A stretch of DNA of 64,000 nucleotides from Desulfobacteraceae bacterium (lineage in GTDB: Bacteria; Desulfobacterota; Desulfobacteria; Desulfobacterales; Desulfosalsimonadaceae): positions 28,839 through 92,838 of the forward strand of contig JAABUA010000002.1 of the NCBI GenBank assembly GCA_011389515.1, in the 5' to 3' direction. Of this stretch, positions 1 to 64,000 are shown piece after piece. The notes beneath the pieces were generated by a model that was given only the letters and a program-made list of their open reading frames with translations, did not search any database and had not been told where the DNA came from. The number at the start of each line of letters is the position of its first letter. The first letter of the stretch is position 1. A program made the translations under genes and the position numbers.

Positions 1-1
1 C

Positions 2-352
2 GAAAAAGGGCTGATTCGACGCTACGGGGCCACTTTGCGGCACCAGAAATCCGGATTTACTGCAAATGTCATGGTGGCATGGCAGGTGGATGAAGACCGC
101 ATTCACGAAGTCGGGCATGAAATGGCCCGTCACGAAGCCATCTCCCATTGCTACAGGCGCAGTCCGGATGAAAAGTGGCCCTACAACCTCTATACCATGA
201 TCCATGCGCGGGACAGACAATCCTGCCACGAAATCGCCGATGAACTGGTCAAAAAAGACGGTGTGAAAAACTATACCATGCTGTTTTCCGAAAAAGAGCT
301 CAAAAAAACCTCCATGGTGTATTTCGAGGACGAGTTCGATACGGATGAATAA
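2..352 (+). CDS. Siroheme decarboxylase subunit (AhbA/AhbB, NirD/L/G/H family), C-terminal fragment; 5' end lies outside the window
   Basis: The frame is open from nt 2; the track start at 35 is an internal TTG. The translation ...GLIRRYGATLRHQKSGFTANVMVAW...ISHCYRR...WPYNLYTMIHARD...ELKKTSMVYF matches my recollection of the C-terminal half of this family. Confidence 0.6.
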   Translation, partial: EKGLIRRYGATLRHQKSGFTANVMVAWQVDEDRIHEVGHEMARHEAISHCYRRSPDEKWPYNLYTMIHARDRQSCHEIADELVKKDGVKNYTMLFSEKELKKTSMVYFEDEFDTDE

Positions 353-1712
353 GGGTGATACCCCCCCGCTGCCGGATCCAATGAGCAACGCCCCCCATAT
401 TGTATGCATCAACCCGTGGATTCACGATTTTGCCGCTTTTGACTTCTGGGCCAAACCGATAGGATTGCTCTACATTGCCGGTATGCTGCGAAATTGCGGC
501 CTGCGTGTGTCCTATATGGACTGCATGGACCGGTTTCATTCCATGGCAAGCCGCAGGGATTCTTCTGCGGACGGGCGGGGGGCGTACCGGAAGACCCCGA
601 TTCCTGCACCAAAGCCCCTGGCGGGTGTGCCCGCCGTATTTTCCCGCTACGGCATCGATCCCCGGTGGTTTGCGGCGGACCTGGCTTCCATCGGCAGACC
701 GGATCTCGTATTGGTTACATCGCTTATGACCTACTGGTATACGGGTGTTGCAGAAACCATCGAGGCGGTGAAAAACATGTACCCGGATGTGCCGGTATTG
801 TTGGGCGGGATTTATGCGACGCTGCTGCCGGAACATGCCCGTAAGCATACCGGCGCCGACGAGGTGGTTTGCGGCGCCGCAGAAGAAACCGTTTTCCGGC
901 GGATCGAAAAATACACCGGTTTTCAATTACATCCCGGCTTTGATCCTGCGGACATGAATGCGTTTCCGTATCCCGCCTTTGACCTGCAATCTGAAATCCC
1001 CTACGTCCCCCTCCTTACCGCCCGGGGGTGCCCGAACCGATGCGCCTATTGCGCATCCCATGTTCTTCAGCCAAGGCGGATGTGCCGCCTGCCGGAAAAT
1101 GCGGCCGCGGAGGTCGCGTATTGGCATGATCGCTTTGGCGTCTGTAATTTCGCCTTTTATGACGACGCCCTGCTGGCGGACGCCGGCACTCATGCCATAC
1201 CGTTTTTAGAGAGAATCGCGGCCATGAAAAAGGACTTGTCGTTTCATACCCCCAATGCACTCCATGTGCGCCCCATAACGGCAAAAATCGCAGATTTGAT
1301 GGTGAAGGCGGGGTTTGCGACGATCCGTTTAGGGCTGGAAACCGCAGATGGCAGGAGCCGGGAACTCGATGACAAGGTATGCCACGAGGAGTTTGTCCGC
1401 GCGGTCCGGCGGCTTCTGGAAGCGGGTTTTGATCAAAAACAGATCGGGGCGTATCTTCTGGTGGGGCTTCCCGGACAGGACCTTTCATCGGTGGAGGCAT
1501 CCATTGATACGGTCAAAAAATGCGGCATAAAGCCGGTGCTGGCCTATTATACGCCGATTCCCCGTACCCGCATGTGGGAGGCGGCGTGCCGGGTCTCCCG
1601 GTATGACCTTGCGGCGGAGCCTTTGTTTACCAACAATTCGCTGATGCCGTGCATGCCCGAATACGACCGCCCCCTGATCAACCGGTTAAAACAACTGGCA
1701 GCGGCGGGCTGA
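345..1712 (+). CDS. Radical SAM protein with an N-terminal B12-binding-like domain
   Basis: 455-aa ORF whose ATG overlaps the upstream stop by 8 nt. It has a canonical CxxxCxxC (RGCPNRCAYC) in mid-protein after a Rossmann-like N-terminal region (HIVCINPW...LLYIAGML), the layout of class-B-like radical SAM enzymes. Specific function is unknown. Confidence 0.75.
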   Translation: MNKGDTPPLPDPMSNAPHIVCINPWIHDFAAFDFWAKPIGLLYIAGMLRNCGLRVSYMDCMDRFHSMASRRDSSADGRGAYRKTPIPAPKPLAGVPAVFSRYGIDPRWFAADLASIGRPDLVLVTSLMTYWYTGVAETIEAVKNMYPDVPVLLGGIYATLLPEHARKHTGADEVVCGAAEETVFRRIEKYTGFQLHPGFDPADMNAFPYPAFDLQSEIPYVPLLTARGCPNRCAYCASHVLQPRRMCRLPENAAAEVAYWHDRFGVCNFAFYDDALLADAGTHAIPFLERIAAMKKDLSFHTPNALHVRPITAKIADLMVKAGFATIRLGLETADGRSRELDDKVCHEEFVRAVRRLLEAGFDQKQIGAYLLVGLPGQDLSSVEASIDTVKKCGIKPVLAYYTPIPRTRMWEAACRVSRYDLAAEPLFTNNSLMPCMPEYDRPLINRLKQLAAAG

Positions 1713-1801
1713 AGAGAAAAGTCAATACCAACACCCCTTGCCTTGGTCGCGTTTTGTATATGGCGTTTTTATACTGAACAAATTACGGTATATCGCGGCT
1801 T

Positions 1802-1830
1802 GTGCGGGCACGGCAGCGCCGTGCCCGCAC
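1802..1830. other. Perfect 13-bp GC-rich hairpin (GTGCGGGCACGGC-agc-GCCGTGCCCGCAC) in a convergent intergenic region
   Basis: Read directly from the sequence. It lies between the 3' ends of the radical SAM gene (+) and tkt (-). There is no flanking U-tract, so it is not a canonical intrinsic terminator. Confidence 0.5.
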
Positions 1831-2052
1831 GGGGGCAAATGCATGTCCATCGGCGGCGGATTGAAGTATGCCCGGCATATAAAATGGCCACATGCAACGG
1901 CGGCAGAACGGTGCTGCCCGACGGCAACATTGGGAGGGCCTGGTGATATGTCTTGGCTCAACAAGCCATAGAGGTATCCCGGGCCCTCACAGTTGCCAAG
2001 GGAAGCCGCCGGGCGCCGCGATTGCATGTAACCGTAGCGCCTGCATGTGACC

Positions 2053-4080
2053 TTACCGACCGAGAATCACAAGCGCCTTTTCAACGGCATTTTCCGCCGT
2101 AAATCCGTATTTTTTCATTACCGTGCCCCCCGGTGCGGAAGCACCGAACCGGTTGACGCCAATCATGCCGCCGGCAATCCCCACGTAGCGCTCCCATCCC
2201 ATGGTGATCCCCGCTTCAATGGACAACCGGGCGGGTACATCCGGCGGAAGCACGGACTTTTTGTACTCATCGTCCATTTCCTCGAAAAGCTCCCAGCAGG
2301 GCATGCTCACAACACGGGCGGCAATCCCTTTGCCCTGCAGCGCTTTTTGCGCATCAAGGGCGACGTGGACTTCAGCGCCGGTGGCCATGAGGATGATATC
2401 CGGCTTGCCGTCGGCATCGGAAAGCACATAAGCGCCTTTTTTGACGCCCTCCACCGGCGCAAGGGCTTCCCGGTCGATAACCGGCAGGTTCTGCCGTGAA
2501 AAGAGAAGTGCAGTGGGGCGGTTTTCAGAGGATACGGCGATTTTCCAGGCCGCTGTCGTTTCGGTGGCATCGGCCGGCCGGATCACCAAAAGGTTGGGAA
2601 TAGCGCGAAGTGATGCAAGATGTTCGACGGGCTGGTGGGTGGGTCCGTCCTCCCCGACCGCGAGGCTGTCATGGGTGAACACATATATGGCGGGAACGCC
2701 CATCAGTGCGGACAGGCGAACGGCCGGCCGCATGTAGTCCGCAAACACCAGGAAGGTGCCGCAGAACGGGGTGAAACCGCCGTGAACAGCCAAACCGTTG
2801 ACGATGGCCGCCATGGCATGTTCCCTTACGCCGAAGCGGATATTTCTGCCGGCGTAGTTGTTTTTTTGAAAATCACTGGAATCCTTGAGAATCGTGTTGT
2901 TCGACGGAGCGAGATCGGCGGAGCCCCCGATCATGTCAGGCCGTTTTTTTGCCAGTGCGTTGAGCACGATGCCGGATGCCTTGCGGGTAGCCATGGGGCC
3001 GTCATCTGGTTTGAAAACGGGCAGTTCCGTATCCCAGCCCTTGGGTGGAATCTTTTCGAGCCGTGCCATCATCGCATCGGCCAGCTCCGGATGCGCCTTT
3101 TTGTATGCATCAAATTGGTCATTCCAGCTTTTTTCATTTTTTTCACCGTTTTCCGCTACGGACCGAAAGTGAGCCAGCACGATTTCAGGCACGCAGAACA
3201 GTTCGTCCGCCGGACAGCCGTAATAGGTCTTGGTGAGACGAACCTCTTCTTCTCCCAAGGGTGCGCCGTGGGCATCTGCCTTTCCCTGTTTGTTCGGGCT
3301 GCCATAGGCGATATGGGTGCGGATAATGATCAAGGAAGGTTTTTTTGTCTCGGCCTTTGCCGCGTCAATGGCATCGCATATGGCGCGCAGGTCGTTTCCG
3401 TCAGAAACCGCAAGCACATGCCAGTTCTGGGCTTCGAAGCGTTTGCCAACATCTTCGGTAAACGTAATATCCGTGCTTCCCTCGATGGAGATCTTGTTGT
3501 CGTCATAAAGGCAGATCAGCTTAGAAAGCCCCAGGTGGCCGGCAAGGGATGCGGCTTCCGATGAAATTCCCTCCATCAGGTCGCCGTCACCGCACATGAC
3601 ATAGGTATAATGGTCGACAATCTCATGGCCGGGGCGGTTGTAAAGTTCGGCCATCTGGCGCTCGGCCATGGCCATGCCGACTGCGGTGGCGATTCCCTGT
3701 CCCAGCGGACCGGTGGTCGTTTCAACACCCGGTGTATGGCGGTATTCCGGGTGACCCGGCGTCAGGCTGCCCCATTGCCGGAATTGTTTCAGATCTTCTA
3801 TGGTGAGCGGGTACCCGGTGAGAAAAAGCAGGCTGTATAGCATCATCGATGCATGGCCGGCGGAAAGGACAAACCGGTCCCGATCGATCCAGTGATGGTT
3901 TTTGGGGTTATGCTTCATATACCGGGTCCAGAGTGCGTATGCCGCCGGGGCCATTCCCATGGGTGCGCCCGGGTGGCCGGATTTGGCTTTTTCAATGGCA
4001 TCGATGGACAGGCTCCGGAGGGTGTTGACGGCAAGCGTCTCCATATCGGAAATTTTTTCCGCAGGCATATCGGTTTTCAT
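2053..4080 (-). CDS. tkt: Transketolase
   Basis: 675 aa with ...[19 protein letters not shown]... near the N-terminus, the ThDP motif GDGDLMEG, and full-length collinearity with bacterial transketolases. An AAGGAG RBS precedes the ATG. Confidence 0.97.
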
Positions 4081-4126
4081 TGGTTCTCCTTGTGTTCTGG
4101 TGTCTCGTTTCTGCCGGTATCCGGCC

Positions 4127-4996
4127 TTACAGCGCCCGTAAAAATTCCGGCTTCAGCTTGATCTTTCCGGTAAGCGCCTCGTCAATGAGCCGCAGGGTTT
4201 TTTCCTTGTCCTCCGGCAGCTTTGCCCGTATGGGAAGGTAGTTGGAAGCGTGGTTGGCGTGGAACAGGCCGTTTGTCATGTGCGTGTGTTCGATCATGGT
4301 GCGCAGTTCACGGAGCATTTCCGTCGACCCGATCATTTCAAACTTTCCGGCCTCATAATCGTCGTGGAGCTCGGTGCCGGGAATCAGCATCAGGGAAAGT
4401 GCACCCACAAATTCGGGATCGATGGCGGAGAGCACCCGGCCGGTTTCTTGGGCATGAACGGCGGAGCGGTTTTTTCCGGCAACGCCCAGCAGAACGGTAA
4501 TGGAAAGCTGGATGCCCGCGGACCGGATTTTTCTGCCCATTTCGATCATGTGCGCGGAAGATGCGCCCTTGTTGATGTTTTTAAGGGTTTCGTCATCGCC
4601 GCTTTCAAGCCCCAAATAGGCCAGCTTCAGCCCCAGGTCCCGGAGCTGTTCGAGCTCCTCCCTGCTTTTCATTTTAATCCCCTTGGCATTGGCATATACG
4701 CTGATGCGTTCAAGCCATGGCAGCTGCCGGTTGATTTCCTCCAGAATTTTCACGAGCCGCTTCTGGGGAACGATCAGGGCGTCTCCGTCGCAGATAAACA
4801 GGCGCCTGGCAAAGGTATACTGTTTTGCCGCATAGGCGATATCCGTCATGATCTGTTCATCGGGTTTGATCTTGAAACGCTCGCCTTTATACGTTCCGCA
4901 GAACGTACACTTGTTGTGAGAACACCCCACGGTTACCTGGAGCAGAATACTGTTGGCCTCGCTCGGCGGCCGGATGACCATTCCTTCGTAATGCAT
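4127..4996 (-). CDS. Radical SAM protein of unknown function with an atypical Cx4Cx2C cluster motif
   Basis: Start trimmed to ATG 4996 ([21 protein letters not shown]), because the longer track ORF runs into an intergenic repeat. The motif [11 protein letters not shown] sits near the N-terminus, with a TIM-barrel-like remainder ([11 protein letters not shown]). Confidence 0.75.
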
Positions 4997-5028
4997 AGCT
5001 GGATCTCCAAAAAAAGTTGCAGAATTAT

Positions 5029-5186
5029 GATGGCACCGTAAAAAGTCCAATGTCTGCGTTACGCGCAATTTCTCAGAATTTCATCACGCCAAAGGCGTGA
5101 CTGCATTCTTCGGAATCGCGCAAGCCTTGATCTTGTCACGCCATGGCGTGATTACGGCGCCATCTGAAATCAGACTTTTTACGAGT
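5029..5186. repeat. Structured intergenic repeat, copy A (full length)
   Basis: Near-identical to the reverse complement of 14313-14475. Ends carry CCGTAAAAAGTCC / GACTTTTTACG in inverted orientation. Internal features are the 16-nt palindrome TCACGCCATGGCGTGA and the imperfect inverted repeat GCGC..TCTCAGAAT / ATTCTTCGGAATCGCGC. Confidence 0.85.
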
Positions 5187-5277
5187 TCATCAATTATAAA
5201 TTGTACGTTTTTTATCCACTCTGAAGGGCAAATGCAACCCTTTTTATGACGCACTGCCGCATCTTCGTAAATGGCTT

Positions 5278-6612
5278 TCAAACGTGGTGTTTCTGTATAT
5301 TCAAGAGGTTGTGGCTCACAGAAACCGGGTATGGCGCAGGAGAATCAATGTCCTTGCACGCATCGGGAAGTCTCGCGAAATTTTCGGCGAAATATGCTCT
5401 TACCGCTTCTATGCCGGGCGGTTCAATGACAATGTTTCCGTTTTTCACAACGGTTTCAAGCAGCGGGGTAGCCTTTTCAATGGATTCCTCTTTTATCCCG
5501 ATGATATCCCCCGTGTATTTTCCGTTTGGGCCGGTTTTTCGGAACACCTGTTTTTCTCCGGCCAGGTATGCTTTTCCCGGGCTTTTCTTGGTGATATTCC
5601 GATTTCCGAAGTGAACCAGCTTGTAGACCATGTCCAGGAAGGGCGCGTCGGCGGAAACGCCAAGTTTTGTCCCCACACCGAATGCATCGATGGCTGCATT
5701 CTGCCCGATGACATGTGCAATTTTGTACTCGTCAAATCCGCTGCTGGCAAAAATTTCTGTTTTCTCCAGTCCGGCGTCATCCAGAATTTCCCTCACCTCC
5801 CTGCTCAAGACGGCCATATCCCCACTGTCCAGCCGGACACCGACGAGTGATTCTCCCCTCTTTTTCATTTCAATGCCTATTTTTGCGGCATTTTGAGCCC
5901 CTTCGATCGTATCGTGGGTGTCTATGAGCAGCACGGTCTTTGTGGGATAATTTTTTGAATAGGCCTTGAAAGCGTCATATTCGTTTTCATAGATGCTTAC
6001 AAACGAATGCGCCATGGTGCCCGACACCGGGATATCGTAGAGTTTTCCGGCCATGACATTGCTGGTCGCAGCAAACCCTGCAATATAGCTGCTTCTGGCA
6101 GCTTTGAGCCCTGCATCAACACCCTGGTCCCTGCGAAGGGAAAAATCCACCACGTTTCTGCCGCCGGCCGCATATACGCACCGTGCGGCCTTGGTTGCGA
6201 TAAGGCTTGAAAAACCGACGATATTGATCAAGAACGTTTCAAGCAGTTGGGACTCGATTATGGGGGCGGAAACCTCCATGACCGGTTCGTCGGCAAAAAA
6301 CAAGGAGCCCTCGGGCATGGCGCGGATCGTGCCCGTAAACCGGAAACGGTTGAGGTGGTTCAGAAAATCGACCGTAAACAGGCCGGTTTTTTCCAGGTAT
6401 GACAGGTCCTGATCCGAAAAGGTGTAATCAAGTATCTCAAAAAGCGCTTCTTCAAGCCCGGCACAGACATAGTAGCTCCGGTTTTCCGGATATCCCCGAA
6501 CAAACAATGAAAATGCGGCCTCGTCGTTTATATTTTCCGCAAAATAACATTGCGCCATGGTCAGTTCATACAGATCCGTAAATATCGGGCCGATTTTTAT
6601 CAGTTGCTTCAT
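5278..6612 (-). CDS. pncB: Nicotinate phosphoribosyltransferase
   Basis: MKQLIKIGPIFTDLYELTMAQCYF... followed by family-typical length and order. Start trimmed to ATG 6612, which is preceded by a GGGGG RBS. Confidence 0.88.
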   Translation of the reverse strand: MKQLIKIGPIFTDLYELTMAQCYFAENINDEAAFSLFVRGYPENRSYYVCAGLEEALFEILDYTFSDQDLSYLEKTGLFTVDFLNHLNRFRFTGTIRAMPEGSLFFADEPVMEVSAPIIESQLLETFLINIVGFSSLIATKAARCVYAAGGRNVVDFSLRRDQGVDAGLKAARSSYIAGFAATSNVMAGKLYDIPVSGTMAHSFVSIYENEYDAFKAYSKNYPTKTVLLIDTHDTIEGAQNAAKIGIEMKKRGESLVGVRLDSGDMAVLSREVREILDDAGLEKTEIFASSGFDEYKIAHVIGQNAAIDAFGVGTKLGVSADAPFLDMVYKLVHFGNRNITKKSPGKAYLAGEKQVFRKTGPNGKYTGDIIGIKEESIEKATPLLETVVKNGNIVIEPPGIEAVRAYFAENFARLPDACKDIDSPAPYPVSVSHNLLNIQKHHV

Positions 6613-6860
6613 ATTGCCCCCTGTTAAAAAGTGTTTTCTCCTGTCGCCGGCCACCCCCATGCTCCCGCGAGTATTAAGGACAATTTCAACCAAGGGGTTT
6701 CTGGTATTGCCCTGGCAATAGCAGGAGAACGCGTCCTGTGATTAAACTGCAGGGCCACAGGCCGCTTGTCTACACTTCGCCATGAGCGATAAGCAACCCC
6801 CTGCAATTGTTGCTACGGGCACCCGGAACCGCTTGGTATGAAATTAAACCAATCAAGCTT

Positions 6861-6890
6861 GATGGCACCGTAAAAAGTCCAATATCTGCA
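6861..6890. repeat. Structured intergenic repeat, solo left-end fragment (copy D)
   Basis: GATGGCACCGTAAAAAGTCCAATATCTGCA matches the left end of copies A and C, then diverges. Confidence 0.7.
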
Positions 6891-6933
6891 GTGTGAAGTA
6901 TCACCTTCCAGGCCGCCCCTTTTTCGTCTCCAA

Positions 6934-6962
6934 TTGACATGCATCTTATTATTATTTATGGT
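6934..6962 (+). promoter_or_regulatory. Sigma-70-like promoter candidate upstream of queF
   Basis: TTGACA (6934-6939), 17-nt spacer, TATGGT (6957-6962), about 100 nt upstream of the queF ATG. Confidence 0.4.
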
Positions 6963-7068
6963 TCATCACAACAAAGAACAATTCAGGCCCTTTGAAAAAC
7001 GGTATCCGGATCGGTTCCGTCCCGGGAAGGGCAAAAAATTGTATTTACCCATATGTAAGGACACGTCA

Positions 7069-7470
7069 ATGGAAGATGCAAATGGAAAAATAACGGGAAA
7101 GCCGCCTGAATCCCAGGATAGTATCGTCACATCCATGCTTGAGCCTATTTTGTATCACTATGCCCGTAAGATAGACGTGGTCATATCGCAGCCGGAATAC
7201 ACGTCCGTGTGCCCCCGGACCGGCCTGCCCGATTTCGGCTGCATTACCATACGGTATACGCCGGGCTCCCATATCATCGAGCTTAAATCCCTCAAGTACT
7301 ATCTCCTGCAATATCGGAACGTGGGAATTTTCTATGAAAATGCCGTTAACCGGATACTCGAAGACCTCGTTGCCGTGCTTGCGCCCAGAAATATGACCGT
7401 AACGGGCGAATTTACGGCAAGGGGCGGAATCGCAACGACGGTAAGCGCGCATTATCCGGAGGCCGGTTAG
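7069..7470 (+). CDS. queF: NADPH-dependent 7-cyano-7-deazaguanine (preQ0) reductase, unimodular type
   Basis: [21 protein letters not shown]...[14 protein letters not shown]...FYE are QueF signature segments. Start trimmed to ATG 7069 with an AAGGA RBS (133 aa). Confidence 0.88.
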
Positions 7471-7592
7471 CAGCCTGCATCCTGCCGCTTAAATAGAACG
7501 ATCGCTCGTTTTTTGATTGACAGTTTCCGGTGATGCGGGTAGAAAGATGACAGCAGGGCAGGTCAAGAAAAAAGGAGCGTTTATATCTGATT

Positions 7593-8318
7593 ATGGAAAC
7601 GGCAGCAAAACAGACGGAAAAAATCTGCTTTGATACATTCAGGCAAATGGCCCTTCTTTCCATGGAAGAGATCTGTCGCGAGATTTTCCATGAAAACCAG
7701 CAGTCCATAAAGATCAAGAAAGAGCCGGTGGCCATCAGGAATCTGGTCAATATTTTTCATACCACGCTGAAGCTTTCCAATGAAAAAGGCTTTCATACCA
7801 TGAGCCTGCGTGACTTGAGCAGCGCTTCAGGGCTGAGCATGGGAGCGCTTTATTCCTACTTTTCCAGCAAGGATGAACTGTTGGAAATGATTCAGAAACA
7901 GGGGCGCCGGATTGTGGGAAAGGTGCTCTTCGACCATGTGAGCCCGGAAGATTCCTCTCTGAAAAAAATGCGCACGCTAATCCGGGTTCATCTGTATCTT
8001 ACCGAAGTGATGCAGCCCTGGTTCTATTTCGCGTACATGGAAACCAAGAATCTCGATAAAATACAGCGGAAACGATCCATTGAAAGCGAACTGTTTACGG
8101 AGCAGGTCTTTCATGACGTCCTGCTTGAAGGGCAGAAAGAGGGGGTATACAAGGCAATCGATTCCACGCTGACAGCCGGCGTAATCAAAGCCCTGCTCCA
8201 GGACTGGTATGTCAAGCGCTGGAAATATTCGCGCCGCCACATTTCTGTGGAGGCATATGCAGAATTCGTGATTTCCTTTGTTGAATCGGCGATCCTGGCC
8301 AAGGCGCCAGTAGCCTGA
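7593..8318 (+). CDS. TetR/AcrR family transcriptional regulator
   Basis: HTH segment FHTMSLRDLSSASGLSMGALYSYFSSKDELL followed by an all-helical C-terminal domain. The N-terminal extent is uncertain. Confidence 0.8.
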   Translation: METAAKQTEKICFDTFRQMALLSMEEICREIFHENQQSIKIKKEPVAIRNLVNIFHTTLKLSNEKGFHTMSLRDLSSASGLSMGALYSYFSSKDELLEMIQKQGRRIVGKVLFDHVSPEDSSLKKMRTLIRVHLYLTEVMQPWFYFAYMETKNLDKIQRKRSIESELFTEQVFHDVLLEGQKEGVYKAIDSTLTAGVIKALLQDWYVKRWKYSRRHISVEAYAEFVISFVESAILAKAPVA

Positions 8319-8323
8319 AAGGA

Positions 8324-9400
8324 GTGAAGATGGCTGTTTTGGATCAACCTCAGGATGTAAGGGAAGGAGAATCGCTGGATGCTTCTGCCGTTGCATCCTT
8401 TCTGGAGGAAAACATTGACGGCTTCTCCGGTTCCATTGAAATTCAGCAGTTTCCCTCCGGGTTTTCCAACCTCACCTACCTGATTACAGGGGGAGGCCGC
8501 GAACTGGTTCTTCGCCGCCCTCCTTTCGGGAAAAAAGCGGCTACCGCCCACGACATGGGGCGAGAGTACAGAATTCTGAGCGCCCTTCACCCGGTTTTCC
8601 CCTATTGTCCCAGACCCCTTGCGTATACCGAGGATGAATCCATCATCGGCGCCCCTTTTTATGTTATGGAGCGGATCAAAGGGATCATCCTGAGAAGAAA
8701 ACTGCCCGACGGCCTGTCGCTCTCGCCAACGGATGCAACCGCGCTGTGCAGGAACATGGTTGATCTGCTCTGCAGGCTTCACGGCCTGGATTATAAAGCC
8801 ATCGGGCTGGAAAATTTCGGAAAGCCCCAGGGGTATGTCCATCGGCAGGTCAATGGGTGGGCCAGGCGCTTCAGGGACGCAAAAACGCCGGATGTTCCGG
8901 ATTTTGAAGAAGTCATTTCCTGGCTCGGGAAAAACCAGCCGGCGGATACGCCTTTTCCGTGTATCATCCACAATGACTACAAGTTTGACAACCTGGTGCT
9001 CCATCCGGAAAATCCCCTTGATATCATCGGCATACTGGACTGGGAGATGACCACGCTGGGTGATCCGTTGATGGATCTCGGATGTTCCCTGGCCTACTGG
9101 GTCAACCGCGATGATCCGGATGAGATGCAATTGCTGGTGATGCAGCCGACCCACCTGGAAGGAATGATGACCCGAAAACAGATCGTCGACCTGTATACCG
9201 AAATATCCGGGCGCGATAGTAAAAATATGGATTTTTACTATGCATTCGGGATTTTTCGCCTGGCAGTCATCGCCCAGCAGATTTATTACCGGTATTATCA
9301 CGGCCAGACAAAGGACAAGCGGTTTGCATCGCTGGGTTTTGGCGTGGCGCTTTTTGAAAAAGCCGCCATGCGGGTTATGGAAGGATCGGGCGCTATTTAG
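8324..9400 (+). CDS. Phosphotransferase (APH/choline-kinase fold) family protein
   Basis: Catalytic loop IIHNDYKFDNLVL and the downstream ILDWEM motif. AAGGAG RBS. Sits 5 nt after the TetR stop. Confidence 0.75.
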   Translation: MKMAVLDQPQDVREGESLDASAVASFLEENIDGFSGSIEIQQFPSGFSNLTYLITGGGRELVLRRPPFGKKAATAHDMGREYRILSALHPVFPYCPRPLAYTEDESIIGAPFYVMERIKGIILRRKLPDGLSLSPTDATALCRNMVDLLCRLHGLDYKAIGLENFGKPQGYVHRQVNGWARRFRDAKTPDVPDFEEVISWLGKNQPADTPFPCIIHNDYKFDNLVLHPENPLDIIGILDWEMTTLGDPLMDLGCSLAYWVNRDDPDEMQLLVMQPTHLEGMMTRKQIVDLYTEISGRDSKNMDFYYAFGIFRLAVIAQQIYYRYYHGQTKDKRFASLGFGVALFEKAAMRVMEGSGAI

Positions 9401-10410
9401 ACGGCATGTATTGCTCCCCGTTCATTTTCCATGTGCTTCCCGATCCTTGTGAAATACTCGGAAACGATCTCCGTTGCCTGGCTGTGGGTTTCGATTTGTT
9501 TGATGTCTTCCCGAAAGCGCGCTGCATGCGGCATTCCCTTCACCAGCCATCCAAGGCGGCTGCGCATCATTCTCGCAGCGCGCGTCTCCCCGTAGGCTTC
9601 CATTGCATCTTTGACGTAGCGCAAAATCATATTGCACCGCTCTTCAAGGTGTATGTCCGGCGCCGGGCGGCTTTTAAGAAGCGCGGTCACCTGCTGAAAA
9701 ATCCAGGGGTTTGAAACGGCGCCCCTGCCGATCATCACGGCATCGCATCCTGTTTTTTCAATCATGTCAAGGGCATCTTCCGGCTGGACAATATCCCCGT
9801 TGCCGATAACCGGGATGGAAATCGCTTTTTTCACCGCCGTGATGACGGACCAGTCTGCTCTTCCCCGGAAAAGCTGGCTTACGGTCCGGGGATGGATGGC
9901 AACCGCATCCACGCCGCAATCTTCGGCGATGCGGGCCAGGGCAACCGCGTCCTCTCCAGAGGCATCGAACCCGCTTCTCATCTTGATGGTAAGGGGGGTG
10001 GAAACAGCGCTGCGGACTGTCTCAAGCAGGATTGTTGCGGCGGACAAATCTTTCATGAGGGCGGCGCCATAACCGTTTTTCAGGATTTTTCGAACCGAGC
10101 AGCCGAAATTGATGTCGATGATATCCGCGCCGCGCCCGGCGGCCATGGCTGCAGCATCCGCCATGATGGCAGGGTCTTTCCCGAAAATCTGGATCGAGAC
10201 CGGTTTTTCAGAATCGCTCATGGTCAGATAGGCAAGGGTTTTTTCCTGGCCGTAAATCATGCCGTTGGCGCTGATCATCTCAGAGCACACCAGGGCGCAG
10301 CCGTTTTCCCGCGCCATGCGCCTGAACGGCACGTCGGTGATTCCGGCCATGGGCGCCAGGATGGTTGGATTTTCGAGGGTGACGGGGCCTATGTTGATTT
10401 GTCTGGTCAC
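9397..10410 (-). CDS. tRNA-dihydrouridine synthase (Dus family)
   Basis: ...ILAPMAGITDVPFRRMARENG...VCSEM... and FMN TIM-barrel motifs (INFGC, IPVIGNGDI). Predicted GTG start; start confidence is lower than the family call. Confidence 0.88.
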   Translation of the reverse strand: MTRQINIGPVTLENPTILAPMAGITDVPFRRMARENGCALVCSEMISANGMIYGQEKTLAYLTMSDSEKPVSIQIFGKDPAIMADAAAMAAGRGADIIDINFGCSVRKILKNGYGAALMKDLSAATILLETVRSAVSTPLTIKMRSGFDASGEDAVALARIAEDCGVDAVAIHPRTVSQLFRGRADWSVITAVKKAISIPVIGNGDIVQPEDALDMIEKTGCDAVMIGRGAVSNPWIFQQVTALLKSRPAPDIHLEERCNMILRYVKDAMEAYGETRAARMMRSRLGWLVKGMPHAARFREDIKQIETHSQATEIVSEYFTRIGKHMENERGAIHAV

Positions 10411-10527
10411 GGTTTTATTGCGCTTTTGATTTGTATTTTAATGGTTCGGCCTGGTGGGCAGAGGGCGATGGGCAGAGGGCGGTGGACAGTCCACTAAGTC
10501 CACTCTACTTCCCTTTCTCACCCCTTC

Positions 10528-11388
10528 TTACCTCCCCGCATAGCAGTACAGACAGCCATGACCGCACGGGTGTGCATCGTAGCAACCGATATCCCGGGAG
10601 ACCGTGCATTTGCACCCCTTGCCCCGCCGCTGCCCGGAATCTCCTGCAAGGGAAATCCGGCCTCCGAAGCGTTTCTGCAGGTCGCGGCCGGAAACACACC
10701 CCCCTGTCGTAGCGTTTACGCCCCGGGGCAGGTTGGCCGCAAGTTCATTTTCACAGCATGTATACAATGAAATATTCAATGATTCAAGGAGATCCGCCAT
10801 TTTATGAATGACCCGGATTTTTTTTGCCATGGGCGGATCCAGCCATGAAAATCCGGAAATCTTTTTCACCCGGCGCGCTGTTTTTGCATAGATGTCCACA
10901 AAGCTGGTAATACAGCGGTCTATGCCCAAATCCGCCATCTGCCAGGCGATTCTGGAAAAATCGCTCAGGTTGTTCCGGACGCTGTCGTCGCCGTATGTAT
11001 AGAAGCAAATCGGGTCGAAACGCCACCACAGAGACCCTGCGCCATATTGATCCACCAGTTTTTCCGCCTGCAAGATTCGCTCTTCAAGCGTTGGGAGGTT
11101 CGGTTCCAGCAGGGTCGATGAAGAATTGACGGTAAAGAGAAAGAAAAGCTCATAGCCCATTTGTTTGAGCCGGGTGCCGTAGCCGCCGTCTAAAAACCGG
11201 CTGAAATCCTTGGACCAGAAAACGATGCAGTGAACCGCATCGGGTGTGGCCGGGACCACTGAAATCCGGCGGTTGAAAGGATTTTTCACATGAAAGGCGC
11301 CGCGCTTGATCCCGTCCATGAAGCTGTCCATGTGAAACGCCGGGATATCGGTTCGCCGCGAGGCGGAAATAACGATTTTCTTTGTCAT
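10528..11388 (-). CDS. DUF1848 family protein
   Basis: N-terminus KIVISASRRTDIPAFHMDSF... and C-terminal Cys cluster GKGCKCTVSRDIGCYDAHPCGHGCLYC, as I recall for DUF1848. Confidence 0.65.
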   Translation of the reverse strand: MTKKIVISASRRTDIPAFHMDSFMDGIKRGAFHVKNPFNRRISVVPATPDAVHCIVFWSKDFSRFLDGGYGTRLKQMGYELFFLFTVNSSSTLLEPNLPTLEERILQAEKLVDQYGAGSLWWRFDPICFYTYGDDSVRNNLSDFSRIAWQMADLGIDRCITSFVDIYAKTARRVKKISGFSWLDPPMAKKIRVIHKMADLLESLNISLYTCCENELAANLPRGVNATTGGCVSGRDLQKRFGGRISLAGDSGQRRGKGCKCTVSRDIGCYDAHPCGHGCLYCYAGR

Positions 11389-11403
11389 GGGAGGGTCAGG
11401 AAA

Positions 11404-11733
11404 TTATTGTTTGTCCGGCTTGCGGGGGGTAAAGGAAATTACGGTGGCACTCCCATTTTCTCCGGTTTGTTTCGGGGCGCTCTCCGGTACTGTTTCTTCT
11501 TTGGGCGCTACCACTTTTTCAAGGCGCATCTTTTTTCCGCCCATAGTGAATTCCGCTCCGCTGATATAGACGTCGCGCAGCGTCCAGGTGACCGTCTGCA
11601 CCGGGACCTGGAGAACCAAAAGGGTTACATGGTACCAGTCTTTTTTGTGGTCCGGGTTGATATCTTCAATCCGGGCGAAGAAAAGCGGCTGGTCTTCGAG
11701 GTATACGAGAACGATGTCATTTATGGTTGCCAT
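11404..11733 (-). CDS. Hypothetical small protein (109 aa)
   Basis: Its ATG overlaps the upstream stop (TAATG) and its stop lies 15 nt from the DUF1848 start. It has a low-complexity Pro/Lys-rich tail. No family recognised. Confidence 0.55.
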   Translation of the reverse strand: MATINDIVLVYLEDQPLFFARIEDINPDHKKDWYHVTLLVLQVPVQTVTWTLRDVYISGAEFTMGGKKMRLEKVVAPKEETVPESAPKQTGENGSATVISFTPRKPDKQ

Positions 11734-12476
11734 TAGTCATGAATTCCCGGCTTGATCATTGTCCGGATCCAGCCCAAAACGGTATTTTTTTCAAGGTTCT
11801 GCCGGTCCAGTGCATCGATTTCCCGCTTCAGCTGATCCGGGTCGGCAAACCAGCTCTGCCGCTTGACAAGCGGTTGTTCCGGATCGAGCTGCTTTACCAT
11901 GCGTGCGGGATTCCCGCCGGCAATGACGTTTGGGGGAACGTCCCTGACGACAACCGAACCGGCCCCGATAATGCTGTTTTCCCCGATGGTTACCCCTTTG
12001 CATACAGTGACCTTGTCTCCGAGCCACACGTTGTCCTTGATATGGACCGGGGCGGTCCGGCCGATGGTGGTCAGCCGGTCATATGTGCCATGCCAGTCGG
12101 AATCCGTTATAAAAGCAGCGCCTGCCAGCATGCAGTTGTCTTCTATGATGATCTCGTGTGCAGAACTGATTCGCACGCCGGGGCATATCAGACAGTAACT
12201 GCCGATGGCGATCCTTCCCATGCCTTTTTCCTGGGGCCAGACGGTCAGCCGGACCTTGTTGTCGGATGTGGTCAGGATGTTGGCATGGTCGCCAATGGTA
12301 ATACCGCTGCCGAAAATCTTTATATTCCAAGGATGTATAAAAAGATATCCTTCACCAAGAGCGTCGAATTGGGGGCGGATATAGTAGTGGGAATAGAGCG
12401 CCTGCAATTTCATGAAGGCGCTTTTTATAAAATAGGGTCGGTGGTCTCTTCTCAAGGGTAAAGCCTGTTTTGTCAT
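11733..12476 (-). CDS. Hexapeptide-repeat (left-handed beta-helix) acyl/acetyltransferase
   Basis: C-terminal ...VWLGDKVTVCKGVTIGENSIIGAGSVVVRDVPPNVIAGGNPARMV is typical of the LacA/Maa/WbbJ-type O-acetyltransferases. Confidence 0.8.
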   Translation of the reverse strand: MTKQALPLRRDHRPYFIKSAFMKLQALYSHYYIRPQFDALGEGYLFIHPWNIKIFGSGITIGDHANILTTSDNKVRLTVWPQEKGMGRIAIGSYCLICPGVRISSAHEIIIEDNCMLAGAAFITDSDWHGTYDRLTTIGRTAPVHIKDNVWLGDKVTVCKGVTIGENSIIGAGSVVVRDVPPNVIAGGNPARMVKQLDPEQPLVKRQSWFADPDQLKREIDALDRQNLEKNTVLGWIRTMIKPGIHD

Positions 12477-12514
12477 TTAATGCATCGCAGATGCCGGGCC
12501 TTTTCGTCAGGCGT

Positions 12515-13555
12515 TTAATCCAGAATGCTTGATTTTTCCCAGTATTCATGACTGAAAAGCGCGCTGGCAGGCGTCAGGTGGTAAAGTGCGTCCGCTGCCA
12601 TGATGACGACGCCGTTTGTCCAGGTAATCTTGTCTTCCGGCCAGATGACCATGTCCGGGTAGGTAAATCCGCACCAGTATGAACCGTCGTCAAACTTGCG
12701 GTCCAGCAGCCAGTTATACACGATCTCCCCGACGTTTTGGTTTCCTGCTGCCGCAAGCGCGATGACCAGTTCGGACGTTTCTGCGATGGTTACCCATGGC
12801 CGGTTGGAAACGCAAAGCGCCCCCATGCCTTCCACGATAAATTTTTTCCAATGCTGGTCGATCCGTTTTTTTGCATCCTCCCCGGTGAGTGCGCCGGTTA
12901 AAACCGGGTAAAACCAGTCCATGGAATAGTGGGATTTGGTGATATTGAAAAGGTGATATCCGTGCTTGATGGCCTTTTTGAGCTTCAGCGCGGCCCTTTT
13001 CCAGTCCGGGCGATCCACGCCGATCTGTCTGGCAATGGCAAGGGCGCATTTCATGCTCATGAAAATCGAGCTTGAACCGGTCAAAAGCGCCATGGGATCC
13101 ACTTTCAGATCCGGGCTTTTGGCCCAGTATATCTCACCGGTCGGTGCCTGCATTCCGGCAGCGAAGTCGATGGCTTTTTCCACAACCGGCCACATGGTTT
13201 CCAGAAAACCGGTATTCCCCGTCAGAAGAAAATGGTGGAAAACGCCCACGGCAACATATGTGGTCATGTTGGTGTCGCGCGTCCGGTCGCTGGGTGCGCC
13301 ATCCTGGTAGGCCGCATACCAGCTTCCGTCTTCGAGCTGGTTTTCGGCCAGCCACTGGTAGGCTTTTTGGGCAGCGTACACATGCCCGGCAATGGCAAGC
13401 CCCATTGCCGCCTCCACGTGGTCCCATGGATCGGTCTTTCCTCCGATGTTCCAGGGAATTTCCCCGTTTTCTTTTTGAGCGGCCAAGATAACCGCACCCA
13501 CCGCATCAATATCGATTTCAAGCGACTGCTTTTTTCGTAACACCTCCCGTTCCAT
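12515..13555 (-). CDS. Prenyltransferase/squalene-cyclase-repeat (alpha/alpha toroid) protein
   Basis: Repeated QW-like motifs (NQLEDGSWYAAY, RKFDDGSYWCGF, QKENGEIPW) in a 346-aa protein. Confidence 0.6.
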   Translation of the reverse strand: MEREVLRKKQSLEIDIDAVGAVILAAQKENGEIPWNIGGKTDPWDHVEAAMGLAIAGHVYAAQKAYQWLAENQLEDGSWYAAYQDGAPSDRTRDTNMTTYVAVGVFHHFLLTGNTGFLETMWPVVEKAIDFAAGMQAPTGEIYWAKSPDLKVDPMALLTGSSSIFMSMKCALAIARQIGVDRPDWKRAALKLKKAIKHGYHLFNITKSHYSMDWFYPVLTGALTGEDAKKRIDQHWKKFIVEGMGALCVSNRPWVTIAETSELVIALAAAGNQNVGEIVYNWLLDRKFDDGSYWCGFTYPDMVIWPEDKITWTNGVVIMAADALYHLTPASALFSHEYWEKSSILD

Positions 13556-13765
13556 GGGCTATCCCTTTCTGCAGTAGAACATAATTACTTGTCATTGTTC
13601 AGGTTTTCCCCCGTGCACATTTCAGCACAGGCGTTGTGCCGACAGGTGCGGGGCGCGGTTTCTGCCGGATGTACGGGGGGTGTGTCTGCTGAAAAAGAAA
13701 ATATATGCCAGAAATTTGCCCTGGAAGCAAGGTAGAAAAACGTTTTTACCGTTCTTCGGGGTTAT

Positions 13766-14224
13766 CTATCCCACATGGGGCATCAGGGCCCACGTAATGG
13801 CCCAGAGCGCTGAATCCTCGAGCTTCTCAAGGCAGACGATGCCGCCATTCTGGAATATAAAAACCTTGTAGTCCGTGGAACCGGTTGTCAGGTAAGAGGC
13901 CATTCGCTCCATGAAAGGCAAATGGCCGACCAGCATGAGGTCGGCGCCGGGGGTAAGCGCGGCCGCCTTGCTTGTAACATCATCGAGCGGTTTCATCCCT
14001 TCTGATACAGATACTTTGGGCATGCCAAGTTTTCCGGCAAAAAGTTCCGCGGTCTGGGCGGCCCGTTTTTTCCCGCTGTGTTCAATGCGGCCCACTTTCA
14101 CATTGTATGCGGCGGCCGTTTCGGCGATGATTTCCACTTCCCGGATGCCCCTTTCTGAGAGCCCCTGTTCCGGGTCGATTTCCTTTGACAGGCTTTTTCC
14201 GTGCTGAACCAGGTAAAGTGCCAT
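13766..14224 (-). CDS. sixA: Histidine phosphatase family protein, SixA-like phosphohistidine phosphatase
   Basis: MALYLVQHGKS...ERGLS..G (RHG-type motif as LVQHG), ...HSGKKRAAQTA..., about 150 aa. Confidence 0.65.
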   Translation of the reverse strand: MALYLVQHGKSLSKEIDPEQGLSERGIREVEIIAETAAAYNVKVGRIEHSGKKRAAQTAELFAGKLGMPKVSVSEGMKPLDDVTSKAAALTPGADLMLVGHLPFMERMASYLTTGSTDYKVFIFQNGGIVCLEKLEDSALWAITWALMPHVG

Positions 14225-14312
14225 GGGTGTACCTCTTAGTAAACTGTACTTTATTTGTTTTTTTCAATGGTTTCGATTATTATACAATTCGTTTGTCGTT
14301 TTGACAAACAGT

Positions 14313-14475
14313 GATGATGCACCCGTAAAAAGTCTCGATCAGACGACTTCGTAATCACGCCATGGCGTGACAAGATCAAGGCTTGCGCGATCCCGAAGAA
14401 TGCAGCGTACTTAGCGTACGTGAGATTCTGAGGGATCGCGCGTAACGCAGATATTGGACTTTTTACGGAGTCGTC
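14313..14475. repeat. Structured intergenic repeat, copy B (full length, inverted relative to copy A)
   Basis: Inner unit GACGACTTCGTAA...TTACGGAGTCGTC (14-nt terminal inverted repeats), palindrome TCACGCCATGGCGTGA, and inverted repeat GCGCGATCCCGAAGAAT / ATTCTGAGGGATCGCGC. Confidence 0.85.
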
Positions 14476-14507
14476 AGTGATGCTTTTATTGGGTAAAGGG
14501 TTTTAAC

Positions 14508-15524
14508 ATGTATCTGGCCAGAAAATATCTGAAAAAAAAAGTCAGTTATTATCTTCGTGAGAGCCATTGGGACGGAGCCGACATAAAAAGCCGGGAAATA
14601 TGCAGTCTGGGAACAAGCCCGGAAAAGTTCATCATCTATCCCGACGATGGCATTGCGTTTTATTTCGACCCGGCACTTATCGAAACCATCGAAAATGCCG
14701 GCGTCAAGCCGGATACGGAGGAACTTGAAACCCTTTTCCGACTGTTTCTGCATCCGGATACCCGCCGTGTTATTGACAGGTTTTCCAGGCCTGCCCCCGG
14801 CAGGCGGCAGTCGTTGATGGAGCAGAAAAAGAGATGCGAAACGGAGAAATTTACCATGTTCGACAAGCGCCGAATGCACTATCTGCGTTTTGGCGAACTG
14901 GATATGCGCGGGATCGGCAATGTACCGAAAAAAATTTTCCGGAAGCTTTTGGATAAATCCCGGGATGAAATCGAGCAGCAGTTCATGGAAATGGAAAATA
15001 TTCTGGGAAACAGGGAAAAAAAGAACTACGTCTATGCTGTCTTCAACGTTGCGGGGCATTTTGAAAGTGAGATTTCTTATCGGTTTCCGCAGGCCCTTGA
15101 CCAGGAAAAAGTGGACCGGGCATTTATCGAAGAATTCTGCAGAATCCATGCGGATGCATCTTTCTGGGGGGATCTGGGCCTTTCAGAACGCGTCAGTGAG
15201 TACCTGCTTCGGTATGCATTCTGGTTTTTTGATATCGAATTTGAAGGAAGCCGTTACATGGAAGACCTGATGTGGCAGTTCAAAAAGCGCCACCACGGAT
15301 TCCGGCCGGCCCCCCGGCAGAAATCAATGCCCGTTGATGAAGCCCTTTCCGTGATGGGGATCTCCCGTTTGGACTTGTCGCAGATGACCGTAAAATCGTT
15401 GACAAAAAAGTACAGGGAGAAGGCTCATAGGTGTCATCCAGACAAGGGAGGGAATCATGAACAGTTTATACGCCTCAACCGGGCCTTTCAGACCCTTATA
15501 AAAAAGATGGGGCGAAACGCATAG
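14508..15524 (+). CDS. J-domain protein with an uncharacterised 270-aa N-terminal region
   Basis: C-terminal ...LTKKYREKAHRCHPDKGGNHEQFIRLNRAFQTL carries the HPD tripeptide of DnaJ J-domains. The N-terminal part was not recognised. Confidence 0.65.
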   Translation: MYLARKYLKKKVSYYLRESHWDGADIKSREICSLGTSPEKFIIYPDDGIAFYFDPALIETIENAGVKPDTEELETLFRLFLHPDTRRVIDRFSRPAPGRRQSLMEQKKRCETEKFTMFDKRRMHYLRFGELDMRGIGNVPKKIFRKLLDKSRDEIEQQFMEMENILGNREKKNYVYAVFNVAGHFESEISYRFPQALDQEKVDRAFIEEFCRIHADASFWGDLGLSERVSEYLLRYAFWFFDIEFEGSRYMEDLMWQFKKRHHGFRPAPRQKSMPVDEALSVMGISRLDLSQMTVKSLTKKYREKAHRCHPDKGGNHEQFIRLNRAFQTLIKKMGRNA

Positions 15525-15646
15525 AAACGGCATGCGTATCCTTCCTGCAGTCTGTCGCCAAAAAAAATTCAAATTTTTGTTGTCAATGGAGCGTTTGATT
15601 TCGTAAAAGAAACCCGACATCATTTTAAGATTACGAAGGAGCGGTT

Positions 15647-18600
15647 ATGCCCAAAAGAGAAGATATTAAAAAGGTTCTGATTATCGGGTCGGGGCCGATT
15701 ATCATCGGTCAGGCATGCGAATTCGATTATTCCGGAACCCAGGCGTGCAAAGCGCTTCGCGCCCTTGGCTACGAGATCGTGCTGGTCAATTCCAATCCCG
15801 CCACCATTATGACCGACCCGGAAATGGCGGATATAACGTACATTGAACCGTTAAATGCGCAAACACTGGAGCGGATTATCGAAAAAGAACGCCCGGATGC
15901 GCTTTTGCCCAACCTCGGCGGACAGACTGCGCTGAACCTTTCCTCCGCACTGAACAATAACGGCGTACTGGACCGTTTTGACGTCAAGCTTATCGGCGTC
16001 AATGCCGGGGCCATTGAACGCGGTGAAGACCGAACCATTTTCAAGCAGACCATGGACAAAATCGGCGTTGAAATGCCGAAGAGCAGGGCCGTTAATACGG
16101 TGGAGGACGCGGAAGCCGTGGCCGCAGAGCTGGGATATCCGGTCGTCATCCGGCCGGCGTACACCATGGGGGGCACCGGCGGCGGAATGGTTTACAACGT
16201 CGAGGAACTGCGAAATGTCGCATCCCGCGGGCTGGCCGCAAGCATCATCAACCAGGTTCTCATCGAGGAGTCCGTTCTCGGATGGGAGGAGCTTGAGCTC
16301 GAAGTGGTGAGGGACGCAAAAAACCGGCTCGTTACCGTGTGTTTTATCGAAAACGTGGACCCAATGGGCGTTCATACGGGGGATTCCTTTTGTACCGCCC
16401 CCATGCTGACCATCGATGAAGCCCTTCAGAAAAGGCTTCAGGAAATATCATACGCCATTGTGGAAGCCATTGAAGTTATCGGCGGCACGAACATCCAGCT
16501 TGCCCATGATCCGGATACCGGCCGCGTGGTGGTCATCGAAATCAATCCGCGTACGTCGCGGTCGTCCGCGCTCGCATCCAAGGCCACGGGGTTTCCCATC
16601 GCCCTTATTTCAGCCATGCTCGCAGGAGGTATGACACTGGATGAAATCCCCTACTGGCGGGACGGCACCTTAGATCAATATACGCCTTCGGGGGATTACG
16701 TGGTCGTCAAGTTTCCCCGGTGGGCGTTTGAGAAATTCGACGGTGTGGAAGACAAGCTGGGAACCCAGATGCGGGCCGTGGGCGAGGTCATGAGCATCGG
16801 GAAAAATTACAAGGAGGCGTTTCAGAAAGCCATCCGTTCCCTGGAGATCAATCGCTACGGGCTTGGATTCGCCAAGGATTTCAACCGGAAAACCCTGGAA
16901 GAGCTCTATGATCTTGTGGGCGCGGCAACCAGCGAGCGCCAGTTCATCATGTATGAAGCCCTTCGCAAAGGTGCGGATATCGGTCGCCTTTATGAAATCA
17001 CCCGGATAAAACGGTGGTTCATCGAGCAGATGAAAGAGCTGGTTGATCTTGAAGAGGAGATTCTCACGCACAAGGGGCAGCTTCTCCCGGACGATCTTCT
17101 GACCCGCGCCAAAAAGGACGGGTTTGCCGATGGATATCTTGCAAGGCTGCTCGGCGTGAAAGAGGCAGACCTCCGGGAAAGGCGCAAAGACATTGGCGTT
17201 GTTGAAACATGGAACGCCGTGCCGGTCTCCGGCGTCAAAGATGCGGCATATTATTACTCCACATACAGCGGCGCAAAGGATGAAGTGCCGGTCTCCGAGC
17301 GGAAGAAGATCATGGTCCTGGGCGGCGGCCCCAACCGGATCGGACAGGGGATTGAATTTGATTACTGCTGCGTTCACGCGGCGTTCGCCATCCGGGAGGC
17401 AGGATTTGAGTCCATCATGGTCAACTGCAACCCGGAGACGGTCTCCACGGATTATGACACATCGGACAAGCTGTATTTCGAACCGTTGACGGTGGAAGAC
17501 GTCTTGTCCATATACGAAAAGGAAAAACCCGAAGGCGTTATCGTTCAGTTCGGCGGGCAGACCCCGCTCAATATCGCGGGTGAGCTCGAAGCGGCCGGCG
17601 TGAAGATCCTGGGCACCTCCCCGGAAACCATCGACCTGGCAGAGGACAGGGACCGGTTCAATAAAATTGTCCGGAACCTGGGAATCCCTCAGCCGGAATC
17701 GGGCATGGCCCACTCTTTTGAAGAAGCGCTGGCCATTGCCAAGCAGATCGGATACCCCCTTATCGTGCGGCCATCCTATGTGCTGGGCGGCAGGGCCATG
17801 GAAATCGTTATGGATGAGTCCATGCTGCAGCGCTACCTGGCAGCGGCCGTGGACATCTCGCCGCAGCGCCCCATTCTTATCGACCGCTATCTTGAATCGG
17901 CCATCGAGGCCGAGGCCGATGCCATATCCGACGGTAGGGATGCGTTTGTGCCTGCCGTAATGGAGCATATCGAATTCGCGGGCATTCATTCCGGAGATTC
18001 CGCCTGCGTGATACCGCCGGTGAGCATACCCCCGACGCATGTGGATACCATCATCGAGTATACGCGTAAAATCGCTGTCGAATTCGGGGTGGTGGGGCTC
18101 ATGAACATCCAGTACGCCATTGCGGATGATATGGTTTATATTCTGGAAGCCAATCCGCGCGCATCACGCACGGTTCCCATCGTCTCCAAGGTATGCGGTT
18201 TCGCCATGGCGCGGATCGCGACAAAGATCATGCTGGGGGACAGACTCTCGGATTTTGCCCTCGAGCGGAAACTGATTCCCCATTACGGCGTCAAGGAAGC
18301 GGTGTTCCCCTTTAACATGTTTCCGGAAGTCGATCCGCTGCTTGGCCCGGAGATGCGCTCCACCGGTGAGGTTCTGGGGCTTGCCGATTCCTTTGGCATG
18401 GCGTTTTACAAGGCCCAGGAAGCCACCCAGACGTCTTTGCCCATCGAGGGAAGCGTGCTGATCACTGTCGCGGACAAGGACAAACCAAGCGTTGTGCTTC
18501 CGGCAAGGCTTTTTTCGGATCTGGGATTTAAAATATACACCACCAACGGGACCAAGGCGTTTCTGGAAAAGCACGGCATAGAATCGGAGATCTTAAAGAA

Positions 18601-18847
18601 GCTTGGCCACGGTCGGCCGGATATTGTCGACGCCATTAAAAACCGGGAGGTGAACCTGGTCATCAATACGCCCAGTGGAAAAGACAGCCAGGAAGATGAT
18701 TCCTATATTCGCAAAACCGCTATTCGGTTCAAGGTGCCCTATATAACGACGATTGCCGCCGCGGTGGCGACCGCCAAGGGAATTCATGCCCGCCGGGAAG
18801 GATTTCCGGAAGTGAAGGCCCTTCAGTTGTATCACAAGGATATTTAA
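15647..18847 (+). CDS. carB: Carbamoyl-phosphate synthase large subunit
   Basis: 1066 aa with duplicated ATP-grasp halves (VLIIGSGPIIIGQACEFDYSGTQA... and VLGGGPNRIGQGIEFDYCCVHA...) and a C-terminal MGS-like domain. GAAGGAG RBS. Confidence 0.98.
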   Translation: MPKREDIKKVLIIGSGPIIIGQACEFDYSGTQACKALRALGYEIVLVNSNPATIMTDPEMADITYIEPLNAQTLERIIEKERPDALLPNLGGQTALNLSSALNNNGVLDRFDVKLIGVNAGAIERGEDRTIFKQTMDKIGVEMPKSRAVNTVEDAEAVAAELGYPVVIRPAYTMGGTGGGMVYNVEELRNVASRGLAASIINQVLIEESVLGWEELELEVVRDAKNRLVTVCFIENVDPMGVHTGDSFCTAPMLTIDEALQKRLQEISYAIVEAIEVIGGTNIQLAHDPDTGRVVVIEINPRTSRSSALASKATGFPIALISAMLAGGMTLDEIPYWRDGTLDQYTPSGDYVVVKFPRWAFEKFDGVEDKLGTQMRAVGEVMSIGKNYKEAFQKAIRSLEINRYGLGFAKDFNRKTLEELYDLVGAATSERQFIMYEALRKGADIGRLYEITRIKRWFIEQMKELVDLEEEILTHKGQLLPDDLLTRAKKDGFADGYLARLLGVKEADLRERRKDIGVVETWNAVPVSGVKDAAYYYSTYSGAKDEVPVSERKKIMVLGGGPNRIGQGIEFDYCCVHAAFAIREAGFESIMVNCNPETVSTDYDTSDKLYFEPLTVEDVLSIYEKEKPEGVIVQFGGQTPLNIAGELEAAGVKILGTSPETIDLAEDRDRFNKIVRNLGIPQPESGMAHSFEEALAIAKQIGYPLIVRPSYVLGGRAMEIVMDESMLQRYLAAAVDISPQRPILIDRYLESAIEAEADAISDGRDAFVPAVMEHIEFAGIHSGDSACVIPPVSIPPTHVDTIIEYTRKIAVEFGVVGLMNIQYAIADDMVYILEANPRASRTVPIVSKVCGFAMARIATKIMLGDRLSDFALERKLIPHYGVKEAVFPFNMFPEVDPLLGPEMRSTGEVLGLADSFGMAFYKAQEATQTSLPIEGSVLITVADKDKPSVVLPARLFSDLGFKIYTTNGTKAFLEKHGIESEILKKLGHGRPDIVDAIKNREVNLVINTPSGKDSQEDDSYIRKTAIRFKVPYITTIAAAVATAKGIHARREGFPEVKALQLYHKDI

Positions 18848-18859
18848 TGGGTGCTGTTT

Positions 18860-19918
18860 TTATTGTCCATTCGTCCGGGCATGGAAAAATTTCTGTACGT
18901 ATTTGCCGGATATGACCTCATTGAGGTCAAAGAGGAGATCCTCCTTTAAAAAGCTTCCCCTGTAGGCAAAAAACAGGTTCCCGGATACCCCCTGGACATC
19001 CTGGAGGATCTTTTTTCTGTCCTTCCCGCTACGTTTTTTATGGTCATAAAGCCTGCAGGCCAGGGGGCGCTGATCATAAAAAGAACATTTTCCGTTCCGG
19101 TTAAAGGGGCAGAGGAGTTTTTCCGCCTGGACAACGGCACCGCGCCCGGACGCGGACCGGGCAGCAAGGGCGTCAAGCGACTGGCTGATGAGTTCCCGCC
19201 GCCTTTCCATGGGGAGCATGGTATTTATTTTCTGGGAAATGTAGACCGCCTCTGCAAAGCTCACGAAAACCTTTTCCCGGCAGCAGCGCATGTGATCGCG
19301 TCCGCAGCGTTCTGCCGGGGCGGATATTTCCGGCTCCACCCGGTCGAAAATAGTCTCCAGGTCGTCAAAAAATGGATTGAGATCCACACGGTTTTTGTTT
19401 TCAAGGCTCGGTTCGCGGGTCGTGAGGGCACACTGACAGCGGCCGTATTGCCTGAGAAGTTTCCACTGGCAGTAGGTCGATGGCTGGGATCGCAATTTTT
19501 TAAGCTTTTTCTTTACCCGCCGGGCGCTGAGTCCTTTTCGCAGAAGGTAGGCCGAAACAATGGTTCCGGTTCGCCCGATACCATGGCGGCAGTGAATCAG
19601 CACTTTTTTACCCAAGTAAATCGATTCGTCGATCCACTCCAGGGCATCATCCATGCTTTCCATTTTCGGGACTTCTTCATCTTCTATGGGAAGGTAGTAG
19701 ACGTCAAATCCGGCTTTTTGTTCAATCAAAGGCAAATCCGGAAACTCGGCGCAAAGGTTTATAATGGCATCGATGCCCGCTTTTTTGAGGCGATCGAGCT
19801 GATCATAGGACATGGGCGCATGACCGGCGGCAAGGCTTGGCGTCACCCAGCTTACGCAGTCGCCCGCGTCTCTTTTTTTAAACGGCCAGAATCTCGTCAA
19901 TTTCTCTGATAAACGCAT
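18860..19918 (-). CDS. Dual-specificity (CX5R) phosphatase fused to a YkgJ-type Cys-cluster (zinc/iron-chelating) domain
   Basis: P-loop VLIHCRHGIGRTGT in the N-terminal half. The C-terminal half has CGRDHMRCC ... LLCPFNRNGKCSFYDQRPLACRLYD, resembling the CxxCxxCC/UPF0153 family. The ATG start overlaps the upstream gene by 41 nt, so the start is uncertain. Confidence 0.7.
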   Translation of the reverse strand: MRLSEKLTRFWPFKKRDAGDCVSWVTPSLAAGHAPMSYDQLDRLKKAGIDAIINLCAEFPDLPLIEQKAGFDVYYLPIEDEEVPKMESMDDALEWIDESIYLGKKVLIHCRHGIGRTGTIVSAYLLRKGLSARRVKKKLKKLRSQPSTYCQWKLLRQYGRCQCALTTREPSLENKNRVDLNPFFDDLETIFDRVEPEISAPAERCGRDHMRCCREKVFVSFAEAVYISQKINTMLPMERRRELISQSLDALAARSASGRGAVVQAEKLLCPFNRNGKCSFYDQRPLACRLYDHKKRSGKDRKKILQDVQGVSGNLFFAYRGSFLKEDLLFDLNEVISGKYVQKFFHARTNGQ

Positions 19919-22283
19919 CGGCGTGCTTCTTGATTTTTTCCTGGTTCATGCGCATGTCCATGAGTCTGGTTTTGCCCAGAACAAATCCGATCACGGTAAG
20001 CCTTTTTCCCGTTTCTTCATCGCTTTTCCGTTTGTATTCCGCTTCGAGCAGGTCGCCGCGCACATCCGTGTCAAAGCCGTATCTTTCAAGAACGATCCGA
20101 ATGGCTTCAAGGCGCATCAGCTTCTGGGACGCTTCTGCGCCGCCCCCCTTGAAGCTGAACTGGATGTAATTTTGTTCCGCTTCCCTGCAAAGCATTGCGT
20201 CCACAACCACAAAATGGTACCCAAAACGGATAAGGGCATGCATGTAATCTTCGGCCAGCAGGCCATAACTGCTGAGAAGGGCGGACTTCTCGGGAGAAAA
20301 CACCCCGGCGCTTACTTTGTCAAACGCTTCCCAGTCAAAATGTTTCATATTCGGGTCCCATTCGATTTTCTCGTGCCCCAGTCCGGAAAACATGGCCCGA
20401 AAAGGCTTGCACGTGACGTCCTCCATGGCGACCCGGGGTCTTTCATCCCCCCTTTCGGTCAGCCCCTTTTCCAGGTTCAGCACGCGAAAGACCAGGGGAA
20501 TGTCCAGGTCGAGTACCTTGGATTGGTAAAGGCCCCTACCTTTGCGATCCGTCATGGAGAACATCTCCCGAACCCCCATTTCATGGGTGAACCGTATCAG
20601 ATCGTGCATGGATCGGCAGTTTTGGGGGACAAAACCTTCTGACTGGGCATCCGTGAGATTCAGGCTGGAAACCGTTTCCAGAATATTGTTCATTTTTTCC
20701 GTGAGCCATGTCTTTTTTTTGCCGGAAAACTGCTTCGCGGTCGAAGCCTTGCCGTCATGAACAAGCCCCCTGTTCCCGTCTATGGTGACCATTTGTCCGT
20801 TTTGAAACGTTTTCACCGCGCCGGTTACATTGATGATGACCGGAACCGAACTTTCCCGTGCAATGGTGGCAAAGTGGCTGGCAGCGCTTCCTTCCTCCGC
20901 AATTACCCCCCCAAGGATTCCCAGTGCCGAGGTCAGCTCGGGATACAGACCGCCGGCCACCACGATGCTTCCCTGGGGAATTTTGGAAGTGTCTTTGTTT
21001 GATTCCAGGGTAAATACGTTCCCGCTGGCTAGTCCCGGACTGGCCCATTCTCCTTTGGCCAGCACCGGAAGATCAACACCGGGAGCCTCGCTGTCCGGCG
21101 TAATGGCCTGCAGCGGCCGGGTCTGGAGCAGCAGGATGTTTTCCGCCGGATCCACCGTCCACTCAATGTCCTGTGGTTTTCCAAATGATTTTTCCAACGC
21201 CAGAGCAAAGTTGAAGAGGTTTTCCATGTACCGGGGGAGTCCGGAAGAAACATCAACGCCCTTTTTTTTGTCAATAAAAATTTCTTTTGCTTTCTTCTCT
21301 CCGCTGACCAGCTTGTCGCCAAGACCGGCAACAATATACACCCCCATTTCATCCTTGTCTTTGATGCCGGATGAATAGACCACCCCGCTTTCCCTGCCAT
21401 CCACCATTTCCAGAACCAAAACGGCCATGGGCAGCAGTTCGTCTGCAAGTCCTTCATGAATCCGGTATGTAATGGCGCGGGGCGTATACTTGCTGGCCAG
21501 GATCTGCTTATAGGCTTCGTATATGTCTTCGGGCCTTACGTGCAGCATGCTTTTATACTGCCCCGCAAAACTCAGGTTGCTGTCTTCACCAAAGGCGCTG
21601 GAGCGAACCGCCAGTTTGGATGCCGAAAGTGTTTTCATCTGTGCATCGATTTCTTTTTGAACGTCATCGGGAATTGTCGTTTTCAAAAAAAGTTCTCTGA
21701 TATCGTTGCATTTTTTCTCAAGGTCTTCAACGGATTCCAGGCAGATCCGGCTTAGTATTTCATTGATTTTTGGGCGAAGCCCGTTGGCAGCAACTACGGT
21801 GTTGAAGGCGCGGGTGGTGATGCAGAAGCCGCCCGGGGTTGGGAAGTCCATCTGCCGGATACGCATGAAATTCCTGGCTTTTCCGCCCAAAAGGGCTTCT
21901 TCCGGCTCCCGGCGTAAATCTTTCTCCAGACCCAGGACAAAAGGGGGCGCTGTATCCGGAGCATCCATGCGCAAGGCAAAATCAAGATAAAATGACACTT
22001 TTTTATGATAGTCCCGCAGCCCCCTGTAGCGCAGGGGGTTCAAGGCGATGAGGCTCTTGATGAGATTGCCGACGCCCCGGTCCAGTTCATGGCAAAGCCT
22101 TACCACCCGGGCATAATCGCAAAGGCGGCGCCGGTAATGGACCTCTTCGATCTCGGCCATTTTTTCCAGGCAATAGCGGTCAAGGGCCAGCAAATCTCTG
22201 AAATATTGATATTTTTTGCGAAGAAGCGTGCCCGGTGCAAATAACTGCCTGGACCAGTAGCTGAAGAGTTGGTTCATCCACAT
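19878..22283 (-). CDS. PEP-synthase/PPDK-like dikinase (ATP-grasp PEP/pyruvate-binding domain plus phosphohistidine swivel domain) with an unrecognised C-terminal domain
   Basis: LLGGKARNFMRIRQ...SSAFGEDSNLSFAGQYKS... is the PPDK_N-type nucleotide domain. GGVIAEEGSAASHFATIARESSVPVI is the swivel domain with the catalytic His. The last 290 aa or so do not resemble the PEP-utilizer TIM barrel. Confidence 0.75.
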   Translation of the reverse strand: MWMNQLFSYWSRQLFAPGTLLRKKYQYFRDLLALDRYCLEKMAEIEEVHYRRRLCDYARVVRLCHELDRGVGNLIKSLIALNPLRYRGLRDYHKKVSFYLDFALRMDAPDTAPPFVLGLEKDLRREPEEALLGGKARNFMRIRQMDFPTPGGFCITTRAFNTVVAANGLRPKINEILSRICLESVEDLEKKCNDIRELFLKTTIPDDVQKEIDAQMKTLSASKLAVRSSAFGEDSNLSFAGQYKSMLHVRPEDIYEAYKQILASKYTPRAITYRIHEGLADELLPMAVLVLEMVDGRESGVVYSSGIKDKDEMGVYIVAGLGDKLVSGEKKAKEIFIDKKKGVDVSSGLPRYMENLFNFALALEKSFGKPQDIEWTVDPAENILLLQTRPLQAITPDSEAPGVDLPVLAKGEWASPGLASGNVFTLESNKDTSKIPQGSIVVAGGLYPELTSALGILGGVIAEEGSAASHFATIARESSVPVIINVTGAVKTFQNGQMVTIDGNRGLVHDGKASTAKQFSGKKKTWLTEKMNNILETVSSLNLTDAQSEGFVPQNCRSMHDLIRFTHEMGVREMFSMTDRKGRGLYQSKVLDLDIPLVFRVLNLEKGLTERGDERPRVAMEDVTCKPFRAMFSGLGHEKIEWDPNMKHFDWEAFDKVSAGVFSPEKSALLSSYGLLAEDYMHALIRFGYHFVVVDAMLCREAEQNYIQFSFKGGGAEASQKLMRLEAIRIVLERYGFDTDVRGDLLEAEYKRKSDEETGKRLTVIGFVLGKTRLMDMRMNQEKIKKHADAFIREIDEILAV

Positions 22284-22288
22284 GATGG

Positions 22289-22660
22289 TTAGCCCGACGA
22301 TTTCCGGGATAAAACTTTTTCCACCTTCTCCTCGAGTTCATAGATGTCAATGGGCTTTACCAGATACTCATCCGCGCCAAGTTCGAGACATTTCTGGGCG
22401 GTTTCAATGGTCGGGAAACCCGTGAGCATGATCGCCTTTATTGCCGGAGATATTTTTTTCGCTTCCTCCAGGACGTCTACGCCGCTCAGTTTTTTGAGCT
22501 TGATGTCGAGGATGGCCAGGTCGATCGGCTCCTTTTTTATAAATGACAAAAAGTCCTCTTCCTCGGTAAACGGATGCACCGTGTGCCCCTTTCTTTTGAG
22601 GATTCTCTGGATCAGGATGCCTTCGTCATAAACATCATCAAGCGCGGCAATGGTTGCCAT
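22289..22660 (-). CDS. Single-domain response regulator (REC only)
   Basis: Start trimmed to ATG 22660 (GGAGGA RBS). IAALDDVYDE, LAILDIKL (acceptor Asp), IMLTG and YLVKP motifs. Its stop is 5 nt from the dikinase start. Confidence 0.8.
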   Translation of the reverse strand: MATIAALDDVYDEGILIQRILKRKGHTVHPFTEEEDFLSFIKKEPIDLAILDIKLKKLSGVDVLEEAKKISPAIKAIMLTGFPTIETAQKCLELGADEYLVKPIDIYELEEKVEKVLSRKSSG

Positions 22661-22698
22661 TTGTTTCCTCCGGTTATTTTTTTGTGGTTCCCAAGTGA

Positions 22699-22856
22699 GA
22701 CGACTTCCTAAAAAGTAACAAGATACGTAACAGATGGCTAAGTTAAAAGTTCCATATACAAGGCGTATCAATTTTTCATGCGCGAAGGCATACATGTAGT
22801 ATGTTGAGCGGATGAAAAATTGTTACAACGCAGTAGATGGTACTTTTTACGACGCC
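22699..22856. repeat. Degenerate copy (E) of the structured intergenic repeat
   Basis: Left GACGACTTCCTAAAAAGTAACAAGATACGTAAC and right GTTACAACGCAGTAGATGGTACTTTTTACGACGCC are diverged inverted versions of the GACGACTCCGTAAAAAGTCCAATATCTGCGTTAC arm. The right end overlaps the stop codon of the kinase gene. Confidence 0.6.
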
Positions 22857-24886
22857 TTCAAGGGAAGTTCAATAACAAAAACCGCACCCGGACCGAGATC
22901 CGCTGATTGGGGAAAGTCTTCAGGAAGGTATTCCCTTGGGGGTGGGCTCAGGGCGGATACGCTTCCGCCATGCTCCTGAATAATTCCGAATGAGACCGAA
23001 AGTCCCAGTCCTGTGCCTTTGCCCACCTGCTTGGTGGTAAAGAAGGGGTCGAATATCTTTCTCAAGTGTTCTTCTTTTATACCTTTGCCCGTATCGGCAA
23101 TACTCACCACTACCCGTTGCCTGTGGGCGCATAGCTTGGATTCGACATAAATTTCCCCGTTTTGGCCAATGGCGTCGGCGGCGTTGTTGAGCAGGTTGAG
23201 CCAGACCTGCTTGAGTTTTTCCCGGTCGCCGGTCAGGGGAGGGATGTTTTCATCTGCGGAGAACCGCATCTGGATATGATTTAAAAAAAAGATCTGCTCC
23301 ACCAGTTTAATGACCTCCCGGAGGGATTCATTGATATCCACGGTCTCGCTCGCGGATTCGGAATACCTGGAAAAGCTGAGAAGGTCAGCAACAATCTTGC
23401 GGCAGATCCGGGTCTGTTTTTCTATTATTTTCAGGTCATCTATTCGATTTTCATCCGTGATATCTTCCATCAGCAGCTGCGTATAACCAAGAATGATCCC
23501 CAGCGGAGTGTTGATTTCATGCGCTACGCCGCCGGCTAGTCGGCCCAGATCCTCCATTTTCTGGGATTGAATCAGCTGTTCCTGGTATTTTTTGAGTATG
23601 GAAATATCGCGTGCCGTAAGGAGAAGTCCGATAATGCTCCCATCCTGGTCATAGACCGGGATCTTGATGACATGAAGCGTTTTCTGCTCTTCATGCCGCC
23701 TGACGGTTATCTGCTTGGAAAGCGGTTGGCCGGAAAGAAGGATTTGTTTGTCTTCATGAAAATTCAGATCCGCCTGGTGTTCGGAAAAGATTTGAAAATC
23801 GGTTTTGCCGATAATGGCTTCTTCCGTGAGAGTAAGATAATCGCAAAAGGCCTTGCTTGCAGCCTGATAGGTCAGGTTCCGGTCCTGCAGGGTAATGAAG
23901 TCAGGGGTCACATCCATGATGGTTTTCAGCAGGCTCTGCTGCCTTGCAATGGTTTTTTCCCGCTGGGTGAGCTCTTCAATGTGCGTTTTCAGCGTGATGG
24001 CCATTACGTCAAAGGCTTCTGCAAGCTCCTGGACTTCGTCGCCGAAGTTGCGCCGGTAAACGGGGCAACTTCGGCATGCACCTATTTTATAGGGGTATTC
24101 CAGCCCGTTGCAGTTGGGGCACAATGTCCCCGGCAGGTGCCAGCAGCGCCTCTGGGTGTCCCCATAAGCCGGACATTCCCTGCGGTTGCAGGCCATGATG
24201 TCCCAGCAGTTTTTATCCAGCGTAACGCCTGCCTGGACATCAAGATTCCCCTCGATCATCGCTTCCGCCGATTTTCGCAGCCGGTTCAAGCGAATGGTTA
24301 CGGTATGGGCAAACCACAGGGCCAGAATGATACCCAAACCCACTATGCCCATTGTGCTGAAAAGGCTCGTCTGCCGCTGGCGGTGAATCTGGGCGTCCAT
24401 TTCCTGCCGGGACAGGCCGAGTCTTACCGTACCGAGGTTTCTTTCCCCTAAGACGACTTTGGCGCTGAAGTCATAGATAAATCCCTGTTCGGTTGACAAA
24501 AGAAGCGGCTGCTGCTCTTCTCCGCTGCGGTTGACCCGGAGAAGATCCGTGGGGAAGCCCCCGGAAAAAGAATGGGACAGAACATTATCACTGGCATCCG
24601 TCAGAAAGACATAGACCACATCGTCATATTGATTATACACATTGTCGATGAGGTTTTTCATGTGCAGGAAATCCATGGCCAGGATCGGTTCGGCCATGCG
24701 AACGGCCAGGCCGGAGGTAAGGGCCATGCCTCTTTTCTTCCCTTCCTCCAAAAGGGCTTCCGATGACATGTTGGACAGGATGACCGTTATGCCAAGCCCG
24801 CAAAACACCAGCATGACGGTAACGCCAAGGGTGATTTTGGTCTTCAGTTTGAGACCGCGGAAAACATTTGGGAAAAGTTCAGTCAA
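22847..24886 (-). CDS. Sensor histidine kinase: TM, periplasmic domain, TM, HAMP with Cys-rich insertion, PAS, HisKA, HATPase
   Basis: H-box GGVAHEINTPL; N/G boxes LLNNAADA, DTGKGI, GTGLGLS; PAS-like region; 10-Cys segment NCWDIMACNRRECPAY...RRCWHLPGTLCPNCN...ACRSCP. TTG start overlaps the upstream stop by 8 nt. Confidence 0.88.
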   Translation of the reverse strand: MTELFPNVFRGLKLKTKITLGVTVMLVFCGLGITVILSNMSSEALLEEGKKRGMALTSGLAVRMAEPILAMDFLHMKNLIDNVYNQYDDVVYVFLTDASDNVLSHSFSGGFPTDLLRVNRSGEEQQPLLLSTEQGFIYDFSAKVVLGERNLGTVRLGLSRQEMDAQIHRQRQTSLFSTMGIVGLGIILALWFAHTVTIRLNRLRKSAEAMIEGNLDVQAGVTLDKNCWDIMACNRRECPAYGDTQRRCWHLPGTLCPNCNGLEYPYKIGACRSCPVYRRNFGDEVQELAEAFDVMAITLKTHIEELTQREKTIARQQSLLKTIMDVTPDFITLQDRNLTYQAASKAFCDYLTLTEEAIIGKTDFQIFSEHQADLNFHEDKQILLSGQPLSKQITVRRHEEQKTLHVIKIPVYDQDGSIIGLLLTARDISILKKYQEQLIQSQKMEDLGRLAGGVAHEINTPLGIILGYTQLLMEDITDENRIDDLKIIEKQTRICRKIVADLLSFSRYSESASETVDINESLREVIKLVEQIFFLNHIQMRFSADENIPPLTGDREKLKQVWLNLLNNAADAIGQNGEIYVESKLCAHRQRVVVSIADTGKGIKEEHLRKIFDPFFTTKQVGKGTGLGLSVSFGIIQEHGGSVSALSPPPREYLPEDFPQSADLGPGAVFVIELPLKAS

Positions 24887-25799
24887 GGTCCAGTCCTGCT
24901 TTTTTGCTCAATTCCCGTATGGGATCGAAATCCTGGTCATCGGAAGGGACAAAACCGATAAACCGGGCAGCGTCAAGGATGTCTCTGTGCAGGGGATTGT
25001 CATGATAGTCAAGCGCAAGCATGGCCTCCCGGATTTGCCGTACTACCTCTTCCGGAAGTCTGGGGCTGTGCGCATACACCCAGCCCGGATACCACCGGGT
25101 ATTATCGATGACCTTGATCTGGTCGATATCGATTTTGTCCTCCACGACGCGAAGTGATCCTTCCCTGATGGATCCGATTTCGTGAAGTCCGGCATATACG
25201 CCCAGGATAACATTTTCCTGCCTGCCGCCGGCAAAGACCACCTCTTTGAAATCCTCCAGGTAAAGCCCGTGGTCAAAAAAATGCCCCAACGGAAAAAGGT
25301 ACCCCCCTGCTGACGAAGGATCAACCGCCACCCAGGATTTGTTCCGGCAGTCCTGGATGGTCATGACTTCCCTGTTGTCCCTGCGGGCAATGATCTGCCC
25401 CCGGAATTCAGCCCTGCCGTCCTGCTCGATGATTCTCGTCATGGCAAGAGCCCCGTATCCGTTGGCCAGCTTTACATAGACGAACGGATTGGAATAGGAG
25501 ATGTCGATCTTGCCCTGGGCGAACATATTGATATGATCATCAAAAGTGTCCGGAAAGACCTGCCTGATGGACAGCCCGGTCTGCTCGGACAGGTACTCCA
25601 CCAGCCGGTGGTGGCGCTGGAAGGACTCGGTGTGGGAATACTGGGGAAGATACGCATAGGTCAGGGCCGGGACCTGCGCCCTGAAAGAGATTTCTTCGCG
25701 TTTGTCCAATGATACCGAGACTGCATCCCCACCCTCTCCGCAGGAAAATAAAGCGAGCGGCACTAGAAACAGGATGAGGCAAATGATTTTTTGGGGCAT
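24879..25799 (-). CDS. PhnD-like periplasmic solute-binding lipoprotein (phosphonate-bd family), probable co-sensor
   Basis: Start trimmed to ATG 25799. Lipobox LALFSCG. NMFAQGKIDISYSNPFVYV, FRGQIIARRDN and DPSSAGGYLFPLGHF are PhnD-family-like. No ABC permease or ATPase gene is nearby. Confidence 0.7.
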   Translation of the reverse strand: MPQKIICLILFLVPLALFSCGEGGDAVSVSLDKREEISFRAQVPALTYAYLPQYSHTESFQRHHRLVEYLSEQTGLSIRQVFPDTFDDHINMFAQGKIDISYSNPFVYVKLANGYGALAMTRIIEQDGRAEFRGQIIARRDNREVMTIQDCRNKSWVAVDPSSAGGYLFPLGHFFDHGLYLEDFKEVVFAGGRQENVILGVYAGLHEIGSIREGSLRVVEDKIDIDQIKVIDNTRWYPGWVYAHSPRLPEEVVRQIREAMLALDYHDNPLHRDILDAARFIGFVPSDDQDFDPIRELSKKAGLDLD

Positions 25800-25812
25800 A
25801 AGGATCGTCTGG

Positions 25813-26250
25813 TTATAAGGGATTATGCTCTGCGGGTTTGTCTTCACAACCGGGTTGACCCCGTTTTTCCGCCGCTTCCCGGATCTTTTCGACAAGTTCC
25901 ATGAGCTCGCAGGGTTTCATCAGATAATCGTAGGCGCCGGCCTCGATTCCCTGTTTGGCGGCGGTGGCGGAGCCATGCCCTGTCAGCATGATCACCTCCA
26001 TTTTGGGGTCCATCCGCTTGAAAATTTTCAAGACCTCGATGCCGTCCATGTCCTCCATTTTGAGATCGAGAACGGCCACGTCAAATTCTTTCTCCCGCAT
26101 GGCCTGGAGCGCACCGGTGCCGCTGTATGTTTTGGTCGCATCGATACCTCGCCGATTCAGCCTGTTTGCCAGCACATTGACATACTCCTCTTCATCATCC
26201 ACCAGGAGCAGCCGTATTCTTTCATCGGCATCATTGTTTTTATCGTCCAT
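25813..26250 (-). CDS. Single-domain response regulator (REC only)
   Basis: Start trimmed to ATG 26250 (AAGGA RBS). LLLVDDEEEY, VAVLDLKMEDMDG, VIMLTGHG and YLMKP motifs. Confidence 0.85.
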   Translation of the reverse strand: MDDKNNDADERIRLLLVDDEEEYVNVLANRLNRRGIDATKTYSGTGALQAMREKEFDVAVLDLKMEDMDGIEVLKIFKRMDPKMEVIMLTGHGSATAAKQGIEAGAYDYLMKPCELMELVEKIREAAEKRGQPGCEDKPAEHNPL

Positions 26251-26406
26251 GAAAAGTCCTTGCATGTATGTATTGCACGCAGTTTGCGGCCGTTTCTTGC
26301 GCAGCATGTCGTTTTGTCAACAAAATATTTGTTTTTAATGCCTTTTGTCAATTGAAAACGGCTCCTTTGAAAACAGCCCCCGGCGATTTGCCGGCCCGGG
26401 CGGTTA

Positions 26407-27807
26407 TCATTGTCCGGGCCGATTCCCCCCGTTATCCACGCCGAGGTCCTTGATTAACCGGTGGAGATACTGACGCTGGATGCCTGCGGTTTCAGCGGCC
26501 TGACTGACGTTGCCGCCGCTTTTTTCGAGCAGCGCCGTGATATATGCCCGGTAGAATTGTTTACGCATCTCCTCCCGCGCTTCTTTAAAAGGCAGGGCGA
26601 ATAGGTCAGGGTCATGGGGCAGGTATTCCCGAAAGCCGACGGTTTCTTCAAGGCAAAGGTCCTGCTTTTCCAGGCGGTCTTCCTGGCAGAAAATCACGCC
26701 CCTTTCGATAATGTTTTCCAATTCGCGAACGTTGCCCGTGTACTGATGTCGCTGCAGCGCATCCATGGCTTCCGGGGAAATCTCCCGGATATTTTTTTTG
26801 TTGATGCGGCTGTATTTTGCAAGAAAATGATAGCTTAAAAGAGGAATGTCTCCGCTTCTTTCCTGTAAGCCTGGCAGGTCAATCCGGATAACGTTGAGAC
26901 GATAATACAGGTCTTCCCGGAAGCGCCTTTCCCGGATGGCATCGGTCAGGTCCTGGTTGGTTGCGGCAATGAAGCGCAGGTCCGCGGTCCTGGTAGTCAC
27001 GCTTCCGACGGGTTTGTATTCCCCATACTGCAGAAGGCGAAGCAGTCTCGTCTGCAAACGGGGATTCAATTCGCCGATTTCATCCAGAAAAAGGGTTCCC
27101 TTGTCGGCTTCTTCCACAACGCCTTTCGCATCTTTATAAGCGCCGGTAAACGCTCCTTTCATATGCCCGAAAAGTTCACTTTCCATGATTTCGGGGGGCA
27201 AGGCGGCGCAGTTGAGCGTGATCATTTTCCCTTCATGCCGGAGGCTGTGCCGGTGGATTGCTTTTGCAACCAGTTCTTTTCCCGTGCCGCTCGCCCCTGT
27301 GATCAGAACCGTTCCCATGGTGGGCGCCACCTGGCGGATACGCGCAATGATATGCTGCATCAAGGGAGAATCCGTAATGATATCTGCAAAATTTTCGGAA
27401 TCGGCCATGGCGGTGCGCAGGCGGCGATTTTCATCTAAAAGGGTATGCCATTGCAACGCTTTTTCCATGGTCACGAGAATCCGTTCCCGCCGGAACGGCT
27501 TGCTGATATAATCGAATGCCCCTTTCCGCGTGGACTCCACGGCGGTGTCGATCGTTGCGTATGCCGTCATAATAACCACCGGAATATCGGGATTGATCGC
27601 CTTTACTCGCTCAAGAACCTGTATTCCATTCATTTTCGGCATTTTGAGATCGGTGATCACCAGGTCGAAAGGACGGGCTTCAAAATCTTCCATGGCTGAA
27701 AACGGATCGTTATGGACCGTGATTTCGTGATCGTTTCCCTCGCTGATAATGCGTTTGAGCAGGCTCAGCATGTCCTTTTCATCATCGATGATCAGAATTT
27801 TCGACAT
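26407..27807 (-). CDS. Sigma-54-dependent response regulator (NtrC family: REC, AAA+, Fis-type HTH)
   Basis: ILIIDDEKD, LVITDLKMPKMNG; Walker A GASGTGKELVA; GAFTGA motif (HMKGAFTGA); C-terminal GNVSQAAETAGIQRQYLHRLIK. Confidence 0.93.
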   Translation of the reverse strand: MSKILIIDDEKDMLSLLKRIISEGNDHEITVHNDPFSAMEDFEARPFDLVITDLKMPKMNGIQVLERVKAINPDIPVVIMTAYATIDTAVESTRKGAFDYISKPFRRERILVTMEKALQWHTLLDENRRLRTAMADSENFADIITDSPLMQHIIARIRQVAPTMGTVLITGASGTGKELVAKAIHRHSLRHEGKMITLNCAALPPEIMESELFGHMKGAFTGAYKDAKGVVEEADKGTLFLDEIGELNPRLQTRLLRLLQYGEYKPVGSVTTRTADLRFIAATNQDLTDAIRERRFREDLYYRLNVIRIDLPGLQERSGDIPLLSYHFLAKYSRINKKNIREISPEAMDALQRHQYTGNVRELENIIERGVIFCQEDRLEKQDLCLEETVGFREYLPHDPDLFALPFKEAREEMRKQFYRAYITALLEKSGGNVSQAAETAGIQRQYLHRLIKDLGVDNGGNRPGQ

Positions 27808-29980
27808 TGCTTTTCCTCTCCGTGGCCGGCTTCAGCCGAATGATAAATGTGGTGCCATGTCTGTCCGATGTTATATCCGTATTCGATTCGCATTCGATTG
27901 TTCCTCCGTATCGGCTGATAATACCGTAGCTGACGAAAAGGCCAAGTCCGGTGCCCTCCCCCTCCGGCTTGGTGGTATAAAAAGGATCGAAAATGCGGTT
28001 GATATCTTTTCCGTCAATGCCCGTGCCGGTATCTGATAGAGCGATGACCACCCTTTGGTTCGACTCATCCATGCGTCCGGATATAACCAGCATTCCGCCG
28101 TCGGGCATGGCGGATATGGCATTGTTGATGATGTTCAGAAAAACCTGCTGAAACTGCCTGAAATCTCCGATAACCGCCGGAAGGGGATCGGGCAGGTGCA
28201 TGTCCAGTTCAATATCATTCATATCAAGGGTATGTTTGACGATTTTCACCACTTCCCGGATACATTTTTTGATATCGGCGGTTTCAGACGTTTCTTCCCC
28301 GTGGCGGGCAAAGCTGAGCAGGTTTTCCACGATCTGCTTGCAGTGAAGTCCCTGACGCTCAATGGTTTTCAGGTCTTCGTAGTCCTGGCCTTCCGGGTCG
28401 GTGCTGCGGATCAGGAGATCTGAAAATCCGAGTATCACCCCAAGCGGATTGTTGATTTCGTGTGCCACGCCTGCCGCCAGGGTTCCCAGGGAGGCAAGTT
28501 TTTCAGCATTAATCAGCCGGCTTTCCAGGTTTTTCTGCTCCGTAATATCCCTTGCGATGCACAAAACAGCGCTGACATCCCCTTTTTTGTCCTTTAGTGG
28601 AATGAAATTGGCGCTGATCCATGTGCGTCCGACCGTTTTTGAGATTTCAACAATATCGCTTACACTTTTTTTCTCCAAAAACACCCGTCTTGCGCGTTCG
28701 AATATTTTTTCCGCAGTCTGCTCCGGAAACAGTGATGAAAGCGGCATATCTATGAAAATGTCCGGTTCTTTCCCGAAAAAACCGGCGGTAAACGGGTTGA
28801 GAGATTGAAAATGGCCTTTTCTGCTTATGGTGAAAATAAAATCTTCCGCACTCTCCACAAGCGATCGGTACTTTTCTTCGGATCGCCTCAGGGCATGCGT
28901 CCGGTCGTTCACCTCGATTTCGAGAGAACGGGACCAGCGTTTTTCAAGAAACAACACGGCACAAGCTGCTGAAACGATGGCAATGAGCAGAAGCACCTGC
29001 AGCAAAAGCTGGCGATGATTGGCATTTTTGACCAACCCCTCGATTTCTGATGTCGGTGCGACCACCGCAATGGACCATGTTCGGGGAGAATGCCCCTGCA
29101 GGCGGATGGGCGTGTAGGCGATCAGCTTCTTCAGCTTGCCGGTTACGCCCCTGTGCCATCCCGATTCATAAGACCCGGTGCCCTCCAGCCCCCGGAGCAT
29201 TTTTTCCTGCTGGATGAAGTTGATGGTATAAAAGGAGAGTCCCGGGTCTTCCTCCCTTCTGACATTGAAGGCGTCCCTGCCAATGAATTCGGTCTTCGGG
29301 TGAAACAGAAAGCGACCGTCTTCGCTTATTATCCAGGCATATCCGGTTTTGCCGGATTGGATCCCCTTTGCGAACGGGCTTAAAAACCATGACACATTGA
29401 TGTCAAAAATAATGAGTCCTTTCTGCGGACCCGGCAGAAGGGCTGCCATGAAAAGGGTAAGGCGGGACGAATCGTTAACAGGACTGGAAAACCATACCGT
29501 ATCCGAAGACAGTTCTTCTGGATCGGGCAAAAACGAAAACTCCTCCTTCGAAGATGTCCAGTAATCGTTATATATGTAGTGGTAGGCTTTTTGATTTTTT
29601 GCATCAGCATCAATGATCAGTATTTTCCGCACCCCGCTCTCAACCACCCGGGCAAAATTTTTCTGCATGACCGGCTGCATCGCGTCAGGGTCGAATATGT
29701 ACGGGGTGCTTCGGTCTGATTGCGGTCCATCAGGTATGATTTCCCGGCTGATAAGCTTCAGTTCTTTTTCAAGAAACCCCAATTCTCTTTCAACGAGCAA
29801 GGCGACATTCCGTGCAATGACCAGCTGCTCCTCATTAAATTGCCGGCTGACGATGTTTCGAATTTCTGCGGTATGCCACAGGCCGAGCGCAATCGATGCC
29901 AGGATGAACAGGGACGCAACGGATACGGTGATAAAAATCGCGCTGCGTTCCATCTTTGTTCGGCGAAAAGGGCTCTGCAT
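27782..29980 (-). CDS. Sensor histidine kinase (TM, Cache-like periplasmic domain, TM, PAS, HisKA, HATPase)
   Basis: H-box [11 protein letters not shown]; INNAISAM, DTGTGI, GTGLGLF. A periplasmic region of about 300 aa has a Cache-like segment (GYAWIISEDGRFLFHP). Overlaps the NtrC-type gene by 26 nt. Confidence 0.9.
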   Translation of the reverse strand: MQSPFRRTKMERSAIFITVSVASLFILASIALGLWHTAEIRNIVSRQFNEEQLVIARNVALLVERELGFLEKELKLISREIIPDGPQSDRSTPYIFDPDAMQPVMQKNFARVVESGVRKILIIDADAKNQKAYHYIYNDYWTSSKEEFSFLPDPEELSSDTVWFSSPVNDSSRLTLFMAALLPGPQKGLIIFDINVSWFLSPFAKGIQSGKTGYAWIISEDGRFLFHPKTEFIGRDAFNVRREEDPGLSFYTINFIQQEKMLRGLEGTGSYESGWHRGVTGKLKKLIAYTPIRLQGHSPRTWSIAVVAPTSEIEGLVKNANHRQLLLQVLLLIAIVSAACAVLFLEKRWSRSLEIEVNDRTHALRRSEEKYRSLVESAEDFIFTISRKGHFQSLNPFTAGFFGKEPDIFIDMPLSSLFPEQTAEKIFERARRVFLEKKSVSDIVEISKTVGRTWISANFIPLKDKKGDVSAVLCIARDITEQKNLESRLINAEKLASLGTLAAGVAHEINNPLGVILGFSDLLIRSTDPEGQDYEDLKTIERQGLHCKQIVENLLSFARHGEETSETADIKKCIREVVKIVKHTLDMNDIELDMHLPDPLPAVIGDFRQFQQVFLNIINNAISAMPDGGMLVISGRMDESNQRVVIALSDTGTGIDGKDINRIFDPFYTTKPEGEGTGLGLFVSYGIISRYGGTIECESNTDITSDRHGTTFIIRLKPATERKSNVENSDHR

Positions 29981-30234
29981 ACGTCGTGCTCCCTGTGTCC
30001 ATCTTTCTTATGTGGTCATGGTTTTGGTAACCCGCCTGTTCCTTTCAATACGCTTTTTTCTGCCGGGGATCTATAAAAAAAGATGACAGCCCATTGCTTT
30101 TGTCAACCAGGATATTACACCAGTGTCCACTTCCGGAGGACACTTTTTCTGCAAGCCTTTTTCCCGCGTTTGGTTTTTTATTATAACTATTTGAAATTCA
30201 ATATAATAAATTATTTATCAAATGCCATCGGATA

Positions 30235-30249
30235 TGGCACGACCTTTGA
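30235..30249 (+). promoter_or_regulatory. Sigma-54 (-24/-12) promoter candidate
   Basis: TGGCACG-ACCT-TTGA: a perfect -24 element with correct spacing, but -12 reads TTGA rather than TTGC. It lies 58 nt upstream of the ATG at 30307. Confidence 0.45.
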
Positions 30250-30306
30250 AATGATAGATAGCGCATTCCCGTACAAACCGAAAAAGAGAAAAGGGAGGCG
30301 AAATAT

Positions 30307-30837
30307 ATGATGAAAATTCCAGGTCGAAAAATCATCAAGCACTTTTTAAATGAAAGGAAACCGGGCATGGATGCGGAAAAAGAGATGAAATTGATGCTCG
30401 TCGATGATGAAGAGCGCTTTTTATATGCAATGGAGAAATTGCTGACCAAAAAGGGCTATGACATCCAGACAGCATCCAGCGGGGAACAATGTCTCGATAT
30501 TCTATCAAAAAATCGCATCCATGTGGTCATACTCGATGTCAAAATGCCGGGGTTGGATGGATTGGAGACACTCAGAAGGATAAAACAGCAGTATCCGCTG
30601 GTCGAGGTAATTCTGTTGACCGGTCACGGCACGGTGGAATCTGCTGTGGATGGTCTGAAATGCGGTGCCTCTGATTTTTTAATGAAACCGATCAGCGCTT
30701 CTGATCTGCTGGACCGGGTAAAAGATGCTTTTGCCCGCAGTCGCGCGGTGGAAGCCAAGATTGATGAGGCACGCTCCCGCAGATTCATGCAGCAGTCTCC
30801 CCGTGACATCTTGAATGATGCGGATGCAAAGGAATAA
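30307..30837 (+). CDS. Single-domain response regulator (REC plus a charged helical tail), module 1
   Basis: GGGAGG RBS 8 nt before the ATG. LMLVDDEERF, VVILDVKMPGLDG, VILLTGHG and FLMKP motifs. An alternative start at 30367 is possible. Confidence 0.85.
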   Translation: MMKIPGRKIIKHFLNERKPGMDAEKEMKLMLVDDEERFLYAMEKLLTKKGYDIQTASSGEQCLDILSKNRIHVVILDVKMPGLDGLETLRRIKQQYPLVEVILLTGHGTVESAVDGLKCGASDFLMKPISASDLLDRVKDAFARSRAVEAKIDEARSRRFMQQSPRDILNDADAKE

Positions 30838-30843
30838 GGCTTG

Positions 30844-32601
30844 ATGGAGCCACGCAAAAGTGCGGATAGGGAAAACATGAACAATACCGATGCCCGGATG
30901 CGTAAAACTGTTCTTTTCAGTATGATCCTCGTCCCGGTGATTCCGTTTGCGCTGGTGATTTTGGTTGGGTATTTTTACTCGGCGTTTACCATTGAAGCAA
31001 GAACGGTCGAGTCTCTGCAGCGGATTGTGAATGACCACAGGCAGATGATCGATACGTTTCTCCGGGAGCGCCGAACGAACCTGGAATTCGTCATTAACAC
31101 CAATTCTTTCGAATCGCTCAGCCGACCGCACAATCTGGCCTTTGTGTACGATAACCTTCGGGGAATATCCAACGCTTTCGTGGATTTGGGCGTCTTTAAC
31201 GAAGAGGGTCTACATGTCGCATATCATGGTCCGCACCAGTTGAGTGGTAAAATATACAAGGACGAACCCTGGTTCATGGAGGTTATTCAAAACGGCGTGC
31301 ATATAAGCGACGTGTTTCTTGGCTTCAGGGGATATCCGCACTTCATTATTGCGGTTGCCAGAAAGGAAAACGGGAAGATATGGGTTCTTCGGGCGACCAT
31401 CGATACCTATATATTCAACGATATGGTCGGACGCATTCGCATCGGCAAAAGCGGTGAAGCATATATCATCAACAAAGACGGCATTTTTCAGACGGCGCCC
31501 TTTGCCGGTGAATTTCTGCTTCAGCAAGATCCGAACCGGGCGCTGTATCTGAGGCGTCACGAAGGCATTAAAACGTTTATTGGCAATCAGAATTTTATCG
31601 GGATCTCCCTGCCATACATGCCAGGGGATATTTACCTGTATGCCACAACCTGGCTGGAAGAAAAACCATGGTTGATGGTGGTGCGCCAGGAAAAACAAGA
31701 CGCCTTTCGAAACCTCCGTTTTGCAATGTATTTAATCGCGGTCATCGCGATTGCGGGTCTGGCAGCGATTATCGGTCTTGCCTTCCAGCAGACCGGCCGG
31801 GTGGTGCGCCGGATCAAGCGGATGGATGCGGAGAAAAAAGGCCTTGAAAATCAGTTGATCCGGGCGACGCGCCTTGCCGAACTGGGGCAGATGGCCGCCG
31901 GTTTCGCCCATGAAATCAACAACCCCCTTCAGGTTATCCGCAGTGAACAGGCACTTATGGAATTTATCATAACAGAGATAAAGGAAATGCAAGAAAATGC
32001 AGATGAATCATCCTTTGCAGAGCTGGAAGATTCGATTCACCAGATGACCATCCAGATAAACCGGTGCGCCCATATTACACAGGCGATATTGAATTTTGGC
32101 CGGTATACCGAGCCGGACATGGAAAATATTCGACTCAGTGATTTTGTTGGCGAGATAATCGTCATGATATCCCGCAAAGCCGCCGTCCATGGCATCTCTG
32201 TAAACCAGCGCATCGCGGATGACACACCGTTGATATACGGAGACAAGGGGCAGTTGCAGCAGGTTCTGCTCAACCTGCTGAATAATGCCATCGATGCCGT
32301 TATTGAAAAACACGGATCAAAGGAGGGTGAAGTCCTGATCTATGCCGGAAGGACCGAAGACGGTCATGTCGAGGTTTCGGTGCAGGATAACGGCGCAGGT
32401 ATCAGCGCGGAAAATTTTGACAAAATCTTCACTCCCTTTTTCACCACCAAGCCGCCGGGCAAGGGCACAGGGCTTGGGTTGTCGGTCTGCTACGGAATCG
32501 TGGAAAACCTTGGCGGCAAAATGTCTGTGAGCAGCCATGAAGATGTCGGCACGACGTTCACCATATGGTTTCCAGCGGCGGAAAACAAGAGCGCCCAATA
32601 A
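30844..32601 (+). CDS. Sensor histidine kinase with a Cache/PDC-like periplasmic domain, module 1
   Basis: Two TM segments flank about 240 aa (..[34 protein letters not shown]..). H-box [11 protein letters not shown]; [21 protein letters not shown]. There is no HAMP or PAS between TM2 and HisKA. Confidence 0.9.
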
Positions 32602-32652
32602 GTCAATACAGGAATTGCATGGACCTGGAAACATCTTTCTAAGGAGGAAATC

Positions 32653-32787
32653 ATGAGCCGGAGTTTTCGAAAAATTTTTAAAACCGGTGTGATCCGCATA
32701 CCGGCCAGAATCGAACGAACCTTTTTCTTCTGGGCAACCATAATCGCCGTCACGACATATCTGGCAAACCGTTTTTTTGCCTATTAA
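32653..32787 (+). CDS. Small ORF (44 aa) absent from the supplied track; predicted single-pass membrane peptide
   Basis: AAGGAGG RBS 5 nt (AAATC) upstream of the ATG. MSRSFRKIFKTGVIRIPARIERTFFFWATIIAVTTYLANRFFAY: a basic N-terminus followed by one hydrophobic helix. It lies between the kinase and the permease and is below the 60-aa cutoff of the ORF track. Confidence 0.5.
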   Translation: MSRSFRKIFKTGVIRIPARIERTFFFWATIIAVTTYLANRFFAY

Positions 32788-32827
32788 AAGGGGTTTTCTG
32801 AAACAAAACAGATGAAAGGAGGAGATA

Positions 32828-34684
32828 ATGTCGCAAACCGAAGAAGCAAGGACGAAACCGTCAGGCTATGACAAGTATATTAACTGGAAGCTTTTCGCAA
32901 TCCCACTTGTCCTTCTGATTCTGATCCTTTCGATGCCCGTTCCCCAAAGCATGCTGGATGTCGGAGTGGAATACTCCATGGGGGAGAAATATGTTAAAGA
33001 ATATTTTTCACAGGAGCTTTTCGAACAGCCCCTGCCTGAGTTGGCGCAGTGGCAGGTCCAGATGGTTCGAATGATGAATCAGCATGTGCAGATGTCTTCT
33101 TTCAGCCAGAAAGCCTTTCTGGCCAGAAACGAATCCTGGCTGAACAGAAACGATATTCCTACGAACCCGGCACACCTGGAAAAAGTTCGTGAGCGGGCAG
33201 CGCAGATCCCCGAGGACCGCTTTGTAAGCCTGCTGATGGAGGGGCATAAACTGCAGACCGAAACATTGACGTATGAAAACCTGGGCGAAGCGGAGAAAAA
33301 GGCGGCCAGAAAAGCGGCATTTCATGTAAAAGTGGGGGTAGGCATCGTCGTCTTCGTGGTCCTGTGTTTTGTCACCGAAGCCATGCCGCTGCCCATGGTT
33401 GCATTTTGTATCGGTATTATCGCCATGTTGACCGGGGTTGTTACAAGGGCAAATGTGTCCATGCTCTACTGGTCGGATGCCACATGGTTTATTATGGGGA
33501 GCCTCATGTTTGCCACGGCATTTGTCAAAACCGGCGTGGACAGGCAGATTGCCATGGCCATGTTCGGCAGAATGAAAAATGCGGATGTTAAATGGATCTC
33601 GTTGGTCATTGTGCTGGTCATTGCCCCGTTGACCATGTTTATGTCCGATCATGCCCTGGCAGCCATGTTTCTTCCCATCGGGATTCTATTGTATACGACG
33701 ACCGTCAGTGCGACCGGAAACGAAGACCCCGAGCTTGCCAAGATGCTGATGATAACGATTGCCATGGCCGCCAATCTGGGAGGGTCACTGGCACCGTCCG
33801 GCGCGGCCAGAAATATCATCATGATGGGGTATACCGAGGAAATGTTCAACCTGCAGATTACATTCATGCAATGGGTCATGTATTGCGCGCCTTTTCTTCT
33901 TTTTCTGATGCCCATCACCTGGATTGTCATCAATTGGCGCTTTAAACCTGTGGAACGGGATATGGCGAGGGCTTTGGGCGTTGTAAAGCGTGAAGTCGGG
34001 AAAAGCGGCGGCTGGACTCGTCCGCAGATTATTTCATTGATCATTTTTATCGTGATGTTTCTGGGCTGGGTTACGGAAAGCAACATTTTAAGAGATCTGA
34101 TCGGAGTCCGCCTTGGCATCGGCACCGTGGCCGTAATGGGCGGTGTCGCATATATTCTGGCGGGCGTGGTAAACTGGCGGGATTACCAGACCAAGGTGGA
34201 CTGGGGGGTTGTCTGGCTATATGCCGGGGCGATTATTTTCGGCAGGGTGCTGGTGGATACAGGCGGGGCATACTGGATTGCGCGGACGCTTCTTTTGATC
34301 ACCGAGCCCCTTGGATTAGGGCAAGGCCTTGGCCTGCTGTTGTCCGGCAATGTCATCACCGGTCTTATGACGCAGCTCATGGCAGACGGCCCGGCCTGTG
34401 CAGCCGTGGGGCCGGTTACGCTCTCCATGGCGGGTATCGCCCACCCGGGCACCGCGATGATCCCGTTTGTGGCAATGGGTACTTCCATCGCCTCTTCTTT
34501 TGCATACATGCTGGTAATCGGTACGCCGCCCAATGCCATTGTTTATGCCAGCGGCTATCTCCATGCAAGGGATTACCTTCGTGTCGGCGTAATCCTGTGG
34601 TTTACCAACATGGCGGGCCTGCTGCTTCTGGCGTCAACGTACTGGCGGTGGATGGGATTCGGCGATCTTCCGATGCCTTTTTAA
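32828..34684 (+). CDS. DASS/SLC13-type (ion-transporter superfamily) anion permease with an extra N-terminal TM and a 125-aa loop, module 1
   Basis: 618 aa, polytopic. Hairpin-type motifs AMAANLGGSLAPSGAARN and VIGTPPNAIVYASGY are typical of DASS/CitMHS/ArsB-like permeases. GGAGGAG RBS. Confidence 0.8.
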   Translation: MSQTEEARTKPSGYDKYINWKLFAIPLVLLILILSMPVPQSMLDVGVEYSMGEKYVKEYFSQELFEQPLPELAQWQVQMVRMMNQHVQMSSFSQKAFLARNESWLNRNDIPTNPAHLEKVRERAAQIPEDRFVSLLMEGHKLQTETLTYENLGEAEKKAARKAAFHVKVGVGIVVFVVLCFVTEAMPLPMVAFCIGIIAMLTGVVTRANVSMLYWSDATWFIMGSLMFATAFVKTGVDRQIAMAMFGRMKNADVKWISLVIVLVIAPLTMFMSDHALAAMFLPIGILLYTTTVSATGNEDPELAKMLMITIAMAANLGGSLAPSGAARNIIMMGYTEEMFNLQITFMQWVMYCAPFLLFLMPITWIVINWRFKPVERDMARALGVVKREVGKSGGWTRPQIISLIIFIVMFLGWVTESNILRDLIGVRLGIGTVAVMGGVAYILAGVVNWRDYQTKVDWGVVWLYAGAIIFGRVLVDTGGAYWIARTLLLITEPLGLGQGLGLLLSGNVITGLMTQLMADGPACAAVGPVTLSMAGIAHPGTAMIPFVAMGTSIASSFAYMLVIGTPPNAIVYASGYLHARDYLRVGVILWFTNMAGLLLLASTYWRWMGFGDLPMPF

Positions 34685-34699
34685 TACCGGGAGGTAACA

Positions 34700-35230
34700 A
34701 TGCAGTCAATGGATCGAACAGCATTCCGGTCGAAAGGGACCGGTTTTTACAGGGACGTGGTGAAGATTCTCCTTTATCCGGGACAATTTTATGCGGCAAT
34801 GCCGGATTTGAAACAAAAGAGGGAGGCTGTCGCCTTTTTATGCATCTGTGTGGTCATATACAGCGCTGCGGCGACAATTTTCGCCTATGAAAACCATTTT
34901 TTTTATTTTTTTATGTTTCTGGCAAATGGGTTGCTTATCCCCATTGTCACGTTTGCGGCTTTGTTTTTGGTTCTTTTCATGACAGGTGCAGGAAGAACCG
35001 GGCATGCAGCAGCACTATGCATTGTCGCATATGCCGGCGTAAGCCTGTTGTTTGCCTGGATACCGGGGATGGCTCCTTTTGCTGAAATTTATAAATACTA
35101 CCTGGTCGGTCTGGGCCTTGTAAAGGCCGGGAAAATGAGTCTGGCAAGGGCGATTGCGACACTTTTGGGAACAATCGCATTGTTATGGCTGGTGCTGCAT
35201 TTTGCACAAATCCTGACCGGGAACGCCTGA
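34700..35230 (+). CDS. Yip1-like five-TM membrane protein
   Basis: 176 aa with about 5 hydrophobic helices and a Yip1-like N-terminal segment (FYRDVVKILLYPGQFY). GGGAGG RBS, 15 nt after the permease stop. Confidence 0.5.
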   Translation: MQSMDRTAFRSKGTGFYRDVVKILLYPGQFYAAMPDLKQKREAVAFLCICVVIYSAAATIFAYENHFFYFFMFLANGLLIPIVTFAALFLVLFMTGAGRTGHAAALCIVAYAGVSLLFAWIPGMAPFAEIYKYYLVGLGLVKAGKMSLARAIATLLGTIALLWLVLHFAQILTGNA

Positions 35231-35291
35231 AAGGAATAATTCTTTCCGATCGGCCCATTGCGGCATATATGATTATACAGGAGGAAAAGCA

Positions 35292-36218
35292 ATGAGTGAT
35301 AAAATAAAGGTGTTGATGGTTGATGATGAAGAGCGGTTTCGGGAAACCACCGAAAAGATCCTCAGGAAAAAGGGGTTTGATACGATACTGGCGGCAACCG
35401 GGGAGCAAGCCCTGGATAAGTTGGCGGAAGCCCCGGACGTGGTGGTGTTGGATGTCAAGATGCCGGGCATGGACGGGCACCAGGTGCTGCGGGAAATAAA
35501 AGAAAGGAATCCGGATATGCCGGTCATCATGCTCACCGGCCACGGCAAGAAACCTTCGGCAAGGATCGCACTGGAGCAGGGGGCATTTGATTATCTTACC
35601 AAGCCGTGCGATATTAACGTGTTATCTGCAAAAATCCATGAAGCATGCCATTATTCCGGTGTCGATCACCCTGAAGAGGAAAAGCGGGTGCGTGACATTA
35701 TGGTTCCCATAATGGATTACACCACCATAAAAGAGGATGAATCCATCGGCGAGGCTTTCCGGAAACTCCGCGAATCATTTTCACTGGCCGCATGCACCAA
35801 CCGCCTGATGGAAACGGGACATCGCTCCATCCTGGTATTTGACCGGCAGGGCAACATGAAGGGAATCCTGTCCATCCGAAATGTCCTGGAAGGGATAATG
35901 CCGGCCTACCTTTCCGCCCCGAGGCCTTCCATGGCGGACGGTATACAGTATTCCCCCATGTTCTGGGGCGGCGCATTCAACAGAGAGATACGGGAGCTGG
36001 CGGATAAAAAGGTCAGCCGGATCATGTCGCCTGCCCCCCCGGTAATCCGTGACGACGCAAACCTGATGGAAGCGGCGTACATGATGGTAACTCAAAATTA
36101 CCGGAGAATGGCGGTGATCCAAAAGGAAACCGTGGTGGGCGTCATTCGGGAACAGGACCTGTTCTTCGAGATGGAAAAGGTGCTGCGATCAAGCCGAAGG
36201 GAAAAAGATGTGCCATAG
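35292..36218 (+). CDS. Response regulator with a CBS-pair output domain (REC-CBS)
   Basis: VLMVDDEERF, VVVLDVKMPGMDG, VIMLTGHG and YLTKP motifs, then two CBS-like repeats (VRDIMVPIMDYTTI...; VSRIMSPAPPVIRDDANLMEAAYMM...MAV). AGGAGG RBS. Confidence 0.85.
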   Translation: MSDKIKVLMVDDEERFRETTEKILRKKGFDTILAATGEQALDKLAEAPDVVVLDVKMPGMDGHQVLREIKERNPDMPVIMLTGHGKKPSARIALEQGAFDYLTKPCDINVLSAKIHEACHYSGVDHPEEEKRVRDIMVPIMDYTTIKEDESIGEAFRKLRESFSLAACTNRLMETGHRSILVFDRQGNMKGILSIRNVLEGIMPAYLSAPRPSMADGIQYSPMFWGGAFNREIRELADKKVSRIMSPAPPVIRDDANLMEAAYMMVTQNYRRMAVIQKETVVGVIREQDLFFEMEKVLRSSRREKDVP

Positions 36219-36376
36219 ATAACTTCAAAATTCGCGGTATTTTTTTGAAATATAAAGATTCTCGGGCCTTGATGGATTCATCTTGACAAATATTTCAAAT
36301 TTTGGTTTAACAACACCTTTTGCGGCCTTGGGAAGGTGCGTTTTTGAAGCCATAAACCCTAAAGACCGGTACAATA

Positions 36377-38155
36377 ATGTCGAGACCTGAAGCGAAGCAT
36401 TCTGGTTCGAACCAGAGGGTCGGAAACAATCCTGCGACAGCGGATTCTACATCCGCACCCCACCAGGAGTCCGTCCGCTTTTATCACCGCCGCCTGAAAC
36501 AAGGCATCCTCCTCTGTCTTCTGATAACCTACCTGATCCCTATTGTTGCTATAACAGCATATTTTAATTATAAATTTAATTCAAATATGCGGGAAAGCAG
36601 CAAGCTGCAGCTCACGGCGGTGGCCGAAAGCCAGAGAAACACGATCGATCTTTTCATGCAAAAGCGGATCGTAAACGTGTTCAATCTCTTTCACATGAAA
36701 GGATTTTCCCTGGAGCCATCGCGGGACGATATGCATGCATACCTGGAAAACCTCATACGGTCCGATGATGCATTCGTGGATGTGGGACTGATCAATCCGG
36801 AAGGGATACAGGCGGGATATGCCGGGCCGTATCCCCACCTGCGCGGCAAGGATTACAGTGAGGAAAAATGGTATACCGACCTGGTCCGTCAGCCGGAAAG
36901 CTATATTGTTACGGACCTTTACCTGGGGCTGCGCAAACATCCTCATTTTACCATCGGGGTCAAGCAGTTGATGGATGGCGATTATTACGTGATCCGAACC
37001 AGTGTCTACCCGGACAAGCTGGAAGATTTTCTGCGTGCGATCAATCACAGCAAGCAGGCACGAGGATTTCTGGTGAACCGGGAAGGGATTTATCAGGTTG
37101 TCGTCCCTGAATTCGGAACATTGCTGGAGCCTGCCCCGTATGCCCCGGAAGCGGGAAGCCAAGCCGATGTGGGAGTAATAAAAGTAAACGGCAACTCCAT
37201 GCTGGCGGCCCACACCTGGCTGAAGGAAGTCCCGTGGTGCCTGGTGATGCTGCAGCCGGAAGCCGTCGCTTTCGAGGAGATGTATGTCATCAGAAATACC
37301 ATGATCATCGGTGCTGCCATTTTGGTGCTGGTGATCATGGTATTTATATGGATTGTCGTCAACCGGCTGTTCAGTCGGGCGCAGGCCGTGGAAGAGGAAA
37401 AGGTGGAGCTCAAAAGCCAGTTGTACCATGCGCATAAACTGGTTTCCGTCGGCCAGCTCGCGGGCGGTGTGGCCCATGAGATCAATAACCCCCTGGCCAT
37501 TATTGAATCGGAAGCTGGTATCATACGGGATATGCTCGACCCGGAATTGGGACTGGAGGCTTCTCCGGATGCGATCGTAAAAGAGCTCGATGAAATTGAC
37601 AAGGCGGTCAACCGGGCAAAGGGGATTACCCAGAAAATATTGAGCTTTGTTCGCAAAACCGATCCGAAACTGGTGGAATCCGATATCAACCAATTGCTTG
37701 AGGAAGTCGTATCCGGCGTCAAGGAGCAGGAGTTCAAGGTCTCGGACATCCGCCTTGTAAAGGAGTTTGATCCCGCTCTGCCAAAACTGCAGCTGGATCC
37801 CGATCTCATGCGGCAGGTTTTTCTCAACCTGCTCAACAATGCCAGTGACGCGGTCGACAAGGGGGATACCATTACCTTGAAAACGGAAACCGAAAAAGGT
37901 TTCGTAAAAATCATCGTGGCCGATACGGGAAAAGGGCTGAGTGCAGACCAGCTTGAAAAAATTTTCATGCCGTTTTTTACCACCAAGAAAGTGGGAAAAG
38001 GGACCGGGCTTGGCCTCCCCATCAGCCTGAATATCGTCGAGGGTTTTGGCGGTCGTATCACGGTTGAAAGCACACCGGGCACGGGAACGGCTTTTACGAT
38101 CTTTTTGCCGGCAGCAGGCAGAGGCGGGACGAGTCGCGGGGAGGGCGAAAACTGA
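36377..38155 (+). CDS. Sensor histidine kinase with a Cache/PDC-like periplasmic domain, module 2
   Basis: Paralogue of 30844-32601 (..VTDLYLGLRKHPHFTIGV..ARGFLVNREGIYQ..). H-box [11 protein letters not shown]; LLNNASDA, DTGKGL, GTGLGLP. Confidence 0.9.
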   Translation: MSRPEAKHSGSNQRVGNNPATADSTSAPHQESVRFYHRRLKQGILLCLLITYLIPIVAITAYFNYKFNSNMRESSKLQLTAVAESQRNTIDLFMQKRIVNVFNLFHMKGFSLEPSRDDMHAYLENLIRSDDAFVDVGLINPEGIQAGYAGPYPHLRGKDYSEEKWYTDLVRQPESYIVTDLYLGLRKHPHFTIGVKQLMDGDYYVIRTSVYPDKLEDFLRAINHSKQARGFLVNREGIYQVVVPEFGTLLEPAPYAPEAGSQADVGVIKVNGNSMLAAHTWLKEVPWCLVMLQPEAVAFEEMYVIRNTMIIGAAILVLVIMVFIWIVVNRLFSRAQAVEEEKVELKSQLYHAHKLVSVGQLAGGVAHEINNPLAIIESEAGIIRDMLDPELGLEASPDAIVKELDEIDKAVNRAKGITQKILSFVRKTDPKLVESDINQLLEEVVSGVKEQEFKVSDIRLVKEFDPALPKLQLDPDLMRQVFLNLLNNASDAVDKGDTITLKTETEKGFVKIIVADTGKGLSADQLEKIFMPFFTTKKVGKGTGLGLPISLNIVEGFGGRITVESTPGTGTAFTIFLPAAGRGGTSRGEGEN

Positions 38156-38302
38156 CTTGCGGCGATCTGCAGGCAGATGCCGGCGCATGCATACCATCCG
38201 CGCAAAAGTGGTCAATGGGAAAATATATAGAACATATATAAAAAGGATATGGGTTTATGAACAGATACGATGTAAAACAAATTTATCAAAAGGGAGGGTA
38301 AC

Positions 38303-40348
38303 GTGACTGAAAACGGAAAACCTGCAATGGATGAAAAACCGAAAATCCTGTTGGTGGATGACGAGGATCAGTTTCGGAGCGCCATGTCCAAGAGACTTTC
38401 GGTCCGTGGATACGACGTTATGGACATCGATAACGGCGAAGATGCCATAAAGATCGTGCGCCATGAAAATCCGGAAGTGGTTATACTGGACCAGAAAATG
38501 CCGGATATGGACGGCATCCAGACGCTTCGGGAACTGAAAAAAATCCGGCCGGAAGTACAGGTTATTATGCTCACCGGACACGGCAGCATTGAATCGGCGC
38601 GCTTTACAGGGAAACATGACATTTTTGCCTATATGCAAAAACCCGCCCCGATCGAGGACATGATTGAAAAGATCGAGGGGGCCCGCCAGGAATACCGGTA
38701 TGCCATGGCCCGCCAGGAAATCCCGCACATTGAAGAGCCAAGCCTTAAAAACTGGCTTATCGGTGTGCAGGGGAGGCGCCCCGGGATCATGATCATCGGC
38801 CTGCTTTTATTTGCCATGATGTATTTCATACCGCCAACGGACCGCTTGCTGGAGATGCTTTCCGCACAAAAGGGGGGGGCGCAGGACGAACTGATCATGG
38901 GATACGCGGAGTACCGGAGCCTGGGAGAAGGGCAGACGCCGTCAGAGCATTACGCCAGAACGGCCCGTTTAAATTATGAAGAGGGCCAGGTAGAATATGT
39001 GGTGGCCCAAAAAGCCAAGATTATGCTTGGCGTGCTTATGGTGGCGGCCCTTTTCTGGGCGACCGGTGCCGTGCCGATCGGGATTGCGGCCCTTCTGGTG
39101 GGCGTTTTGATGTACTGGTTCGCGGTCCTGCCCCCCAACGGGGTGGCAAAGGCATATGCAACGGATGCCGTGTTTTTCATATTCGGCGTTCTTGCCATGT
39201 CCACGGCCATATCCAAAACAGGCCTTGACCGGCGCATCGGGATTCTGCTTCTGAAACCCAGCACAAACATGCTGCGCCTGTGCCTGATTTTTGCCCCCAT
39301 GGTGGCCGTAACCGCCTCGTTTCTCTCAGAGCATGCCATTATTGCCTTTATTGCGCCGGTGTTCATGATGGTATACATGGGCGCGGTCAAGGTGGGCAAT
39401 GTGGGCAAGGACAAGGCGTTGGTGCTCATGATGATGCTGACGCTCAACTATGCCTGCAACGTGGGCGGGCCCGGATCGCCCGCAGCCGGCGGCAGAAACG
39501 TCATCATGATCGGTTTTTTAAGGGACTACGGCATTGAGCTGACCTTCGGCCAGTGGGTCATGTACGGCCTGCCCTTTGTTCCGGTAATGGCGATTATTAT
39601 TGGCGCTTACTGGTATTTGTGGGGCCGCAACAAGATGGTGGTCAAAAATCTCAATGTTTCGGATGCGGTCAAGCGCGAATCCGATAAAATCGGTAAAATG
39701 ACCACCGATGAATACAAAACCGCTGTGGTGCTGGTACTGCTGATTCTCGCATGGTCTGCGCTGTCCGGTATTTTCGGCATGGGCGGGCCGGTCATTCTCG
39801 CACTGGTAGCCCTAAACATCCTGGGGATTCTGCGGTGGAAAGATGTCGCCAGCATTCACTGGGAAGTCGTATTCCTGTATGCCGCAGCAAGCGCCATGGG
39901 GTACGGTCTGGCCATCACCGGTGCGGCAATGTGGATCGCAGACATGTTCGTGGACGCTCTGCCGGCGGTGCTGACCAGCTCCGGAGCCGGCCTGAGCATT
40001 GCCGTATCGGCTTTTGTTGGTGTACTGACCAACTTCATGAGCGACGGTGCGGCTGTTGCATCCATCGGACCTGTTGTGATTCCCATGGCCACGATGGCCG
40101 GCGCCTCTCCTGTCATGGTGGGGCTTGCAACCTCCTTTGCATCGTCATTTGCCCATGCCATGGTTATCGGAACGCCGAACAACGCCATTATTTTCGCCTT
40201 GGCCAAAGATTATGAAACCGGCGAACAGTTGATCACCGTATCGGATTTTTTCAAGCATGGCATCATCATTCTGTTGCTGTCCCTGCTCGTGATGTGGTTT
40301 TTTGTCATACTGGGATACTGGCGGTTCCTGCCGTTCGCCATGGGATAA
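38303..40348 (+). CDS. REC receiver domain fused to a DASS/SLC13-type anion permease, module 2
   Basis: One uninterrupted 681-codon ORF. REC signature: D19/D20 (LLVDDED), D63 (VVILDQKMPDMDG), T91 (IMLTGHG), K113 (YMQKP). TM at about aa 160-177. The permease body has NVGGPGSPAAGGRN and VIGTPNNAIIFAL hairpin motifs. GTG start after GGGAGGG; alternative ATG at 38327. Confidence 0.85.
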   Translation: MTENGKPAMDEKPKILLVDDEDQFRSAMSKRLSVRGYDVMDIDNGEDAIKIVRHENPEVVILDQKMPDMDGIQTLRELKKIRPEVQVIMLTGHGSIESARFTGKHDIFAYMQKPAPIEDMIEKIEGARQEYRYAMARQEIPHIEEPSLKNWLIGVQGRRPGIMIIGLLLFAMMYFIPPTDRLLEMLSAQKGGAQDELIMGYAEYRSLGEGQTPSEHYARTARLNYEEGQVEYVVAQKAKIMLGVLMVAALFWATGAVPIGIAALLVGVLMYWFAVLPPNGVAKAYATDAVFFIFGVLAMSTAISKTGLDRRIGILLLKPSTNMLRLCLIFAPMVAVTASFLSEHAIIAFIAPVFMMVYMGAVKVGNVGKDKALVLMMMLTLNYACNVGGPGSPAAGGRNVIMIGFLRDYGIELTFGQWVMYGLPFVPVMAIIIGAYWYLWGRNKMVVKNLNVSDAVKRESDKIGKMTTDEYKTAVVLVLLILAWSALSGIFGMGGPVILALVALNILGILRWKDVASIHWEVVFLYAAASAMGYGLAITGAAMWIADMFVDALPAVLTSSGAGLSIAVSAFVGVLTNFMSDGAAVASIGPVVIPMATMAGASPVMVGLATSFASSFAHAMVIGTPNNAIIFALAKDYETGEQLITVSDFFKHGIIILLLSLLVMWFFVILGYWRFLPFAMG

Positions 40349-40460
40349 TCGTGACGGCAAATAAAAAACCGCTTGACATGCACATGGGTCTTTCCGGACA
40401 ATTGTGATATTTGGAAAGACCCATTCGCATGGCGGATTTCTCCTGGAGGAAGTATTTGTT

Positions 40461-40949
40461 TTGAATGACAAAAAGATTAATGTGTTGCTGGTGGATGACG
40501 AGGAAGCCCTGCTTGATTCCATGCGCCGCCGGTTGCAGTTCCGCGATTTCAACGTGATTGCGGCCAGCAGCGGGAAAAAGGCACTGGAGATTGCACGCGA
40601 GAATCCGGTGGACGTGGCTATCGTTGACATCAAAATGCCCGGAATGAGCGGCCGGGATGTGCTTTTGGCACTCAAGGAAGAATATCCATGGGTGGAGGTC
40701 ATCATTCTGACCGGGCACGGCTCGTTCAGCCCCGAGGAAGAAGGAATCGCGGAAAAAATGCATTCCTGCCTGGGAAAGCCTTGTGATCTGGCGACCCTGC
40801 AGCAGGTGTTGACCGATGCATACAAGAAAACCGTAATGAACCGCCGGGAAATTGCGCCGCAGGAGATGGATGCGATGCTGAACAGCGCTGAAAAAAAATC
40901 CCCGGATGCGGTATTGAAGCAATTAAAAGAACTGGATGTCGATCGTTAG
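40461..40949 (+). CDS. Single-domain response regulator (REC plus helical tail)
   Basis: TTG start 9 nt after GGAGGAA. VLLVDDEEAL, VAIVDIKMPGMSG, IILTGHG and a Lys in CLGKP. Confidence 0.75.
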   Translation: MNDKKINVLLVDDEEALLDSMRRRLQFRDFNVIAASSGKKALEIARENPVDVAIVDIKMPGMSGRDVLLALKEEYPWVEVIILTGHGSFSPEEEGIAEKMHSCLGKPCDLATLQQVLTDAYKKTVMNRREIAPQEMDAMLNSAEKKSPDAVLKQLKELDVDR

Positions 40950-40979
40950 TTGAAACCCGAATGTAACGGAGGTTTGAAA

Positions 40980-41534
40980 ATGGAGTCGATTGCAGTCAAG
41001 GATATGATGATCCCGCTGGAGGACTATGCAACCGTATCCGAGGATGCCACTTTGGCAGAGGCGGTTTTCGCTTTGGAGGATGCCCAGAGCCATTTCGACC
41101 AGAACCGCTACCAGCACAGGGCGATTCTGGTGTATGACAGAAGCAAAAAGATTGTGGGAAAGCTCAGTCAACTCGACGTATTAAAGGCCCTTGAGCCGAA
41201 GTATACAGGGGCGGGTAATTTCGAGGAACTTGACCAGTTCGGGATCAATGCGGATTATATACGAGATCTTATCGATGAACTGGGTCTTTTGAAAAATCCG
41301 GTGCAGGATATCTGCCGCAAGGCGGCAGCGGTCAAGGTAAAAAATGTCATGTATACCCCGACAAAAGGGGAGATTGTCTCCGAGACGGCAACCCTCAACG
41401 AGGCAATCATCCAGTTGCTGGTGGGAAAGCACCAGTCGCTTTTGGTGACCCGGGAAAAAGAGATTGTGGGGATATTACGGTTGACCGACGTGTTCAAAAA
41501 GGTCACCGACATGATCAAGGCCTGTAAAATCTAA
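40980..41534 (+). CDS. CBS-pair domain protein
   Basis: Start trimmed to ATG 40980 (GGAGG RBS). VKDMMIPLEDYATVSEDATLAEA... and VKNVMYTPTKGEIVSETATLNEA...LLV are two CBS repeats. Confidence 0.8.
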   Translation: MESIAVKDMMIPLEDYATVSEDATLAEAVFALEDAQSHFDQNRYQHRAILVYDRSKKIVGKLSQLDVLKALEPKYTGAGNFEELDQFGINADYIRDLIDELGLLKNPVQDICRKAAAVKVKNVMYTPTKGEIVSETATLNEAIIQLLVGKHQSLLVTREKEIVGILRLTDVFKKVTDMIKACKI

Positions 41535-41542
41535 CGCGCGTA

Positions 41543-41590
41543 TTTTTTGCCGGCAGGGGGAGTCATGCATGTTTGCCCCTGCCGGTTTTT
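41543..41590 (+). terminator. Intrinsic terminator of the plus-strand operon (hairpin shared with the convergent operon)
   Basis: CCGGCAGGGG-16 nt-CCCCTGCCGG followed by TTTTT on the + strand. On the minus strand the same hairpin is followed by an A-run, so it is canonical only for the + direction. Confidence 0.7.
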
Positions 41591-41595
41591 CCCGG

Positions 41596-42027
41596 TTATC
41601 TGCCCCGCGTGGTGATTTCTTTTATTTGCGCTTCAATGATCTTTTCTTCCTGTTTTCTCTTTTTCGCAGCGGCTTCTGTTGTTTTGCTCACAAGCAAATC
41701 GATATCGCAGGGCTTCATCAGGTAATCAAAAGCCCCTTTTTTCATACCCTCGATGGCGGATTCGACCGTTGCATGGCCGGTGAGCATAATGACTTCCTTT
41801 AGCGGATGATGCGTTTTAATTTCTTTGAGGGTCTCGATGCCGTCCATGCCGGGCATTTTCACATCCAGCACCACCACCTCGATGTTGGGATGGGCTTTCA
41901 GTTTTTCCAGGGCTTCTCTGCCATTAAAAGCCGGAATGATATCCAGGTCCCGCCTGGTCAGCCTTTTGGTCATGGTCTCCACAAAAGGGACTTCATCATC
42001 GACCAGCAATACGGTTGCTAAAGCCAT
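41596..42027 (-). CDS. Single-domain response regulator (REC plus charged helical tail), module 3
   Basis: VLLVDDEVPF, VVVLDVKMPGMDG, VIMLTGHA and YLMKP motifs. AAGGAG RBS. Confidence 0.88.
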   Translation of the reverse strand: MALATVLLVDDEVPFVETMTKRLTRRDLDIIPAFNGREALEKLKAHPNIEVVVLDVKMPGMDGIETLKEIKTHHPLKEVIMLTGHATVESAIEGMKKGAFDYLMKPCDIDLLVSKTTEAAAKKRKQEEKIIEAQIKEITTRGR

Positions 42028-42038
42028 CTGATTCTCCT

Positions 42039-43820
42039 TTATTCTTCTTCTTGAAAACTATTGTTTACCGGCAGCACGATGCTGAATTTTGTGCCTACGT
42101 CCACTGCACTTTCAACATCGATCCTGCCGCCCATTTTCTGGACAATGCCGTAGCATATGGAAAGCCCCAGCCCGGTACCCCTGCCGACCTGTTTGGTAGT
42201 GAAAAACGGGTCGAAAATACGGTTCAGGTTGCTTTCGGGAATCCCCGGCCCGTTATCCTGTATGGTGATCGTAATCCATTCATCTTCCGCTTTTGTGCTG
42301 ATATCGAGCCGCCCGCCTTTTTTTTCCATGGCATCAATAGCATTGTTGATGATATTCATCAGCACCTGCTGCATTTCCGTAGCCGAGGCCTGTATGTCCG
42401 GGAGGTCGGGCTCGAGCTGCGTATGGACGTCCACACTGGCGTACCTGGATTTTTGTGAGGAGAGGGAGACGACCTCTTCAATAAGGTCATTCAGTTGAAT
42501 GGCATGCACTCTCGAATCGGTTTTTCGCGCAAAACTGAGCAGTTTATGGGTGATCTCCTTGCAGCGTATCCCCTGGGTGCCGATCTGTGCCAGGGCACGC
42601 TGGAATTCCTGAAGGTTATCTTTTTTATCAATGCCTTCCTCCAGCAGGTCTTGAATCCAGCCGGCCTCTTCCACCATGATGGCCACCGGGTTATTGATTT
42701 CATGGGCGATTCCAGCCGCAAGCTCACCGATGGTTGCCAGCTTTCCGGTTTCAACGATCTGTTTGTTCATCATTTCCTTTTCGGAATCAACCCTTGCAAT
42801 GCGCTTTTCCATCTGCCTGGAAAGAAGAAACGCAACCATGATGATGCCAAGTGTGCCTATAAAGAGGATAAGGGCCGCGATTTTTTGCGTACGGTTCAGC
42901 TTAGCATAGGCATCGTCCGCCTCTTGCTGGAAAATCAGGAGCCACTCGTTTCCCTTGAGAAAGGCGGCGACAATAATGATATTCCGGTCGAGGGAACCGG
43001 TTTTTTCAACGGTGATAACCGGGTCGACAACTTCTCCGCTTCCCGAATCCCATCCTTTGATAACCGGGAAAACAAGCCAGTCTATCACTTCTGTGGACGC
43101 AATTCCCCTGTTGTATCCCCTTTCAAACAAATTGAGATACTGCTCCTTGGACAGCTTGGCATCTCTGGGGGGGCGCGTCTGGAAGTCTCCCTGCCGGTTG
43201 AGGATGAATGCCGACCCGGTTTCCCCCACCGTAAGGTTTTCAACCAGGATATTAAAGGCATGAAAATCAATGGTGGCACGCAGTATCCAGTGTGCACCGT
43301 CATCCGCCGTCATCCTCGTGGATACAATAAAGTGCGGCTGGTCCCGCAGTCCCAGAAATACGTCGCTGATGTAGTGCTTTTTGTTGATCGCCTCCGTGAA
43401 CCATGCCGCATCTCCGTAAAACGCCGCTTCAAGCCGGAACGGACCGGCATAGGCCATTTGCTGCCCCTGTTGGTTGATCAATCCCAGGTCAACAAATACG
43501 GTGCTGTATTCATCCTGCAGGATGTTCAAGCGTTCCTTTAAAAACCGTTCATCCGTGAAGGCCTCCAGTTCAAAACTTCTGGAAAGATGCCGTATATCGC
43601 TCAGCTTTTCCTGGAGAAAAAAATCGATGTTGTGCTTGTGTTTCAGCACCATCTCCTCCAGGTGGGCATTGACCATCTCGTGGGAGAAAGCGTTGAAGCG
43701 GTAAAGAATGATGCCGGTTACAAGGATCAGGGGCGCAAGGGATACAACGATAACAATCATCGCCACCCGTCGGGAGATGTTTTTGTAATAGGCATCGTCA
43801 TGTTTTCTGTCTTGGGTCAT
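42039..43820 (-). CDS. Sensor histidine kinase with a Cache/PDC-like periplasmic domain, module 3
   Basis: Paralogue of the module 1 and 2 kinases (..[32 protein letters not shown]..). H-box [11 protein letters not shown]; [21 protein letters not shown]. Confidence 0.9.
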
Positions 43821-43852
43821 ATTGGTATCCAGATCGTAGATTTTTTATTGTG

Positions 43853-45274
43853 TTACGGCAAAATCTCAATGGTTGGATACAATCCCTTATTGGCCCCTTC
43901 CGGATACGGCTGGATGATATTGTATGAAATGATCTGGCTCTGCTGGGCATGCCCCATTTTTTCCCTGCCGTCGAAATACGCGCCGTTGGCTTCAAGAATG
44001 TGCTCGATTCGGTGCCTGAACGCGTCGGCAAAGTTTTTTCCGCTTCCTTTGAAGTGCATCCGGCCCCTGGTAAATTCGCCGTCTATAGCGGCAATTTCCG
44101 CCAACGGGATGCTGTTTTGATCCACGTCGTCCTGGTTCCGGATAAACCCCCAGACGACGCTTGATGGGGCAATCGTCACGGCTTCGGCAAGGTCAATGAT
44201 CGTATGGGGCATGATAATACTGTTTTCTCCGATTTTCAATTGAAACCCGTCTGCCCCCCGGAGAAACGAATTAAACCCGACAAACACGTTTTCACCCAGA
44301 TGGGCATGGATGATTTTTGCCCCGTGCGCGGTTACGTCGTACCCTGAAAGGTGCGAGTCTATGATAAAACAGTTTTCCTGGGCATTGGCGCCTTTTCCCA
44401 TGTATGAATTCTTAACATATGCTCGCTGGGAAATCAGGACGTTCTCTTTGATGCGAACTTTCGGTTTTACAACGGCATACCGGCTCAGGGATGCGGAATC
44501 CGGAATTACGCCGAAACTTTCAAGATTGAATGCATCGAATATGCGCTGGAAATCTTCCTTGCGGTCTTCCACAAAATCCATGAATATGCCCTTCGGCATT
44601 CCTCCCGGTTCAAACCGGATATAGTTTTGGAGGATTTCCGGGTCGTGACGGTAGTGAAAATCAAACGCACCCGCAGCGGAAATCCATATGGTGCCCGCCG
44701 GCACCTGGTGATGGGCCAGTTCTTTTTTCTGGAGATATACGAACTCACCGATGACGCAGTCGTGCAGGGTGGTGAGGTCGACCGTGCTGAAAGGGCCCAG
44801 AAAGCATCCTTCCACGTCGGAGCCGTGGATATTGGCATAATGCGTTGATACGGTGTTGTAGATGGTGAATTCCTCTGGATGCTCGGGATCGTGGGAATTG
44901 TTGTGGACCAGGGTTTTCACCAGGCAGCTGTTTTTGATGTGGATGGTTTCATCTTCATGAAGTGGGACGGCAAACCCTTCGTAGTGGAAAATGTCCCCTT
45001 TCCGCTTCAGTTCATCTCCCCGTATATCGCTTTTATACAAAATGGAATCGGATACGTGGCATTTGCCGAGGAAGTAGCTCCCGGCCAGATTGGAACGGGA
45101 AAAATAAAAATTCGGCGGGTATTGAGGTGCAATACCGTAAAATGCGTAAAATTTGACCATCTGCTCCCAGGGAACCAGCCCCTCGATATAGGGGGCAGCA
45201 TCGAACAAGGGCTCCCGAAGATTGATATTGACGCGCTGGATGATTCGTTCCAGCAGCTCCTGTAATTGTTCCAT
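43853..45274 (-). CDS. Hypothetical protein with a left-handed beta-helix-like core (473 aa), function unknown
   Basis: AAGGAG RBS. Hexapeptide-like periodicity in ..IKENVLISQRAYVKNSYMGKGANAQENCFIIDSHLSGYDVTAHGAKIIHAHLGENVFVGFNSFL.. No catalytic family recognised. Confidence 0.6.
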   Translation of the reverse strand: MEQLQELLERIIQRVNINLREPLFDAAPYIEGLVPWEQMVKFYAFYGIAPQYPPNFYFSRSNLAGSYFLGKCHVSDSILYKSDIRGDELKRKGDIFHYEGFAVPLHEDETIHIKNSCLVKTLVHNNSHDPEHPEEFTIYNTVSTHYANIHGSDVEGCFLGPFSTVDLTTLHDCVIGEFVYLQKKELAHHQVPAGTIWISAAGAFDFHYRHDPEILQNYIRFEPGGMPKGIFMDFVEDRKEDFQRIFDAFNLESFGVIPDSASLSRYAVVKPKVRIKENVLISQRAYVKNSYMGKGANAQENCFIIDSHLSGYDVTAHGAKIIHAHLGENVFVGFNSFLRGADGFQLKIGENSIIMPHTIIDLAEAVTIAPSSVVWGFIRNQDDVDQNSIPLAEIAAIDGEFTRGRMHFKGSGKNFADAFRHRIEHILEANGAYFDGREKMGHAQQSQIISYNIIQPYPEGANKGLYPTIEILP

Positions 45275-45305
45275 GATTCACTCCTTGGATCATTTATTTA
45301 TTGAT

Positions 45306-46778
45306 TTACCCCAATGTTATTTCCATTCCCATCAGCGGCCATACCAGCAATATGGTAAGCCCAAGGACCGCCAAAAGCAGGATGGATGCGGGAATGCCGG
45401 TGATAAAAAATTCTCCGCTGGTAAACTGTTTGGAATTGTATGCAATGGCATTGGGGGCGGCCCCGACCAGCAGCAGAAAGGGCATGCCGGCCACAACCAG
45501 GGCTGCAAACAGAATGATCTCGCCGCTGACCCCGAGGTAGGGAGCCACGACCAGGGCCACCGGAAGGGATATGGCAATGGAGGCCACGTTCATGATGAAG
45601 TTGGTCATGATCATGATGAAAAATGCGATACCCATGACAAATATGAACCAGTGGCTGTCCTTGAAAAACCCCAGCCAGTTGATGGCCAGCCATTCGGCTG
45701 CGCCGGTCTGCCACAGGCAGAAACCGATGCTCATGGCCCCGGCGAACAGCAAAATGATATTCCATGGAATATCTTCCAGGTCATGAATATCCAGGATGTG
45801 AAAAATAAAAAAAAGCACGGTGCCCACGAGAATAATGGCCGATTTGTTGAACGGCGCCAGCGCCGGGATGAACGATTGGAGAGACAGAAACAGGATGGTG
45901 CCCCCGACGATCAGGGCGGCAATGATTTCGTTGCGCTTCAGGGGGCCCATATCCGCATTGAGCTGCCGGGCCTTTTCCCGCAATCCCGGGATGCGGTCCT
46001 TCTCCGGTTTGAAAAAGAGCATGAAAAAACCCCACAGCAGAAAGACCATCAACCATCCTATGGGGGCCATGTAGTAGCTTAGTTCGAAAAAGGAAATGTC
46101 ATTTCCGGTGATTTCCTTGTAAAACCCCAGTGCGACGATGCCCCGTGCAGCGCCAAGAAGGGTGATAATGGAGCCGGCGCCCGCCACAAAGGCCATTCCC
46201 ATGAAAAGGCCCTTGCCGAATCGCGTGGGGGTCGTATCGGTCGTGTACAATGCGTAAATGGCAAGCAAAAGCGGGTACATGGTGGCTGCCACCGCGGTAT
46301 GCGCCATGATGTGCGTCAAGAGTGCGGTGACCACGAAGCATCCCAGGTAGATGCGGCTGGTCTTCTCGCCAACGATCATCAACATCTTGTATGCCAGCCG
46401 CTTGGTGAGCCCCACCTTTGTAAACACCATGCCGATGGTGAGCGACCCGAAGATGAACAGAACCGACGGATCCATGAAATCCCTGAATGCATCGCCTGCA
46501 GGGCGGATGAAAAAAAGTGCCTGCACAACGCCGATAAGAATGCCGGTCACACCGATGGGAAGTACTTCAAACACCCAGAATGTGCCGGCAAGCAGGAACA
46601 GGGCCAGTGCCCCTTTGGCCTGATGGCTCAGTTCGAATTGTTTCCCCATCGGATCGATGGCATCCGGCCAGGGCGGGGAATAATATACCAGGAGAAACAA
46701 ACCAATGCCGATTGCCATGAACAGCAGGCGTTTCCAGTCAAAATCGCTCTTTTCAAGTTGAGAAGTGCTCTCTGCCAT
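45306..46778 (-). CDS. DASS/SLC13-type (ion-transporter superfamily) anion permease, module 3
   Basis: 490 aa, polytopic; VGAAPNAIAYNS hairpin motif and overall similarity to the other two permeases. AAGGAG RBS. Confidence 0.8.
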   Translation of the reverse strand: MAESTSQLEKSDFDWKRLLFMAIGIGLFLLVYYSPPWPDAIDPMGKQFELSHQAKGALALFLLAGTFWVFEVLPIGVTGILIGVVQALFFIRPAGDAFRDFMDPSVLFIFGSLTIGMVFTKVGLTKRLAYKMLMIVGEKTSRIYLGCFVVTALLTHIMAHTAVAATMYPLLLAIYALYTTDTTPTRFGKGLFMGMAFVAGAGSIITLLGAARGIVALGFYKEITGNDISFFELSYYMAPIGWLMVFLLWGFFMLFFKPEKDRIPGLREKARQLNADMGPLKRNEIIAALIVGGTILFLSLQSFIPALAPFNKSAIILVGTVLFFIFHILDIHDLEDIPWNIILLFAGAMSIGFCLWQTGAAEWLAINWLGFFKDSHWFIFVMGIAFFIMIMTNFIMNVASIAISLPVALVVAPYLGVSGEIILFAALVVAGMPFLLLVGAAPNAIAYNSKQFTSGEFFITGIPASILLLAVLGLTILLVWPLMGMEITLG

Positions 46779-46803
46779 AAGGATCTCCTTGCCGAAAAAG
46801 TTG

Positions 46804-46833
46804 ATTATATTTGGAAAAATCGAAAATTATCAA
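46804..46833 (-). promoter_or_regulatory. Sigma-70-like promoter candidate for the DASS-LbH-HK-RR operon
   Basis: On the minus strand: TTGATA, 18-nt spacer, TATAAT. The -10 element ends about 26 nt upstream of the ATG at 46778. Confidence 0.45.
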
Positions 46834-46976
46834 TATATGTCAAGCTTTTTAAAGATGGAAAGAGCGTTTTATCGTAAAAATCAAGGATGATCAATCAAAT
46901 TATGCAAGGAACCGTTGTTTTTGCCGGTATTCCCGGACAGGTATGACTGTGTAGGTTGCTGGAATCTGAAAACAAA

Positions 46977-47020
46977 AAAAACCATGAAGGGAATGGTTTT
47001 GTATTCCCTTCATGGTTTTT
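46977..47020 (-). terminator. Bidirectional intrinsic terminator downstream of the USP gene
   Basis: Perfect 18-bp arms AAAAACCATGAAGGGAAT / ATTCCCTTCATGGTTTTT with an 8-nt loop. On the minus strand the hairpin core is followed by a run of 11 U. Confidence 0.8.
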
Positions 47021-47068
47021 GGAATAAAGCCGCTTGATTTGTACACGAGCCCACTCGCTGCGCCCGGT

Positions 47069-47992
47069 TTAGCAGAACCAGATCGCCATGTTGGCCGATG
47101 CCTGGAGTATTTTTCCGGACACGCCGCCCAGGGCATATTCCTGCTTGTTGGAGCTGCCGTGCCGGCCCATGACGATGGAGCCGAAACCGTTTTTCCGGGC
47201 AAAGTTTAAAATGTCGTCGGCCGGGTTGCGGGTTCCTGAGAGAATCTTGGATGTGATCTGCGTTTCTTTCATCCCCGCCTTGATCAGCTTGTCTCTCGCC
47301 CGTGTCATGAACGGGGCAATCTGCTCTTCCAGCTTGGTCTGCCATATCTGCTCCATTTCCGGTGCCGCACTGACGACTTCGTCCGGAAGATAGCTGCACA
47401 GATCCTGCTTGGTATGGATCAGGGTGATTTCCGCCTCGGTGCCCGCCATCATCTCCGCTGCCGTGTCCACGGCGCACATGGCGTTGTCTGAAGCGTCGAT
47501 GGCCATGAGGACCTTTTTGGACTCCACCTGGCTGTTGATCTGGACGATAGGGATGGCGCGGCAGTTTTCAATGATGTGGCTCGATACACTGCCGGTGAAA
47601 AATTTTTCGAGCCGGCTTCTGCCGCGTGCGCCCACCACGATAGCCCTTGCTCTTTGTGTTCCGGCGTACTGGCAGATATCCCGGGCAGGTCCCTGTTTTT
47701 TGGGTTCCGCGTGGCCATGGATGTTGTTTTTGGGAAAACCCCGGCTGATCAGTCGTTCCCTGGCTTCCGAAAGGATGGTGTCCGCCAGTTCCTTGTTTCT
47801 TTTTTCAATGGCTTCGATCTGCTTTTTTGATTCCCGCCGAACCATGGGATCGTCGAACAGGGGAGGAAGTCCCGGAACAATATAGAGCAGTTCAAGCACC
47901 AGGTCGATTCTCGAGGAAAGCATCATTGCAATATAGTCGAGCGCTTGCATGGAATTCTGGGAATTATCAACAGCGACCACCAATTTGGCCAT
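47069..47992 (-). CDS. Tandem universal stress protein (two UspA domains)
   Basis: Two repeats, each starting (K)(L/V)(V/L)(V/M)A(V/I)D.S.N(S/A)M.A(L/V)D. C-terminal IVMGRHGSS...LGGVSGKIL ATP-binding-type motif. AAGGAGG RBS. Confidence 0.85.
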   Translation of the reverse strand: MAKLVVAVDNSQNSMQALDYIAMMLSSRIDLVLELLYIVPGLPPLFDDPMVRRESKKQIEAIEKRNKELADTILSEARERLISRGFPKNNIHGHAEPKKQGPARDICQYAGTQRARAIVVGARGRSRLEKFFTGSVSSHIIENCRAIPIVQINSQVESKKVLMAIDASDNAMCAVDTAAEMMAGTEAEITLIHTKQDLCSYLPDEVVSAAPEMEQIWQTKLEEQIAPFMTRARDKLIKAGMKETQITSKILSGTRNPADDILNFARKNGFGSIVMGRHGSSNKQEYALGGVSGKILQASANMAIWFC

Positions 47993-48055
47993 TTGGACCT
48001 CCTTATCTTATTGTATTCATGGTAAAAGTCAGCATAAACAGTGTCTTATAAATAT

Positions 48056-48072
48056 AAGCAGATAGAATACCA
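48056..48072 (-). promoter_or_regulatory. Sigma-54 (-24/-12) promoter candidate upstream of the USP gene
   Basis: The minus strand reads TGGTAT-TCTAT-CTGCTT, with GG and GC at canonical -24/-12 spacing, about 64 nt upstream of the ATG at 47992. Confidence 0.45.
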
Positions 48073-48120
48073 CGTTGCTTCGGGAAGCACAAGAAATTTC
48101 ATTTCAGGATATGCTAAAAA

Positions 48121-48294
48121 TGATGCACCCGTAAAAAGTCTGGATCAGACGACTCCGTAAAAAGTCCAATATCTGCGTTACGCGCGATCCCTCAGAATTT
48201 GCGGCTTACGCCTTGTAGACATACACGTACGCTAAGTACTCTGTATTATTCGGGATCGCGCAAGCCTTGATCTTGAACTTCTTACGAAGTCGTC
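48121..48294. repeat. Structured intergenic repeat, copy C
   Basis: GATGCACCCGTAAAAAGTCTGGATCAGACGACTCCGTAAAAAGTCCAATATCTGCGTTACGCGCGATCCCTCAGAAT...ATTATTCGGGATCGCGCAAGCCTTGATCTTGAACTTCTTACGAAGTCGTC. It shares both arms with copies A and B but lacks the 16-nt palindrome. Confidence 0.85.
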
Positions 48295-49000
48295 AAAAAT
48301 CGGTCGACTGTATGCCGATGATATCATCATATGCGACCGTCAATATGCAGAAGGTAAGCGCAGTTGCCGGTATGACGCCGACAATCAGAAGTAGAATTCC
48401 CGTAAAATTCAAAGACAGCAGTATCAGGGCCAACAGAAAAATACTCAGCCATTTTTTTGTTATGATCCGCCGGCTTGTTTCCAGGGCCTGCCATGGGGTC
48501 ATTTTCCGGTCAACAACCAGCATGCTGGCAAACAAATACGCCACGGCAAGGTAGACACCCGGAAGAATAAACAGGAAAAAACCGATGATAATCAGGATAT
48601 TCATCAGTATTCCCACAAGTATGAGGGGTACGAAATAGTTGAAGGCCGTGAAAAAATCTTCAAAACGGGCAGGCTGGTGCTTTATTTTTTTGGCCGTATA
48701 AACGAAAAAACCCATGGCAACGGGAAAAATAATGATCGGTGCAGCGAACTGACCGATAACGGGGATCATTTCAATGCCGATGTTGATGGCCCAGAAAATG
48801 GCTGCATACAGCAGGTATGGGCCTATATTCTTTATAAATATCGACCATCCCTGAAGGATGTATTGTTTCAGGTGCACGGTATACCCTTCCGCCATAAGAC
48901 GGTTTGTCTCTTTCGGCCGAAGCAGCGATCCCATTTCATGGTTCCCGTTGTCATTATCCGTCATTTGCGATTCCTTGCCGTATGTTTGCGTGGTTGCCAT
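48293..49000 (-). CDS. Integral membrane protein, function unknown
   Basis: 235 aa with about 5-6 hydrophobic helices after a polar N-terminus. It lies 61 nt downstream of the sigma-54 activator gene. Family not recognised. Confidence 0.6.
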   Translation of the reverse strand: MATTQTYGKESQMTDNDNGNHEMGSLLRPKETNRLMAEGYTVHLKQYILQGWSIFIKNIGPYLLYAAIFWAINIGIEMIPVIGQFAAPIIIFPVAMGFFVYTAKKIKHQPARFEDFFTAFNYFVPLILVGILMNILIIIGFFLFILPGVYLAVAYLFASMLVVDRKMTPWQALETSRRIITKKWLSIFLLALILLSLNFTGILLLIVGVIPATALTFCILTVAYDDIIGIQSTDF

Positions 49001-49061
49001 ATAGAAACATCATGAAAAAAAGACATTGTCTATCATCTGTCAGACAGTTCAACAATCTTTT

Positions 49062-50555
49062 TTATTGTTCATCCTCTTCTTCCGGGGAATCCCAGTTCCG
49101 GATATGTTTTTTCACCGTCCGCCGGTCCAGGCCGGTTCTCCTGGCCACTTCCTCGAAGTTGTTATACCGTTGATACAAAAGACGGCAATACCCGGATACG
49201 AGTGACGCCGCATCGATGGATCCCTGCTCGATCCCGCTGATAATCTCCCGGTTGATGTCTCCTTGGGCTTCACTTGTTTCGCCGGAATAGGCTCCCCGAA
49301 GGAGGATGCCCCGGACGCATTGTTCGAGTTCGCGGACATTGCCGGGCCATGGGTAGTCGGGTCCAAGCCGTTCGTCAATGGCGTTTTGCACCATTTCGAC
49401 AAGATGCGTCGGCGGTTTTTCGATAAGCCGTTTCATGGTCAGTCCGAGAAGAAGGGGCAGCTCCCTCGGGTCTTCGGATATGCGCCGGCGAAGGGTAGGG
49501 ACGGTAATGACATCCGAACAGAGACGGTAGTAGAAGTCCTCCCGGAACAGTCCTCCGCTGCGTATCTGTTCCAGGGGACGATTGGTGGCTGCGATAACCC
49601 TTCCCTTGAAACGGTTTGTTTTCCGGCTGCCGACAGGGCTGAATTCCCGTTCCTGTAGCACCTGGAGCAGTTTCACCTGGACCGGCTTCGAGATTTCCCC
49701 GATTTCATCGAGCAGAATGGCACCATATGGGCTGCACATCTCCAATGCCCCGGGCTTGTCCTCTACGGCACCGGTAAAAGCCCCTTTTTTATGGCCGAAC
49801 AGCGCTGATTCGATCAGTGTTTCCGGAAACTGGGAAAGGTTCAGCGACACAAAGGAGCGGGTAAAACTCTCAGCAAAGGATTTCCCGCGCCGGTCAAGGG
49901 GAATATATCCGGATCGGCCGATGGCCATGGCGGCGGTCCCTTTTCCCGTTCCGGTTTCCCCCAGGAGAAGCGTGGAAAAATCCTCCATCCGATCCTTCAG
50001 ATACCGGTCATAGATGTCTATATCGTGGGTGAAGATATTGTTCCACAGCTTGAGCCGGAGGTTTTTCATGGATGCCGAGTTTCCGATAAGGCTTCGGTCG
50101 ATAAAGAAAAAGGCCCGCCGTATCTGGAATCCGAGCGGAAAATAATGCCTGAAATCGGCTTCAGAAAAACCGCGGTTCACCATGGCGGAAAACAGCTCGC
50201 TGTAGAAGGGGATTTTCAGCGGAGGGGGATCGTTTTCCAGTTGTATCCGGATGAGTTGATCGAACCGGTCCTTGAAGCTGTAGAAGAGGACCAAAAGAAA
50301 GACTTTTTTCATCAGTTCACGGTCTTCCCCGTGAAACGCCTCCAGGGATCCCATCTGTCGGGATTCCAGATCCGATATCCGGTCTTGGACGGCGGCCAGG
50401 AATTTTTCCGTTCGCAGCTTTCTTTTTGTGTCTGCGGAAACCCCGGCGATTTTCGCTTCCAGTTCCCGCCGCTGGTCGCTGAACTGGTTGATAAACCCGG
50501 CATGGGCGACCAGCCTGAAAAATTCTCTGTCATGTCCGTCTAACGGTTTGTTCAT
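49062..50555 (-). CDS. Sigma-54-interacting transcriptional activator (AAA+ plus C-terminal HTH) with no recognisable sensory domain
   Basis: Walker A GETGTGKGTAA; GAFTGA (HKKGAFTGA); LDEIGE Walker B; C-terminal NNFEEVARRTGLDRRTVKKHI. The N-terminal 190 aa or so were not recognised as REC, GAF or PAS. Confidence 0.88.
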   Translation of the reverse strand: MNKPLDGHDREFFRLVAHAGFINQFSDQRRELEAKIAGVSADTKRKLRTEKFLAAVQDRISDLESRQMGSLEAFHGEDRELMKKVFLLVLFYSFKDRFDQLIRIQLENDPPPLKIPFYSELFSAMVNRGFSEADFRHYFPLGFQIRRAFFFIDRSLIGNSASMKNLRLKLWNNIFTHDIDIYDRYLKDRMEDFSTLLLGETGTGKGTAAMAIGRSGYIPLDRRGKSFAESFTRSFVSLNLSQFPETLIESALFGHKKGAFTGAVEDKPGALEMCSPYGAILLDEIGEISKPVQVKLLQVLQEREFSPVGSRKTNRFKGRVIAATNRPLEQIRSGGLFREDFYYRLCSDVITVPTLRRRISEDPRELPLLLGLTMKRLIEKPPTHLVEMVQNAIDERLGPDYPWPGNVRELEQCVRGILLRGAYSGETSEAQGDINREIISGIEQGSIDAASLVSGYCRLLYQRYNNFEEVARRTGLDRRTVKKHIRNWDSPEEEDEQ

Positions 50556-51031
50556 TTTTCTTGGGTGCTGTTTTTTTCAGGGGCCGCGAAAAGGGTTTTG
50601 AGCACATCTTCTTTGCCAATGACGCCGACAAGTCGTTTGTTTTCGAGCACGGGCAGGGTATGGAAATTGTTGTCCACCATCAATGAGGCAATGGTTTCAA
50701 GGTCGGTGTCCGGCGTGACGGTGACCGGATTTTTCGTCATGGCTTGGGCAACCGTAAGGGCGGCGATTTTGCTGACCTCTTTTTCAAGCTGACGGGTGGA
50801 GGAAAGCGGTATGATCATGTCAAGCAGGGTGAAAACGCTTGGGAGCGGCAGTCTTTTCTGTTGGACCACCAGGTCGCTCTGGCAGAGCAGGCCTGTGAGC
50901 CGCCCTTCTCCGTCGAGGACCGGCGCCCCGTTGATGCCGTTGTCGAGAAGGACTCTCGCGGCCTGGATGATATCCGTATCCGGGGTCAGGGTGATCACTT
51001 CCGTTGTCATAATGTCTCGGGCTTTTATCAT
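50552..51031 (-). CDS. CBS-pair domain protein
   Basis: ARDIMTTEVITLTPDTDIIQAARVL... and VAQAMTKNPVTVTPDTDLETIASLM... repeats. GGAGGTG RBS. Its stop overlaps the activator ATG (ATGA). Confidence 0.85.
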   Translation of the reverse strand: MIKARDIMTTEVITLTPDTDIIQAARVLLDNGINGAPVLDGEGRLTGLLCQSDLVVQQKRLPLPSVFTLLDMIIPLSSTRQLEKEVSKIAALTVAQAMTKNPVTVTPDTDLETIASLMVDNNFHTLPVLENKRLVGVIGKEDVLKTLFAAPEKNSTQEK

Positions 51032-51293
51032 CCCACCTCCAAAGTATATGAATTGTCGGTGCTTGGTCCGTTAAACCAATGTTGTCTGATGCATGAAAAG
51101 AAAACCTTATCTTTAATGTTATCTGAATGCTCATGCGGTGTCAAATTTTTGGCAAGGGGTGGATATCGGGTTTTCCCTTGAAATTGCGCACTGCATCATA
51201 GATACTTGCATTGTAAAAATGGCTGGTATGGATATTTTATCCGTCCATAAATGATATATGAAATGATATATGTCAAACAAGGAGATTATTTCC

Positions 51294-52733
51294 ATGATGA
51301 TGAATGCTGCGCAATACGAAGAGAGTCTGCGGAAACTGGACCTGGTGGTATACATGTTCGGCAGGCGGATTGAAAATCCCGTGGATGATCCGATCATACG
51401 CCCCTCCATGAACGCGGTGGCAAAAACATATGAAATGGCCTCTGTGCCGGAATTTGAAGAGGTCATGACCGCCACATCCCACCTGAGCGGGGAAAAAATC
51501 AACCGTTTCACGCACATTCATCAGAGCACGGAGGATTTGATAAAAAAAACAAAGATGGGGCGGCTCCTGGGAGCACATACCGGATGCTGTTTCCAGCGCT
51601 GCGTCGGGATGGATGCACTGAACGCCCTGTCCATCGTTACCTATGATCTCGATAAAAAATACGGCACGGAATACAACCGGCGTTTTCTGAAATATCTCAC
51701 CTATGTGCAGGAAAACGACCTCACCTGCGACGGGGCCATGACCGATCCCAAGGGGGACCGGGGGCTTCCGCCGCACAAGCAGCCGGACCCGGATATGTAT
51801 CTGCGGGTTGTTGAGGAAACGGAAGGCGGCATCGTGGTCAGGGGGGCCAAGGCGCACCAGACCGGTGCGGTCAATTCACACGAGATCATCGTCATGCCGA
51901 CGATTGCCATGCGGGAGGAAGATAAAGACTATGCGGTTTCCTTTGCCCTGCCGTCCGACGTCAAAGGCATCACCTACATCATGGGGCGCCAGTCATGCGA
52001 TACCCGGAAAGTTGAACGGGATCTGATGGATACCGGCAATCCCGTTTTCGGTGGGCATGAGGCCCTGGTGGTGTTCGATGACGTGTTTGTCCCGTGGGAG
52101 CGGGTGTTTCTCTATAAGGAACATGAATTTGCAGGGCCGCTTGTGGAACGGTTTGCCTCCTACCATCGCCAGAGCTATGCCTGCAAGTCCGGGGTGGGGG
52201 ATGTGCTCATCGGCGCGGCCCAGACCATTGCCGAATACAACGGGGTGCACAATGCCTCCCATGTCAAGGATAAGATCATCGAGATGAACCACCTGAATGA
52301 GACGCTGTTTTGCGGATCGCTTGCATGCGCTGCAGAAGGGCGAAGGGAGCCTAGCGGAACATGGTGCGTCAACACCCTTCTGGCCAATGTTTCCAAGCAG
52401 AATGTCACGCGGTTTCCCTATGAAATCGCCCGTTTGGCGCAGGATATCGCCGGAGGCCTTATGGTCACGCTTCCGTCGGCAGCGGACTTTACATCGCCGG
52501 AAGTGGGAAAACTGCTTGAAAAATATTATCGCGGAAATCCGGATGTTTCCACGAAAAATCGCTTCCGTATCCTGCGGCTGATTGAGAACCTCACGCTGGG
52601 TGCGGCTGCGGTGGGCTATTTGACCGAATCAATGCACGGCGCCGGTTCCCCCCAGGCGCAGCGGATCATGATTGCCAGGCAGGCAGGTTTGCCTGAAAAG
52701 CAGAAGCTGGCAAAGAAGCTATGCGGTATTTAG
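51294..52733 (+). CDS. abfD: 4-hydroxybutyryl-CoA dehydratase/vinylacetyl-CoA isomerase family protein (HpaB-fold)
   Basis: Start trimmed to ATG 51294 (AAGGAG RBS 9 nt upstream). AbfD-like N-terminus (YEESLRKL...VYMFG) and Cys motif GCCFQRCVGMD (CxxxC) consistent with the Fe-S-containing AbfD branch rather than HpaB monooxygenases. Confidence 0.65.
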   Translation: MMMNAAQYEESLRKLDLVVYMFGRRIENPVDDPIIRPSMNAVAKTYEMASVPEFEEVMTATSHLSGEKINRFTHIHQSTEDLIKKTKMGRLLGAHTGCCFQRCVGMDALNALSIVTYDLDKKYGTEYNRRFLKYLTYVQENDLTCDGAMTDPKGDRGLPPHKQPDPDMYLRVVEETEGGIVVRGAKAHQTGAVNSHEIIVMPTIAMREEDKDYAVSFALPSDVKGITYIMGRQSCDTRKVERDLMDTGNPVFGGHEALVVFDDVFVPWERVFLYKEHEFAGPLVERFASYHRQSYACKSGVGDVLIGAAQTIAEYNGVHNASHVKDKIIEMNHLNETLFCGSLACAAEGRREPSGTWCVNTLLANVSKQNVTRFPYEIARLAQDIAGGLMVTLPSAADFTSPEVGKLLEKYYRGNPDVSTKNRFRILRLIENLTLGAAAVGYLTESMHGAGSPQAQRIMIARQAGLPEKQKLAKKLCGI

Positions 52734-52745
52734 TGCCGGCCGCCG

Positions 52746-53207
52746 TTACAGATACTTTGGGGCATCCGGCATGCCTTCCTTCAGCTCAAAACCGGGAAGC
52801 GTCATGACCGTGGAGGTGCCGTATGCGACTATATCACCGTCTTCGTTATAAATACCCGCTTTCCCCAATCCGATGGTTTTGCCAAGCCGTATGCACTCCC
52901 CTTTGCCGAAAAGGGTGCCGGAAACGACCGGAGCCAGGTAGTTCAATCTTACATCAACGGTTGTAAGCCCATTATCTTCATTCAACTGCGTGAAAACGGC
53001 CCAGAAGCAGGATGCATCGACAATGGATGCGCAGATGCCGCCATGGACAATGCCATAGGGCTGGAGGTGCTTTTCCCCTGCGGAAATTGTCAGCTCGGAT
53101 TTTCCCCAGGACAGGTTTTCAATGCGCATGGAAATGAGTTGGAAAAAATTGCATGCATTCGTTATGCGGGCGATTTCGGACACATATTCCGGATTCATTT
53201 TTTTCAT
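52746..53207 (-). CDS. PaaI-family hotdog-fold thioesterase
   Basis: ...LQPYGIVHGGICASIVDAS... motif, about 150 aa. Start trimmed to ATG 53207 (AGAGGA RBS). Confidence 0.75.
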   Translation of the reverse strand: MKKMNPEYVSEIARITNACNFFQLISMRIENLSWGKSELTISAGEKHLQPYGIVHGGICASIVDASCFWAVFTQLNEDNGLTTVDVRLNYLAPVVSGTLFGKGECIRLGKTIGLGKAGIYNEDGDIVAYGTSTVMTLPGFELKEGMPDAPKYL

Positions 53208-53491
53208 ATTAATTCCTCTGCTTTTGAGCGGTATAACAGACAACCGGGTTCTTCCGCGAATTTGTTCATAGAAAAATTATTTGGCAGATAAAACTATAAA
53301 GGTTGACGAATATCTATTGATATTCTACTGATAACATGATCCCGAAAATCCAGTCCGTATTTTTTCACTTTTTGTTTCGTTTTATCCTTTTGTGGTCGCA
53401 AAAACAGAAGCTGGCAATCATAGCAGGAAAAACAACAACCTTATGGTCATGTACGAACAGGCCTTGTTTTCCGTTTTTCGATGAATAAGCG

Positions 53492-54610
53492 ATGAACTTT
53501 GAGAGAAACCGCATAAACCGGCGGGTGATAGACGATCTGAAAAATCGTTCCACCATGGGAATGTATTTTTATATCGCCATAACCATCGCTGTGCTGCTTG
53601 TTGATGATTTTTATCAGCGGCATTTTCTATTTTCCGTCCTTTTCTTCAGCATCATGGCAGGCATCGCCATTTTCCGGATTGCCCATTTTTACCTGTTTGA
53701 CATGGTCGATCGCTGGAGCAGGACGTTCAACTACAATGCATTTTTCGCGAGCGTGTATGCAACGGCCATTGCCTGGGGGCTTGGTTTTGCATATTGCATG
53801 GTTCAGCCGGAGGAAAGCGTTACTACCAAAATGCTCATGCTCACATGCAGTGCCGGACTCGGCGCCGGCGGCGTGGTGGCGTTTATTCCCGCACGGTTTG
53901 TCTCCGTTCCCTATATTTTTTTGATGGTCACGCCTGCTGTTGTTGTCATGACGACATTGGCAATCGATCTCCCCGTTGTTTTTTTATTGGTGTTGTATAT
54001 CGTTTATATGACGATGATCGCCTCCCGGGGAAACCGGGAGTACTGGGATGCCCTTGAAAATGAGCATCTGCTGACGATACGGTCTAAGGAGATCGAAAAG
54101 ATGAGCCGGAAGGATAGTTTGACCGGCCTGTACAACCGGCTTTATTTTGATGAAATTTTTCAACTGCACTTCAAGACCGCAGCCCGGAGCCGGTTCAATC
54201 TTTCGATTATCGTGGGCGATATAGACCATTTCAAACCCATAAACGATACCTACGGCCACCTTGCGGGCGATGCCTACCTGGAAAGTGTTGCAAGAATCCT
54301 GTCCGGCACATTCCAGAGGGATACGGACTTTATCGCCCGGTATGGCGGGGAGGAGTTTGTGATCCTGCTTCTGGACCAGGACAGCAATGAAACGCTCCGG
54401 CTGGTCGAACAGGCCCGATTACAGATTGAAAAATTAACGTTTCAATATTACAGCCACAGGATACAAACCACCATGAGCTTCGGTGTGGCCATCAGCATTC
54501 CCGGCTTGAACGAGGATAAGGACAACCTGTTTGAAAAAGCGGACAAGGCCCTTTACCGGGCCAAAAACGGCGGGCGGAACAAGGTGGTGCTATACGAAGA
54601 GTCGTTTTAG
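53492..54610 (+). CDS. Membrane-anchored diguanylate cyclase (GGDEF)
   Basis: N-terminal multi-TM region of about 190 aa, then DSLTGLYNR..., DIDHFKPINDTYGH and the RYGGEEF active site. Confidence 0.9.
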   Translation: MNFERNRINRRVIDDLKNRSTMGMYFYIAITIAVLLVDDFYQRHFLFSVLFFSIMAGIAIFRIAHFYLFDMVDRWSRTFNYNAFFASVYATAIAWGLGFAYCMVQPEESVTTKMLMLTCSAGLGAGGVVAFIPARFVSVPYIFLMVTPAVVVMTTLAIDLPVVFLLVLYIVYMTMIASRGNREYWDALENEHLLTIRSKEIEKMSRKDSLTGLYNRLYFDEIFQLHFKTAARSRFNLSIIVGDIDHFKPINDTYGHLAGDAYLESVARILSGTFQRDTDFIARYGGEEFVILLLDQDSNETLRLVEQARLQIEKLTFQYYSHRIQTTMSFGVAISIPGLNEDKDNLFEKADKALYRAKNGGRNKVVLYEESF

Positions 54611-54613
54611 GCT

Positions 54614-55645
54614 TCAGGACGCATATCCGCCCGGATTTTTGGTTTGCCAGCGCCAGGTGTCAGCGCACATTTCCGGCAATCCCTTCTCCGCTTTCCAGCC
54701 CAGCAGCGATTGGGCCAGCGATGGATCGGCATAGCAGGCGGCAACATCGCCCGGCCGCCTGTCGACAATTTTGTAGGGTACTTGTTTCCCGCTGGCCTGT
54801 TCAAAGGCTTTTGCCATTTCCAGAACCGATGCCCCACGGCCGGTGCCAAGGTTCACCGTTAAAAGTTCGCCGCCCGGTTTTGATGCAAGATAGTCCATTG
54901 CGGCCAAATGCCCTCCTGCCAGATCCATAACATGAATATAGTCCCTTATGCCCGTGCCATCCGGCGTTGGATAATCCTGCCCGAAAACAAAAAGGCAATC
55001 GCGGATGCCGCCGGCGACCTGGCTGATATACGGCATCAGGTTGTTGGGAATGCCTTTGGGGTCTTCCCCGATCAATCCTTCCGGGTGCGCGCCGACGGGA
55101 TTGAAATACCGAAGCCTTGCAACTTGCCATGCAGGATCGGCGGCATGAAGATCCGACAGGATGTCTTCGATGATCAGTTTGCTTCGTCCATACGGGTTTG
55201 CGGCACTGCGCGGTGCATCTTCCGGTATGGGCAGGGTTTGAGGATCGCCATAAACGGTAGCGGATGAAGAAAATACAATCGTCTTCACATCAGCGGCGCT
55301 CATGGCGTTGAGCAGGTTGATGGTGCCGGTGATGTTGTTCTCGTAGTAGGATAATGGTTTGGCAACGGATTCGCTTACCGCTTTAAGGCCTGCAAAATGG
55401 ATGACCGCATCAAATCCGTTTTCAGTGAAAAGTGTTTTGAGAACGTTTTCATCGCGCATGTCTCCGCGGACGAAGTTTGCCTTTTTTCCGGTTAACCGGG
55501 CAATTCGATCCAGCACCACGGGAGAGCTGTTGCTGAGATTGTCAAGCACGGTGAGGCTGTATCCCTTCTCCAGCAGCAGAACCGCGGTATGAGAGCCGAT
55601 ATAACCGGTACCGCCGGTAATGAGTATGTGTGCATTCTTATTCAT
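54614..55645 (-). CDS. galE: UDP-glucose 4-epimerase
   Basis: ILITGGTGYIGSH, SSSATVYG and YGRSK (YxxxK) motifs; 343 aa. Confidence 0.9.
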   Translation of the reverse strand: MNKNAHILITGGTGYIGSHTAVLLLEKGYSLTVLDNLSNSSPVVLDRIARLTGKKANFVRGDMRDENVLKTLFTENGFDAVIHFAGLKAVSESVAKPLSYYENNITGTINLLNAMSAADVKTIVFSSSATVYGDPQTLPIPEDAPRSAANPYGRSKLIIEDILSDLHAADPAWQVARLRYFNPVGAHPEGLIGEDPKGIPNNLMPYISQVAGGIRDCLFVFGQDYPTPDGTGIRDYIHVMDLAGGHLAAMDYLASKPGGELLTVNLGTGRGASVLEMAKAFEQASGKQVPYKIVDRRPGDVAACYADPSLAQSLLGWKAEKGLPEMCADTWRWQTKNPGGYAS

Positions 55646-55746
55646 ATTATTCTCTTATCCATCTGTTACTTATTTTTGTTTTTTCTTCCCGAAAACGGTT
55701 TGTTCGTGCAGGGCAAAAGCCTTGTTGCATGCGGCAGGCGAGACAA

Positions 55747-56643
55747 TTAGTCTTTCAGCAAGTCGAGCAGGTACCGGCCGTAGCTGTTTTTGTCCAGTCG
55801 CCGGCCCGCTTTTTCAAGATCCTGATCGGCAAGCCAACTGTTTCGCCATGCAATTTCTTCCAGGCAAGCGATCTTAAATCCCTGTCTTTTTTCAATGGTT
55901 TCAACAAACTGGGCCGCCTCAAGCAGGCTTTCATGGGTGCCGGTATCCAGCCAGGCAAAGCCGCGCGTCAGTTTTTCCATGTGCAGATCCCCGCGCTTCA
56001 GGTAGGCCTGGTTGACACTGGTGATTTCTAGTTCGCCCCGGTGGGACGGTTTTACCTGCCGGGCGATTCCGACCACGTCGTTATCATAAAAATAGAGGCC
56101 CGTTACCGCGAAGCTGGACCTTGGATTTTTGGGTTTTTCCTCAATGGCGATAACACGGTTGTTTTCGTCAAACTCCACCACGCCGAAGCGCCCCGGATCC
56201 TTGACCTGGTATCCGAAGATGGTTGCGCCGTGCTTTCTTCCTGCGGCCTGCCTGAGTTTCGGAGAAAAATTCTGTCCATAAAACACATTGTCGCCCAGCA
56301 CCAGGCAAACATTTTCCCGGCCGATAAAATCTGCGCCGATGAGGAAGGCCTGGGCAAGACCGTCCGGGCTTGGTTGCTCGGCATAGGAGAAATGGACGCC
56401 GAACTGGCTGCCGTCACCCAAAAGCCGCTGATAGGACGGGAGGTCTGCCGGGGTGGTGATGATAAGAATATCCCGGATGCCGGCTAGCATCAGGACCGAA
56501 AGCGGGTAATAGATCATTGGCTTGTCAAATACCGGCAACAGCTGCTTGGACACGCCCATGGTGGTCGGATAGAGTCGCGTTCCGGATCCGCCGGCAAGAA
56601 TGATCCCCCTGGTATTGATGTTTTCCACAGCGCGTTCCATCAT
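55747..56643 (-). CDS. rfbA: Glucose-1-phosphate thymidylyltransferase
   Basis: [34 protein letters not shown]..., 298 aa. Confidence 0.93.
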
Positions 56644-56706
56644 ATTTTTCTTACCTGCAGGTTCCTGCCGATTGCGAAAATCCTCCGCAGCCGGCCCTGT
56701 TGACGT

Positions 56707-57789
56707 TTATCCAGTCAGGGTTTCCTTTGCGCCGGCGGACATGCCCAGCCGCTCCCGCTGGTAGGTGCCGTCCTGGACGCGGCGGCACCAGTCCGGGTTG
56801 TCCAGGTACCACCGGACCGTTTTCCGAATGCCCGTTTCAAAGGACTCGATCGGTTCCCAGCCCATTTCACGCTGAATCTTGGAAGCGTCTATGGCATAGC
56901 GCCTGTCATGGCCGGGCCGGTCGACAACATGGGTAATAAGAGACGCATGCGGCGTAAACGGAGAGTCCGGCAGGAATTCATCCAAAAGGCGGCACAGCGC
57001 ATGGACGACATCGATGTTCTTTTTTTCATTGTGCCCGCCGATATTGTAGGTTTCGCCAATGATGCCCCTTGTGACGACCATGTGAAGCGCCCGGGCATGA
57101 TCTTCCACATAGAGCCAGTCGCGCACCTGGTCTCCGTTGCCATACACCGGCAGCGGCTTGCCCTCGATGGCATTCAGGATCATCAGCGGGATCATTTTTT
57201 CCGGAAAATGATAGGGGCCGTAGTTGTTGGAGCAGTTTGTGATCAGGGCGGGAAGCGCGTAAGTTCGCTGCCAGGCCCGGACCAGGTGATCGGCGGCCGC
57301 TTTGCTGGCCGAGTAGGGAGAGCTGGGGGCGTAGGGCGTTTTCTCGGTAAACGGGTCTCCGGTATCTTCCAGGTCCCCGAACACTTCATCGGTTGAAATA
57401 TGGTGGAAACGGAAAGTGTTTTTGCCGTCGGCGTCCAGGTTTATCCAGTAGTCGCGGGCGGCCTCCAGGAGCGTGTACGTGCCGGTGATATTGGTCCGGA
57501 TAAAGGCGGCAGGACCGTCTATGGAGCGGTCCACGTGCGATTCCGCGGCCAGATGCATCACCGCGTCGGGCTGGTACCGGGCAAATATGCGGTCCATGGC
57601 GGGCCGGTCGCATATGTCCACCTGCTCAAAAGCGCAGCGCTCGCTGCCGGATACCGGGGCCAGAGATTCAAGGTTGCCCGCATAGGTCAGCTTGTCCACG
57701 TTGATGACGCGGTCTCTGGTGTTCCCGATGATGTGGCGGATAACCGCGGAACCAATAAAACCGGCGCCGCCGGTAATCAGGATTTTCAT
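56707..57789 (-). CDS. rfbB: dTDP-glucose 4,6-dehydratase
   Basis: Start trimmed to ATG 57789 ([14 protein letters not shown]). STDEVFG and [11 protein letters not shown] (YxxxK) motifs. Confidence 0.93.
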
Positions 57790-57909
57790 GGTCGAGGCAT
57801 TCCCTGCTATGTTCTTTCGACTGTCCGGGCCGAACGAGAACCAGGATGTTTTCATTCAGGCACTATATAGCGTTGTTTGCCTCACATGTCAAAACCTGCG
57901 GTAAACTTT

Positions 57910-58167
57910 TTACATGCCTGTTTTTCCGCAGCAGCTGCCGGGCTCGGCGCAGCTGGCTTCGGACGGCGATGTGCCGCAGCATACCGTATCCCCGGTTCCC
58001 GGCAGGGTGTTTTTCCGGCTGCCGGACATGGATGAATGGGCGGAAAGCAATTTTTTCAGATTCTGGCCACCGCATCCCTTGCACGCAGAAGCTTCAGGTT
58101 TCACTCCTGTTACAAGTATCTCGCTGATTTCCCCGCAGTCCAGACATTCATATTCATACAAAGGCAT
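57910..58167 (-). CDS. FmdB-family zinc-ribbon protein
   Basis: MPLYEYECLDCG...CKGCGG plus a Cys-rich tail. Start trimmed to the conserved MPLYEY. Confidence 0.75.
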   Translation of the reverse strand: MPLYEYECLDCGEISEILVTGVKPEASACKGCGGQNLKKLLSAHSSMSGSRKNTLPGTGDTVCCGTSPSEASCAEPGSCCGKTGM

Positions 58168-58192
58168 ATCACGGCTCCTTGTTTTTGTCATA

Positions 58193-58561
58193 TCAGGCAA
58201 AAATATCCGATGGTTTGTAGGGGTGAGCCCCTTCGATCACTTCGACGCCCGCTTTTGCGCTGATTTTGCCGATGATCGTATCCTTGTAGGGGCAGTGATC
58301 CGTAATGCAGGGCCCGATATGGACTTTTGTCACTTTTTCGTCAACCGCCTTGTTCCAGAGGTTGACCTGGGCAAGGCGGGTGACAATGGTCGCCCCCGGG
58401 CAGTCGCCGCAGTTGATCAGCCCCACCAGTTCCGCCCCGCCTTTTTCGTATCTCTCGAATTCGCCTGCCCTGCGGTTAAGCCCTACCATGCAGCGGGAAC
58501 ATCCAATACACACGTCATCCATTGCTTTTTTGCATCCGACGATCAGAATTTTTTCCATCAT
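58193..58561 (-). CDS. CGGC-domain protein
   Basis: ILIVGCKKAMDDVCIGCSRC...LINCGDCPG...GPC pattern, about 120 aa. Confidence 0.7.
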   Translation of the reverse strand: MMEKILIVGCKKAMDDVCIGCSRCMVGLNRRAGEFERYEKGGAELVGLINCGDCPGATIVTRLAQVNLWNKAVDEKVTKVHIGPCITDHCPYKDTIIGKISAKAGVEVIEGAHPYKPSDIFA

Positions 58562-58945
58562 TGTCTGCAGCTCCTTCGCGGGAATGTCACAGGTTTTTGG
58601 TTTCGGGCATATGCTTACAAATATAGTGAAAAGAATTCGCTTGCAAGAAAAAAAGAAGCAGCCCGTCCTGGCGGTGTGCTGGATGATATGAAAAATTGGG
58701 ATATCCAGAAAAAGAACGAGGATACAGGCGAGTGCCGCCTTTTATTTGCCGTCGGAGACGGGTTTCGGGTTCAATTCGATAACCGCCTCGTTGTCCGAAG
58801 GGGGAAGATCGTTATACAGACTCAAAAGAATCAGCCCGACTTCTGAGATGTCATCCTCCGCGTTTTCTGGCCATCTTCAGGGCATCGCTGAACTCATCTG
58901 TTTGTCAAGTCAGAAATGAGCCAGAAATGAGCAATCCGGGTTAAT

Positions 58946-59434
58946 TTATCCGTCCGCCTTGGGGATGACGAAAACGGGAATCCTGCTCCGCCGGAGAACG
59001 CGTCTGGCAGTGGAGCCCATTATGGCCCCAACCAGGTAGCCGGCGCCGATCGTTCCCATGACGATGATGTCGCATTGGTGTTCCGCGGCGGTTGCAATGA
59101 TCTTTTCCACGGGATTTCCCGTTACCACGATAATCTCATCGGCCACATGGGTGCATTCCGGTATCTCGGCTTTTACATCACTGCAAAACGCGCTCAGGTG
59201 CTTTTTCATTATCTCGGCTGCTTCACTGCTGATCTTCTGCTTCAACTCATTCCATTCCGGTTCCGTAAGATAGAACTGAAGGGAGGGGGAGGACGAGCCG
59301 ACCTCCTCGATGACGTTTACGATCAGGAGCAACGCATCGTGCTTCCGGGCCAGGGCCATTGCCCATGCCAGCGATGCGCGGGAGTTTTCGGAAAGGTCTG
59401 TTGCGTAGAGGATCTTTTTTATTTCCGGAATCAT
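58946..59434 (-). CDS. Universal stress protein (single UspA domain)
   Basis: KILYATDLSENS...IIVMGTIGAGYLVGAIMGSTARRVLRRSRIPVFVI. Confidence 0.85.
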   Translation of the reverse strand: MIPEIKKILYATDLSENSRASLAWAMALARKHDALLLIVNVIEEVGSSSPSLQFYLTEPEWNELKQKISSEAAEIMKKHLSAFCSDVKAEIPECTHVADEIIVVTGNPVEKIIATAAEHQCDIIVMGTIGAGYLVGAIMGSTARRVLRRSRIPVFVIPKADG

Positions 59435-59839
59435 GTCAAAACCTCCTAATTTCGGTGCACAAGAGCGTTATTTTTTATTTTCGCCGGGTTATTCTGAATT
59501 TTACCATAGTTTTCTAAAGAAAAAACAGGAAAATTTTTGCTCTTCGGTCGTCCGTTGAAACAATCGTAGCAGGAAGCGTTATTGGCATGTTGATGCGGTC
59601 AAACGCATTTCGGTTTTTTCAATTGTAAAACCTTTTTTTTATGCTATAAATTATTGCAAAATTGAGGATACCCAATGTCGAACGGCGTTTTACTACAAGC
59701 TATCTCAAAATAATCTAACACCCTCTGGCGGCGTTGTGAGGCTCTTCAAAATGCTCACATATTACGTATATGTTCCGCTTTTTCATCATCTCACGCCTTG
59801 CCAGTGGGCGCGATAAGGTTGTTTTACGGAAAGGTGCAC

Positions 59840-61147
59840 ATGATAACAGAAATACCGGTTCTGGCAAAAACGCTTGTCGTATTCTTCATGGTACTGGCGT
59901 TGAACAAGGCGCGGCTGAAGCTGAGCACCTGCCTTTTTGCAGGGGCCGTGGTTCTGGGAGCATGGGTCGGCATGGGGATGTATCCCCTTGCAAAGAGCCT
60001 GGCATCCAACCTGGTTCATTTCGATACGATCAAGCTGGCCGTGGTTGTGGGATTGATCCTTGTCATCAGCAGGCTCATGAAAGAAAGCGGCCAGATGGAT
60101 CGGATTGTAAGCCGCTTTGGCGATCTTACACGTGATCCCCGTATGGTGGGCGCTGCAATGCCCGCTCTGATAGGGCTTCTGCCGATGCCTGGCGGGGCGC
60201 TTTTTTCGGCCCCCATGGTGGAAACGGCATTTTGCCATACGACCCTTTCAGGTGAAAAAAAAACGATCGTGAATTACTGGTTCCGGCATATATGGGAATA
60301 CTGGTGGCCGCTTTATCCGGGGGTCGTACTGGCTGTAGGGCTGCTGCAAGTGGAGATCTGGCAGTTCATGCTCGTGATGATGCCCATGACCGGCGTTACG
60401 GTTCTGGCCGGGTTGTTTTTCATCCTGCGGCCCATGGGTAAGCAAGCCGGAACCGGAGGGATTGTCCGTAACGAAAAAGCATTGCAGGCCTTTATTTGGG
60501 AAATCATGCCCATTGTCGTTGTTGTTGTAGTGATCGCCGCTGTGGCGGCAACCACCATGACGCTTCGGACAATGGGGATCAACGCGGTACTGCCCGGCGG
60601 GTCGGCTATTTTACCGGGGCTTTTGGCCGCAATGATCTGGGTCGTTTGGGTTAACCGGATTTCCCTGCGCCAACTGTGGAAAGCATTGGCAGGCAGAGAG
60701 CTCCTGCCCATGATCCTGCTGGTGGTCTCCATCATGCTTTTTAAAGGGATCATGACCGACAGTCATGCGGTTTACCATATCCGCGACGAGTTGGTCTCCT
60801 ACCAGTTTCCGCTGATCTGGATTGTCATGCTGATGCCCTTTTTATCCGGCCTTGTCACGGGCATCGCCATCGGGTTCGTGGGAACATCGTTTCCGCTTGT
60901 CATACCGTTGTTCCCTGTCACATCTCCTGTTGAATACCTTTCATATGCATGCTTGGCGTATACCTTCGGCTACATGGGCATGATGCTTTCTCCCGTGCAT
61001 CTGTGCTTTCTGGTGACCAAGGACTATTTCAAGGCCAGCCTGTTTCACAGTTACCGTCCGATTGCCCTGCCCGTGATTACCGTCCTTGTGTCGGCATGGC
61101 TTTATTTCATGCTTCTCAAGAACGGTGTTGCGGGGCTTTTCCTTTAG
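59840..61147 (+). CDS. DUF401-family polytopic membrane protein (putative transporter)
   Basis: Start trimmed to ATG 59840. About 435 aa with 10 or more hydrophobic helices. LIGLLPMPGGALFSAPMV-type motif, as I recall for the DUF401/TIGR00529 family. Confidence 0.6.
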   Translation: MITEIPVLAKTLVVFFMVLALNKARLKLSTCLFAGAVVLGAWVGMGMYPLAKSLASNLVHFDTIKLAVVVGLILVISRLMKESGQMDRIVSRFGDLTRDPRMVGAAMPALIGLLPMPGGALFSAPMVETAFCHTTLSGEKKTIVNYWFRHIWEYWWPLYPGVVLAVGLLQVEIWQFMLVMMPMTGVTVLAGLFFILRPMGKQAGTGGIVRNEKALQAFIWEIMPIVVVVVVIAAVAATTMTLRTMGINAVLPGGSAILPGLLAAMIWVVWVNRISLRQLWKALAGRELLPMILLVVSIMLFKGIMTDSHAVYHIRDELVSYQFPLIWIVMLMPFLSGLVTGIAIGFVGTSFPLVIPLFPVTSPVEYLSYACLAYTFGYMGMMLSPVHLCFLVTKDYFKASLFHSYRPIALPVITVLVSAWLYFMLLKNGVAGLFL

Positions 61148-61171
61148 CCGTAGACGGGAAGGTCGCCTCGG

Positions 61172-61567
61172 CTATCTGCCGCCGGTTTCTTCGAGCACTT
61201 CCTTTATCGCTTTTACAAGTTCTTTCGTTCGAACCGGTTTGGCGACAAAATATGATTCGCCGCTCTTTTTCAATACATTGCCGCCGGTATCATCCTTTGT
61301 CGCAAGCGCGGTCAAAAATATTTTAGGAATACCGCTGGTTTCAGGGATCCTGTTCAACTCGTCCGCCACCTGTTCACCGGACATGCCGGGCATCATGAGA
61401 TCGAGCAAAATTATATCCGGCGACCGCTTCCGGGCAATTTCAATGCCGTAAGCCCCGTTGGTGGCGATGAAAACTTCAAACTCACCCGTATTGTTGAGAT
61501 TTTCCCTTACAAAAAAGCAGAAATCCTCTTCATCTTCAATAATCAAGACCTTTTTTTTCATGCTCAT
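61172..61567 (-). CDS. Single-domain response regulator (REC only)
   Basis: VLIIEDEEDF, IILLDLMMPGMSG, FLTAL and FVAKP motifs. Overlaps the upstream kinase stop by 32 nt. Confidence 0.85.
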   Translation of the reverse strand: MSMKKKVLIIEDEEDFCFFVRENLNNTGEFEVFIATNGAYGIEIARKRSPDIILLDLMMPGMSGEQVADELNRIPETSGIPKIFLTALATKDDTGGNVLKKSGESYFVAKPVRTKELVKAIKEVLEETGGR

Positions 61568-63263
61568 CTATCTCATCCTTCATTATATATGCCATGTTTG
61601 CCGCGGGTTGAAGCTTGACAAAAAAAGATGTCCCTTCTCCAACGCGGCTTTCCACATCGATAGTGCCTTTCATGCGGTCAATGATCATATGGGCAAGGCT
61701 CAAGCCAAGGCCGGTTCCTTTCCCGATTTCCTTGGTCGTAAAAAAGGGTTCGAAAATTTTTCTCGAAACCTCTTCATCCATTCCTTTCCCGGTGTCGATG
61801 ATTTCAATGACAACCATTTTTTCACCGACTTTAAAGTAATCCGTTTGCCTGTATCCGGTCTTGTAGCCCACGTCGCTGACCGTGATTTCGCAGATGCGTA
61901 TCGTCAATTCTTTTGTTGGGGCGTCTTCCATGGAATCAACGGCGTTGTATAGGATATTGAGAATCACCTGTTCCAGCATGGTTCTGTTTGCGCCTGTTTC
62001 GATTTCGGCGGCCGGATAATTTTTCCTCACGGAAACGTTGTTTTTTCTCAGGTGGTGCCCCGTCAGTTTCATGACATCCTCCATCAATGAACAGACATTG
62101 ACGGTTTCCATGACAAATGCCGTTTTCCTGGAAAATTTCAATATGTCGTTGATAATGATGTTGACCCGGTCAACGGCGTTGTAAATGCGGTCGATGGATT
62201 TCCTGCCGGTTCCATTGTCTTCGGGGATATTGGTTTCCAGGTAATCAATTCCCATGAGGATGATTTCCATGGGGTTTCGGATCTCATGGGCAATGCCTGA
62301 TGCAAGGCGTCCAAGGGAGGCCATCTTGTCCTTTTGTATCAACTGCTCCCGCGTTTCCCTCAGGATATCATAGGCTTTTTGGAGTTCTTTCTCTTTTTTA
62401 ACCCGCTCGGTGATGTCCCGGGACATCCCCCCAACCGCAAAAACATCGCCTTTTTCGGGGTCCTTGATGGGGCTCAGGGCATGGGAATACCATTTGTCTT
62501 TCTGCTTGTCGTAGGATTCGTACTCGACAAAGGCGCCGGTTGTAAATACCGTTTGCAGGTGCCCCATGAAAAGGTCGGCGTCCTCCGGTTCATGAAGCGA
62601 CTCATAAGGCATCCCCAGCATTTCGATTTCACTTGAAAATCCGTGCTGCTTGTAAAGCTTGGGATTGGCGGACAGGAACTCTCCCGCAGGGTTGATGGTA
62701 AAAATCAGGATATCCGAATAATTGAAAAGCAGCTGGTATTGCCTTTCGGTTTCCTGGAGGCGGTTTTGGCTGTCGGTGTCGGCAATGGTGGCAAGAAAAC
62801 CGAAAAAAATAGCAATAATTATGATAAGGGGGAGCCGGAGCAGGTATCCAACGGCTTCGTCGCCCGCCAGGTAACCCTGATTGTGCAGGATGATTCCGTA
62901 AATTCCTGCAAAGAGCGTCACACTGATCATCAGGTATCTGAATTTCGCGCCCATTGCCGCAAGGCAGATGATAAAAAAGTAAACCAGGTAAAGGTCCGTG
63001 CCTGCCATTCCTGACAGGTATATGCCGATGCCGATCATTACGCTGTCAAACAGCGCGAAACCATAAAACAACGGTCCCTCATAAAAATAGCTTTCCGGAA
63101 TATAGAAGACCAGGAGGCAGGTTGCCAGGTAAAAGGCGATAAACGCGTATCCAGCGTATTTTATCCCGTCTACGGGTGAAAAGACGATAAAATAGGCAAG
63201 AACAATAACCACAAGCAGGCGGATGATGTAAATGAGACGTTTTCGGGAAAGGGCATAGGCCAT
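61536..63263 (-). CDS. Sensor histidine kinase (multi-TM N-terminus, PAS, HisKA, HATPase)
   Basis: Start trimmed to ATG 63263, 2 nt after the upstream stop. About 6 TM helices with no large periplasmic loop. H-box SGIAHEIRNPM; LYNAVDSM, DTGKGM, GTGLGLS. Confidence 0.88.
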   Translation of the reverse strand: MAYALSRKRLIYIIRLLVVIVLAYFIVFSPVDGIKYAGYAFIAFYLATCLLVFYIPESYFYEGPLFYGFALFDSVMIGIGIYLSGMAGTDLYLVYFFIICLAAMGAKFRYLMISVTLFAGIYGIILHNQGYLAGDEAVGYLLRLPLIIIIAIFFGFLATIADTDSQNRLQETERQYQLLFNYSDILIFTINPAGEFLSANPKLYKQHGFSSEIEMLGMPYESLHEPEDADLFMGHLQTVFTTGAFVEYESYDKQKDKWYSHALSPIKDPEKGDVFAVGGMSRDITERVKKEKELQKAYDILRETREQLIQKDKMASLGRLASGIAHEIRNPMEIILMGIDYLETNIPEDNGTGRKSIDRIYNAVDRVNIIINDILKFSRKTAFVMETVNVCSLMEDVMKLTGHHLRKNNVSVRKNYPAAEIETGANRTMLEQVILNILYNAVDSMEDAPTKELTIRICEITVSDVGYKTGYRQTDYFKVGEKMVVIEIIDTGKGMDEEVSRKIFEPFFTTKEIGKGTGLGLSLAHMIIDRMKGTIDVESRVGEGTSFFVKLQPAANMAYIMKDEIDEHEKKGLDY

Positions 63264-63265
63264 GT

Positions 63266-64000
63266 TTATCTTTCCGTGCTGATCTTCTTGTCGAGGCCCG
63301 ATGCAATATCCCGGCTGCTCCACATGAAATCGGCAAGGGATGCGCTTTCCATGCGGCCGACTTCCTCCCGGATCCGTCCGATTTCTTCGATACTGCCGAT
63401 AAATACGTCAACGATATCCGGATCAAAGTGCTGCCCCTTTTCAGACAGGATGATGTCCACGGCCACGTCGAATGGATAGGGATCCTTATATGGGCGGGTT
63501 GAGGTCAATGCGTCAAAGGTGTCCGCTATGGCGACAATTCTGCCGGAAATGGGGATGTCTTCCCCGGAAAGGCCCCCGGGATATCCGTTTCCGTTGTATT
63601 TTTCATGGTGGTTCAAGGCGATCTCGTGGCTGAGTTTCAGCACGTCCGCCTTGGCGTTTTCCAGGATGGATGCACCGATGGTGGTATGGGTTTTGACGAT
63701 GTCGAATTCTTCCTTTGTGAGTCGATCCGGTTTCAGCAGAATGTGGTCCGGAATGCCGATTTTTCCGATATCATGCATGGGAGAGGCAAGCTTTATCAGC
63801 TCGACCGTTTCGTGGGGCAGTCCCAGTTTTTCAGCAATGAGCGTGCAGTACCGGCTGATCCTGACAATATGGTCACCGGTGTCTTCATCCTTGTATTCCG
63901 TTGCCGCCACGAGCCGGTTGATGGTATCCAGGTATGCGTATTGAAGATCCTGATGGGTGCTTTCCAATTGGGAGGAGTATTTTACGAGCTGTTCGATATT
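63266..64000 (-). CDS. HD-GYP domain phosphohydrolase (c-di-GMP phosphodiesterase family); N-terminus lies outside the window
   Basis: ...DTGDHIVRISRY...ASPMHDIGKIGIPDHILLKPDRLTKEEFDIVKTHTTIG...HHEKYNGNGYPGGL. The frame stays open to nt 64000 (the track start is an internal TTG). Confidence 0.88.
   Translation of the reverse strand, partial: NIEQLVKYSSQLESTHQDLQYAYLDTINRLVAATEYKDEDTGDHIVRISRYCTLIAEKLGLPHETVELIKLASPMHDIGKIGIPDHILLKPDRLTKEEFDIVKTHTTIGASILENAKADVLKLSHEIALNHHEKYNGNGYPGGLSGEDIPISGRIVAIADTFDALTSTRPYKDPYPFDVAVDIILSEKGQHFDPDIVDVFIGSIEEIGRIREEVGRMESASLADFMWSSRDIASGLDKKISTER

Follow-up and report, generated by a model that had tools for sequence, protein, structure and literature searches.

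A conserved sensor, dikinase and phosphatase module of sulfate-reducing bacteria corresponding in gene order and domain content to the Desulfovibrio 'nitrate cluster'

Described systems

Enzymes of the PPS superfamily have small-molecule acceptors as their precedent, as the NCBIfam names PigC, RedH, Rph and PEP synthase reflect. A polymer-directed relative, glucan,water dikinase (GWD), is paired with dual-specificity phosphatases (DSPs) of the phosphoglucan type, SEX4 or laforin.

A PPS-like gene also belongs to the 'nitrate cluster' of Desulfovibrio, DVU0245–0251 (Korte 2014). Transposon mutants in its TauE, membrane protein, binding protein, kinase, REC and dikinase genes are all nitrate-resistant (PMC4001038). 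The phosphatase mutant of D. vulgaris remains nitrate-sensitive, with a fitness of -6.04; that of G20, unlike D. vulgaris, has a fitness of +2.08, the same sign as the kinase mutants (PMC4001038). These genetics put REC and dikinase in one pathway, with an opposite phenotype for the phosphatase mutant of D. vulgaris. On thiosulfate, mutants of the G20 cluster show a mild defect; in D. vulgaris, where only a pseudogene stands for the kinase, loss of REC has a strong effect (PMC4001038). During thiosulfate disproportionation, the 'PEP synthase' DITHS69_1988 rises with its TauE neighbours (log2FC 3.4; PMC13490349); its annotation and its position beside the TauE pair suggest that it is a member of the dikinase family.

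Gene set of the locus

The window analyzed here is a stretch of 64,000 nucleotides from a Desulfobacteraceae bacterium. Five co-oriented genes form the set:

24879..25895, minus strand: PhnD/PtxB-like periplasmic binding protein (Pfam Phosphonate-bd, E=5.9e-57)
22847..24886, minus strand: sensor histidine kinase, 679 aa (Pfam; orthologues)
22289..22660, minus strand: stand-alone receiver (REC), 123 aa from its likely start (Pfam Response_reg, E=4.6e-20)
19878..22283, minus strand: 801-aa dikinase-like phosphotransferase of the PPS superfamily, DVU0246 family (full-length homologues, 36-91% identity)
18860..19918, minus strand: 352-aa phosphatase, DSP-type CX5R with a C-terminal YkgJ/CxxCxxCC-type Cys cluster (Pfam, homologues)

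A preliminary description of this DNA had linked three minus-strand genes. The REC, 801-aa and 352-aa reading frames are present as it described them, but the set extends to five, with the PhnD-like binding protein and the PAS/HisKA kinase that it missed. Together they constitute a module, conserved among sulfate-reducing bacteria, that joins a two-component sensor to a PPS-like enzyme with a new type of acceptor domain and to a partner phosphatase. Judged by its gene order, its domain content and the same-genus locus L064, the module corresponds to the Desulfovibrio nitrate cluster, with DVU0245-0249 as putative orthologues, a correspondence that had escaped the preliminary description.

The junctions are tight. 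Five nucleotides separate the REC stop from the dikinase ATG, and the 41-nt overlap reported earlier is present, running from the ATG of the phosphatase to the stop of the dikinase. Starting instead at an in-frame TTG at 19900 would shorten this overlap to 23 nt and agree slightly better with the N-termini of homologues. The REC reading frame spans 22289..22795 (minus strand) in full; its true start is likely MATIAAL at 22660, and the resulting length agrees with homologues of 120-125 aa. The acidic-pocket DD, Asp52, Thr80 and Lys102 of the receiver are all present, and no DNA-binding output is encoded within the conserved gene set.

The kinase carries a faint periplasmic sCache_3_2 domain, HAMP, a Cys-rich insert with 8 invariant Cys, PAS, HisKA and HATPase_c. 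The binding protein is conserved upstream of the kinase in relatives and is presumed to be its ligand sensor. It likely starts internally, near 25800, at a lipoprotein-type signal, and gives weak NCBIfam matches to a selenate binding protein and the TtrS sensor domain.

The dikinase and its C-terminal domain

The 801-aa protein divides into four parts:

21972..22283, minus strand: N-terminal domain, aa 1-104 (three long modelled helices; conserved motifs in alignments A1 and A4)
21084..21908, minus strand: ATP-grasp nucleotide-binding domain, PPDK_N, aa ~126-400 (Pfam E=8.6e-64)
20766..20981, minus strand: swivelling phosphohistidine domain, PEP-utilizers mobile, aa 435-506 (Pfam E=6.2e-17)
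19881..20723, minus strand: novel C-terminal domain, aa 521-801, 281 residues (alpha+beta, non-TIM-barrel)

The N-terminal domain has no Pfam match even at E<=10. Its helices span residues 2-50, 57-86 and 89-104 of the AlphaFold model, and it is kept throughout the dikinase family, including a Nitrospirota sister subfamily. The ATP-grasp motifs GGKA, RSSA..ED..SFAGQ, QDIEW and LQ.RP are intact (invariant columns of alignment A1), with PDB profile matches to PPS, RPH and PPDK. The swivel motif GSAASHFATIARE holds the catalytic His470 (codon 20874-20876), and G465, S466, A468, H470, A472, A475, R476 and E477 are invariant in the same alignment. These catalytic motifs are conserved across 31 homologues. 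Foldseek places PPS 2ols, RPH 5hv1 and PPDK 1kbl at the top for the full-length model (pLDDT 84.2). The PPDK/PPS-type nucleotide domain and intact swivel motif noted earlier are thus upheld.

The preliminary description had also proposed that the last ~290 aa do not form the PEP/pyruvate TIM barrel, and Pfam, PDB profile and Foldseek/AlphaFold comparisons all agree. The domain has no Pfam match at E<=10 and none in a PDB sequence-profile search; PPS structures align only to positions 112-556 of the dikinase profile. Its AlphaFold model (pLDDT 78.7) is alpha+beta with antiparallel sheets, for which Foldseek returned no credible match (best E=0.011, TM<=0.25) and no divergent PEP-utilizer barrel. 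The domain is rich in invariant polar residues and has an F(K/A)GGG loop; 1376 representative clusters carry it, nearly always at the same position. It is presumed to bind the acceptor. Sequence and model comparisons support assignment of the protein as a PPS-superfamily phosphotransferase rather than a PEP synthase, since its score of 229.8 bits falls short of the 598 bits set as cut-off for the PEP synthase NCBIfam model and an unrelated domain replaces the TIM barrel.

The partner phosphatase

Two domains make up the 352-aa protein:

19421..19858, minus strand: DSP catalytic domain, aa 21-166 (Pfam stretch; P-loop HCRHGIGRTGT)
19019..19321, minus strand: Cys-cluster domain, aa ~200-300 (sub-threshold CxxCxxCC, PF03692, and invariant Cys)

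PTP-SAK, Tc-R-P and DSPc all exceed their gathering scores on the catalytic domain (E=1e-18 to 7e-16). The P-loop residues H109, C110, R111 and G113-T119 are invariant in alignment A3, with the catalytic Cys110 encoded at 19589-19591. Asp80, in PIEDEEVP, is conserved at >=90% in this alignment and is the probable general acid. In the C-terminal half, PF03692 reaches 20.5-21.7 bits, below its 23-bit cut-off; six Cys (C205, C212, C213, C270, C278, C288) are invariant over 22 homologues and probably form a metal or Fe-S site. Cys56 is also invariant in A3. Homologues span 92-100% of the protein, so the fusion of a CX5R phosphatase to a YkgJ-type Cys domain, recognized earlier from its motif, is conserved. 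The nearest solved relatives of the DSP domain are small archaeal and bacterial protein PTPs, DUSPs and PRLs.

Conservation of the module

Of 74 species-level loci whose sequence extends far enough downstream, 67 have the DSP gene directly after the dikinase, and natural single-chain fusions of the two occur (P0290, P0333). The pairing noted earlier therefore recurs across genomes and is not due to chance. It also bears on the database name 'pyruvate, water dikinase' and on the best NCBIfam matches, which are PEP synthase models. That the protein is an ordinary divergent PEP synthase beside an accidental, unrelated phosphatase has next to no probability: the match is below cut-off and limited to the two N-terminal domains, the PEP-utilizers_C barrel is undetectable by sequence or fold, and the adjacency is kept. 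This reading is effectively refuted.

Of 46 loci, 37 have a REC orthologue (57-80% identity) beside the pair and 27 have a kinase orthologue, in line with the two-component link proposed earlier; module genes stay together even in L007, where gene order is rearranged. REC and DSP are kept without a nearby cognate kinase in 9/44 loci. This arrangement, together with the translational coupling of REC to the dikinase, its rank as the most conserved partner and the strong REC-mutant phenotype beside a kinase pseudogene in D. vulgaris (PMC4001038), would suit a kinase-independent input in which the dikinase phospho-His passes its phosphoryl group to the Asp of REC and the CX5R enzyme resets either protein. 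His-to-Asp transfer is established chemistry. We nevertheless consider this route improbable: the Nitrospirota subfamily and four Desulfobacterota loci lack REC beside the dikinase and still keep the C-domain residues, a dedicated Cys phosphatase is unneeded for acyl phosphates, and we know of no precedent.

TauE and a membrane protein of ~200 aa lie within 10 kb in 23/44 loci, a recurrent link that the preliminary description missed, and four loci hold just TauE, the membrane protein and the dikinase. PhsA-like, DmsB-like and GltD-like genes adjoin in L052, L090 and L091. The genomic company in relatives is an anion permease and a cytoplasmic thiosulfate-reductase (PhsA)-like enzyme, not glycogen genes. 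Within the window itself there is no TauE or PhsA-like gene.

The Nitrospirota subfamily

The Nitrospirota dikinases retain the invariant residues of the C-terminal domain (alignment A4) and carry an extra ConA-like/3-keto-disaccharide-hydrolase-like lectin domain. Their partner is an ArsC-like LMW-PTP, adjacent or fused and non-homologous to DSP; one member is fused to PP2C instead. Against thioredoxin-type arsenate reductase models, the ArsC-like partner scores 85-101 bits, below cut-offs of 174-215 bits. In L090 it adjoins a bona fide thioredoxin reductase, TrxB (358 bits, over cut-off); in L088 a DF-family selenoprotein domain is part of the same chain. Tight operons contain TauE, a PhsA-like reductase, ferredoxin and a GltD-like protein, and no two-component genes were found in those examined. 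The Nitrospirota TauE is 24-25% identical, lacks the cytoplasmic loop and has no membrane partner, so an obvious shared protein target is missing.

Metabolic activation would account for several of these features, although we judge it rather unlikely. The dikinase would phosphorylate a small molecule, which might be a sulfonate or the very sulfur oxyanion that is taken up, and the CX5R partner would be the next enzyme of the pathway: a phosphatase on a later phospho-intermediate, or an ArsC/PAPS-reductase-style thiol reductase or transferase re-reduced through the Cys cluster or thioredoxin. REC would merely tune flux, and nitrate toxicity would reflect futile ATP consumption on an analogue. 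Superfamily precedent, the enzyme-like invariant residues common to two phyla, the Nitrospirota operons and ArsC-like partners, the six invariant Cys and the invariant Cys56 of the window phosphatase, the four reduced loci and the induction during thiosulfate disproportionation (PMC13490349) are consistent with such a pathway. Less easily accommodated are the sub-cut-off ArsC scores, the PP2C fusion (a protein phosphatase without thiol chemistry) and the kinship of the window DSP to protein PTPs. By our estimate, spending ATP to AMP per substrate is hard to square with low-energy disproportionation; no sulfur oxyanion is known to form a phosphorylated intermediate of this sort, and it would be unusual for a catabolic enzyme to have its translation coupled to that of a stand-alone REC.

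Proposed mechanism

Our preferred explanation, held tentatively, is that an ATP-driven phosphorylation cycle is the output of an oxyanion-sensing two-component system governing uptake or reduction of a thiosulfate-type anion. The periplasmic PhnD-like protein would signal the presence of an oxyanion to the kinase, thiosulfate or a sulfur oxyanion akin to it being the most plausible ligand, and the kinase would phosphorylate the stand-alone REC. REC lacks a DNA-binding domain and its translation is coupled to that of the dikinase, so we infer that it acts on the enzyme directly as a switch, perhaps at the conserved N-terminal helical bundle. The ATP-grasp domain would then phosphorylate the swivelling His470, from which the phosphoryl group would move on to an acceptor bound at the C-terminal domain. 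Removal of this phosphate would fall to the CX5R phosphatase, whose Cys-cluster domain would tie its activity to redox or metal state. The cycle would govern or join the TauE-family anion permease and cytoplasmic PhsA-like reductase encoded beside the module in many relatives.

A protein acceptor, and hence a regulatory phospho-switch, is only narrowly favored over a small molecule. It is suggested by the closeness of the DSP to protein PTPs, by the single replacement of the partner with PP2C, a protein-phosphatase class, and by a stoichiometric ATP-to-AMP cost that looks, on our estimate, too high for thiosulfate disproportionation, which yields about -22 kJ/mol. Characterized ATP-grasp dikinases, to our knowledge, all act on small molecules or polymers and never on proteins, which counts against a protein acceptor. 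The invariant polar residues and GGG loop of the C-domain, as in an enzyme active site, likewise argue against a protein switch, and the redox modules of the partners (ArsC-type beside TrxB; Cys cluster) hint at thiol chemistry over plain hydrolysis. We also count against the preferred cycle the Nitrospirota operons without two-component genes, the window without its permease and reductase, and the sign of the G20 phosphatase fitness.

Comparison with known systems

The preliminary description had likened the pair to GWD with SEX4 or laforin, and the enzyme classes, a PPS-like dikinase and a DSP, are indeed the same. The lectin domain of the Nitrospirota subfamily could also suit a bacterial glucan or polymer dikinase with a phosphoglucan-type DSP. 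The analogy is not supported further and such a function is highly improbable: Pfam detects no CBM20, CBM45 or CBM48 in either window protein, the domain order is unlike that of GWD, and the 60 closest PDB relatives that the DSP has include no glucan phosphatase. The neighbors are permease, Mo-reductase and two-component genes, and the published phenotypes concern nitrate and thiosulfate (PMC4001038). The closer counterpart of the module is the nitrate cluster, already phenotyped though poorly understood, whose loss leads to nitrate resistance in Desulfovibrio.

Organization of the gene block

The dikinase lies in a compact minus-strand block. The preliminary description had placed three open reading frames here (a 352-aa protein, an 801-aa protein and a REC-only regulator), and all three were recovered on that strand. 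Their linkage stands, but the set extends further, as a histidine kinase and a PhnD-like binding protein are encoded on the same strand:

18860..19918, minus strand: ORF of the 352-aa phosphatase
19878..22283, minus strand: ORF of the 801-aa dikinase
22289..22660, minus strand: REC; the ORF ends at 22289 and has a plausible start, MATIAAL, at 22660 (123 aa; homologues 120-125 aa)
22847..24886, minus strand: PAS/HisKA/HATPase histidine kinase (Pfam), preceding REC
24879..25895, minus strand: PhnD-like periplasmic binding protein (Pfam), preceding REC

Only 5 nt separate the REC stop from the dikinase ATG. The 41-nt overlap described earlier between the dikinase stop and the phosphatase ATG is confirmed, and would shrink to 23 nt if an alternative in-frame TTG at 19900 were used. 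At the other end of the block, the longest ORF of the binding protein (24879..25895, minus strand) overlaps the upstream REC ORF at 25813..26307 (minus strand) by 83 nt. Translation probably starts inside this ORF, near 25800, at MPQKIICLILFLVPLALFSCG, which is a signal of the lipoprotein type. The binding protein shows weak similarity both to a putative selenate binding protein and to the domain with which TtrS senses tetrathionate. REC carries a complete receiver (PF00072, Response_reg, E=4.6e-20) with D8/D9, D52, T80 and K102 all in place. The kinase harbors a Cys-rich insert between HAMP and PAS (aa 227-274; 24065..24208, minus strand), whose eight cysteines (CW..C..CPAY..CW..C..C..C..C) are invariant in four orthologues of 43-66% identity. 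The insert probably serves in the cytoplasm as a metal, Fe-S or redox-sensing module.

Catalytic core and C-terminal domain of the dikinase

The dikinase combines a PPDK_N ATP-grasp domain (PF01326; Pfam E=8.6e-64, 216 bits), with invariant nucleotide-site motifs, and a swivelling phospho-His domain (PF00391; E=6.2e-17), in which His470 is invariant among 31 sequences. These are the two domains that it has in common with PEP synthase (NF005057/TIGR01418), whereas the TIM barrel and the whole-protein score of that family are lacking. Against the NCBIfam PEP synthase equivalogs it reaches 229.8 bits (cut-off 598) and 222.6 bits (cut-off 739.75), with matches confined to its first two domains. 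Likewise, a profile of 31 full-length homologues matches solved PPS, RPH and PPDK chains over positions 112-556 only.

The last 281 residues (aa 521-801), termed here the C-domain, had been described as unlike the PEP/pyruvate TIM barrel, and Pfam, PDB profiles, AlphaFold and Foldseek all bear this out. Pfam returns zero matches to the C-domain even at E<=10, and no PEP-utilizers_C barrel (PF02896) anywhere in the dikinase at the same threshold; a sequence-profile search of the PDB is equally without a match. An AlphaFold model built from a 20-sequence alignment (pLDDT 78.7, pTM 0.71) predicts an alpha+beta fold with antiparallel sheets and not a (beta/alpha)8 barrel. Foldseek places this model no closer to any PDB entry than E=0.011 (TM<=0.25), and its 50 best matches include no PPS, PPDK, Enzyme I or rifampin-phosphotransferase entry. 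The searches for a barrel were negative throughout, and a seeming resemblance of the segment SFKGGGA to the SIGSNDL motif of PPS was rejected. The C-domain carries many invariant polar residues: H560, D561, R564, H567, E568, E573, D655, Y673, Y680, Y689, H690, D695, N705, the GGG loop G713-G715, R724 and D776.

In the full-length model (pLDDT 84.2), aa 1-104 are predicted as an additional bundle of three long helices, for which Pfam finds no family at E<=10. The Foldseek matches of the whole model are PPS (2ols), RPH (5hv1) and PPDK (1kbl), as expected from the catalytic core. Judged by sequence profiles and predicted folds, the dikinase is not a PEP synthase, and neither described families nor solved structures offer a detectable relative of its C-domain.

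The partner phosphatase and its cysteine domain

The N-terminal half of the 352-aa protein matches DSP-type Pfam models (PF00782 / PF22784) at E=1e-18 to 7e-16 and 58.6-68 bits, well over the cut-offs of 27-33.5. Its P-loop, HCRHGIGRTGT, is invariant, and the probable general-acid D80 is conserved in at least 90% of 22 homologues. By its motifs, the domain thus belongs to the HCX5R(S/T) class, with a predicted catalytic Cys and an upstream Asp. Its closest PDB matches are minimal PTPs such as Tk-PTP (5z5b) and SsoPTP (2i6i), with E down to 4e-21. The glucan phosphatases SEX4, LSF2 and laforin are not found among the 60 best PDB sequence matches, and Pfam detects no CBM in the protein. The C-terminal half resembles the CxxCxxCC family (YkgJ, PF03692) at 20.5-21.7 bits, below the gathering cut-off of 23. 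It follows the pattern C-x6-CC ... CP-x7-C-x9-C, in which the canonical second Cys is absent and six Cys are invariant in the 22 homologues.

Conservation of the dikinase-phosphatase pair

Full-length dikinase homologues of 36-91% identity occur throughout the Desulfobacterota, and the fusion of DSP and Cys domain is as widespread. A scan with one genome per species finds the C-domain in at least 580 genomes of this phylum. Where enough downstream sequence is available (74 loci), the DSP orthologue lies directly 3′ of the dikinase on the same strand in 67, at gaps of -22 to +367 nt. Among 46 loci flanked by 5 kb or more, 37 carry a REC orthologue (57-80% identity) and 27 the kinase. The dikinase-DSP pair of Desulfobacula and the trio of binding protein, kinase and REC form convergent operons, so the gene set survives rearrangement. 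A C-domain profile run against 1.84 billion representative sequences recovers 1376 clusters, nearly all of which are 800-870 aa long and carry the domain C-terminally. Two of these proteins, P0290 and P0333, are natural dikinase-DSP fusions. Together with the 67 of 74 loci, they show that the adjacency of dikinase and phosphatase, first seen in this one genome, is kept elsewhere.

A sister subfamily with other phosphatase folds

Nitrospirota, among them Thermodesulfovibrio and Dissulfurispiraceae, are rich in a group of ~1060-aa proteins with an added ConA-like domain. At 32% identity to the window dikinase, these proteins share its N-terminal bundle, catalytic core and C-domain invariants. 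Their partner is an LMW-PTP-family protein encoded directly upstream (loci L088, L090 and L091), and in at least five proteins (P0383, P0489, P0492, P0494 and P0505) the LMW-PTP domain is fused to the N-terminus. P0431, a 1290-aa protein from a single 4.6-kb metagenome contig, instead ends in a PP2C/SpoIIE domain (aa 1064-1289). The occurrence of three unrelated phosphatase folds with one dikinase family is strong evidence that phosphate removal or processing belongs to its function.

The LMW-PTP partners best match models of thioredoxin-type arsenate reductases and are ArsC-like, yet their 85-101 bits fall under the ArsC cut-offs. At L090 (7529..12212), the gene after the dikinase encodes a bona fide thioredoxin reductase, and at L088 the LMW-PTP partner (787..1491) carries a fused domain of DF-family (seleno)proteins. 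Given such redox features of the partner enzymes, the phosphate step may not be plain hydrolysis. The Nitrospirota operons run in the order TauE, small TauE, PhsA-like, ferredoxins, GltD-like, LMW-PTP and dikinase, and contain no two-component genes.

Anion transport in the gene neighborhood

A TauE-family anion permease (TauE) and a ~200-aa membrane protein are encoded within 10 kb of the dikinase in 23 of 44 well-flanked Desulfobacterota loci. TauE identity among loci is 57-93%, and a Fer4_11 ferredoxin-like gene is a frequent companion of the pair. At four loci (L021, L024, L026 and L058; ~6500..10830 in each), TauE and the membrane protein accompany the dikinase, and DSP, REC and kinase genes are absent within 10 kb of it. 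In L024 two ORFs together make up the dikinase, perhaps because of a frameshift or a long-read assembly error. The divergent operon of another locus, L052, encodes a molybdoenzyme resembling the thiosulfate reductase PhsA (595 bits with that model, whose cut-off is 694), followed by DmsB-like and GltD-like subunits. The match begins at model position 41, from which we infer that this enzyme lacks the export-signal region.

The window itself has no PhsA-like gene, and its 64 kb contain no TauE, membrane partner or Fer4 gene by tblastn down to E=10 (best TauE/partner match, E=0.029). Its stretch from 25813 to 46778 is unusually dense in signaling and anion-transport genes:

25813..26307, minus strand: extra REC
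26407..27807: sigma-54 activator with REC
27782..29980, 30841..32601, 36377..38155 and 42039..43820: four dCache histidine kinases
30307..30837: REC
35292..36218: REC-CBS protein
32828..34684, 38303..40348 and 45306..46778: three DASS transporters

DASS proteins are candidate sulfate transporters of sulfate reducers. The second of the three (38303..40348, plus strand; 681 aa) has an N-terminal receiver (aa 15-125) fused directly to the DASS (Na_sulph_symp) domain and, by this predicted architecture, combines transport with a two-component input of its own. A sigma-54-like -24/-12 element with one mismatch, TGGCAC-N5-TTTGAA (30235..30250, plus strand), is found ~60 nt upstream of a REC-kinase-DASS operon that diverges from the sigma-54 activator gene. 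The promoter scan of the window yields only two one-mismatch sites, which is not above chance, and none precedes the dikinase cluster. Elsewhere in the window are a 396-aa ORF without a Pfam family (8111..9301, minus strand) and a 338-aa protein (14508..15524, plus strand) with only a C-terminal DnaJ (J) domain, its N-terminal 290 aa being without assignment.

Correspondence to the nitrate cluster of Desulfovibrio

A matching cluster has been studied genetically (Korte et al. 2014, Front Microbiol 5:153, PMC4001038). It comprises DVU0251 (TauE), DVU0250 (conserved hypothetical), DVU0249 (PtxB-like), DVU0248 (kinase, a pseudogene in D. vulgaris), DVU0247 (REC), DVU0246 (PPDK-like) and DVU0245 (DSP); the G20 counterparts are Dde_0598 and Dde_0600-0605 within the cluster Dde_0597-0605 (PMC4001038). 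Transposon mutants of all cluster genes save the phosphatase resist 100-150 mM nitrate, but not nitrite, while phosphatase mutants remain sensitive in D. vulgaris (fitness -6.04) and score +2.08 in G20 (PMC4001038). The G20 cluster mutants are mildly sick on thiosulfate, and the authors proposed that nitrate enters non-specifically through a leaky thiosulfate transporter (PMC4001038). That paper reports phenotypes and the transporter idea, without biochemistry or domain analysis.

The window block has the same order and domains in one co-oriented block (PtxB/PhnD-like protein, PAS/HAMP kinase, REC, PPDK-like protein and DSP), and the sizes of the D. vulgaris REC (360 bp) and DSP (1110 bp) genes fit. 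L064, a locus from the same genus as D. vulgaris (Nitratidesulfovibrio), bears orthologues of the window REC, dikinase and DSP. From the identical order and architecture and these L064 orthologues, we infer that the window genes are orthologous to DVU0245-0249. Unlike the nitrate cluster, the window lacks the TauE (DVU0251) and membrane-protein (DVU0250) genes, and has extra two-component genes and DASS transporters upstream instead.

When Dissulfuribacter thermophilus disproportionates thiosulfate, TauE (log2FC 1.6) and its associated membrane protein (1.8) rise together with a "PEP synthase" encoded next to them, DITHS69_1988 (3.4; PMC13490349). Our searches found no paper on the enzymology of this dikinase family; Korte 2014 was the sole paper found that names the locus tags, and the cluster receives no discussion in Trotter 2023 or Carlson 2021. 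As the nitrate cluster, the module already has a name and phenotypes.

Proposed mechanism and the nature of the acceptor

By its conserved motifs, the set is equipped with an intact ATP-grasp/phospho-His core, a new C-terminal domain, complete CX5R motifs and Cys cluster, and a complete receiver. In the mechanism we propose, the binding protein and kinase would sense a periplasmic oxyanion, and REC would switch the dikinase directly, as suggested by its want of an output domain and its translational coupling to the dikinase. His470 would then receive phosphate from ATP and pass it to an acceptor held on the C-domain, and the phosphatase would reverse the transfer. The core idea of the preliminary description, a non-PPS dikinase and a DSP forming a phosphorylation cycle under two-component control, is supported in outline, with the steps of the cycle predicted. 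REC, dikinase and TauE mutants share a phenotype, which makes the dikinase the sole candidate in the cluster for linking REC to TauE-dependent nitrate sensitivity.

What receives the phosphate can be read in two ways. A protein acceptor, serving as a regulatory switch on the transport/reduction system, is slightly favored, because the DSP comes closest to protein PTPs, PP2C belongs to the protein phosphatases, and ATP cost weighs against the other reading; by our estimate, disproportionation could hardly afford to convert ATP to AMP for each substrate turned over. A small-molecule acceptor, possibly an oxyanion, is favored by superfamily precedent, which points that way, by the enzyme-like character of a C-domain conserved across two phyla, and by the redox features of the partners; in addition, no conserved protein target is evident. 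Two candidates for a common protein acceptor, the ~200-aa membrane partner and the TauE cytoplasmic loop, are not conserved in the Nitrospirota operons.

Taken further, the small-molecule reading would make the dikinase and its CX5R partner consecutive steps in an undescribed ATP-dependent activation and reduction of a sulfur (or related) oxyanion and not a switch, a proposal we consider improbable. The imported anion could be phosphorylated by the dikinase, and a PTP-fold thiol enzyme could attack the activated species, by analogy with ArsC or PAPS reductase. This enzyme could be the DSP with its Fe-S-like Cys cluster in Desulfobacterota and the ArsC-like protein in Nitrospirota, the latter presumably regenerated by the thioredoxin reductase encoded next to it. 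What results could then feed the neighboring cytoplasmic PhsA-like reductase.

If the acceptor is a protein, as we slightly prefer, its identity could reveal the first dikinase-type protein kinase under two-component control; if an oxyanion, it could reveal a new mode of oxyanion activation. Either outcome would explain how anion uptake is gated in these organisms. The module would also illustrate how a two-component system can work with no transcription factor, its output then being an ATP-grasp/phospho-His enzyme with a hitherto unrecognized acceptor domain. The genetics of the cluster tie it to the nitrate resistance of sulfate reducers, relevant to souring control in oil fields, and to thiosulfate use. 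A module found in so many Desulfobacterota species, with a sister form abundant in sulfur-cycling Nitrospirota, offers a well-defined entry point.

Comparison with known dikinases and phosphatases

Glucan, water dikinase (GWD) and the phosphatases SEX4, LSF2 and laforin form a precedent for a dikinase functionally paired with a DSP-fold phosphatase in a phosphorylation cycle. GWD carries CBM45/CBM20 modules and has its His domain ahead of a C-terminal nucleotide domain. The window dikinase, in contrast, runs from nucleotide domain to His domain to novel domain, lies in a context of sulfur-oxyanion transport/reduction and two-component signaling, and has no CBM family detectable by Pfam; on domain content and order, it falls outside the GWD family. 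With a DSP closer to protein PTPs as well, the glucan-dikinase analogy drawn earlier is not supported. Small archaeal and bacterial DSP-type PTPs, the source of the best PDB matches, share the DSP domain with the window phosphatase, which differs from them in its additional conserved six-Cys domain and in always being encoded with the dikinase.

PpsA and PPDK have the ATP-grasp and swivelling phospho-His domains in the same order and are the closest solved structures to the window dikinase. They differ from it in having a TIM barrel in place of the alpha+beta domain and in lacking the extra N-terminal three-helix domain, and its score against them is far below cut-off. In rifampin phosphotransferase (RPH), the ATP-grasp domain is followed by the acceptor domain and then by a His domain at the C-terminus, whereas the His domain of the window dikinase is central. 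The latter scores 152-154 bits against RPH/PigC/RedH-type NCBIfam models (cut-offs 999-1350) and, at 152 bits against 999, falls outside the rifamycin-inactivating phosphotransferases (NF041857). The parallel is one of design: in rifampin phosphotransferase, PigC/RedH, phenylphosphate synthase and further PPS-like enzymes whose acceptor is not pyruvate, as in the window dikinase, the PPS core is re-used with another acceptor domain.

Follow-up and report, generated by a model that had tools for sequence, protein, structure and literature searches.

A conserved Desulfobacteraceae gene cluster of DASS carriers, two-component systems and CBS proteins, with receivers that may act on the carriers at the protein level

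Sensor kinases encoded beside anion carriers are known from several bacterial systems. In E. coli, both CitA/CitB with CitT, itself a DASS member, and DcuS/DcuR with DcuB/DctA place a Cache-superfamily periplasmic sensor kinase beside an anion carrier, and the response regulators CitB and DcuR bind DNA. In rhizobia, DctB/DctD accompany DctA, which belongs to a different transporter family from the DASS carriers; DctB has a dCache-TM-HisKA-HATPase architecture without HAMP, and DctD carries AAA+ and HTH outputs. Co-sensing by transporters and kinases is well documented, as for DctA/DcuB with DcuS and for PstSCAB-PhoU with PhoR. Other membrane carriers (MgtE, ClC, OpuA; SulP-STAS) are thought to be gated by a cytoplasmic ligand-binding CBS or STAS module, while single-domain response regulators, such as CheY on FliM and CpdR, act by protein contact.

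The closest described system (Wöhlbrand et al., Sci Adv 2025, PMC11887813), reported for Desulfosarcina variabilis 3be13 and a further 25 sulfate reducers, is named the "DASS-type sulfate transporter" cluster and comprises two-component systems, CBS proteins, REC-CBS, a universal stress protein (USP) and a hexapeptide protein. Both the cluster and its regulatory model, in which "WalR type" regulators are drawn binding promoters, have been in print since 2025, and its authors also made the comparison with MgtE. As reported through PMC5840216, sulfate reducers shut down their high-affinity uptake of sulfate when its concentration is high (Stahlmann 1991), carriers related to those of the cluster are induced below 100 uM sulfate, and in D. 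autotrophicum such relatives respond transcriptionally to sulfate (Tarpgaard 2017). These published responses are transcriptional and not post-translational, which counts against control at the protein level.

The locus analysed here lies in a 64,000-nt stretch of DNA (the window) and is not new: it is the version carried by this organism of a DASS carrier/two-component/CBS gene cluster that is conserved in Desulfobacteraceae. It matches the published cluster in its DASS carriers, Cache kinases, response regulators, REC-CBS, CBS proteins, USP and hexapeptide-repeat protein, in its size (~31 kb, 19878-51031, against 30.5 kb) and in its synteny with the locus of Desulfobacula toluolica, a strain of that paper. 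The present copy comes from another Desulfobacteraceae genome, whose nearest relative by its receiver-carrier fusion is the Desulfobacteraceae MAG S22.Bin143 (90% identity); the fusion of D. toluolica already bears the UniRef name "Response regulator modulated sodium/sulf…". What is added here concerns module ancestry, cassette spread, receiver class, sigma-54 context and the loss of SNT motifs in the carriers, which are three candidate sulfate transporters. All 14 predicted genes of the two convergent arms (plus, 30307-41534; minus, 46778-41596) that a preliminary description had listed, together with their domains, motifs and hairpin, were recovered in place by ORF and Pfam checks, two domain matches falling under the gathering score (Yip1, and dCache_1 in one kinase). 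The arms meet, as described (41543-41590), at a single hairpin, a bidirectional intrinsic terminator with its stem at 41549-41586, a dG of -27.6 kcal/mol (z = -2.66) and T/A runs on both sides.

Each of three modules combines a dCache membrane kinase without HAMP, output-less receivers and a DASS carrier. The kinases HK1 (30841-32601, plus strand, 586 aa; dCache_1-TM-HisKA-HATPase_c), HK2 (36377-38155, plus, 592 aa) and HK3 (42039-43820, minus, 593 aa; dCache_1) are clear paralogues, as first proposed, with full-length pairwise identities of 31-33% (E 1e-88 to 1e-110). Their common sensor motif is present in all three, as VTDLYLGLRKHPHFTI in HK2 and as 16-residue variants in HK1 and HK3. Two TM segments flank a periplasmic domain of ~255-275 aa, and TM2 connects directly to HisKA through ~30 residues that give no HAMP or PAS match in Pfam. 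Conservation extends to the H, N, G1, F and G2 boxes; the H-box AHEINNP does occur in all three kinases but is not specific to them, since the unrelated upstream kinase HK0 has it as well. The HK2 dCache_1 match scores 32.6, under the gathering cut-off of 45, and an AlphaFold model of the sensor (pLDDT 83.6) reaches a target-normalised TM of ~0.75 to solved dCache ligand-binding domains in Foldseek, so that the sensor is, as modelled, a dCache fold. The model matches solved DctB sensors and also resembles the carboxylate-binding dCache domain of KinD. By profile comparison, the kinase core is NtrB-like and closest to AtoS/ZraS (1e-56, against 3.5e-24 for WalK). The likeness to CitA/CitB/CitT suggested at the outset is thus loose: a Cache-superfamily kinase does stand beside an anion carrier, but the sensor is a double Cache, the core is of the AtoS/ZraS kind and the receivers are NtrC-like. 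With the rhizobial DctB/DctD system the cluster shares the HAMP-less kinase architecture, NtrC-family-like receivers and a sigma-54 setting.

The receivers are arranged differently in modules 1 and 2. In module 1, the kinase gene comes after the stand-alone REC1 (30307-30837, plus, 176 aa; Response_reg E 7e-32, no further domain), and a gene 3' of the carrier joins another receiver to a CBS pair (REC-CBS, 35292-36218, plus, 308 aa; orthologues at the related loci L001, L004 and L020). In module 2, one receiver forms the cytoplasmic N-terminus of the carrier itself (REC::DASS, 38303-40348, plus, 681 aa), followed by the stand-alone REC4 (40404-40949, plus), which has a Cys at the Tyr106 switch position, and by an abutting CBS-pair gene (40950-41534, plus) whose product shares 26% identity with the CBS half of REC-CBS. 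REC5 (41596-42027, minus, 143 aa) stands alone on the minus arm, and 25813-26307 (minus) encodes a sixth receiver, also stand-alone and of this subfamily. The view that the five REC domains form one subfamily holds (pairwise identity 36-54%), and D12, D13, D57, T87 and K109 (CheY numbering) are kept in all of them. None has a DNA-binding output by Pfam at E<=0.01, again as first described and in contrast to CitB, DcuR and DctD, and their tails are just 28-45 aa long. By profile they are NtrC-like, closest to GlrR/AtoC, with GlrR (7e-21) ahead of YycF/WalR (5e-13), and their closest solved structures include Spo0F and NtrC1. Being NtrC-like and without a DNA-binding domain, the receivers of this locus do not fit the published "WalR type" label.

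The assignment of the permeases to DASS is borne out by fold and family scores, all three lying above the Pfam Na_sulph_symp cut-off. Between its TM1 and TM2, DASS1 (32828-34684, plus, 618 aa; Na_sulph_symp E 1e-44, TIGR00785 207.1 bits, cut-off 198.6) carries 130 extracytoplasmic residues, an insert that is conserved in L001, L004, L012, L018 and L020; REC::DASS also has extracytoplasmic inserts. DASS3 (45306-46778, minus, 490 aa) is of a highly conserved type, sharing 70-86% identity with its orthologues from other orders and 23-24% with DASS1 and REC::DASS. The AlphaFold model of REC::DASS (pLDDT 84), which carries no inter-domain confidence and predicts the alpha4 segment (residues 97-103) poorly, gives target-normalised TM values of 0.73-0.82 to NaS1, NaCT and VcINDY. 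As TM1 comes after the receiver, the receiver is cytoplasmic. Residues D63, T91 and K113 of the fusion are invariant in 64 homologues, and its best 120 database relatives all share the fusion architecture; no structure joining a REC domain to a DASS carrier was found among the best 50 PDB fold matches. In VcINDY and NaS1, the SNT hairpin motifs bind Na+ and substrate. Both are replaced here, by SEH and SDG in REC::DASS, SDH and ADG in DASS1, and AHT and MNV in DASS3, in which the three also differ from CitT. The sulfate ligands of NaS1 are not conserved either, so homology backs neither sulfate nor Na+ coupling.

Linkage of kinase, receiver and carrier is strongly conserved in gene neighbourhoods. 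A cassette in the order HK2-type Cache kinase, REC::DASS, REC4, CBS occurs across Desulfobacterota and also in a small number of other phyla: 17 of the 21 informative loci have the kinase directly 5' of REC::DASS, a REC4-type gene comes after REC::DASS in 20 of 25, and a CBS-pair gene lies within the two genes 3' of REC::DASS in 18. There is no kinase upstream of REC::DASS at one locus, L005, and the kinases of Desulfonatronum have no Cache domain. Identical gene order in independent genomes argues against chance. L004 is syntenic with the present locus at 70-95% amino-acid identity, a stand-alone REC lies directly 5' of DASS1-type carriers in L001, L012, L018 and L020, and output-less receivers of the same kind were found at every related locus examined. 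Local duplication had been raised as an origin for the three modules; the phylogeny instead makes them ancient paralogues, HK1 falling within an HK1 orthologue clade.

Receivers are fused to a carrier and to a CBS pair here, and to a kinase in D. toluolica; such fusions argue for action at the protein level. From the arrangement as a whole we infer kinase-receiver pairing, sensor ligand, transported substrate and effect on transport, in a scheme that we regard as somewhat probable: a conserved cluster in which kinases act through receivers on carrier activity at the protein level, transcription being controlled separately. Each kinase would sense a solute outside the cytoplasm, with sulfate or a related oxyanion as the most plausible candidate, and would phosphorylate its receivers. 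The phosphorylated receivers would then alter carrier activity, directly where fused and elsewhere via the CBS-pair proteins, which could bring in an intracellular nucleotide or energy signal. Direct control of the carriers by phosphorylation is plausible. As with CheY and CpdR, an output-less receiver would work by protein-protein contact, although the proposed target here is a secondary transporter. As in MgtE, ClC, OpuA and SulP-STAS, a cytoplasmic module would gate a membrane carrier, except that the CBS pair is separate or receiver-fused, not carrier-fused, and that the receiver adds a phosphorylation input.

Signals could also flow the other way, with the carriers as co-sensors and the receivers as phosphate sinks, so that transport would tune kinase signalling to a different output, such as the sigma-54 activators or the CBS proteins. 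Besides the co-sensing precedents, the presence of several receivers per kinase (REC::DASS and REC4 after HK2), the missing Tyr106 switch residue of REC4 and the extracytoplasmic inserts of DASS1 and REC::DASS, which could touch the sensor domains, would suit such a role. No downstream target is identifiable, however, and the invariant phospho-site and covalent carrier link of the fused receiver suit an effector equally well; we consider this reading unlikely.

The published model, in which Cache kinases sense external sulfate and "WalR-type" regulators bind promoters to determine which of the carriers are made, agrees with the sulfate-dependent mRNA levels of carrier relatives and with the occurrence of sigma-54 activators and sites of sigma-54 type within these clusters and beside them. 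The statement that transcriptional output is missing stands for the five receivers but not for the locus, both arms of which are flanked by sigma-54 activators. An NtrC-type activator (REC, AAA+ and HTH_8; 26407-27807, minus) overlaps the end of HK0 (27782-29980, minus), its own dCache and PAS kinase, both divergent from the plus arm at ~300 nt; HK0 resembles HK1-3 in the catalytic core only, and its position is kept in L004 and L021. Past the minus arm lies a second, receiver-less activator (49062-50555, minus), kept in L004 and L026, whose N-terminal 190 aa gave no family match, with a CBS-pair gene (50552-51031, minus) directly 5' of it. A sigma-54-like -24/-12 element, TGGCACGACCTTTGAA (30235-30250, plus), precedes the REC1 start by 57 nt. 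It is the sole exact match to TGGCAC-N5-TTGAA in the window, none being found before other cluster genes here, and it is kept in L004 (TGGCACGGCCTTTGAA) and L021 (TGGCATGATCCTTGAA), where the rest of the spacer has diverged; its -12 element is a non-canonical TTGA (canonical TTGC). Canonical sigma-54 promoters do lie 5' of cluster genes in other genomes. About 100 nt further 5', the palindrome AGTGTCC-N9-GGACACT (30122-30144), found at the aligned position in L021 as TGTCTCCT-N3-AGGAGACA and imperfectly in L004, is a candidate enhancer-binding-protein site. The plus arm would thus probably be transcribed from a sigma-54-type promoter served by HK0 and its NtrC-type activator. The DASS3 arm would use a strong sigma-70-like promoter, TTGATA-18-TATAAT (46804-46833, minus), the best consensus match in the region (11/12). 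Against transcriptional control through the Cache kinases stand the profile scores of receivers and kinase core, the absence of a winged-helix or other DNA-binding domain from the five receivers and from those of every related locus examined, and the lack of an Hpt protein to pass phosphate to the NtrC-type activator, which together make it improbable.

Sulfate, proposed early on as a plausible substrate, fits the published proposal and the expression and proteome data (PMC5840216, PMC11887813), from which the case for it comes; carrier homology lends no support. Equally improbable is that the carriers are di- or tricarboxylate transporters whose kinases sense organic acids for carbon uptake, as with CitA/CitT, DcuS/DcuB and DctB/DctA: the DASS family consists mostly of carboxylate carriers, VcINDY, NaCT and NaDC3 are as good fold matches as NaS1, the JGI annotation of the fusion is dicarboxylate transporter and the sensor model resembles DctB and KinD, but the carboxylate-binding SNT motifs are absent, loop L5 holds an invariant Arg, six Desulfobacteraceae grown on many different substrates make homologues constitutively, sulfate concentration elicits a response in relatives, named relatives among the matches listed are nearly all from sulfate-reducing lineages, and DASS3-type carriers adjoin sat and aprAB in some Firmicutes.

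Several accessory genes complete the cluster. A 44-aa ORF between HK1 and DASS1 (32653-32787, plus), for which Pfam and a further family search gave no match, is probably a real small gene, its Shine-Dalgarno sequence AAGGAGGA, peptide core and stop position being conserved in L004 while the flanks have diverged. The Yip1-like membrane protein (34700-35230, plus) has four hydrophobic segments and scores 26.3 bits, under the cut-off of 28.6; its place after a DASS1-type carrier is kept in L001, L004 and L020. On the minus arm, a 473-aa left-handed beta-helix (LbH, Hexapep_loop) protein (43853-45274) matches PDB 3c8v, a "putative acetyltransferase", at E 8e-165. Hexapeptide-repeat proteins at matching loci, likened to it by annotation alone, are constitutive in D. 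toluolica and Ds. variabilis (PMC11887813 data S1). A tandem USP (47069-47992, minus), a listed part of the published cluster, is followed by a terminator at 47020-46977.

The two convergent arms belong to a gene cluster that is already in print. Wöhlbrand et al. (Sci Adv 2025; PMC11887813) report a 30.5-kb 'DASS-type sulfate transporter' cluster from Desulfosarcina variabilis that contains 'numerous' two-component systems and CBS proteins, and they find clusters related to it across 26 species of sulfate reducers. The parts named in its figure legend (DASS carrier, sensor kinase, response regulator, universal stress protein (USP), CBS protein and response regulator with CBS domain) match those of the present locus exactly. 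Here, a scan of the flanks finds DASS carriers, Cache kinases, response regulators, a receiver fused to a CBS pair, CBS proteins and a USP together between 19878 and 51031, i.e., over about 31 kb. Earlier work has described the cluster, put forward the sulfate hypothesis and drawn up a regulatory model that includes putative interactions between proteins, and the fusion of a receiver to a carrier already bears a name as a regulator-modulated symporter; what is added here is a correction of the regulator type, the definition of a conserved cassette, a sigma-54 layer and atypical binding-site motifs, but no new kind of system. We favour, at slightly better than even confidence, a reading in which this published cluster is controlled at the protein level by Cache-kinase/receiver modules and separately by a sigma-54 transcriptional layer. 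The observation made in the preliminary description is confirmed and its interpretation partly supported. Sulfate uptake and the switch between high and low affinity in sulfate reducers bear on carbon mineralisation rates in marine sediments, and this type of cluster is the leading candidate locus for sulfate uptake, already published as such.

The gene-by-gene map first drawn for both arms is matched by the ORF list and Pfam scans. The plus-strand arm starts with the stand-alone receiver REC1 (30307-30837) and the dCache sensor kinase HK1 (30841-32601), followed by a 44-aa ORF (32653-32787, from the ORF list), the carrier DASS1 (32828-34684), a Yip1-like membrane protein (34700-35230), the receiver fused to a CBS pair, REC-CBS (35292-36218), a second dCache kinase, HK2 (36377-38155), the receiver-carrier fusion REC::DASS (38303-40348), the stand-alone receiver REC4 (40404-40949) and a CBS-pair protein (40950-41534). 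The minus-strand arm is composed of the third carrier, DASS3 (46778-45306), a hexapeptide/left-handed beta-helix protein (45274-43853), the kinase HK3 (43820-42039) and the receiver REC5 (42027-41596). Both arms converge, as described, on one hairpin (stem 41549-41586, dG -27.6 kcal/mol), and the T/A runs on its two sides indicate a bidirectional terminator. The 44-aa ORF between HK1 and DASS1 has no Pfam match at E<=1, but its ribosome-binding site AAGGAGGA is conserved, and the peptide core (KTGVIRIPARIERTFFFWA…YLANRF.AY) and stop position are kept in the related locus L004, where the flanking DNA has diverged, with indels; it is probably a real small protein, basic and partly hydrophobic. 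The hexapeptide-repeat protein is a close relative of PDB 3c8v, an uncharacterised 'putative acetyltransferase' (E 8e-165); at the corresponding loci of D. toluolica and Ds. variabilis, proteins annotated as hexapeptide-repeat proteins figure in the list of constitutive proteins.

HK1, HK2 and HK3 are clear paralogues, with 31-33% identity over their full length, and have the organisation of HisKA-type sensor histidine kinases. Their H, N, G1, F and G2 boxes read AHEINNP, NLLNNA, DxGxG, FxPFFTTK and GTGLGL and are kept in 69 aligned sequences. The sensor motif and H box ascribed to them are present, but AHEINNP was dropped as a signature of the three, since HK0, the unrelated Cache/PAS kinase encoded upstream, carries it as well. 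In all three, a pair of TM segments encloses a periplasmic domain of about 255-275 aa, and the direct connection proposed between TM2 and HisKA holds: about 30 residues separate them, and Pfam scans match no HAMP or PAS domain in HK1-3. The dCache_1 profile (cut-off 45 bits) scores 62.0 bits for HK1, 61.9 for HK3 and 32.6 for HK2. In the HK2 sensor model (pLDDT 83.6), a double PAS-like fold between the two TM helices matches the PctA and CtaA ligand-binding domains with a target-normalised TM of 0.75, and fold comparison thus confirms a dCache domain of typical form. A 46-nt near-perfect palindrome within the HK2 coding sequence (37297-37342, plus strand; 20 pairs with G-T allowed, 6-nt loop) is the top match of the terminator scan; it encodes TM2 and may be a by-product of hydrophobic codons.

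The five receivers of the arms (REC1, REC-CBS, REC::DASS, REC4 and REC5) are 36-54% identical among themselves, and all the motifs by which they had been grouped are present. D12, D13, D57, T87 and K109, in CheY numbering, are intact in these five and in three more receivers nearby, so that the Asp-Asp pair, phospho-Asp, Thr and Lys of a phosphorylatable active site are all in place. REC4 has a Cys at the position of the CheY Tyr106 switch, and an alpha4-beta5 region that sets it apart from the rest; both features would be compatible with a role as phosphate sink or adaptor.

The three carriers are DASS proteins, as first described. They score 153.8, 115.6 and 150.0 bits against Na_sulph_symp (Pfam; cut-off 27) and belong by family profile to DASS/SLC13 (TCDB 2.A.47). 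With the stricter NCBIfam TIGR00785 (cut-off 198.6), DASS1 reaches 207.1, DASS3 falls just below at 198.5 and REC::DASS stays below at 150.4. DASS1 shares 31% of its residues with REC::DASS, whereas DASS3 is more distant from both (23-24% identity). Sequence searches against solved structures retrieve VcINDY (E 3e-19) and human NaS1 (E 1e-18), and the AlphaFold model of REC::DASS (pLDDT 84, pTM 0.78) superposes on NaS1, NaCT and VcINDY with target-normalised TM of 0.73-0.82, which confirms the DASS elevator fold. In REC::DASS, one receiver forms part of the carrier itself, and must be cytoplasmic since it precedes the first TM helix (161-179). An extracytoplasmic segment of about 55 aa, confidently modelled, lies before TM2. 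At the same place, DASS1 has a 130-aa extracytoplasmic insert (residues 41-170; 32948-33337, plus strand) that is 36-38% identical in D. toluolica, Desulfotignum and L020, and DASS3 has a short loop; neither the DASS1 insert nor the REC::DASS loop has a Pfam match at E<=1.

Linkage between kinase and permease, whose absence from related genomes would have refuted the preliminary description, is clearly conserved. The best 120 database relatives of REC::DASS are all REC-DASS fusions (59-97% identity), and the UniRef name of the D. toluolica protein begins 'Response regulator modulated sodium/sulf…'. Full or partial relatives occur at 24 loci in a scan of one genome per GTDB species, which the D. 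toluolica and Desulfonatronum loci bring to 26. The sources are Desulfobacteraceae, Desulfotignum, Desulfosarcina, Desulfatitalea, Desulfosudaceae, Syntrophobacteraceae and Desulfatiglandales, with three further loci in MAGs labelled Planctomycetota, Poribacteria and unclassified. When the ORFs of each locus are classed against the proteins of the window, an HK2-type kinase directly adjoins REC::DASS upstream in 17 of 21 informative loci; three (Desulfotignum) have an HK3-type kinase with a REC5-type receiver instead, and one has no kinase. Downstream, a REC4-type receiver comes next in 20 of 25 informative loci, and a CBS-pair gene of the window's type lies at most two genes downstream of REC::DASS in 18 loci. 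The gene order of the cluster is common to the window, D. toluolica and a Desulfosarcina MAG; in D. toluolica it runs kinase, REC::DASS, REC, kinase, REC, DASS, small ORF, Yip1, REC-CBS, CBS, CBS, USP. In Desulfonatronum, the series kinase, REC::DASS, REC, kinase is accompanied by additional receivers, by one CBS and one PPDK-like protein and by a carrier of the DASS3 type. The cassette kinase, REC::DASS, REC, CBS is the conserved unit. A second cassette recurs in D. toluolica, L004 and L020, with an HK1-type kinase, a REC1-type receiver, a DASS1-type carrier with the long N-terminal insert, a Yip1-like protein and REC-CBS. Among the variants, the alkaliphile Desulfonatronum flanks REC::DASS with kinases that are devoid of a Cache domain (L002 8793-9947 and 12693-13574) and encodes dsrC about 6 kb downstream; in D. 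toluolica, the kinase that precedes REC::DASS (L001 7911-9956) has an N-terminal receiver of its own.

Recent local duplication of the three modules, a possibility raised at first reading, was rejected. A neighbour-joining tree of 30 kinases (no bootstrap) places HK1, HK2 and HK3 in separate clades, each with orthologues from other genera and families. Between genomes, sensors of the HK2 type share 39-94% identity (30% in a single outlier), versus only 22-25% with HK1 and HK3; likewise, DASS3 shares 70-86% identity with its orthologues from other orders, far above its identity to its neighbours. The modules are thus ancient paralogues that have been kept together.

Fusions of a receiver to a carrier, to a CBS pair and to a kinase are all seen, and at other loci the gene of a free receiver immediately precedes that of a DASS1-type carrier. 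On the Rosetta-stone principle, these combinations point to a physical complex of receivers, carrier and CBS proteins, within which phosphorylated receivers would act on the carrier and CBS proteins would provide a second cytoplasmic input. Such a mechanism would fit the switching off of high-affinity sulfate accumulation at high sulfate (Stahlmann 1991, as cited in PMC5840216). In its most specific form, which we put forward tentatively and at clearly less than even confidence, REC::DASS would be a response regulator with a secondary transporter as its output: the adjacent Cache kinase would phosphorylate Asp63 and so directly gate a high-affinity sulfate carrier, and REC-CBS, and REC4 with the CBS protein, would act likewise in trans on the paralogous carriers. 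If true, Asp63 gating would be the molecular basis of this long-described fast shut-off, and a transporter-output response regulator would be a two-component output class that is not known to have been characterised experimentally; a literature search found no description of receiver-transporter fusions beyond the D. toluolica annotation name. The same fused and adjoining genes could also serve co-sensing or a phosphate sink, the carrier informing the kinase rather than obeying it, an arrangement that we consider improbable.

The two Ser-Asn-Thr motifs at the hairpin tips, which bind Na+ and substrate in DASS carriers, are both replaced in residue-level alignment: HPin, HPout and loop L5 read SEH, SDG and GGRN in REC::DASS, SDH, ADG and AARN in DASS1, and AHT, MNV and AARG in DASS3. 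Across 64 fusion homologues, S342-E343-H344, R398-N399 and S580/G582 are invariant. The sulfate ligands of NaS1, S139, T141, T259 and S260 (PMC10980263), are not conserved; S..H and G-G align at these positions, ahead of the invariant R398-N399. Alignment to NaS1 and VcINDY was therefore discarded as support for sulfate, homology backing neither sulfate nor Na+ coupling, and the binding sites appear to differ from those of every characterised DASS carrier. The case for sulfate comes from published data (PMC5840216, PMC11887813). DASS carriers of this cluster type are formed constitutively and abundantly, as summarised in both papers. In Ds. variabilis and D. toluolica, the constitutive proteins include the symporter, CBS protein and hexapeptide-repeat protein of this locus type (PMC11887813); in D. 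multivorans, they include the symporter Dmul_C10650 according to the genome paper and, according to data S1 of PMC11887813, the response regulator Dmul_C10640 and the CBS protein Dmul_C10660 encoded on either side of it. When the carriers are placed in the scheme of Marietou et al. (PMC5840216), group Ci, which is highly conserved, suits DASS3, and group Cii (474-691 aa) suits DASS1 and REC::DASS. Group Ci genes adjoin sat and aprAB in two Firmicutes, and the same paper describes, in D. autotrophicum, group Cii genes induced below 100 uM sulfate and a group Ci gene expressed at 15 mM. The sensors could instead suggest a carboxylate-uptake system. The best fold neighbours of the HK2 sensor are PctA, CtaA, McpH, KinD and DctB, whose ligands are amino acids, purines, pyruvate or C4-dicarboxylates and in no case sulfate, so that no sensor ligand can be assigned. 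Sensors of all three kinase types share an invariant Arg207 and a nearly invariant Arg186 and His190; an anionic ligand would be compatible with these residues, though they are no proof of one. Set beside the published sulfate data, carboxylate uptake seems to us quite unlikely.

No Trans_reg_C or other HTH domain is matched in the five receivers at E<=0.01 (Pfam), and their tails are 28-45 aa only, in agreement with the lack of a DNA-binding output noted initially. The C-terminal winged helix of OmpR/WalR-type regulators is absent, whereas the cluster regulators have been described as 'of the WalR type' (PMC11887813). In NCBIfam, GlrR, AtoC and NtrC are the best matches of the fused receiver (E about 1e-20, versus 5e-13 for YycF/WalR), and AtoS/ZraS that of the kinase core (E 1e-56, versus 3.5e-24 for WalK); the nearest solved receivers are NtrC1 and Spo0F, and the JGI name for the kinase is 'NtrC family sensor kinase'. 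Given these NtrC-side scores, the WalR label fails here and in the related loci examined, where the regulators are receivers that lack an output domain. The published model in which the response regulators bind promoters is accordingly very doubtful, the receivers having no DNA-binding domains. The likeness to CitA/CitB/CitT suggested earlier breaks down at the same point, as neither arm encodes a DNA-binding receiver to regulate the carrier gene.

That transcriptional output is missing stands for the five receivers but not for the neighbourhood, which encodes an NtrC-type activator and HK0 divergently from the plus arm. Sigma-54 activators are encoded at 26407-27807 and 49062-50555, and sigma-54 probably supplies the transcriptional layer of the cluster. 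TGGCAC-N5-TTG(A/C)(A/T) is matched exactly at a single place in the window, by the intergenic TGGCAC-N5-TTGAA at 30235-30250, which precedes the REC1 start by 57 nt; when one mismatch is tolerated, there are 3 matches versus 5.3 expected, which is unremarkable by number alone. Even so, L004 reads TGGCACGGCCTTTGAA and L021 reads TGGCATGATCCTTGAA at the aligned position, the rest of the spacer having diverged. Its -24 element is perfect, but the -12 element reads GA (TTGA) instead of GC (TTGC), and for that reason the promoter is rated as no more than probable. About 100 nt upstream lies the palindrome AGTGTCC-N9-GGACACT (TGTCTCCT-N3-AGGAGACA at the aligned place in L021), with an AT-rich stretch in between, a layout typical of enhancer-dependent promoters. 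No canonical TGGCAC-N5-TTGC precedes any cluster gene in the window, where the TTGA variant at 30235 is the only such site; a match at 34920 was disregarded because it lies inside the Yip1-like gene. Canonical sites are found at L001, L011, L012, L018 and L020, with TGGCAC-N5-TTGC(A/T) directly upstream of a CBS gene in D. toluolica, a receiver operon in Desulfotignum and a receiver gene in L020. DASS3 is preceded by the region's best sigma-70-like match (TTGATA-18-TATAAT, 46833-46804), just past the USP terminator, so that the borders of the feature, 30235 and 46833, are the positions of a sigma-54-like and a sigma-70-like element.

The upstream flank encodes a PPDK-like protein, a receiver, a PAS kinase, a PhnD-like binding protein, a receiver of the same subfamily, the NtrC-type sigma-54 activator and HK0. 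The 801-aa PPDK-like protein (19878-22283, minus strand) combines PEP-synthase-like ATP-grasp and swivel-His domains with 290 C-terminal residues that have no Pfam match at E<=1. It adjoins a dual-specificity phosphatase (18860-19918, minus strand), and its homologues likewise adjoin receiver, CBS or DASS genes in Desulfonatronum, L026 and L027; the cluster may have here a second component for phosphoryl transfer. The signalling unit at 22847-26307 (minus strand) consists of the PAS kinase, the PhnD-like periplasmic binding protein, whose ORF overlaps that of the neighbouring receiver, and two more stand-alone receivers, one of which (25813-26307, minus strand) belongs to the same subfamily as the five of the arms. 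Downstream, a tandem USP and a membrane protein are followed by a second sigma-54 activator, which lacks a receiver, and by a CBS-pair protein. The last two (49062-51031, minus strand) overlap by 4 nt, the CBS-pair gene being upstream. This activator, whose N-terminal 190 aa have no Pfam match at E<=1, also lies beside USP in L004 and L026 and is a candidate for transcriptional control of the cluster in answer to a cytoplasmic signal. The membrane protein (48293-49000, minus strand; 235 aa), a weak match to the BPSS1780 family (60 bits, cut-off 90), is kept in L004 between USP and the sigma-54 activator.

Follow-up and report, generated by a model that had tools for sequence, protein, structure and literature searches.

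The gene that we call REC-DASS, in the 64,000-nucleotide stretch of Desulfobacteraceae DNA analyzed here (the window), encodes a two-component receiver (REC) domain and a DASS/SLC13-fold permease on one polypeptide. On balance, we favor the interpretation that this protein is a membrane-embedded response regulator that has the carrier itself as its output and that would be phosphorylated by HK2, the histidine kinase encoded upstream. The cell would probably adjust uptake directly through phosphorylation. The gene, its parts and its neighbors are located in Table 1.

Table 1. Positions in the window of REC-DASS, its domains and sites, and the surrounding genes
Feature	Positions	Strand	Description and basis
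Parallel module 1	30307..34684	+	Free receiver 30307-30837, dCache kinase HK1 30841-32601, unfused DASS of 618 aa 32828-34684; Pfam
Yip1-family membrane protein and REC-CBS fusion protein	34700..36218	+	Yip1 family 34700-35230, REC-CBS 35292-36218; Pfam
HK2, membrane sensor histidine kinase	36377..38155	+	dCache_1, HisKA, HATPase_c; presumed cognate kinase; Pfam, conserved adjacency
Shine-Dalgarno-like GGGAGGG	38292..38298	+	4-5 nt 5' of the REC-DASS GTG; sequence reading
REC-DASS gene	38303..40348	+	681 codons plus stop, one polypeptide; ORF list and translation, Pfam, homologues
Receiver (REC) domain, aa 15-125	38345..38677	+	PF00072 E 2.6e-25; D19/D20, D63, T91, Y110, K113
Codon of predicted phospho-acceptor Asp63	38489..38491	+	Position computed from translation; no variation in alignment A1 or among the 124 aligned relatives
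End of long alpha5 and linker to membrane, aa 126-159	38678..38779	+	AlphaFold model, alignments
TM1 of the DASS fold, aa ~160-180	38780..38842	+	Cytoplasm to periplasm; hydropathy 159-180, model helix 160-175
Insertion of ~50 aa between TM1 and TM2, aa 181-229	38843..38989	+	Predicted periplasmic; model, alignment, charge
DASS/SLC13-fold permease body, aa 230-676	38990..40330	+	PF00939, PF03600, VcINDY profile match, Foldseek
S342-E343-H344, first VcINDY SNT hairpin-tip position	39326..39334	+	HMM alignment to VcINDY; invariant in A1
S580-D581-G582, second VcINDY SNT hairpin-tip position	40040..40048	+	HMM alignment to VcINDY
REC_b, stand-alone receiver, 181 aa	40404..40949	+	No output domain; PF00072 E 4.8e-24; DD, D, T and K all present
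CBS-pair protein, 194 aa	40950..41534	+	PF00571 E 1.2e-13; most constant REC-DASS companion
Parallel module 3	41596..46778	-	Free receiver 41596-42027, HK3 42039-43820, hexapeptide-repeat transferase 43853-45274, unfused DASS of 489 aa 45306-46778; Pfam

The ORF list and the translation agree with the first-pass annotation that the protein is read from a single unbroken frame, which starts with GTG and runs without a break to its stop codon. What appears from the sequence to be a strong ribosome-binding site precedes the start, and promoter and terminator scans around the operon gave no signal above the chance level. The claim that receiver and permease form a genuine fusion is borne out by its homologues: the same architecture is found in more than 120 full-length clusters at 90% identity, drawn from isolates (Desulfobacula toluolica, Desulfatitalea alkaliphila, Desulfonatronovibrio and Desulfonatronum) and from many MAGs. 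The fusion is conserved across phyla, with members in Desulfobacterota and in MAGs labeled Planctomycetota, Poribacteria and Abyssubacteria. Some of the lineages that carry it are not known as sulfate reducers. Loci L025-L055 of the genome scan, which contain receiver-only matches and no REC-DASS, were left out. It is so improbable that separate receiver and permease genes were merged here by a missed stop codon, or by a frameshift introduced in sequencing or assembly, that we regard this as ruled out. Nothing was found in support of such an artifact, although separate receiver genes do adjoin unfused DASS genes elsewhere in the window, and it is contradicted by the uninterrupted fusion in the independent homologue clusters, to which the complete Desulfobacula toluolica Tol2 genome and other isolates contribute, and by the conservation of linker residues across the homologues.

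The receiver is intact and, judging from its residues, apparently phosphorylatable. A match to Response_reg (PF00072) had been predicted at about aa 12-125; the Pfam search places it at aa 15-125, covering profile positions 1-111 of 111 with 89 bits against a cutoff of 30.2. The domain is complete, and its signature residues lie where the first-pass annotation had put them: the translation contains the catalytic quintet of the acidic pair D19/D20, the acceptor D63, T91 and K113, and all five residues are 100% conserved among 124 full-length relatives of 53-97% identity, 95% of which also keep the switch residue Y110. Mean column identity in this alignment is 0.75 for the receiver versus 0.71 for the carrier. 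The AlphaFold model of the receiver has a (beta/alpha)5 fold, in which strands at residues 14-18, 38-42, 59-63, 86-91 and 109-112 alternate with five helices, and pLDDT is 83-90 except around alpha4. Foldseek aligns the domain to Spo0F with a TM-score to target of 0.91, and profile matching gives NtrC1, DctD and Spo0F as the nearest solved receivers. A pseudo-receiver is ruled out in the main clade, where every catalytic residue is invariant, but some divergent members do have one. In P0131 the DD pair is replaced by NC and the acceptor Asp by Glu, with no kinase nearby, and in P0133, where DD is replaced by ES, the receiver is partly degenerate; phosphorylation is therefore not universally required.

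The segment that joins the receiver to the membrane is also conserved. In the model, alpha5 is a single helix at residues 117-137, and a short helix follows at 148-153; linker residues 139-148 have pLDDT below 50 in this monomer model, in which the receiver–carrier interface is unreliable. Residues E130, E139, P141, G154, R159, P160 and G161 are invariant in the alignments, and the linker (aa 126-159) has a mean conservation of 0.62 and a constant length in the main clade. The match to VcINDY begins at TM2, near aa 249 of the family profile and at VcINDY residue 44 of 462, so that there is space for one earlier helix in both proteins. The insertion between TM1 and TM2 is modeled as short helices with pLDDT of 82-94 and is poorly conserved in sequence (0.38), and its net charge, read from the sequence, is negative. 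The unfused paralogue DASS618 (32828-34684) has the same TM1-loop-TM2 layout, its loop being about 120 aa long. The order of receiver, linker, single transmembrane helix, loop and permease body proposed at first was thus roughly right (aa 126-159, ~160-180 and ~181-229 for the three middle elements), but the helix at aa 160-180 is not an additional element; the VcINDY alignment and the shared layout of the unfused paralogue identify it as the canonical DASS TM1. A cytoplasmic receiver, as had been suggested, fits this assignment, the layout shared with the unfused paralogues and the charge distribution. An extra helix that would place the receiver outside the cell is ruled out by the same TM1 assignment and by charges that favor a receiver inside.

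The remainder of the protein has the DASS fold. Na_sulph_symp (PF00939) matches aa 234-676 over profile positions 26-469 of 472 (E 4e-33; 115.6 bits versus a cutoff of 27), and CitMHS (PF03600) matches with an E-value of 1e-27, in line with the expectation of a model of this type at about aa 240-680. The profile match of the carrier to VcINDY likewise has an E-value of 1e-27. In the AlphaFold model (mean pLDDT 81), the fold and the order of helices and re-entrant hairpins are the same as in VcINDY, human NaS1/SLC13A1, NaCT and NaDC3. Foldseek assigns a probability of 1.0 to these four carriers and also matches Pho90, with TM-scores to target of 0.7-0.84; none of the PDB chains among its matches joins a receiver to a DASS fold. 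Relative to the solved DASS carriers, REC-DASS adds the N-terminal receiver and the 50-aa insertion between TM1 and TM2.

The hairpin tips set this carrier apart from its structurally characterized relatives. VcINDY has the Ser-Asn-Thr signature at both tips, whereas REC-DASS lacks it at both and has SEH and SDG in these positions; in alignment A1, S580 and G582 do not vary, and at least 90% of sequences have D581. With SEH and SDG in place of SNT, neither the substrate nor the coupling ion can be transferred from VcINDY or NaS1. Against the NCBIfam model TIGR00785, REC-DASS scores 150.4 bits, under the curated cutoff of 198.6, compared with 207 and 198.5 for the two unfused paralogues. From its sequence, we place the carrier in a divergent clade of the DASS fold and do not class it as a VcINDY/SLC13-type Na+/dicarboxylate or Na+/sulfate symporter. 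Two motifs that the first-pass annotation read as hairpins held in common with the paralogues, NVGGPGSPAAGGRN and IGTPNNAI, are shared only loosely (the counterparts are NLGGSLAPSGAARN and IGTPPNAI in one paralogue and GAGSIITLLGAARG and VGAAPNAI in the other), and they do not align to the SNT tips of VcINDY; their partners there are GGIATLVGTGPNAI and VATPPNAI. The motifs of the carrier site do not vary and are the same as in the unfused close relatives P0129, P0132 and P0139; a loss of carrier function that leaves a pure sensor is therefore not supported. Expression and proteome data have led others to propose sulfate as the substrate of this clade (PMC5840216, PMC11887813). Relatives at 43-57% identity have either nothing or a Usp domain (P0134) at the N-terminal position, which behaves as an exchangeable regulatory slot.

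The gene neighborhood points to HK2 as the partner of the receiver. The HK2 gene ends 148 nt 5' of REC-DASS, and an HK2 orthologue or another dCache kinase is found directly upstream in about 17 of the 18 related loci that have enough upstream sequence; D. toluolica has a dCache kinase in the same place, and a 4-nt overlap joins the kinase gene to REC-DASS at the divergent P0130 locus. The proposed partnership of HK2 with REC-DASS rests on this genetic linkage. All three neighboring kinases recognized in the first pass are dCache histidine kinases by Pfam, and a fourth lies at 27782-29980. REC_b, immediately downstream of REC-DASS, is kept in most loci; the Desulfotignum loci and L003 lack it but still have REC-DASS and the CBS gene. 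Two receivers in one operon suit REC-DASS as a phosphate sink or co-sensor just as well as in an output role. The CBS-pair gene lies within two genes downstream of REC-DASS in about 18 of 22 loci, and a CBS-pair protein also adjoins the divergent fusions P0133, P0150 and P0163. The gene set of kinase, REC-DASS, receiver and CBS protein is conserved and has no DNA-binding output: Pfam detects no DNA-binding domain in the upstream kinase, REC_b or the CBS-pair protein, and the only regulator in the window with such a domain is an NtrC-type protein at 26407-27807. Two parallel modules flank this set. The arrangement of kinase, free receiver and unfused DASS recurs in seven loci (L001, L009, L015, L017, L058, L062 and L065), and synteny with module 3, the kinase of which (HK3) is of the dCache type, is seen in L001. 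The pair of Yip1-family and REC-CBS genes follows a DASS gene of the 618-aa type in D. toluolica, L062 and L065.

A cluster of DASS, two-component and CBS genes was described in 2025 in Desulfosarcina variabilis and other Desulfobacteraceae in Science Advances (PMC11887813), and the window matches this type: several DASS carriers, dCache kinases, receivers, REC-CBS, CBS and Usp proteins and a hexapeptide-repeat transferase all lie within 26.4-51.0 kb, and the same set is present in D. toluolica and L001. In the published model, the kinases control gene expression by way of WalR-type DNA-binding regulators, and the CBS proteins form a second level. Unlike those WalR-type regulators, the receivers that adjoin DASS genes in the window have no DNA-binding domain. 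Neither the text nor the figure keys of PMC11887813 contain a receiver-fused transporter. Abundant DASS proteins of this cluster type appear in published proteome lists (Dvar_38430, TOL2_C19470), among which no REC-DASS is identifiable. Gene order is insufficient for a reliable match of the D. toluolica orthologue to TOL2_19410/19470 or to the D. autotrophicum genes HRM2_38230/38270/38300.

We infer from these features that HK2 is the phosphate donor and that transport responds; the structural path of the signal and the substrate are likewise inferred. In our proposed mechanism, the periplasmic dCache domain of HK2 would sense a small molecule; sulfate has been put forward by others for this cluster type. 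HK2 would autophosphorylate and then phosphorylate the cytoplasmic receiver at Asp63, which would alter the alpha4-beta5-alpha5 face of the receiver. DASS carriers are presumably homodimeric elevator carriers, and the change in this face would probably affect how the two receivers of the carrier dimer pair. From there the signal would reach TM1 and the scaffold by way of the long alpha5 and the conserved linker, or would act on the cytoplasmic face of the moving transport domain. The carrier would be toggled between active and inactive states, or shifted from one kinetic mode to another, in a matter of seconds and with no need for transcription. REC_b, which most likely competes for phosphoryl groups, and the CBS-pair protein, most likely a brake that responds to energy state or nucleotides, would be further components of the system. 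Weighing against this reading are the second receiver in the operon, the degenerate receivers of some divergent members, the altered hairpin tips, the fusions in lineages not known to reduce sulfate, the unreliable receiver–carrier interface of the monomer model and the proteins named as abundant in the proteome lists.

Parts of this arrangement have parallels in known systems. In NtrC1 and DctD, a receiver dimer and an alpha5 coiled coil keep the output off until phosphorylation. Receivers of this type (PDB 1ny5, 1zy2, 1l5y and 1qkk) are the best solved matches to that of REC-DASS, with E-values of 1e-17 to 1e-22, and share with it the LTGHG and KP(C/A) signatures and a long alpha5 that runs into the output linker. 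The output of NtrC1 and DctD is a soluble AAA+ sigma-54 activator, whereas alpha5 of REC-DASS leads to a transmembrane helix of the carrier. In yeast Pho90, a cytosolic N-terminal SPX domain regulates the activity of a DASS-fold phosphate carrier. The carrier part of Pho90 (PDB 8r33-8r35) matches REC-DASS by fold, but the SPX domain is eukaryotic, reads inositol pyrophosphates and stands outside any His-Asp phosphorelay, and REC-DASS carries a receiver in its place. The ammonium-transporter kinase Ks-Amt5 has a signaling domain covalently joined to a carrier. The SLC5-STAC histidine kinases CbrA, CrbS and RpuS resemble REC-DASS in that a two-component domain is covalently attached to a secondary-carrier fold (PMC9100948). 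In all four of these kinases the carrier is the input, whereas in REC-DASS the joined domain is a receiver and the carrier lies at the output end.

One other reading of the fusion reverses the direction of signaling. The conformational cycle of the carrier might set how its own receiver gains and loses HK2 phosphoryl groups, making REC-DASS a flux sensor or phosphate sink; as a transceptor, it would compete with REC_b, and phosphorylated REC_b, together with the CBS protein, would be the true output. This would be akin to the action of DctA or DcuB on DcuS or to two CheY proteins that share one kinase. We consider it unlikely. A second complete receiver does follow REC-DASS immediately in most loci, giving two acceptors for one kinase, which is the classical layout of a sink, and an internal flux signal would add information to a kinase that already has a periplasmic dCache sensor. 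However, REC_b is itself without an output domain, so that the final target could again be a carrier, and the loci that lack REC_b keep REC-DASS and the CBS protein all the same. The divergent fusions that have a Glu acceptor or no nearby kinase yet keep the receiver are also explained more easily if the receiver acts on the carrier.

Another reading gives the receiver a role in assembly, localization or turnover and not in catalytic gating: phosphorylation-dependent dimerization or partner binding would govern oligomerization, co-clustering with the kinase or controlled breakdown of the carrier. Receivers that act by contacting other proteins, whether as single domains or as adaptors, are well known, CpdR and RssB being the precedents here, and in NCBIfam the REC-DASS receiver shows partial similarity to CpdR- and RssB-type models, at scores far below their cutoffs. 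The replacement of REC by Usp at the same position and the constant presence of CBS partners also suggest a protein-interaction hub. Against this, the alpha5-TM1 linker, with its invariant residues and its constant length in the main clade, exceeds the needs of a passive tether, and no protease or adaptor genes are conserved around the REC-DASS loci. We regard a role of this kind as quite improbable.

Extending the carrier-output reading to the whole locus, we tentatively suggest, with rather less than even confidence, a largely transcription-independent two-component network in which receivers act directly on secondary carriers. The free receivers of both parallel modules would gate the unfused DASS carriers in trans, much as CheY binds the flagellar switch, and the CBS-pair protein would add an energy-state input. 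Such a network would amount to a new class of response-regulator output. The fusion would then be a 'Rosetta stone' for in-trans gating by the free receivers at 30307-34684 and 41596-46778, and it predicts physical contacts between receiver and carrier in these adjoining unfused modules.

If phosphorylation of Asp63 does gate the carrier, an extracellular sensor kinase would be linked to solute flux directly and in a rapidly reversible manner. The known outputs of response regulators are DNA binding, enzymes and protein–protein adaptors, and we know of no characterized secondary-transporter output; none was found in the literature searched. Sulfate-reducing bacteria drive much of the carbon mineralization in marine sediments. 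The control of their sulfate uptake is poorly understood, in particular the switching between high and low affinity (PMC5840216, PMC11887813). The locus-wide network suggested above would let them switch uptake capacity or affinity within seconds, which could explain why apparent half-saturation constants for sulfate have been reported to shift between low and high values. Post-translational control can be probed in REC-DASS through mutation of D63 and through its defined kinase partner.

The novelty suggested in the first pass was overstated with regard to architecture. No paper in the literature searched characterizes a receiver-fused DASS carrier, and an earlier mention in a response-regulator census is possible. 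The architecture itself is common and already annotated, the D. toluolica protein being named 'Response regulator modulated sodium/sulfate symporter' in UniProt (K0NN26), and the locus type was described in 2025 (PMC11887813). On one contig that has T9SS-tail genes, a REC-DASS from a different DASS clade is accompanied by the same partners, a kinase, a free receiver and a CBS protein, in a different gene order.

The first-pass annotation described REC-DASS, a receiver (REC) domain joined to a DASS/SLC13-fold permease, as a single uninterrupted 681-codon ORF, and the ORF and its translation confirm this with a GTG start. The receiver residues it named (D19, D20, D63, T91 and K113) all lie where it placed them, and the aromatic switch position is Y110. 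As expected, Pfam finds a full-length receiver at aa 15–125 (PF00072, E 2.6e-25) and a permease of the sodium:sulfate-symporter/citrate-transporter type at aa 234–676 (PF00939, E 4e-33; PF03600, E 1e-27). A search of a 5.8-billion-protein collection returned >120 clusters matching REC-DASS at 59–97% identity, all with lengths of 625–702 aa and both Pfam domains. The proposal that receiver and permease form one protein is borne out across these clusters, which include the complete genome of Desulfobacula toluolica Tol2 (CCK80087 / UniProt K0NN26, database name 'Response regulator modulated sodium/sulfate symporter'). Further carriers are D. phenolica, Desulfonatronovibrio magnus, D. hydrogenovorans, Desulfonatronum parangueonense and one Abyssubacteria MAG. 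A scan of GTDB species genomes recovered full-length REC-DASS from the isolate Desulfatitalea alkaliphila and from MAGs with the labels Desulfobacteraceae, Desulfatiglandales, Syntrophobacteraceae, Desulfotignum, Desulfosarcina and Desulfosudaceae, with further copies in Planctomycetota- and Poribacteria-labelled MAGs; the nearest relative, from a Desulfobacteraceae MAG, shares 90% identity. When 124 full-length members are aligned, D19, D20, D63, T91 and K113 are conserved at 100% and Y110 at 95%, receiver and carrier are equally conserved (0.75 and 0.71), and linker residues E130, E139, P141, G154, R159, P160 and G161 are invariant. A frameshift artefact as the origin of the fusion is excluded by the continuous REC and DASS in >120 clusters, its presence in isolates and the invariant linker residues.

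Loci combining DASS, two-component and CBS genes have already been published, with a model of transcriptional control plus an added CBS layer (PMC11887813). The text and figure keys of that paper do not mention a receiver-fused transporter. A full-text literature search turned up no work on the function or structure of a receiver-fused DASS, and an earlier response-regulator census may mention it. The novelty claimed at first pass holds in that no characterised REC–permease was found in the literature searched, but REC plus DASS is a common architecture for which databases have a name (K0NN26). REC-DASS is built of ordinary parts, databases annotate their combination and this type of locus is published; what we rate as new is a class of response-regulator output and a mode of DASS-carrier regulation, both uncharacterised. 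With REC-DASS, whether sulfate reducers control anion uptake post-translationally can be tested directly.

In an AlphaFold2 model built from 43 homologues (mean pLDDT 81), the N-terminus is a (β/α)5 receiver with a long α5 at aa 117–137, followed by low-confidence aa 139–148, a short helix at aa 148–153, a transmembrane helix at aa 160–175, a confident and mostly helical stretch at aa 180–229 and then the permease body. With TM-scores to target of 0.7–0.84, the permease body matches human NaS1, VcINDY, NaCT, NaDC3, Pho90 and plant DiT carriers. The receiver separately matches Spo0F and PorX, and the structure comparison found no PDB chain spanning both parts. Judged by alignment, the helix at aa 160–180 is the canonical DASS TM1, because the match of the family profile to full-length VcINDY begins at about aa 249 of the profile, VcINDY residue 44. 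Residues 181–229 are then a predicted periplasmic insertion between TM1 and TM2, a TM1–loop–TM2 layout that the 618-aa unfused paralogue shares with a loop of ∼120 aa. In DASS carriers, as known from VcINDY, the N-terminus is cytoplasmic, which puts the REC-DASS receiver on the cytoplasmic side as well. R158-R159 immediately before TM1 and a net negative loop after it agree with this placement and with the positive-inside topology originally suggested.

The SNT hairpin-tip motifs of VcINDY align to S342-E343-H344 and S580-D581-G582, and both SEH and SDG are conserved across the whole REC-DASS clade. The equivalent positions are SDH and ADG in the 618-aa paralogue and AHT and MNV in the 489-aa paralogue. 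The motifs that the first-pass annotation took for hairpins are not the hairpin tips; they align to the GGIATLVG(S/T)(P/G)PNAI and VATPPNAI stretches of VcINDY, and their resemblance to the two paralogues is loose. Because SNT is replaced and NCBIfam TIGR00785 scores 150 bits against a cutoff of 198.6, the permease is best described as DASS-fold but divergent, and neither substrate nor coupling ion is transferable from VcINDY or NaS1. For these carriers in sulfate reducers, the substrate proposed in the literature is sulfate, based on expression at low or high sulfate and on paralogue proteome abundance (PMC5840216, PMC11887813); for the fused protein it is a candidate. The predicted site of this supposed sulfate carrier has two acidic residues, which could indicate a different coupling ion or substrate.

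Features of the REC-DASS locus, in window coordinates
Feature	Position	Strand	Description
NtrC-type receiver protein	26407-27807		DNA-binding domain
Module 1	30307-34684	+	free receiver, kinase HK1, unfused 618-aa DASS
618-aa paralogue	32828-34684	+	unfused DASS
REC-CBS protein	35292-36218	+	receiver and two CBS motifs
Module 2			kinase HK2, REC-DASS, free receiver REC_b, CBS protein
HK2	36377-38155	+	dCache kinase
Inverted repeat	37297-37342	+	20-bp stem
GGGAGGG	38292-38298	+	4-5 nt 5' of REC-DASS GTG
REC-DASS ORF	38303-40348	+	681 codons, GTG start, no internal stop
D63 codon	38489-38491	+	predicted phospho-acceptor
SEH codons	39326-39334	+	S342-E343-H344
SDG codons	40040-40048	+	S580-D581-G582
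REC_b	40404-40949	+	free receiver
CBS protein	40950-41534	+
Module 3	41596-46778	-	free receiver, kinase HK3, transferase, unfused 489-aa DASS
Hexapeptide-repeat transferase	43853-45274	-	473 aa
489-aa paralogue	45306-46778	-	unfused DASS
Sigma-54 activator and CBS-pair protein	49062-51031	-	497 aa, no receiver; 159 aa

Mapping of the window proteins onto 24 related loci shows that the gene immediately upstream of REC-DASS codes for a dCache kinase in about 17 of the 18 loci with enough sequence; in about 18 of 22, the CBS protein follows REC-DASS at a distance of no more than two genes. Gene order around REC-DASS in D. toluolica is that of the window. The D. toluolica kinase upstream of REC-DASS (L058 7911-9956; 681 aa) has its own N-terminal receiver before the dCache sensor, a receiver that HK2 lacks.

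An exhaustive HMMER search of 1.84 billion representatives recovered distant, Pfam-confirmed fusions: P0131 (39% identity), P0133 (34%), P0150 (29%), P0130, P0143 and P0163. In P0130 the kinase and fusion genes overlap by 4 nt, and a CBS protein of ∼190 aa follows both P0133 and P0150. P0163 belongs to a different DASS clade (L059 5438-10090, a Bacteroidota-like contig with T9SS Por_Secre_tail genes). Around it lie genes for a CBS protein, a free receiver and a histidine kinase, and the window's four parts thus recur in another order. P0131 (L056 6001-7980) adjoins another DASS and a Usp gene and has a degenerate receiver (DD to NC, acceptor Asp to Glu); no kinase was found near it at this locus. 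P0131 may represent a version that works without phosphorylation and is possibly locked. Among relatives at 43–57% identity, P0129 and P0132 have no N-terminal domain, and P0134 (L061 131-2209), 43% identical in its carrier part, has a Usp domain where REC-DASS has the receiver. This N-terminal cytoplasmic site thus looks like a slot into which different regulatory domains can fit. Receiver-bearing members occupy at least three separate positions in a rough neighbour-joining tree without support values, which suggests that the N-terminal domain was gained or lost repeatedly.

From an intact receiver and an adjacent kinase gene we infer, and on balance lean towards, a response regulator that has its own carrier as output and is phosphorylated on D63 by HK2. 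This reading draws on a phospho-acceptor pocket that is conserved, a kinase as constant neighbour, the fact that no partner binds DNA, carrier motifs that are intact and an N-terminal slot whose domain can be exchanged. Phosphorylation of D63 by HK2 would alter the state of the α4-β5-α5 face, where A99, R100 and G103 do not vary and the model is less confident at aa 97–99. Receiver pairing inside the carrier dimer would probably change too, and the long α5 with the conserved linker into TM1 would relay these changes to the carrier. The nearest solved matches to the receiver in a profile search are those of NtrC1 and DctD, in which α5 mediates just such a dimer switch as is proposed here. REC_b lies directly downstream of REC-DASS in most mapped loci. 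The main rival reading, which we consider unlikely, reverses the flow: the state of the carrier would tune its own receiver as a phosphate sink competing with REC_b. A receiver role limited to assembly or turnover of REC-DASS appears distinctly improbable.

The 26.4–51 kb part of the window has genes for four dCache histidine kinases, three DASS carriers and six receiver-containing proteins, only one of which, of NtrC type, has a DNA-binding domain. Also encoded there are a REC-CBS fusion, two CBS-pair proteins, a tandem Usp protein, a Yip1-family membrane protein and a hexapeptide-repeat transferase. The genes are organised as three parallel modules. Modules 1 and 3 each combine a dCache kinase, an output-less free receiver and an unfused DASS, an arrangement also seen in L009, L015, L017, L058, L062 and L065. 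Given the REC-DASS fusion, these free receivers may act in trans on the unfused carriers. The REC-CBS protein is another receiver with a non-DNA-binding output, and its position downstream of a 618-aa-type DASS and a Yip1-family membrane protein is kept in several genomes. The transferase lies between HK3 and the 489-aa DASS; its homologues by name, TOL2_C19580 (D. toluolica) and Dvar_38460 (Desulfosarcina variabilis), appear in the lists of constitutive proteomes, near sodium/sulfate symporters. The sigma-54 activator is directly downstream of the CBS-pair protein with a 4-nt overlap, and the two may form a CBS-controlled transcriptional arm of the locus. A terminator scan also returned the inverted repeat within the HK2 coding region, which is probably a chance or coding-related feature.
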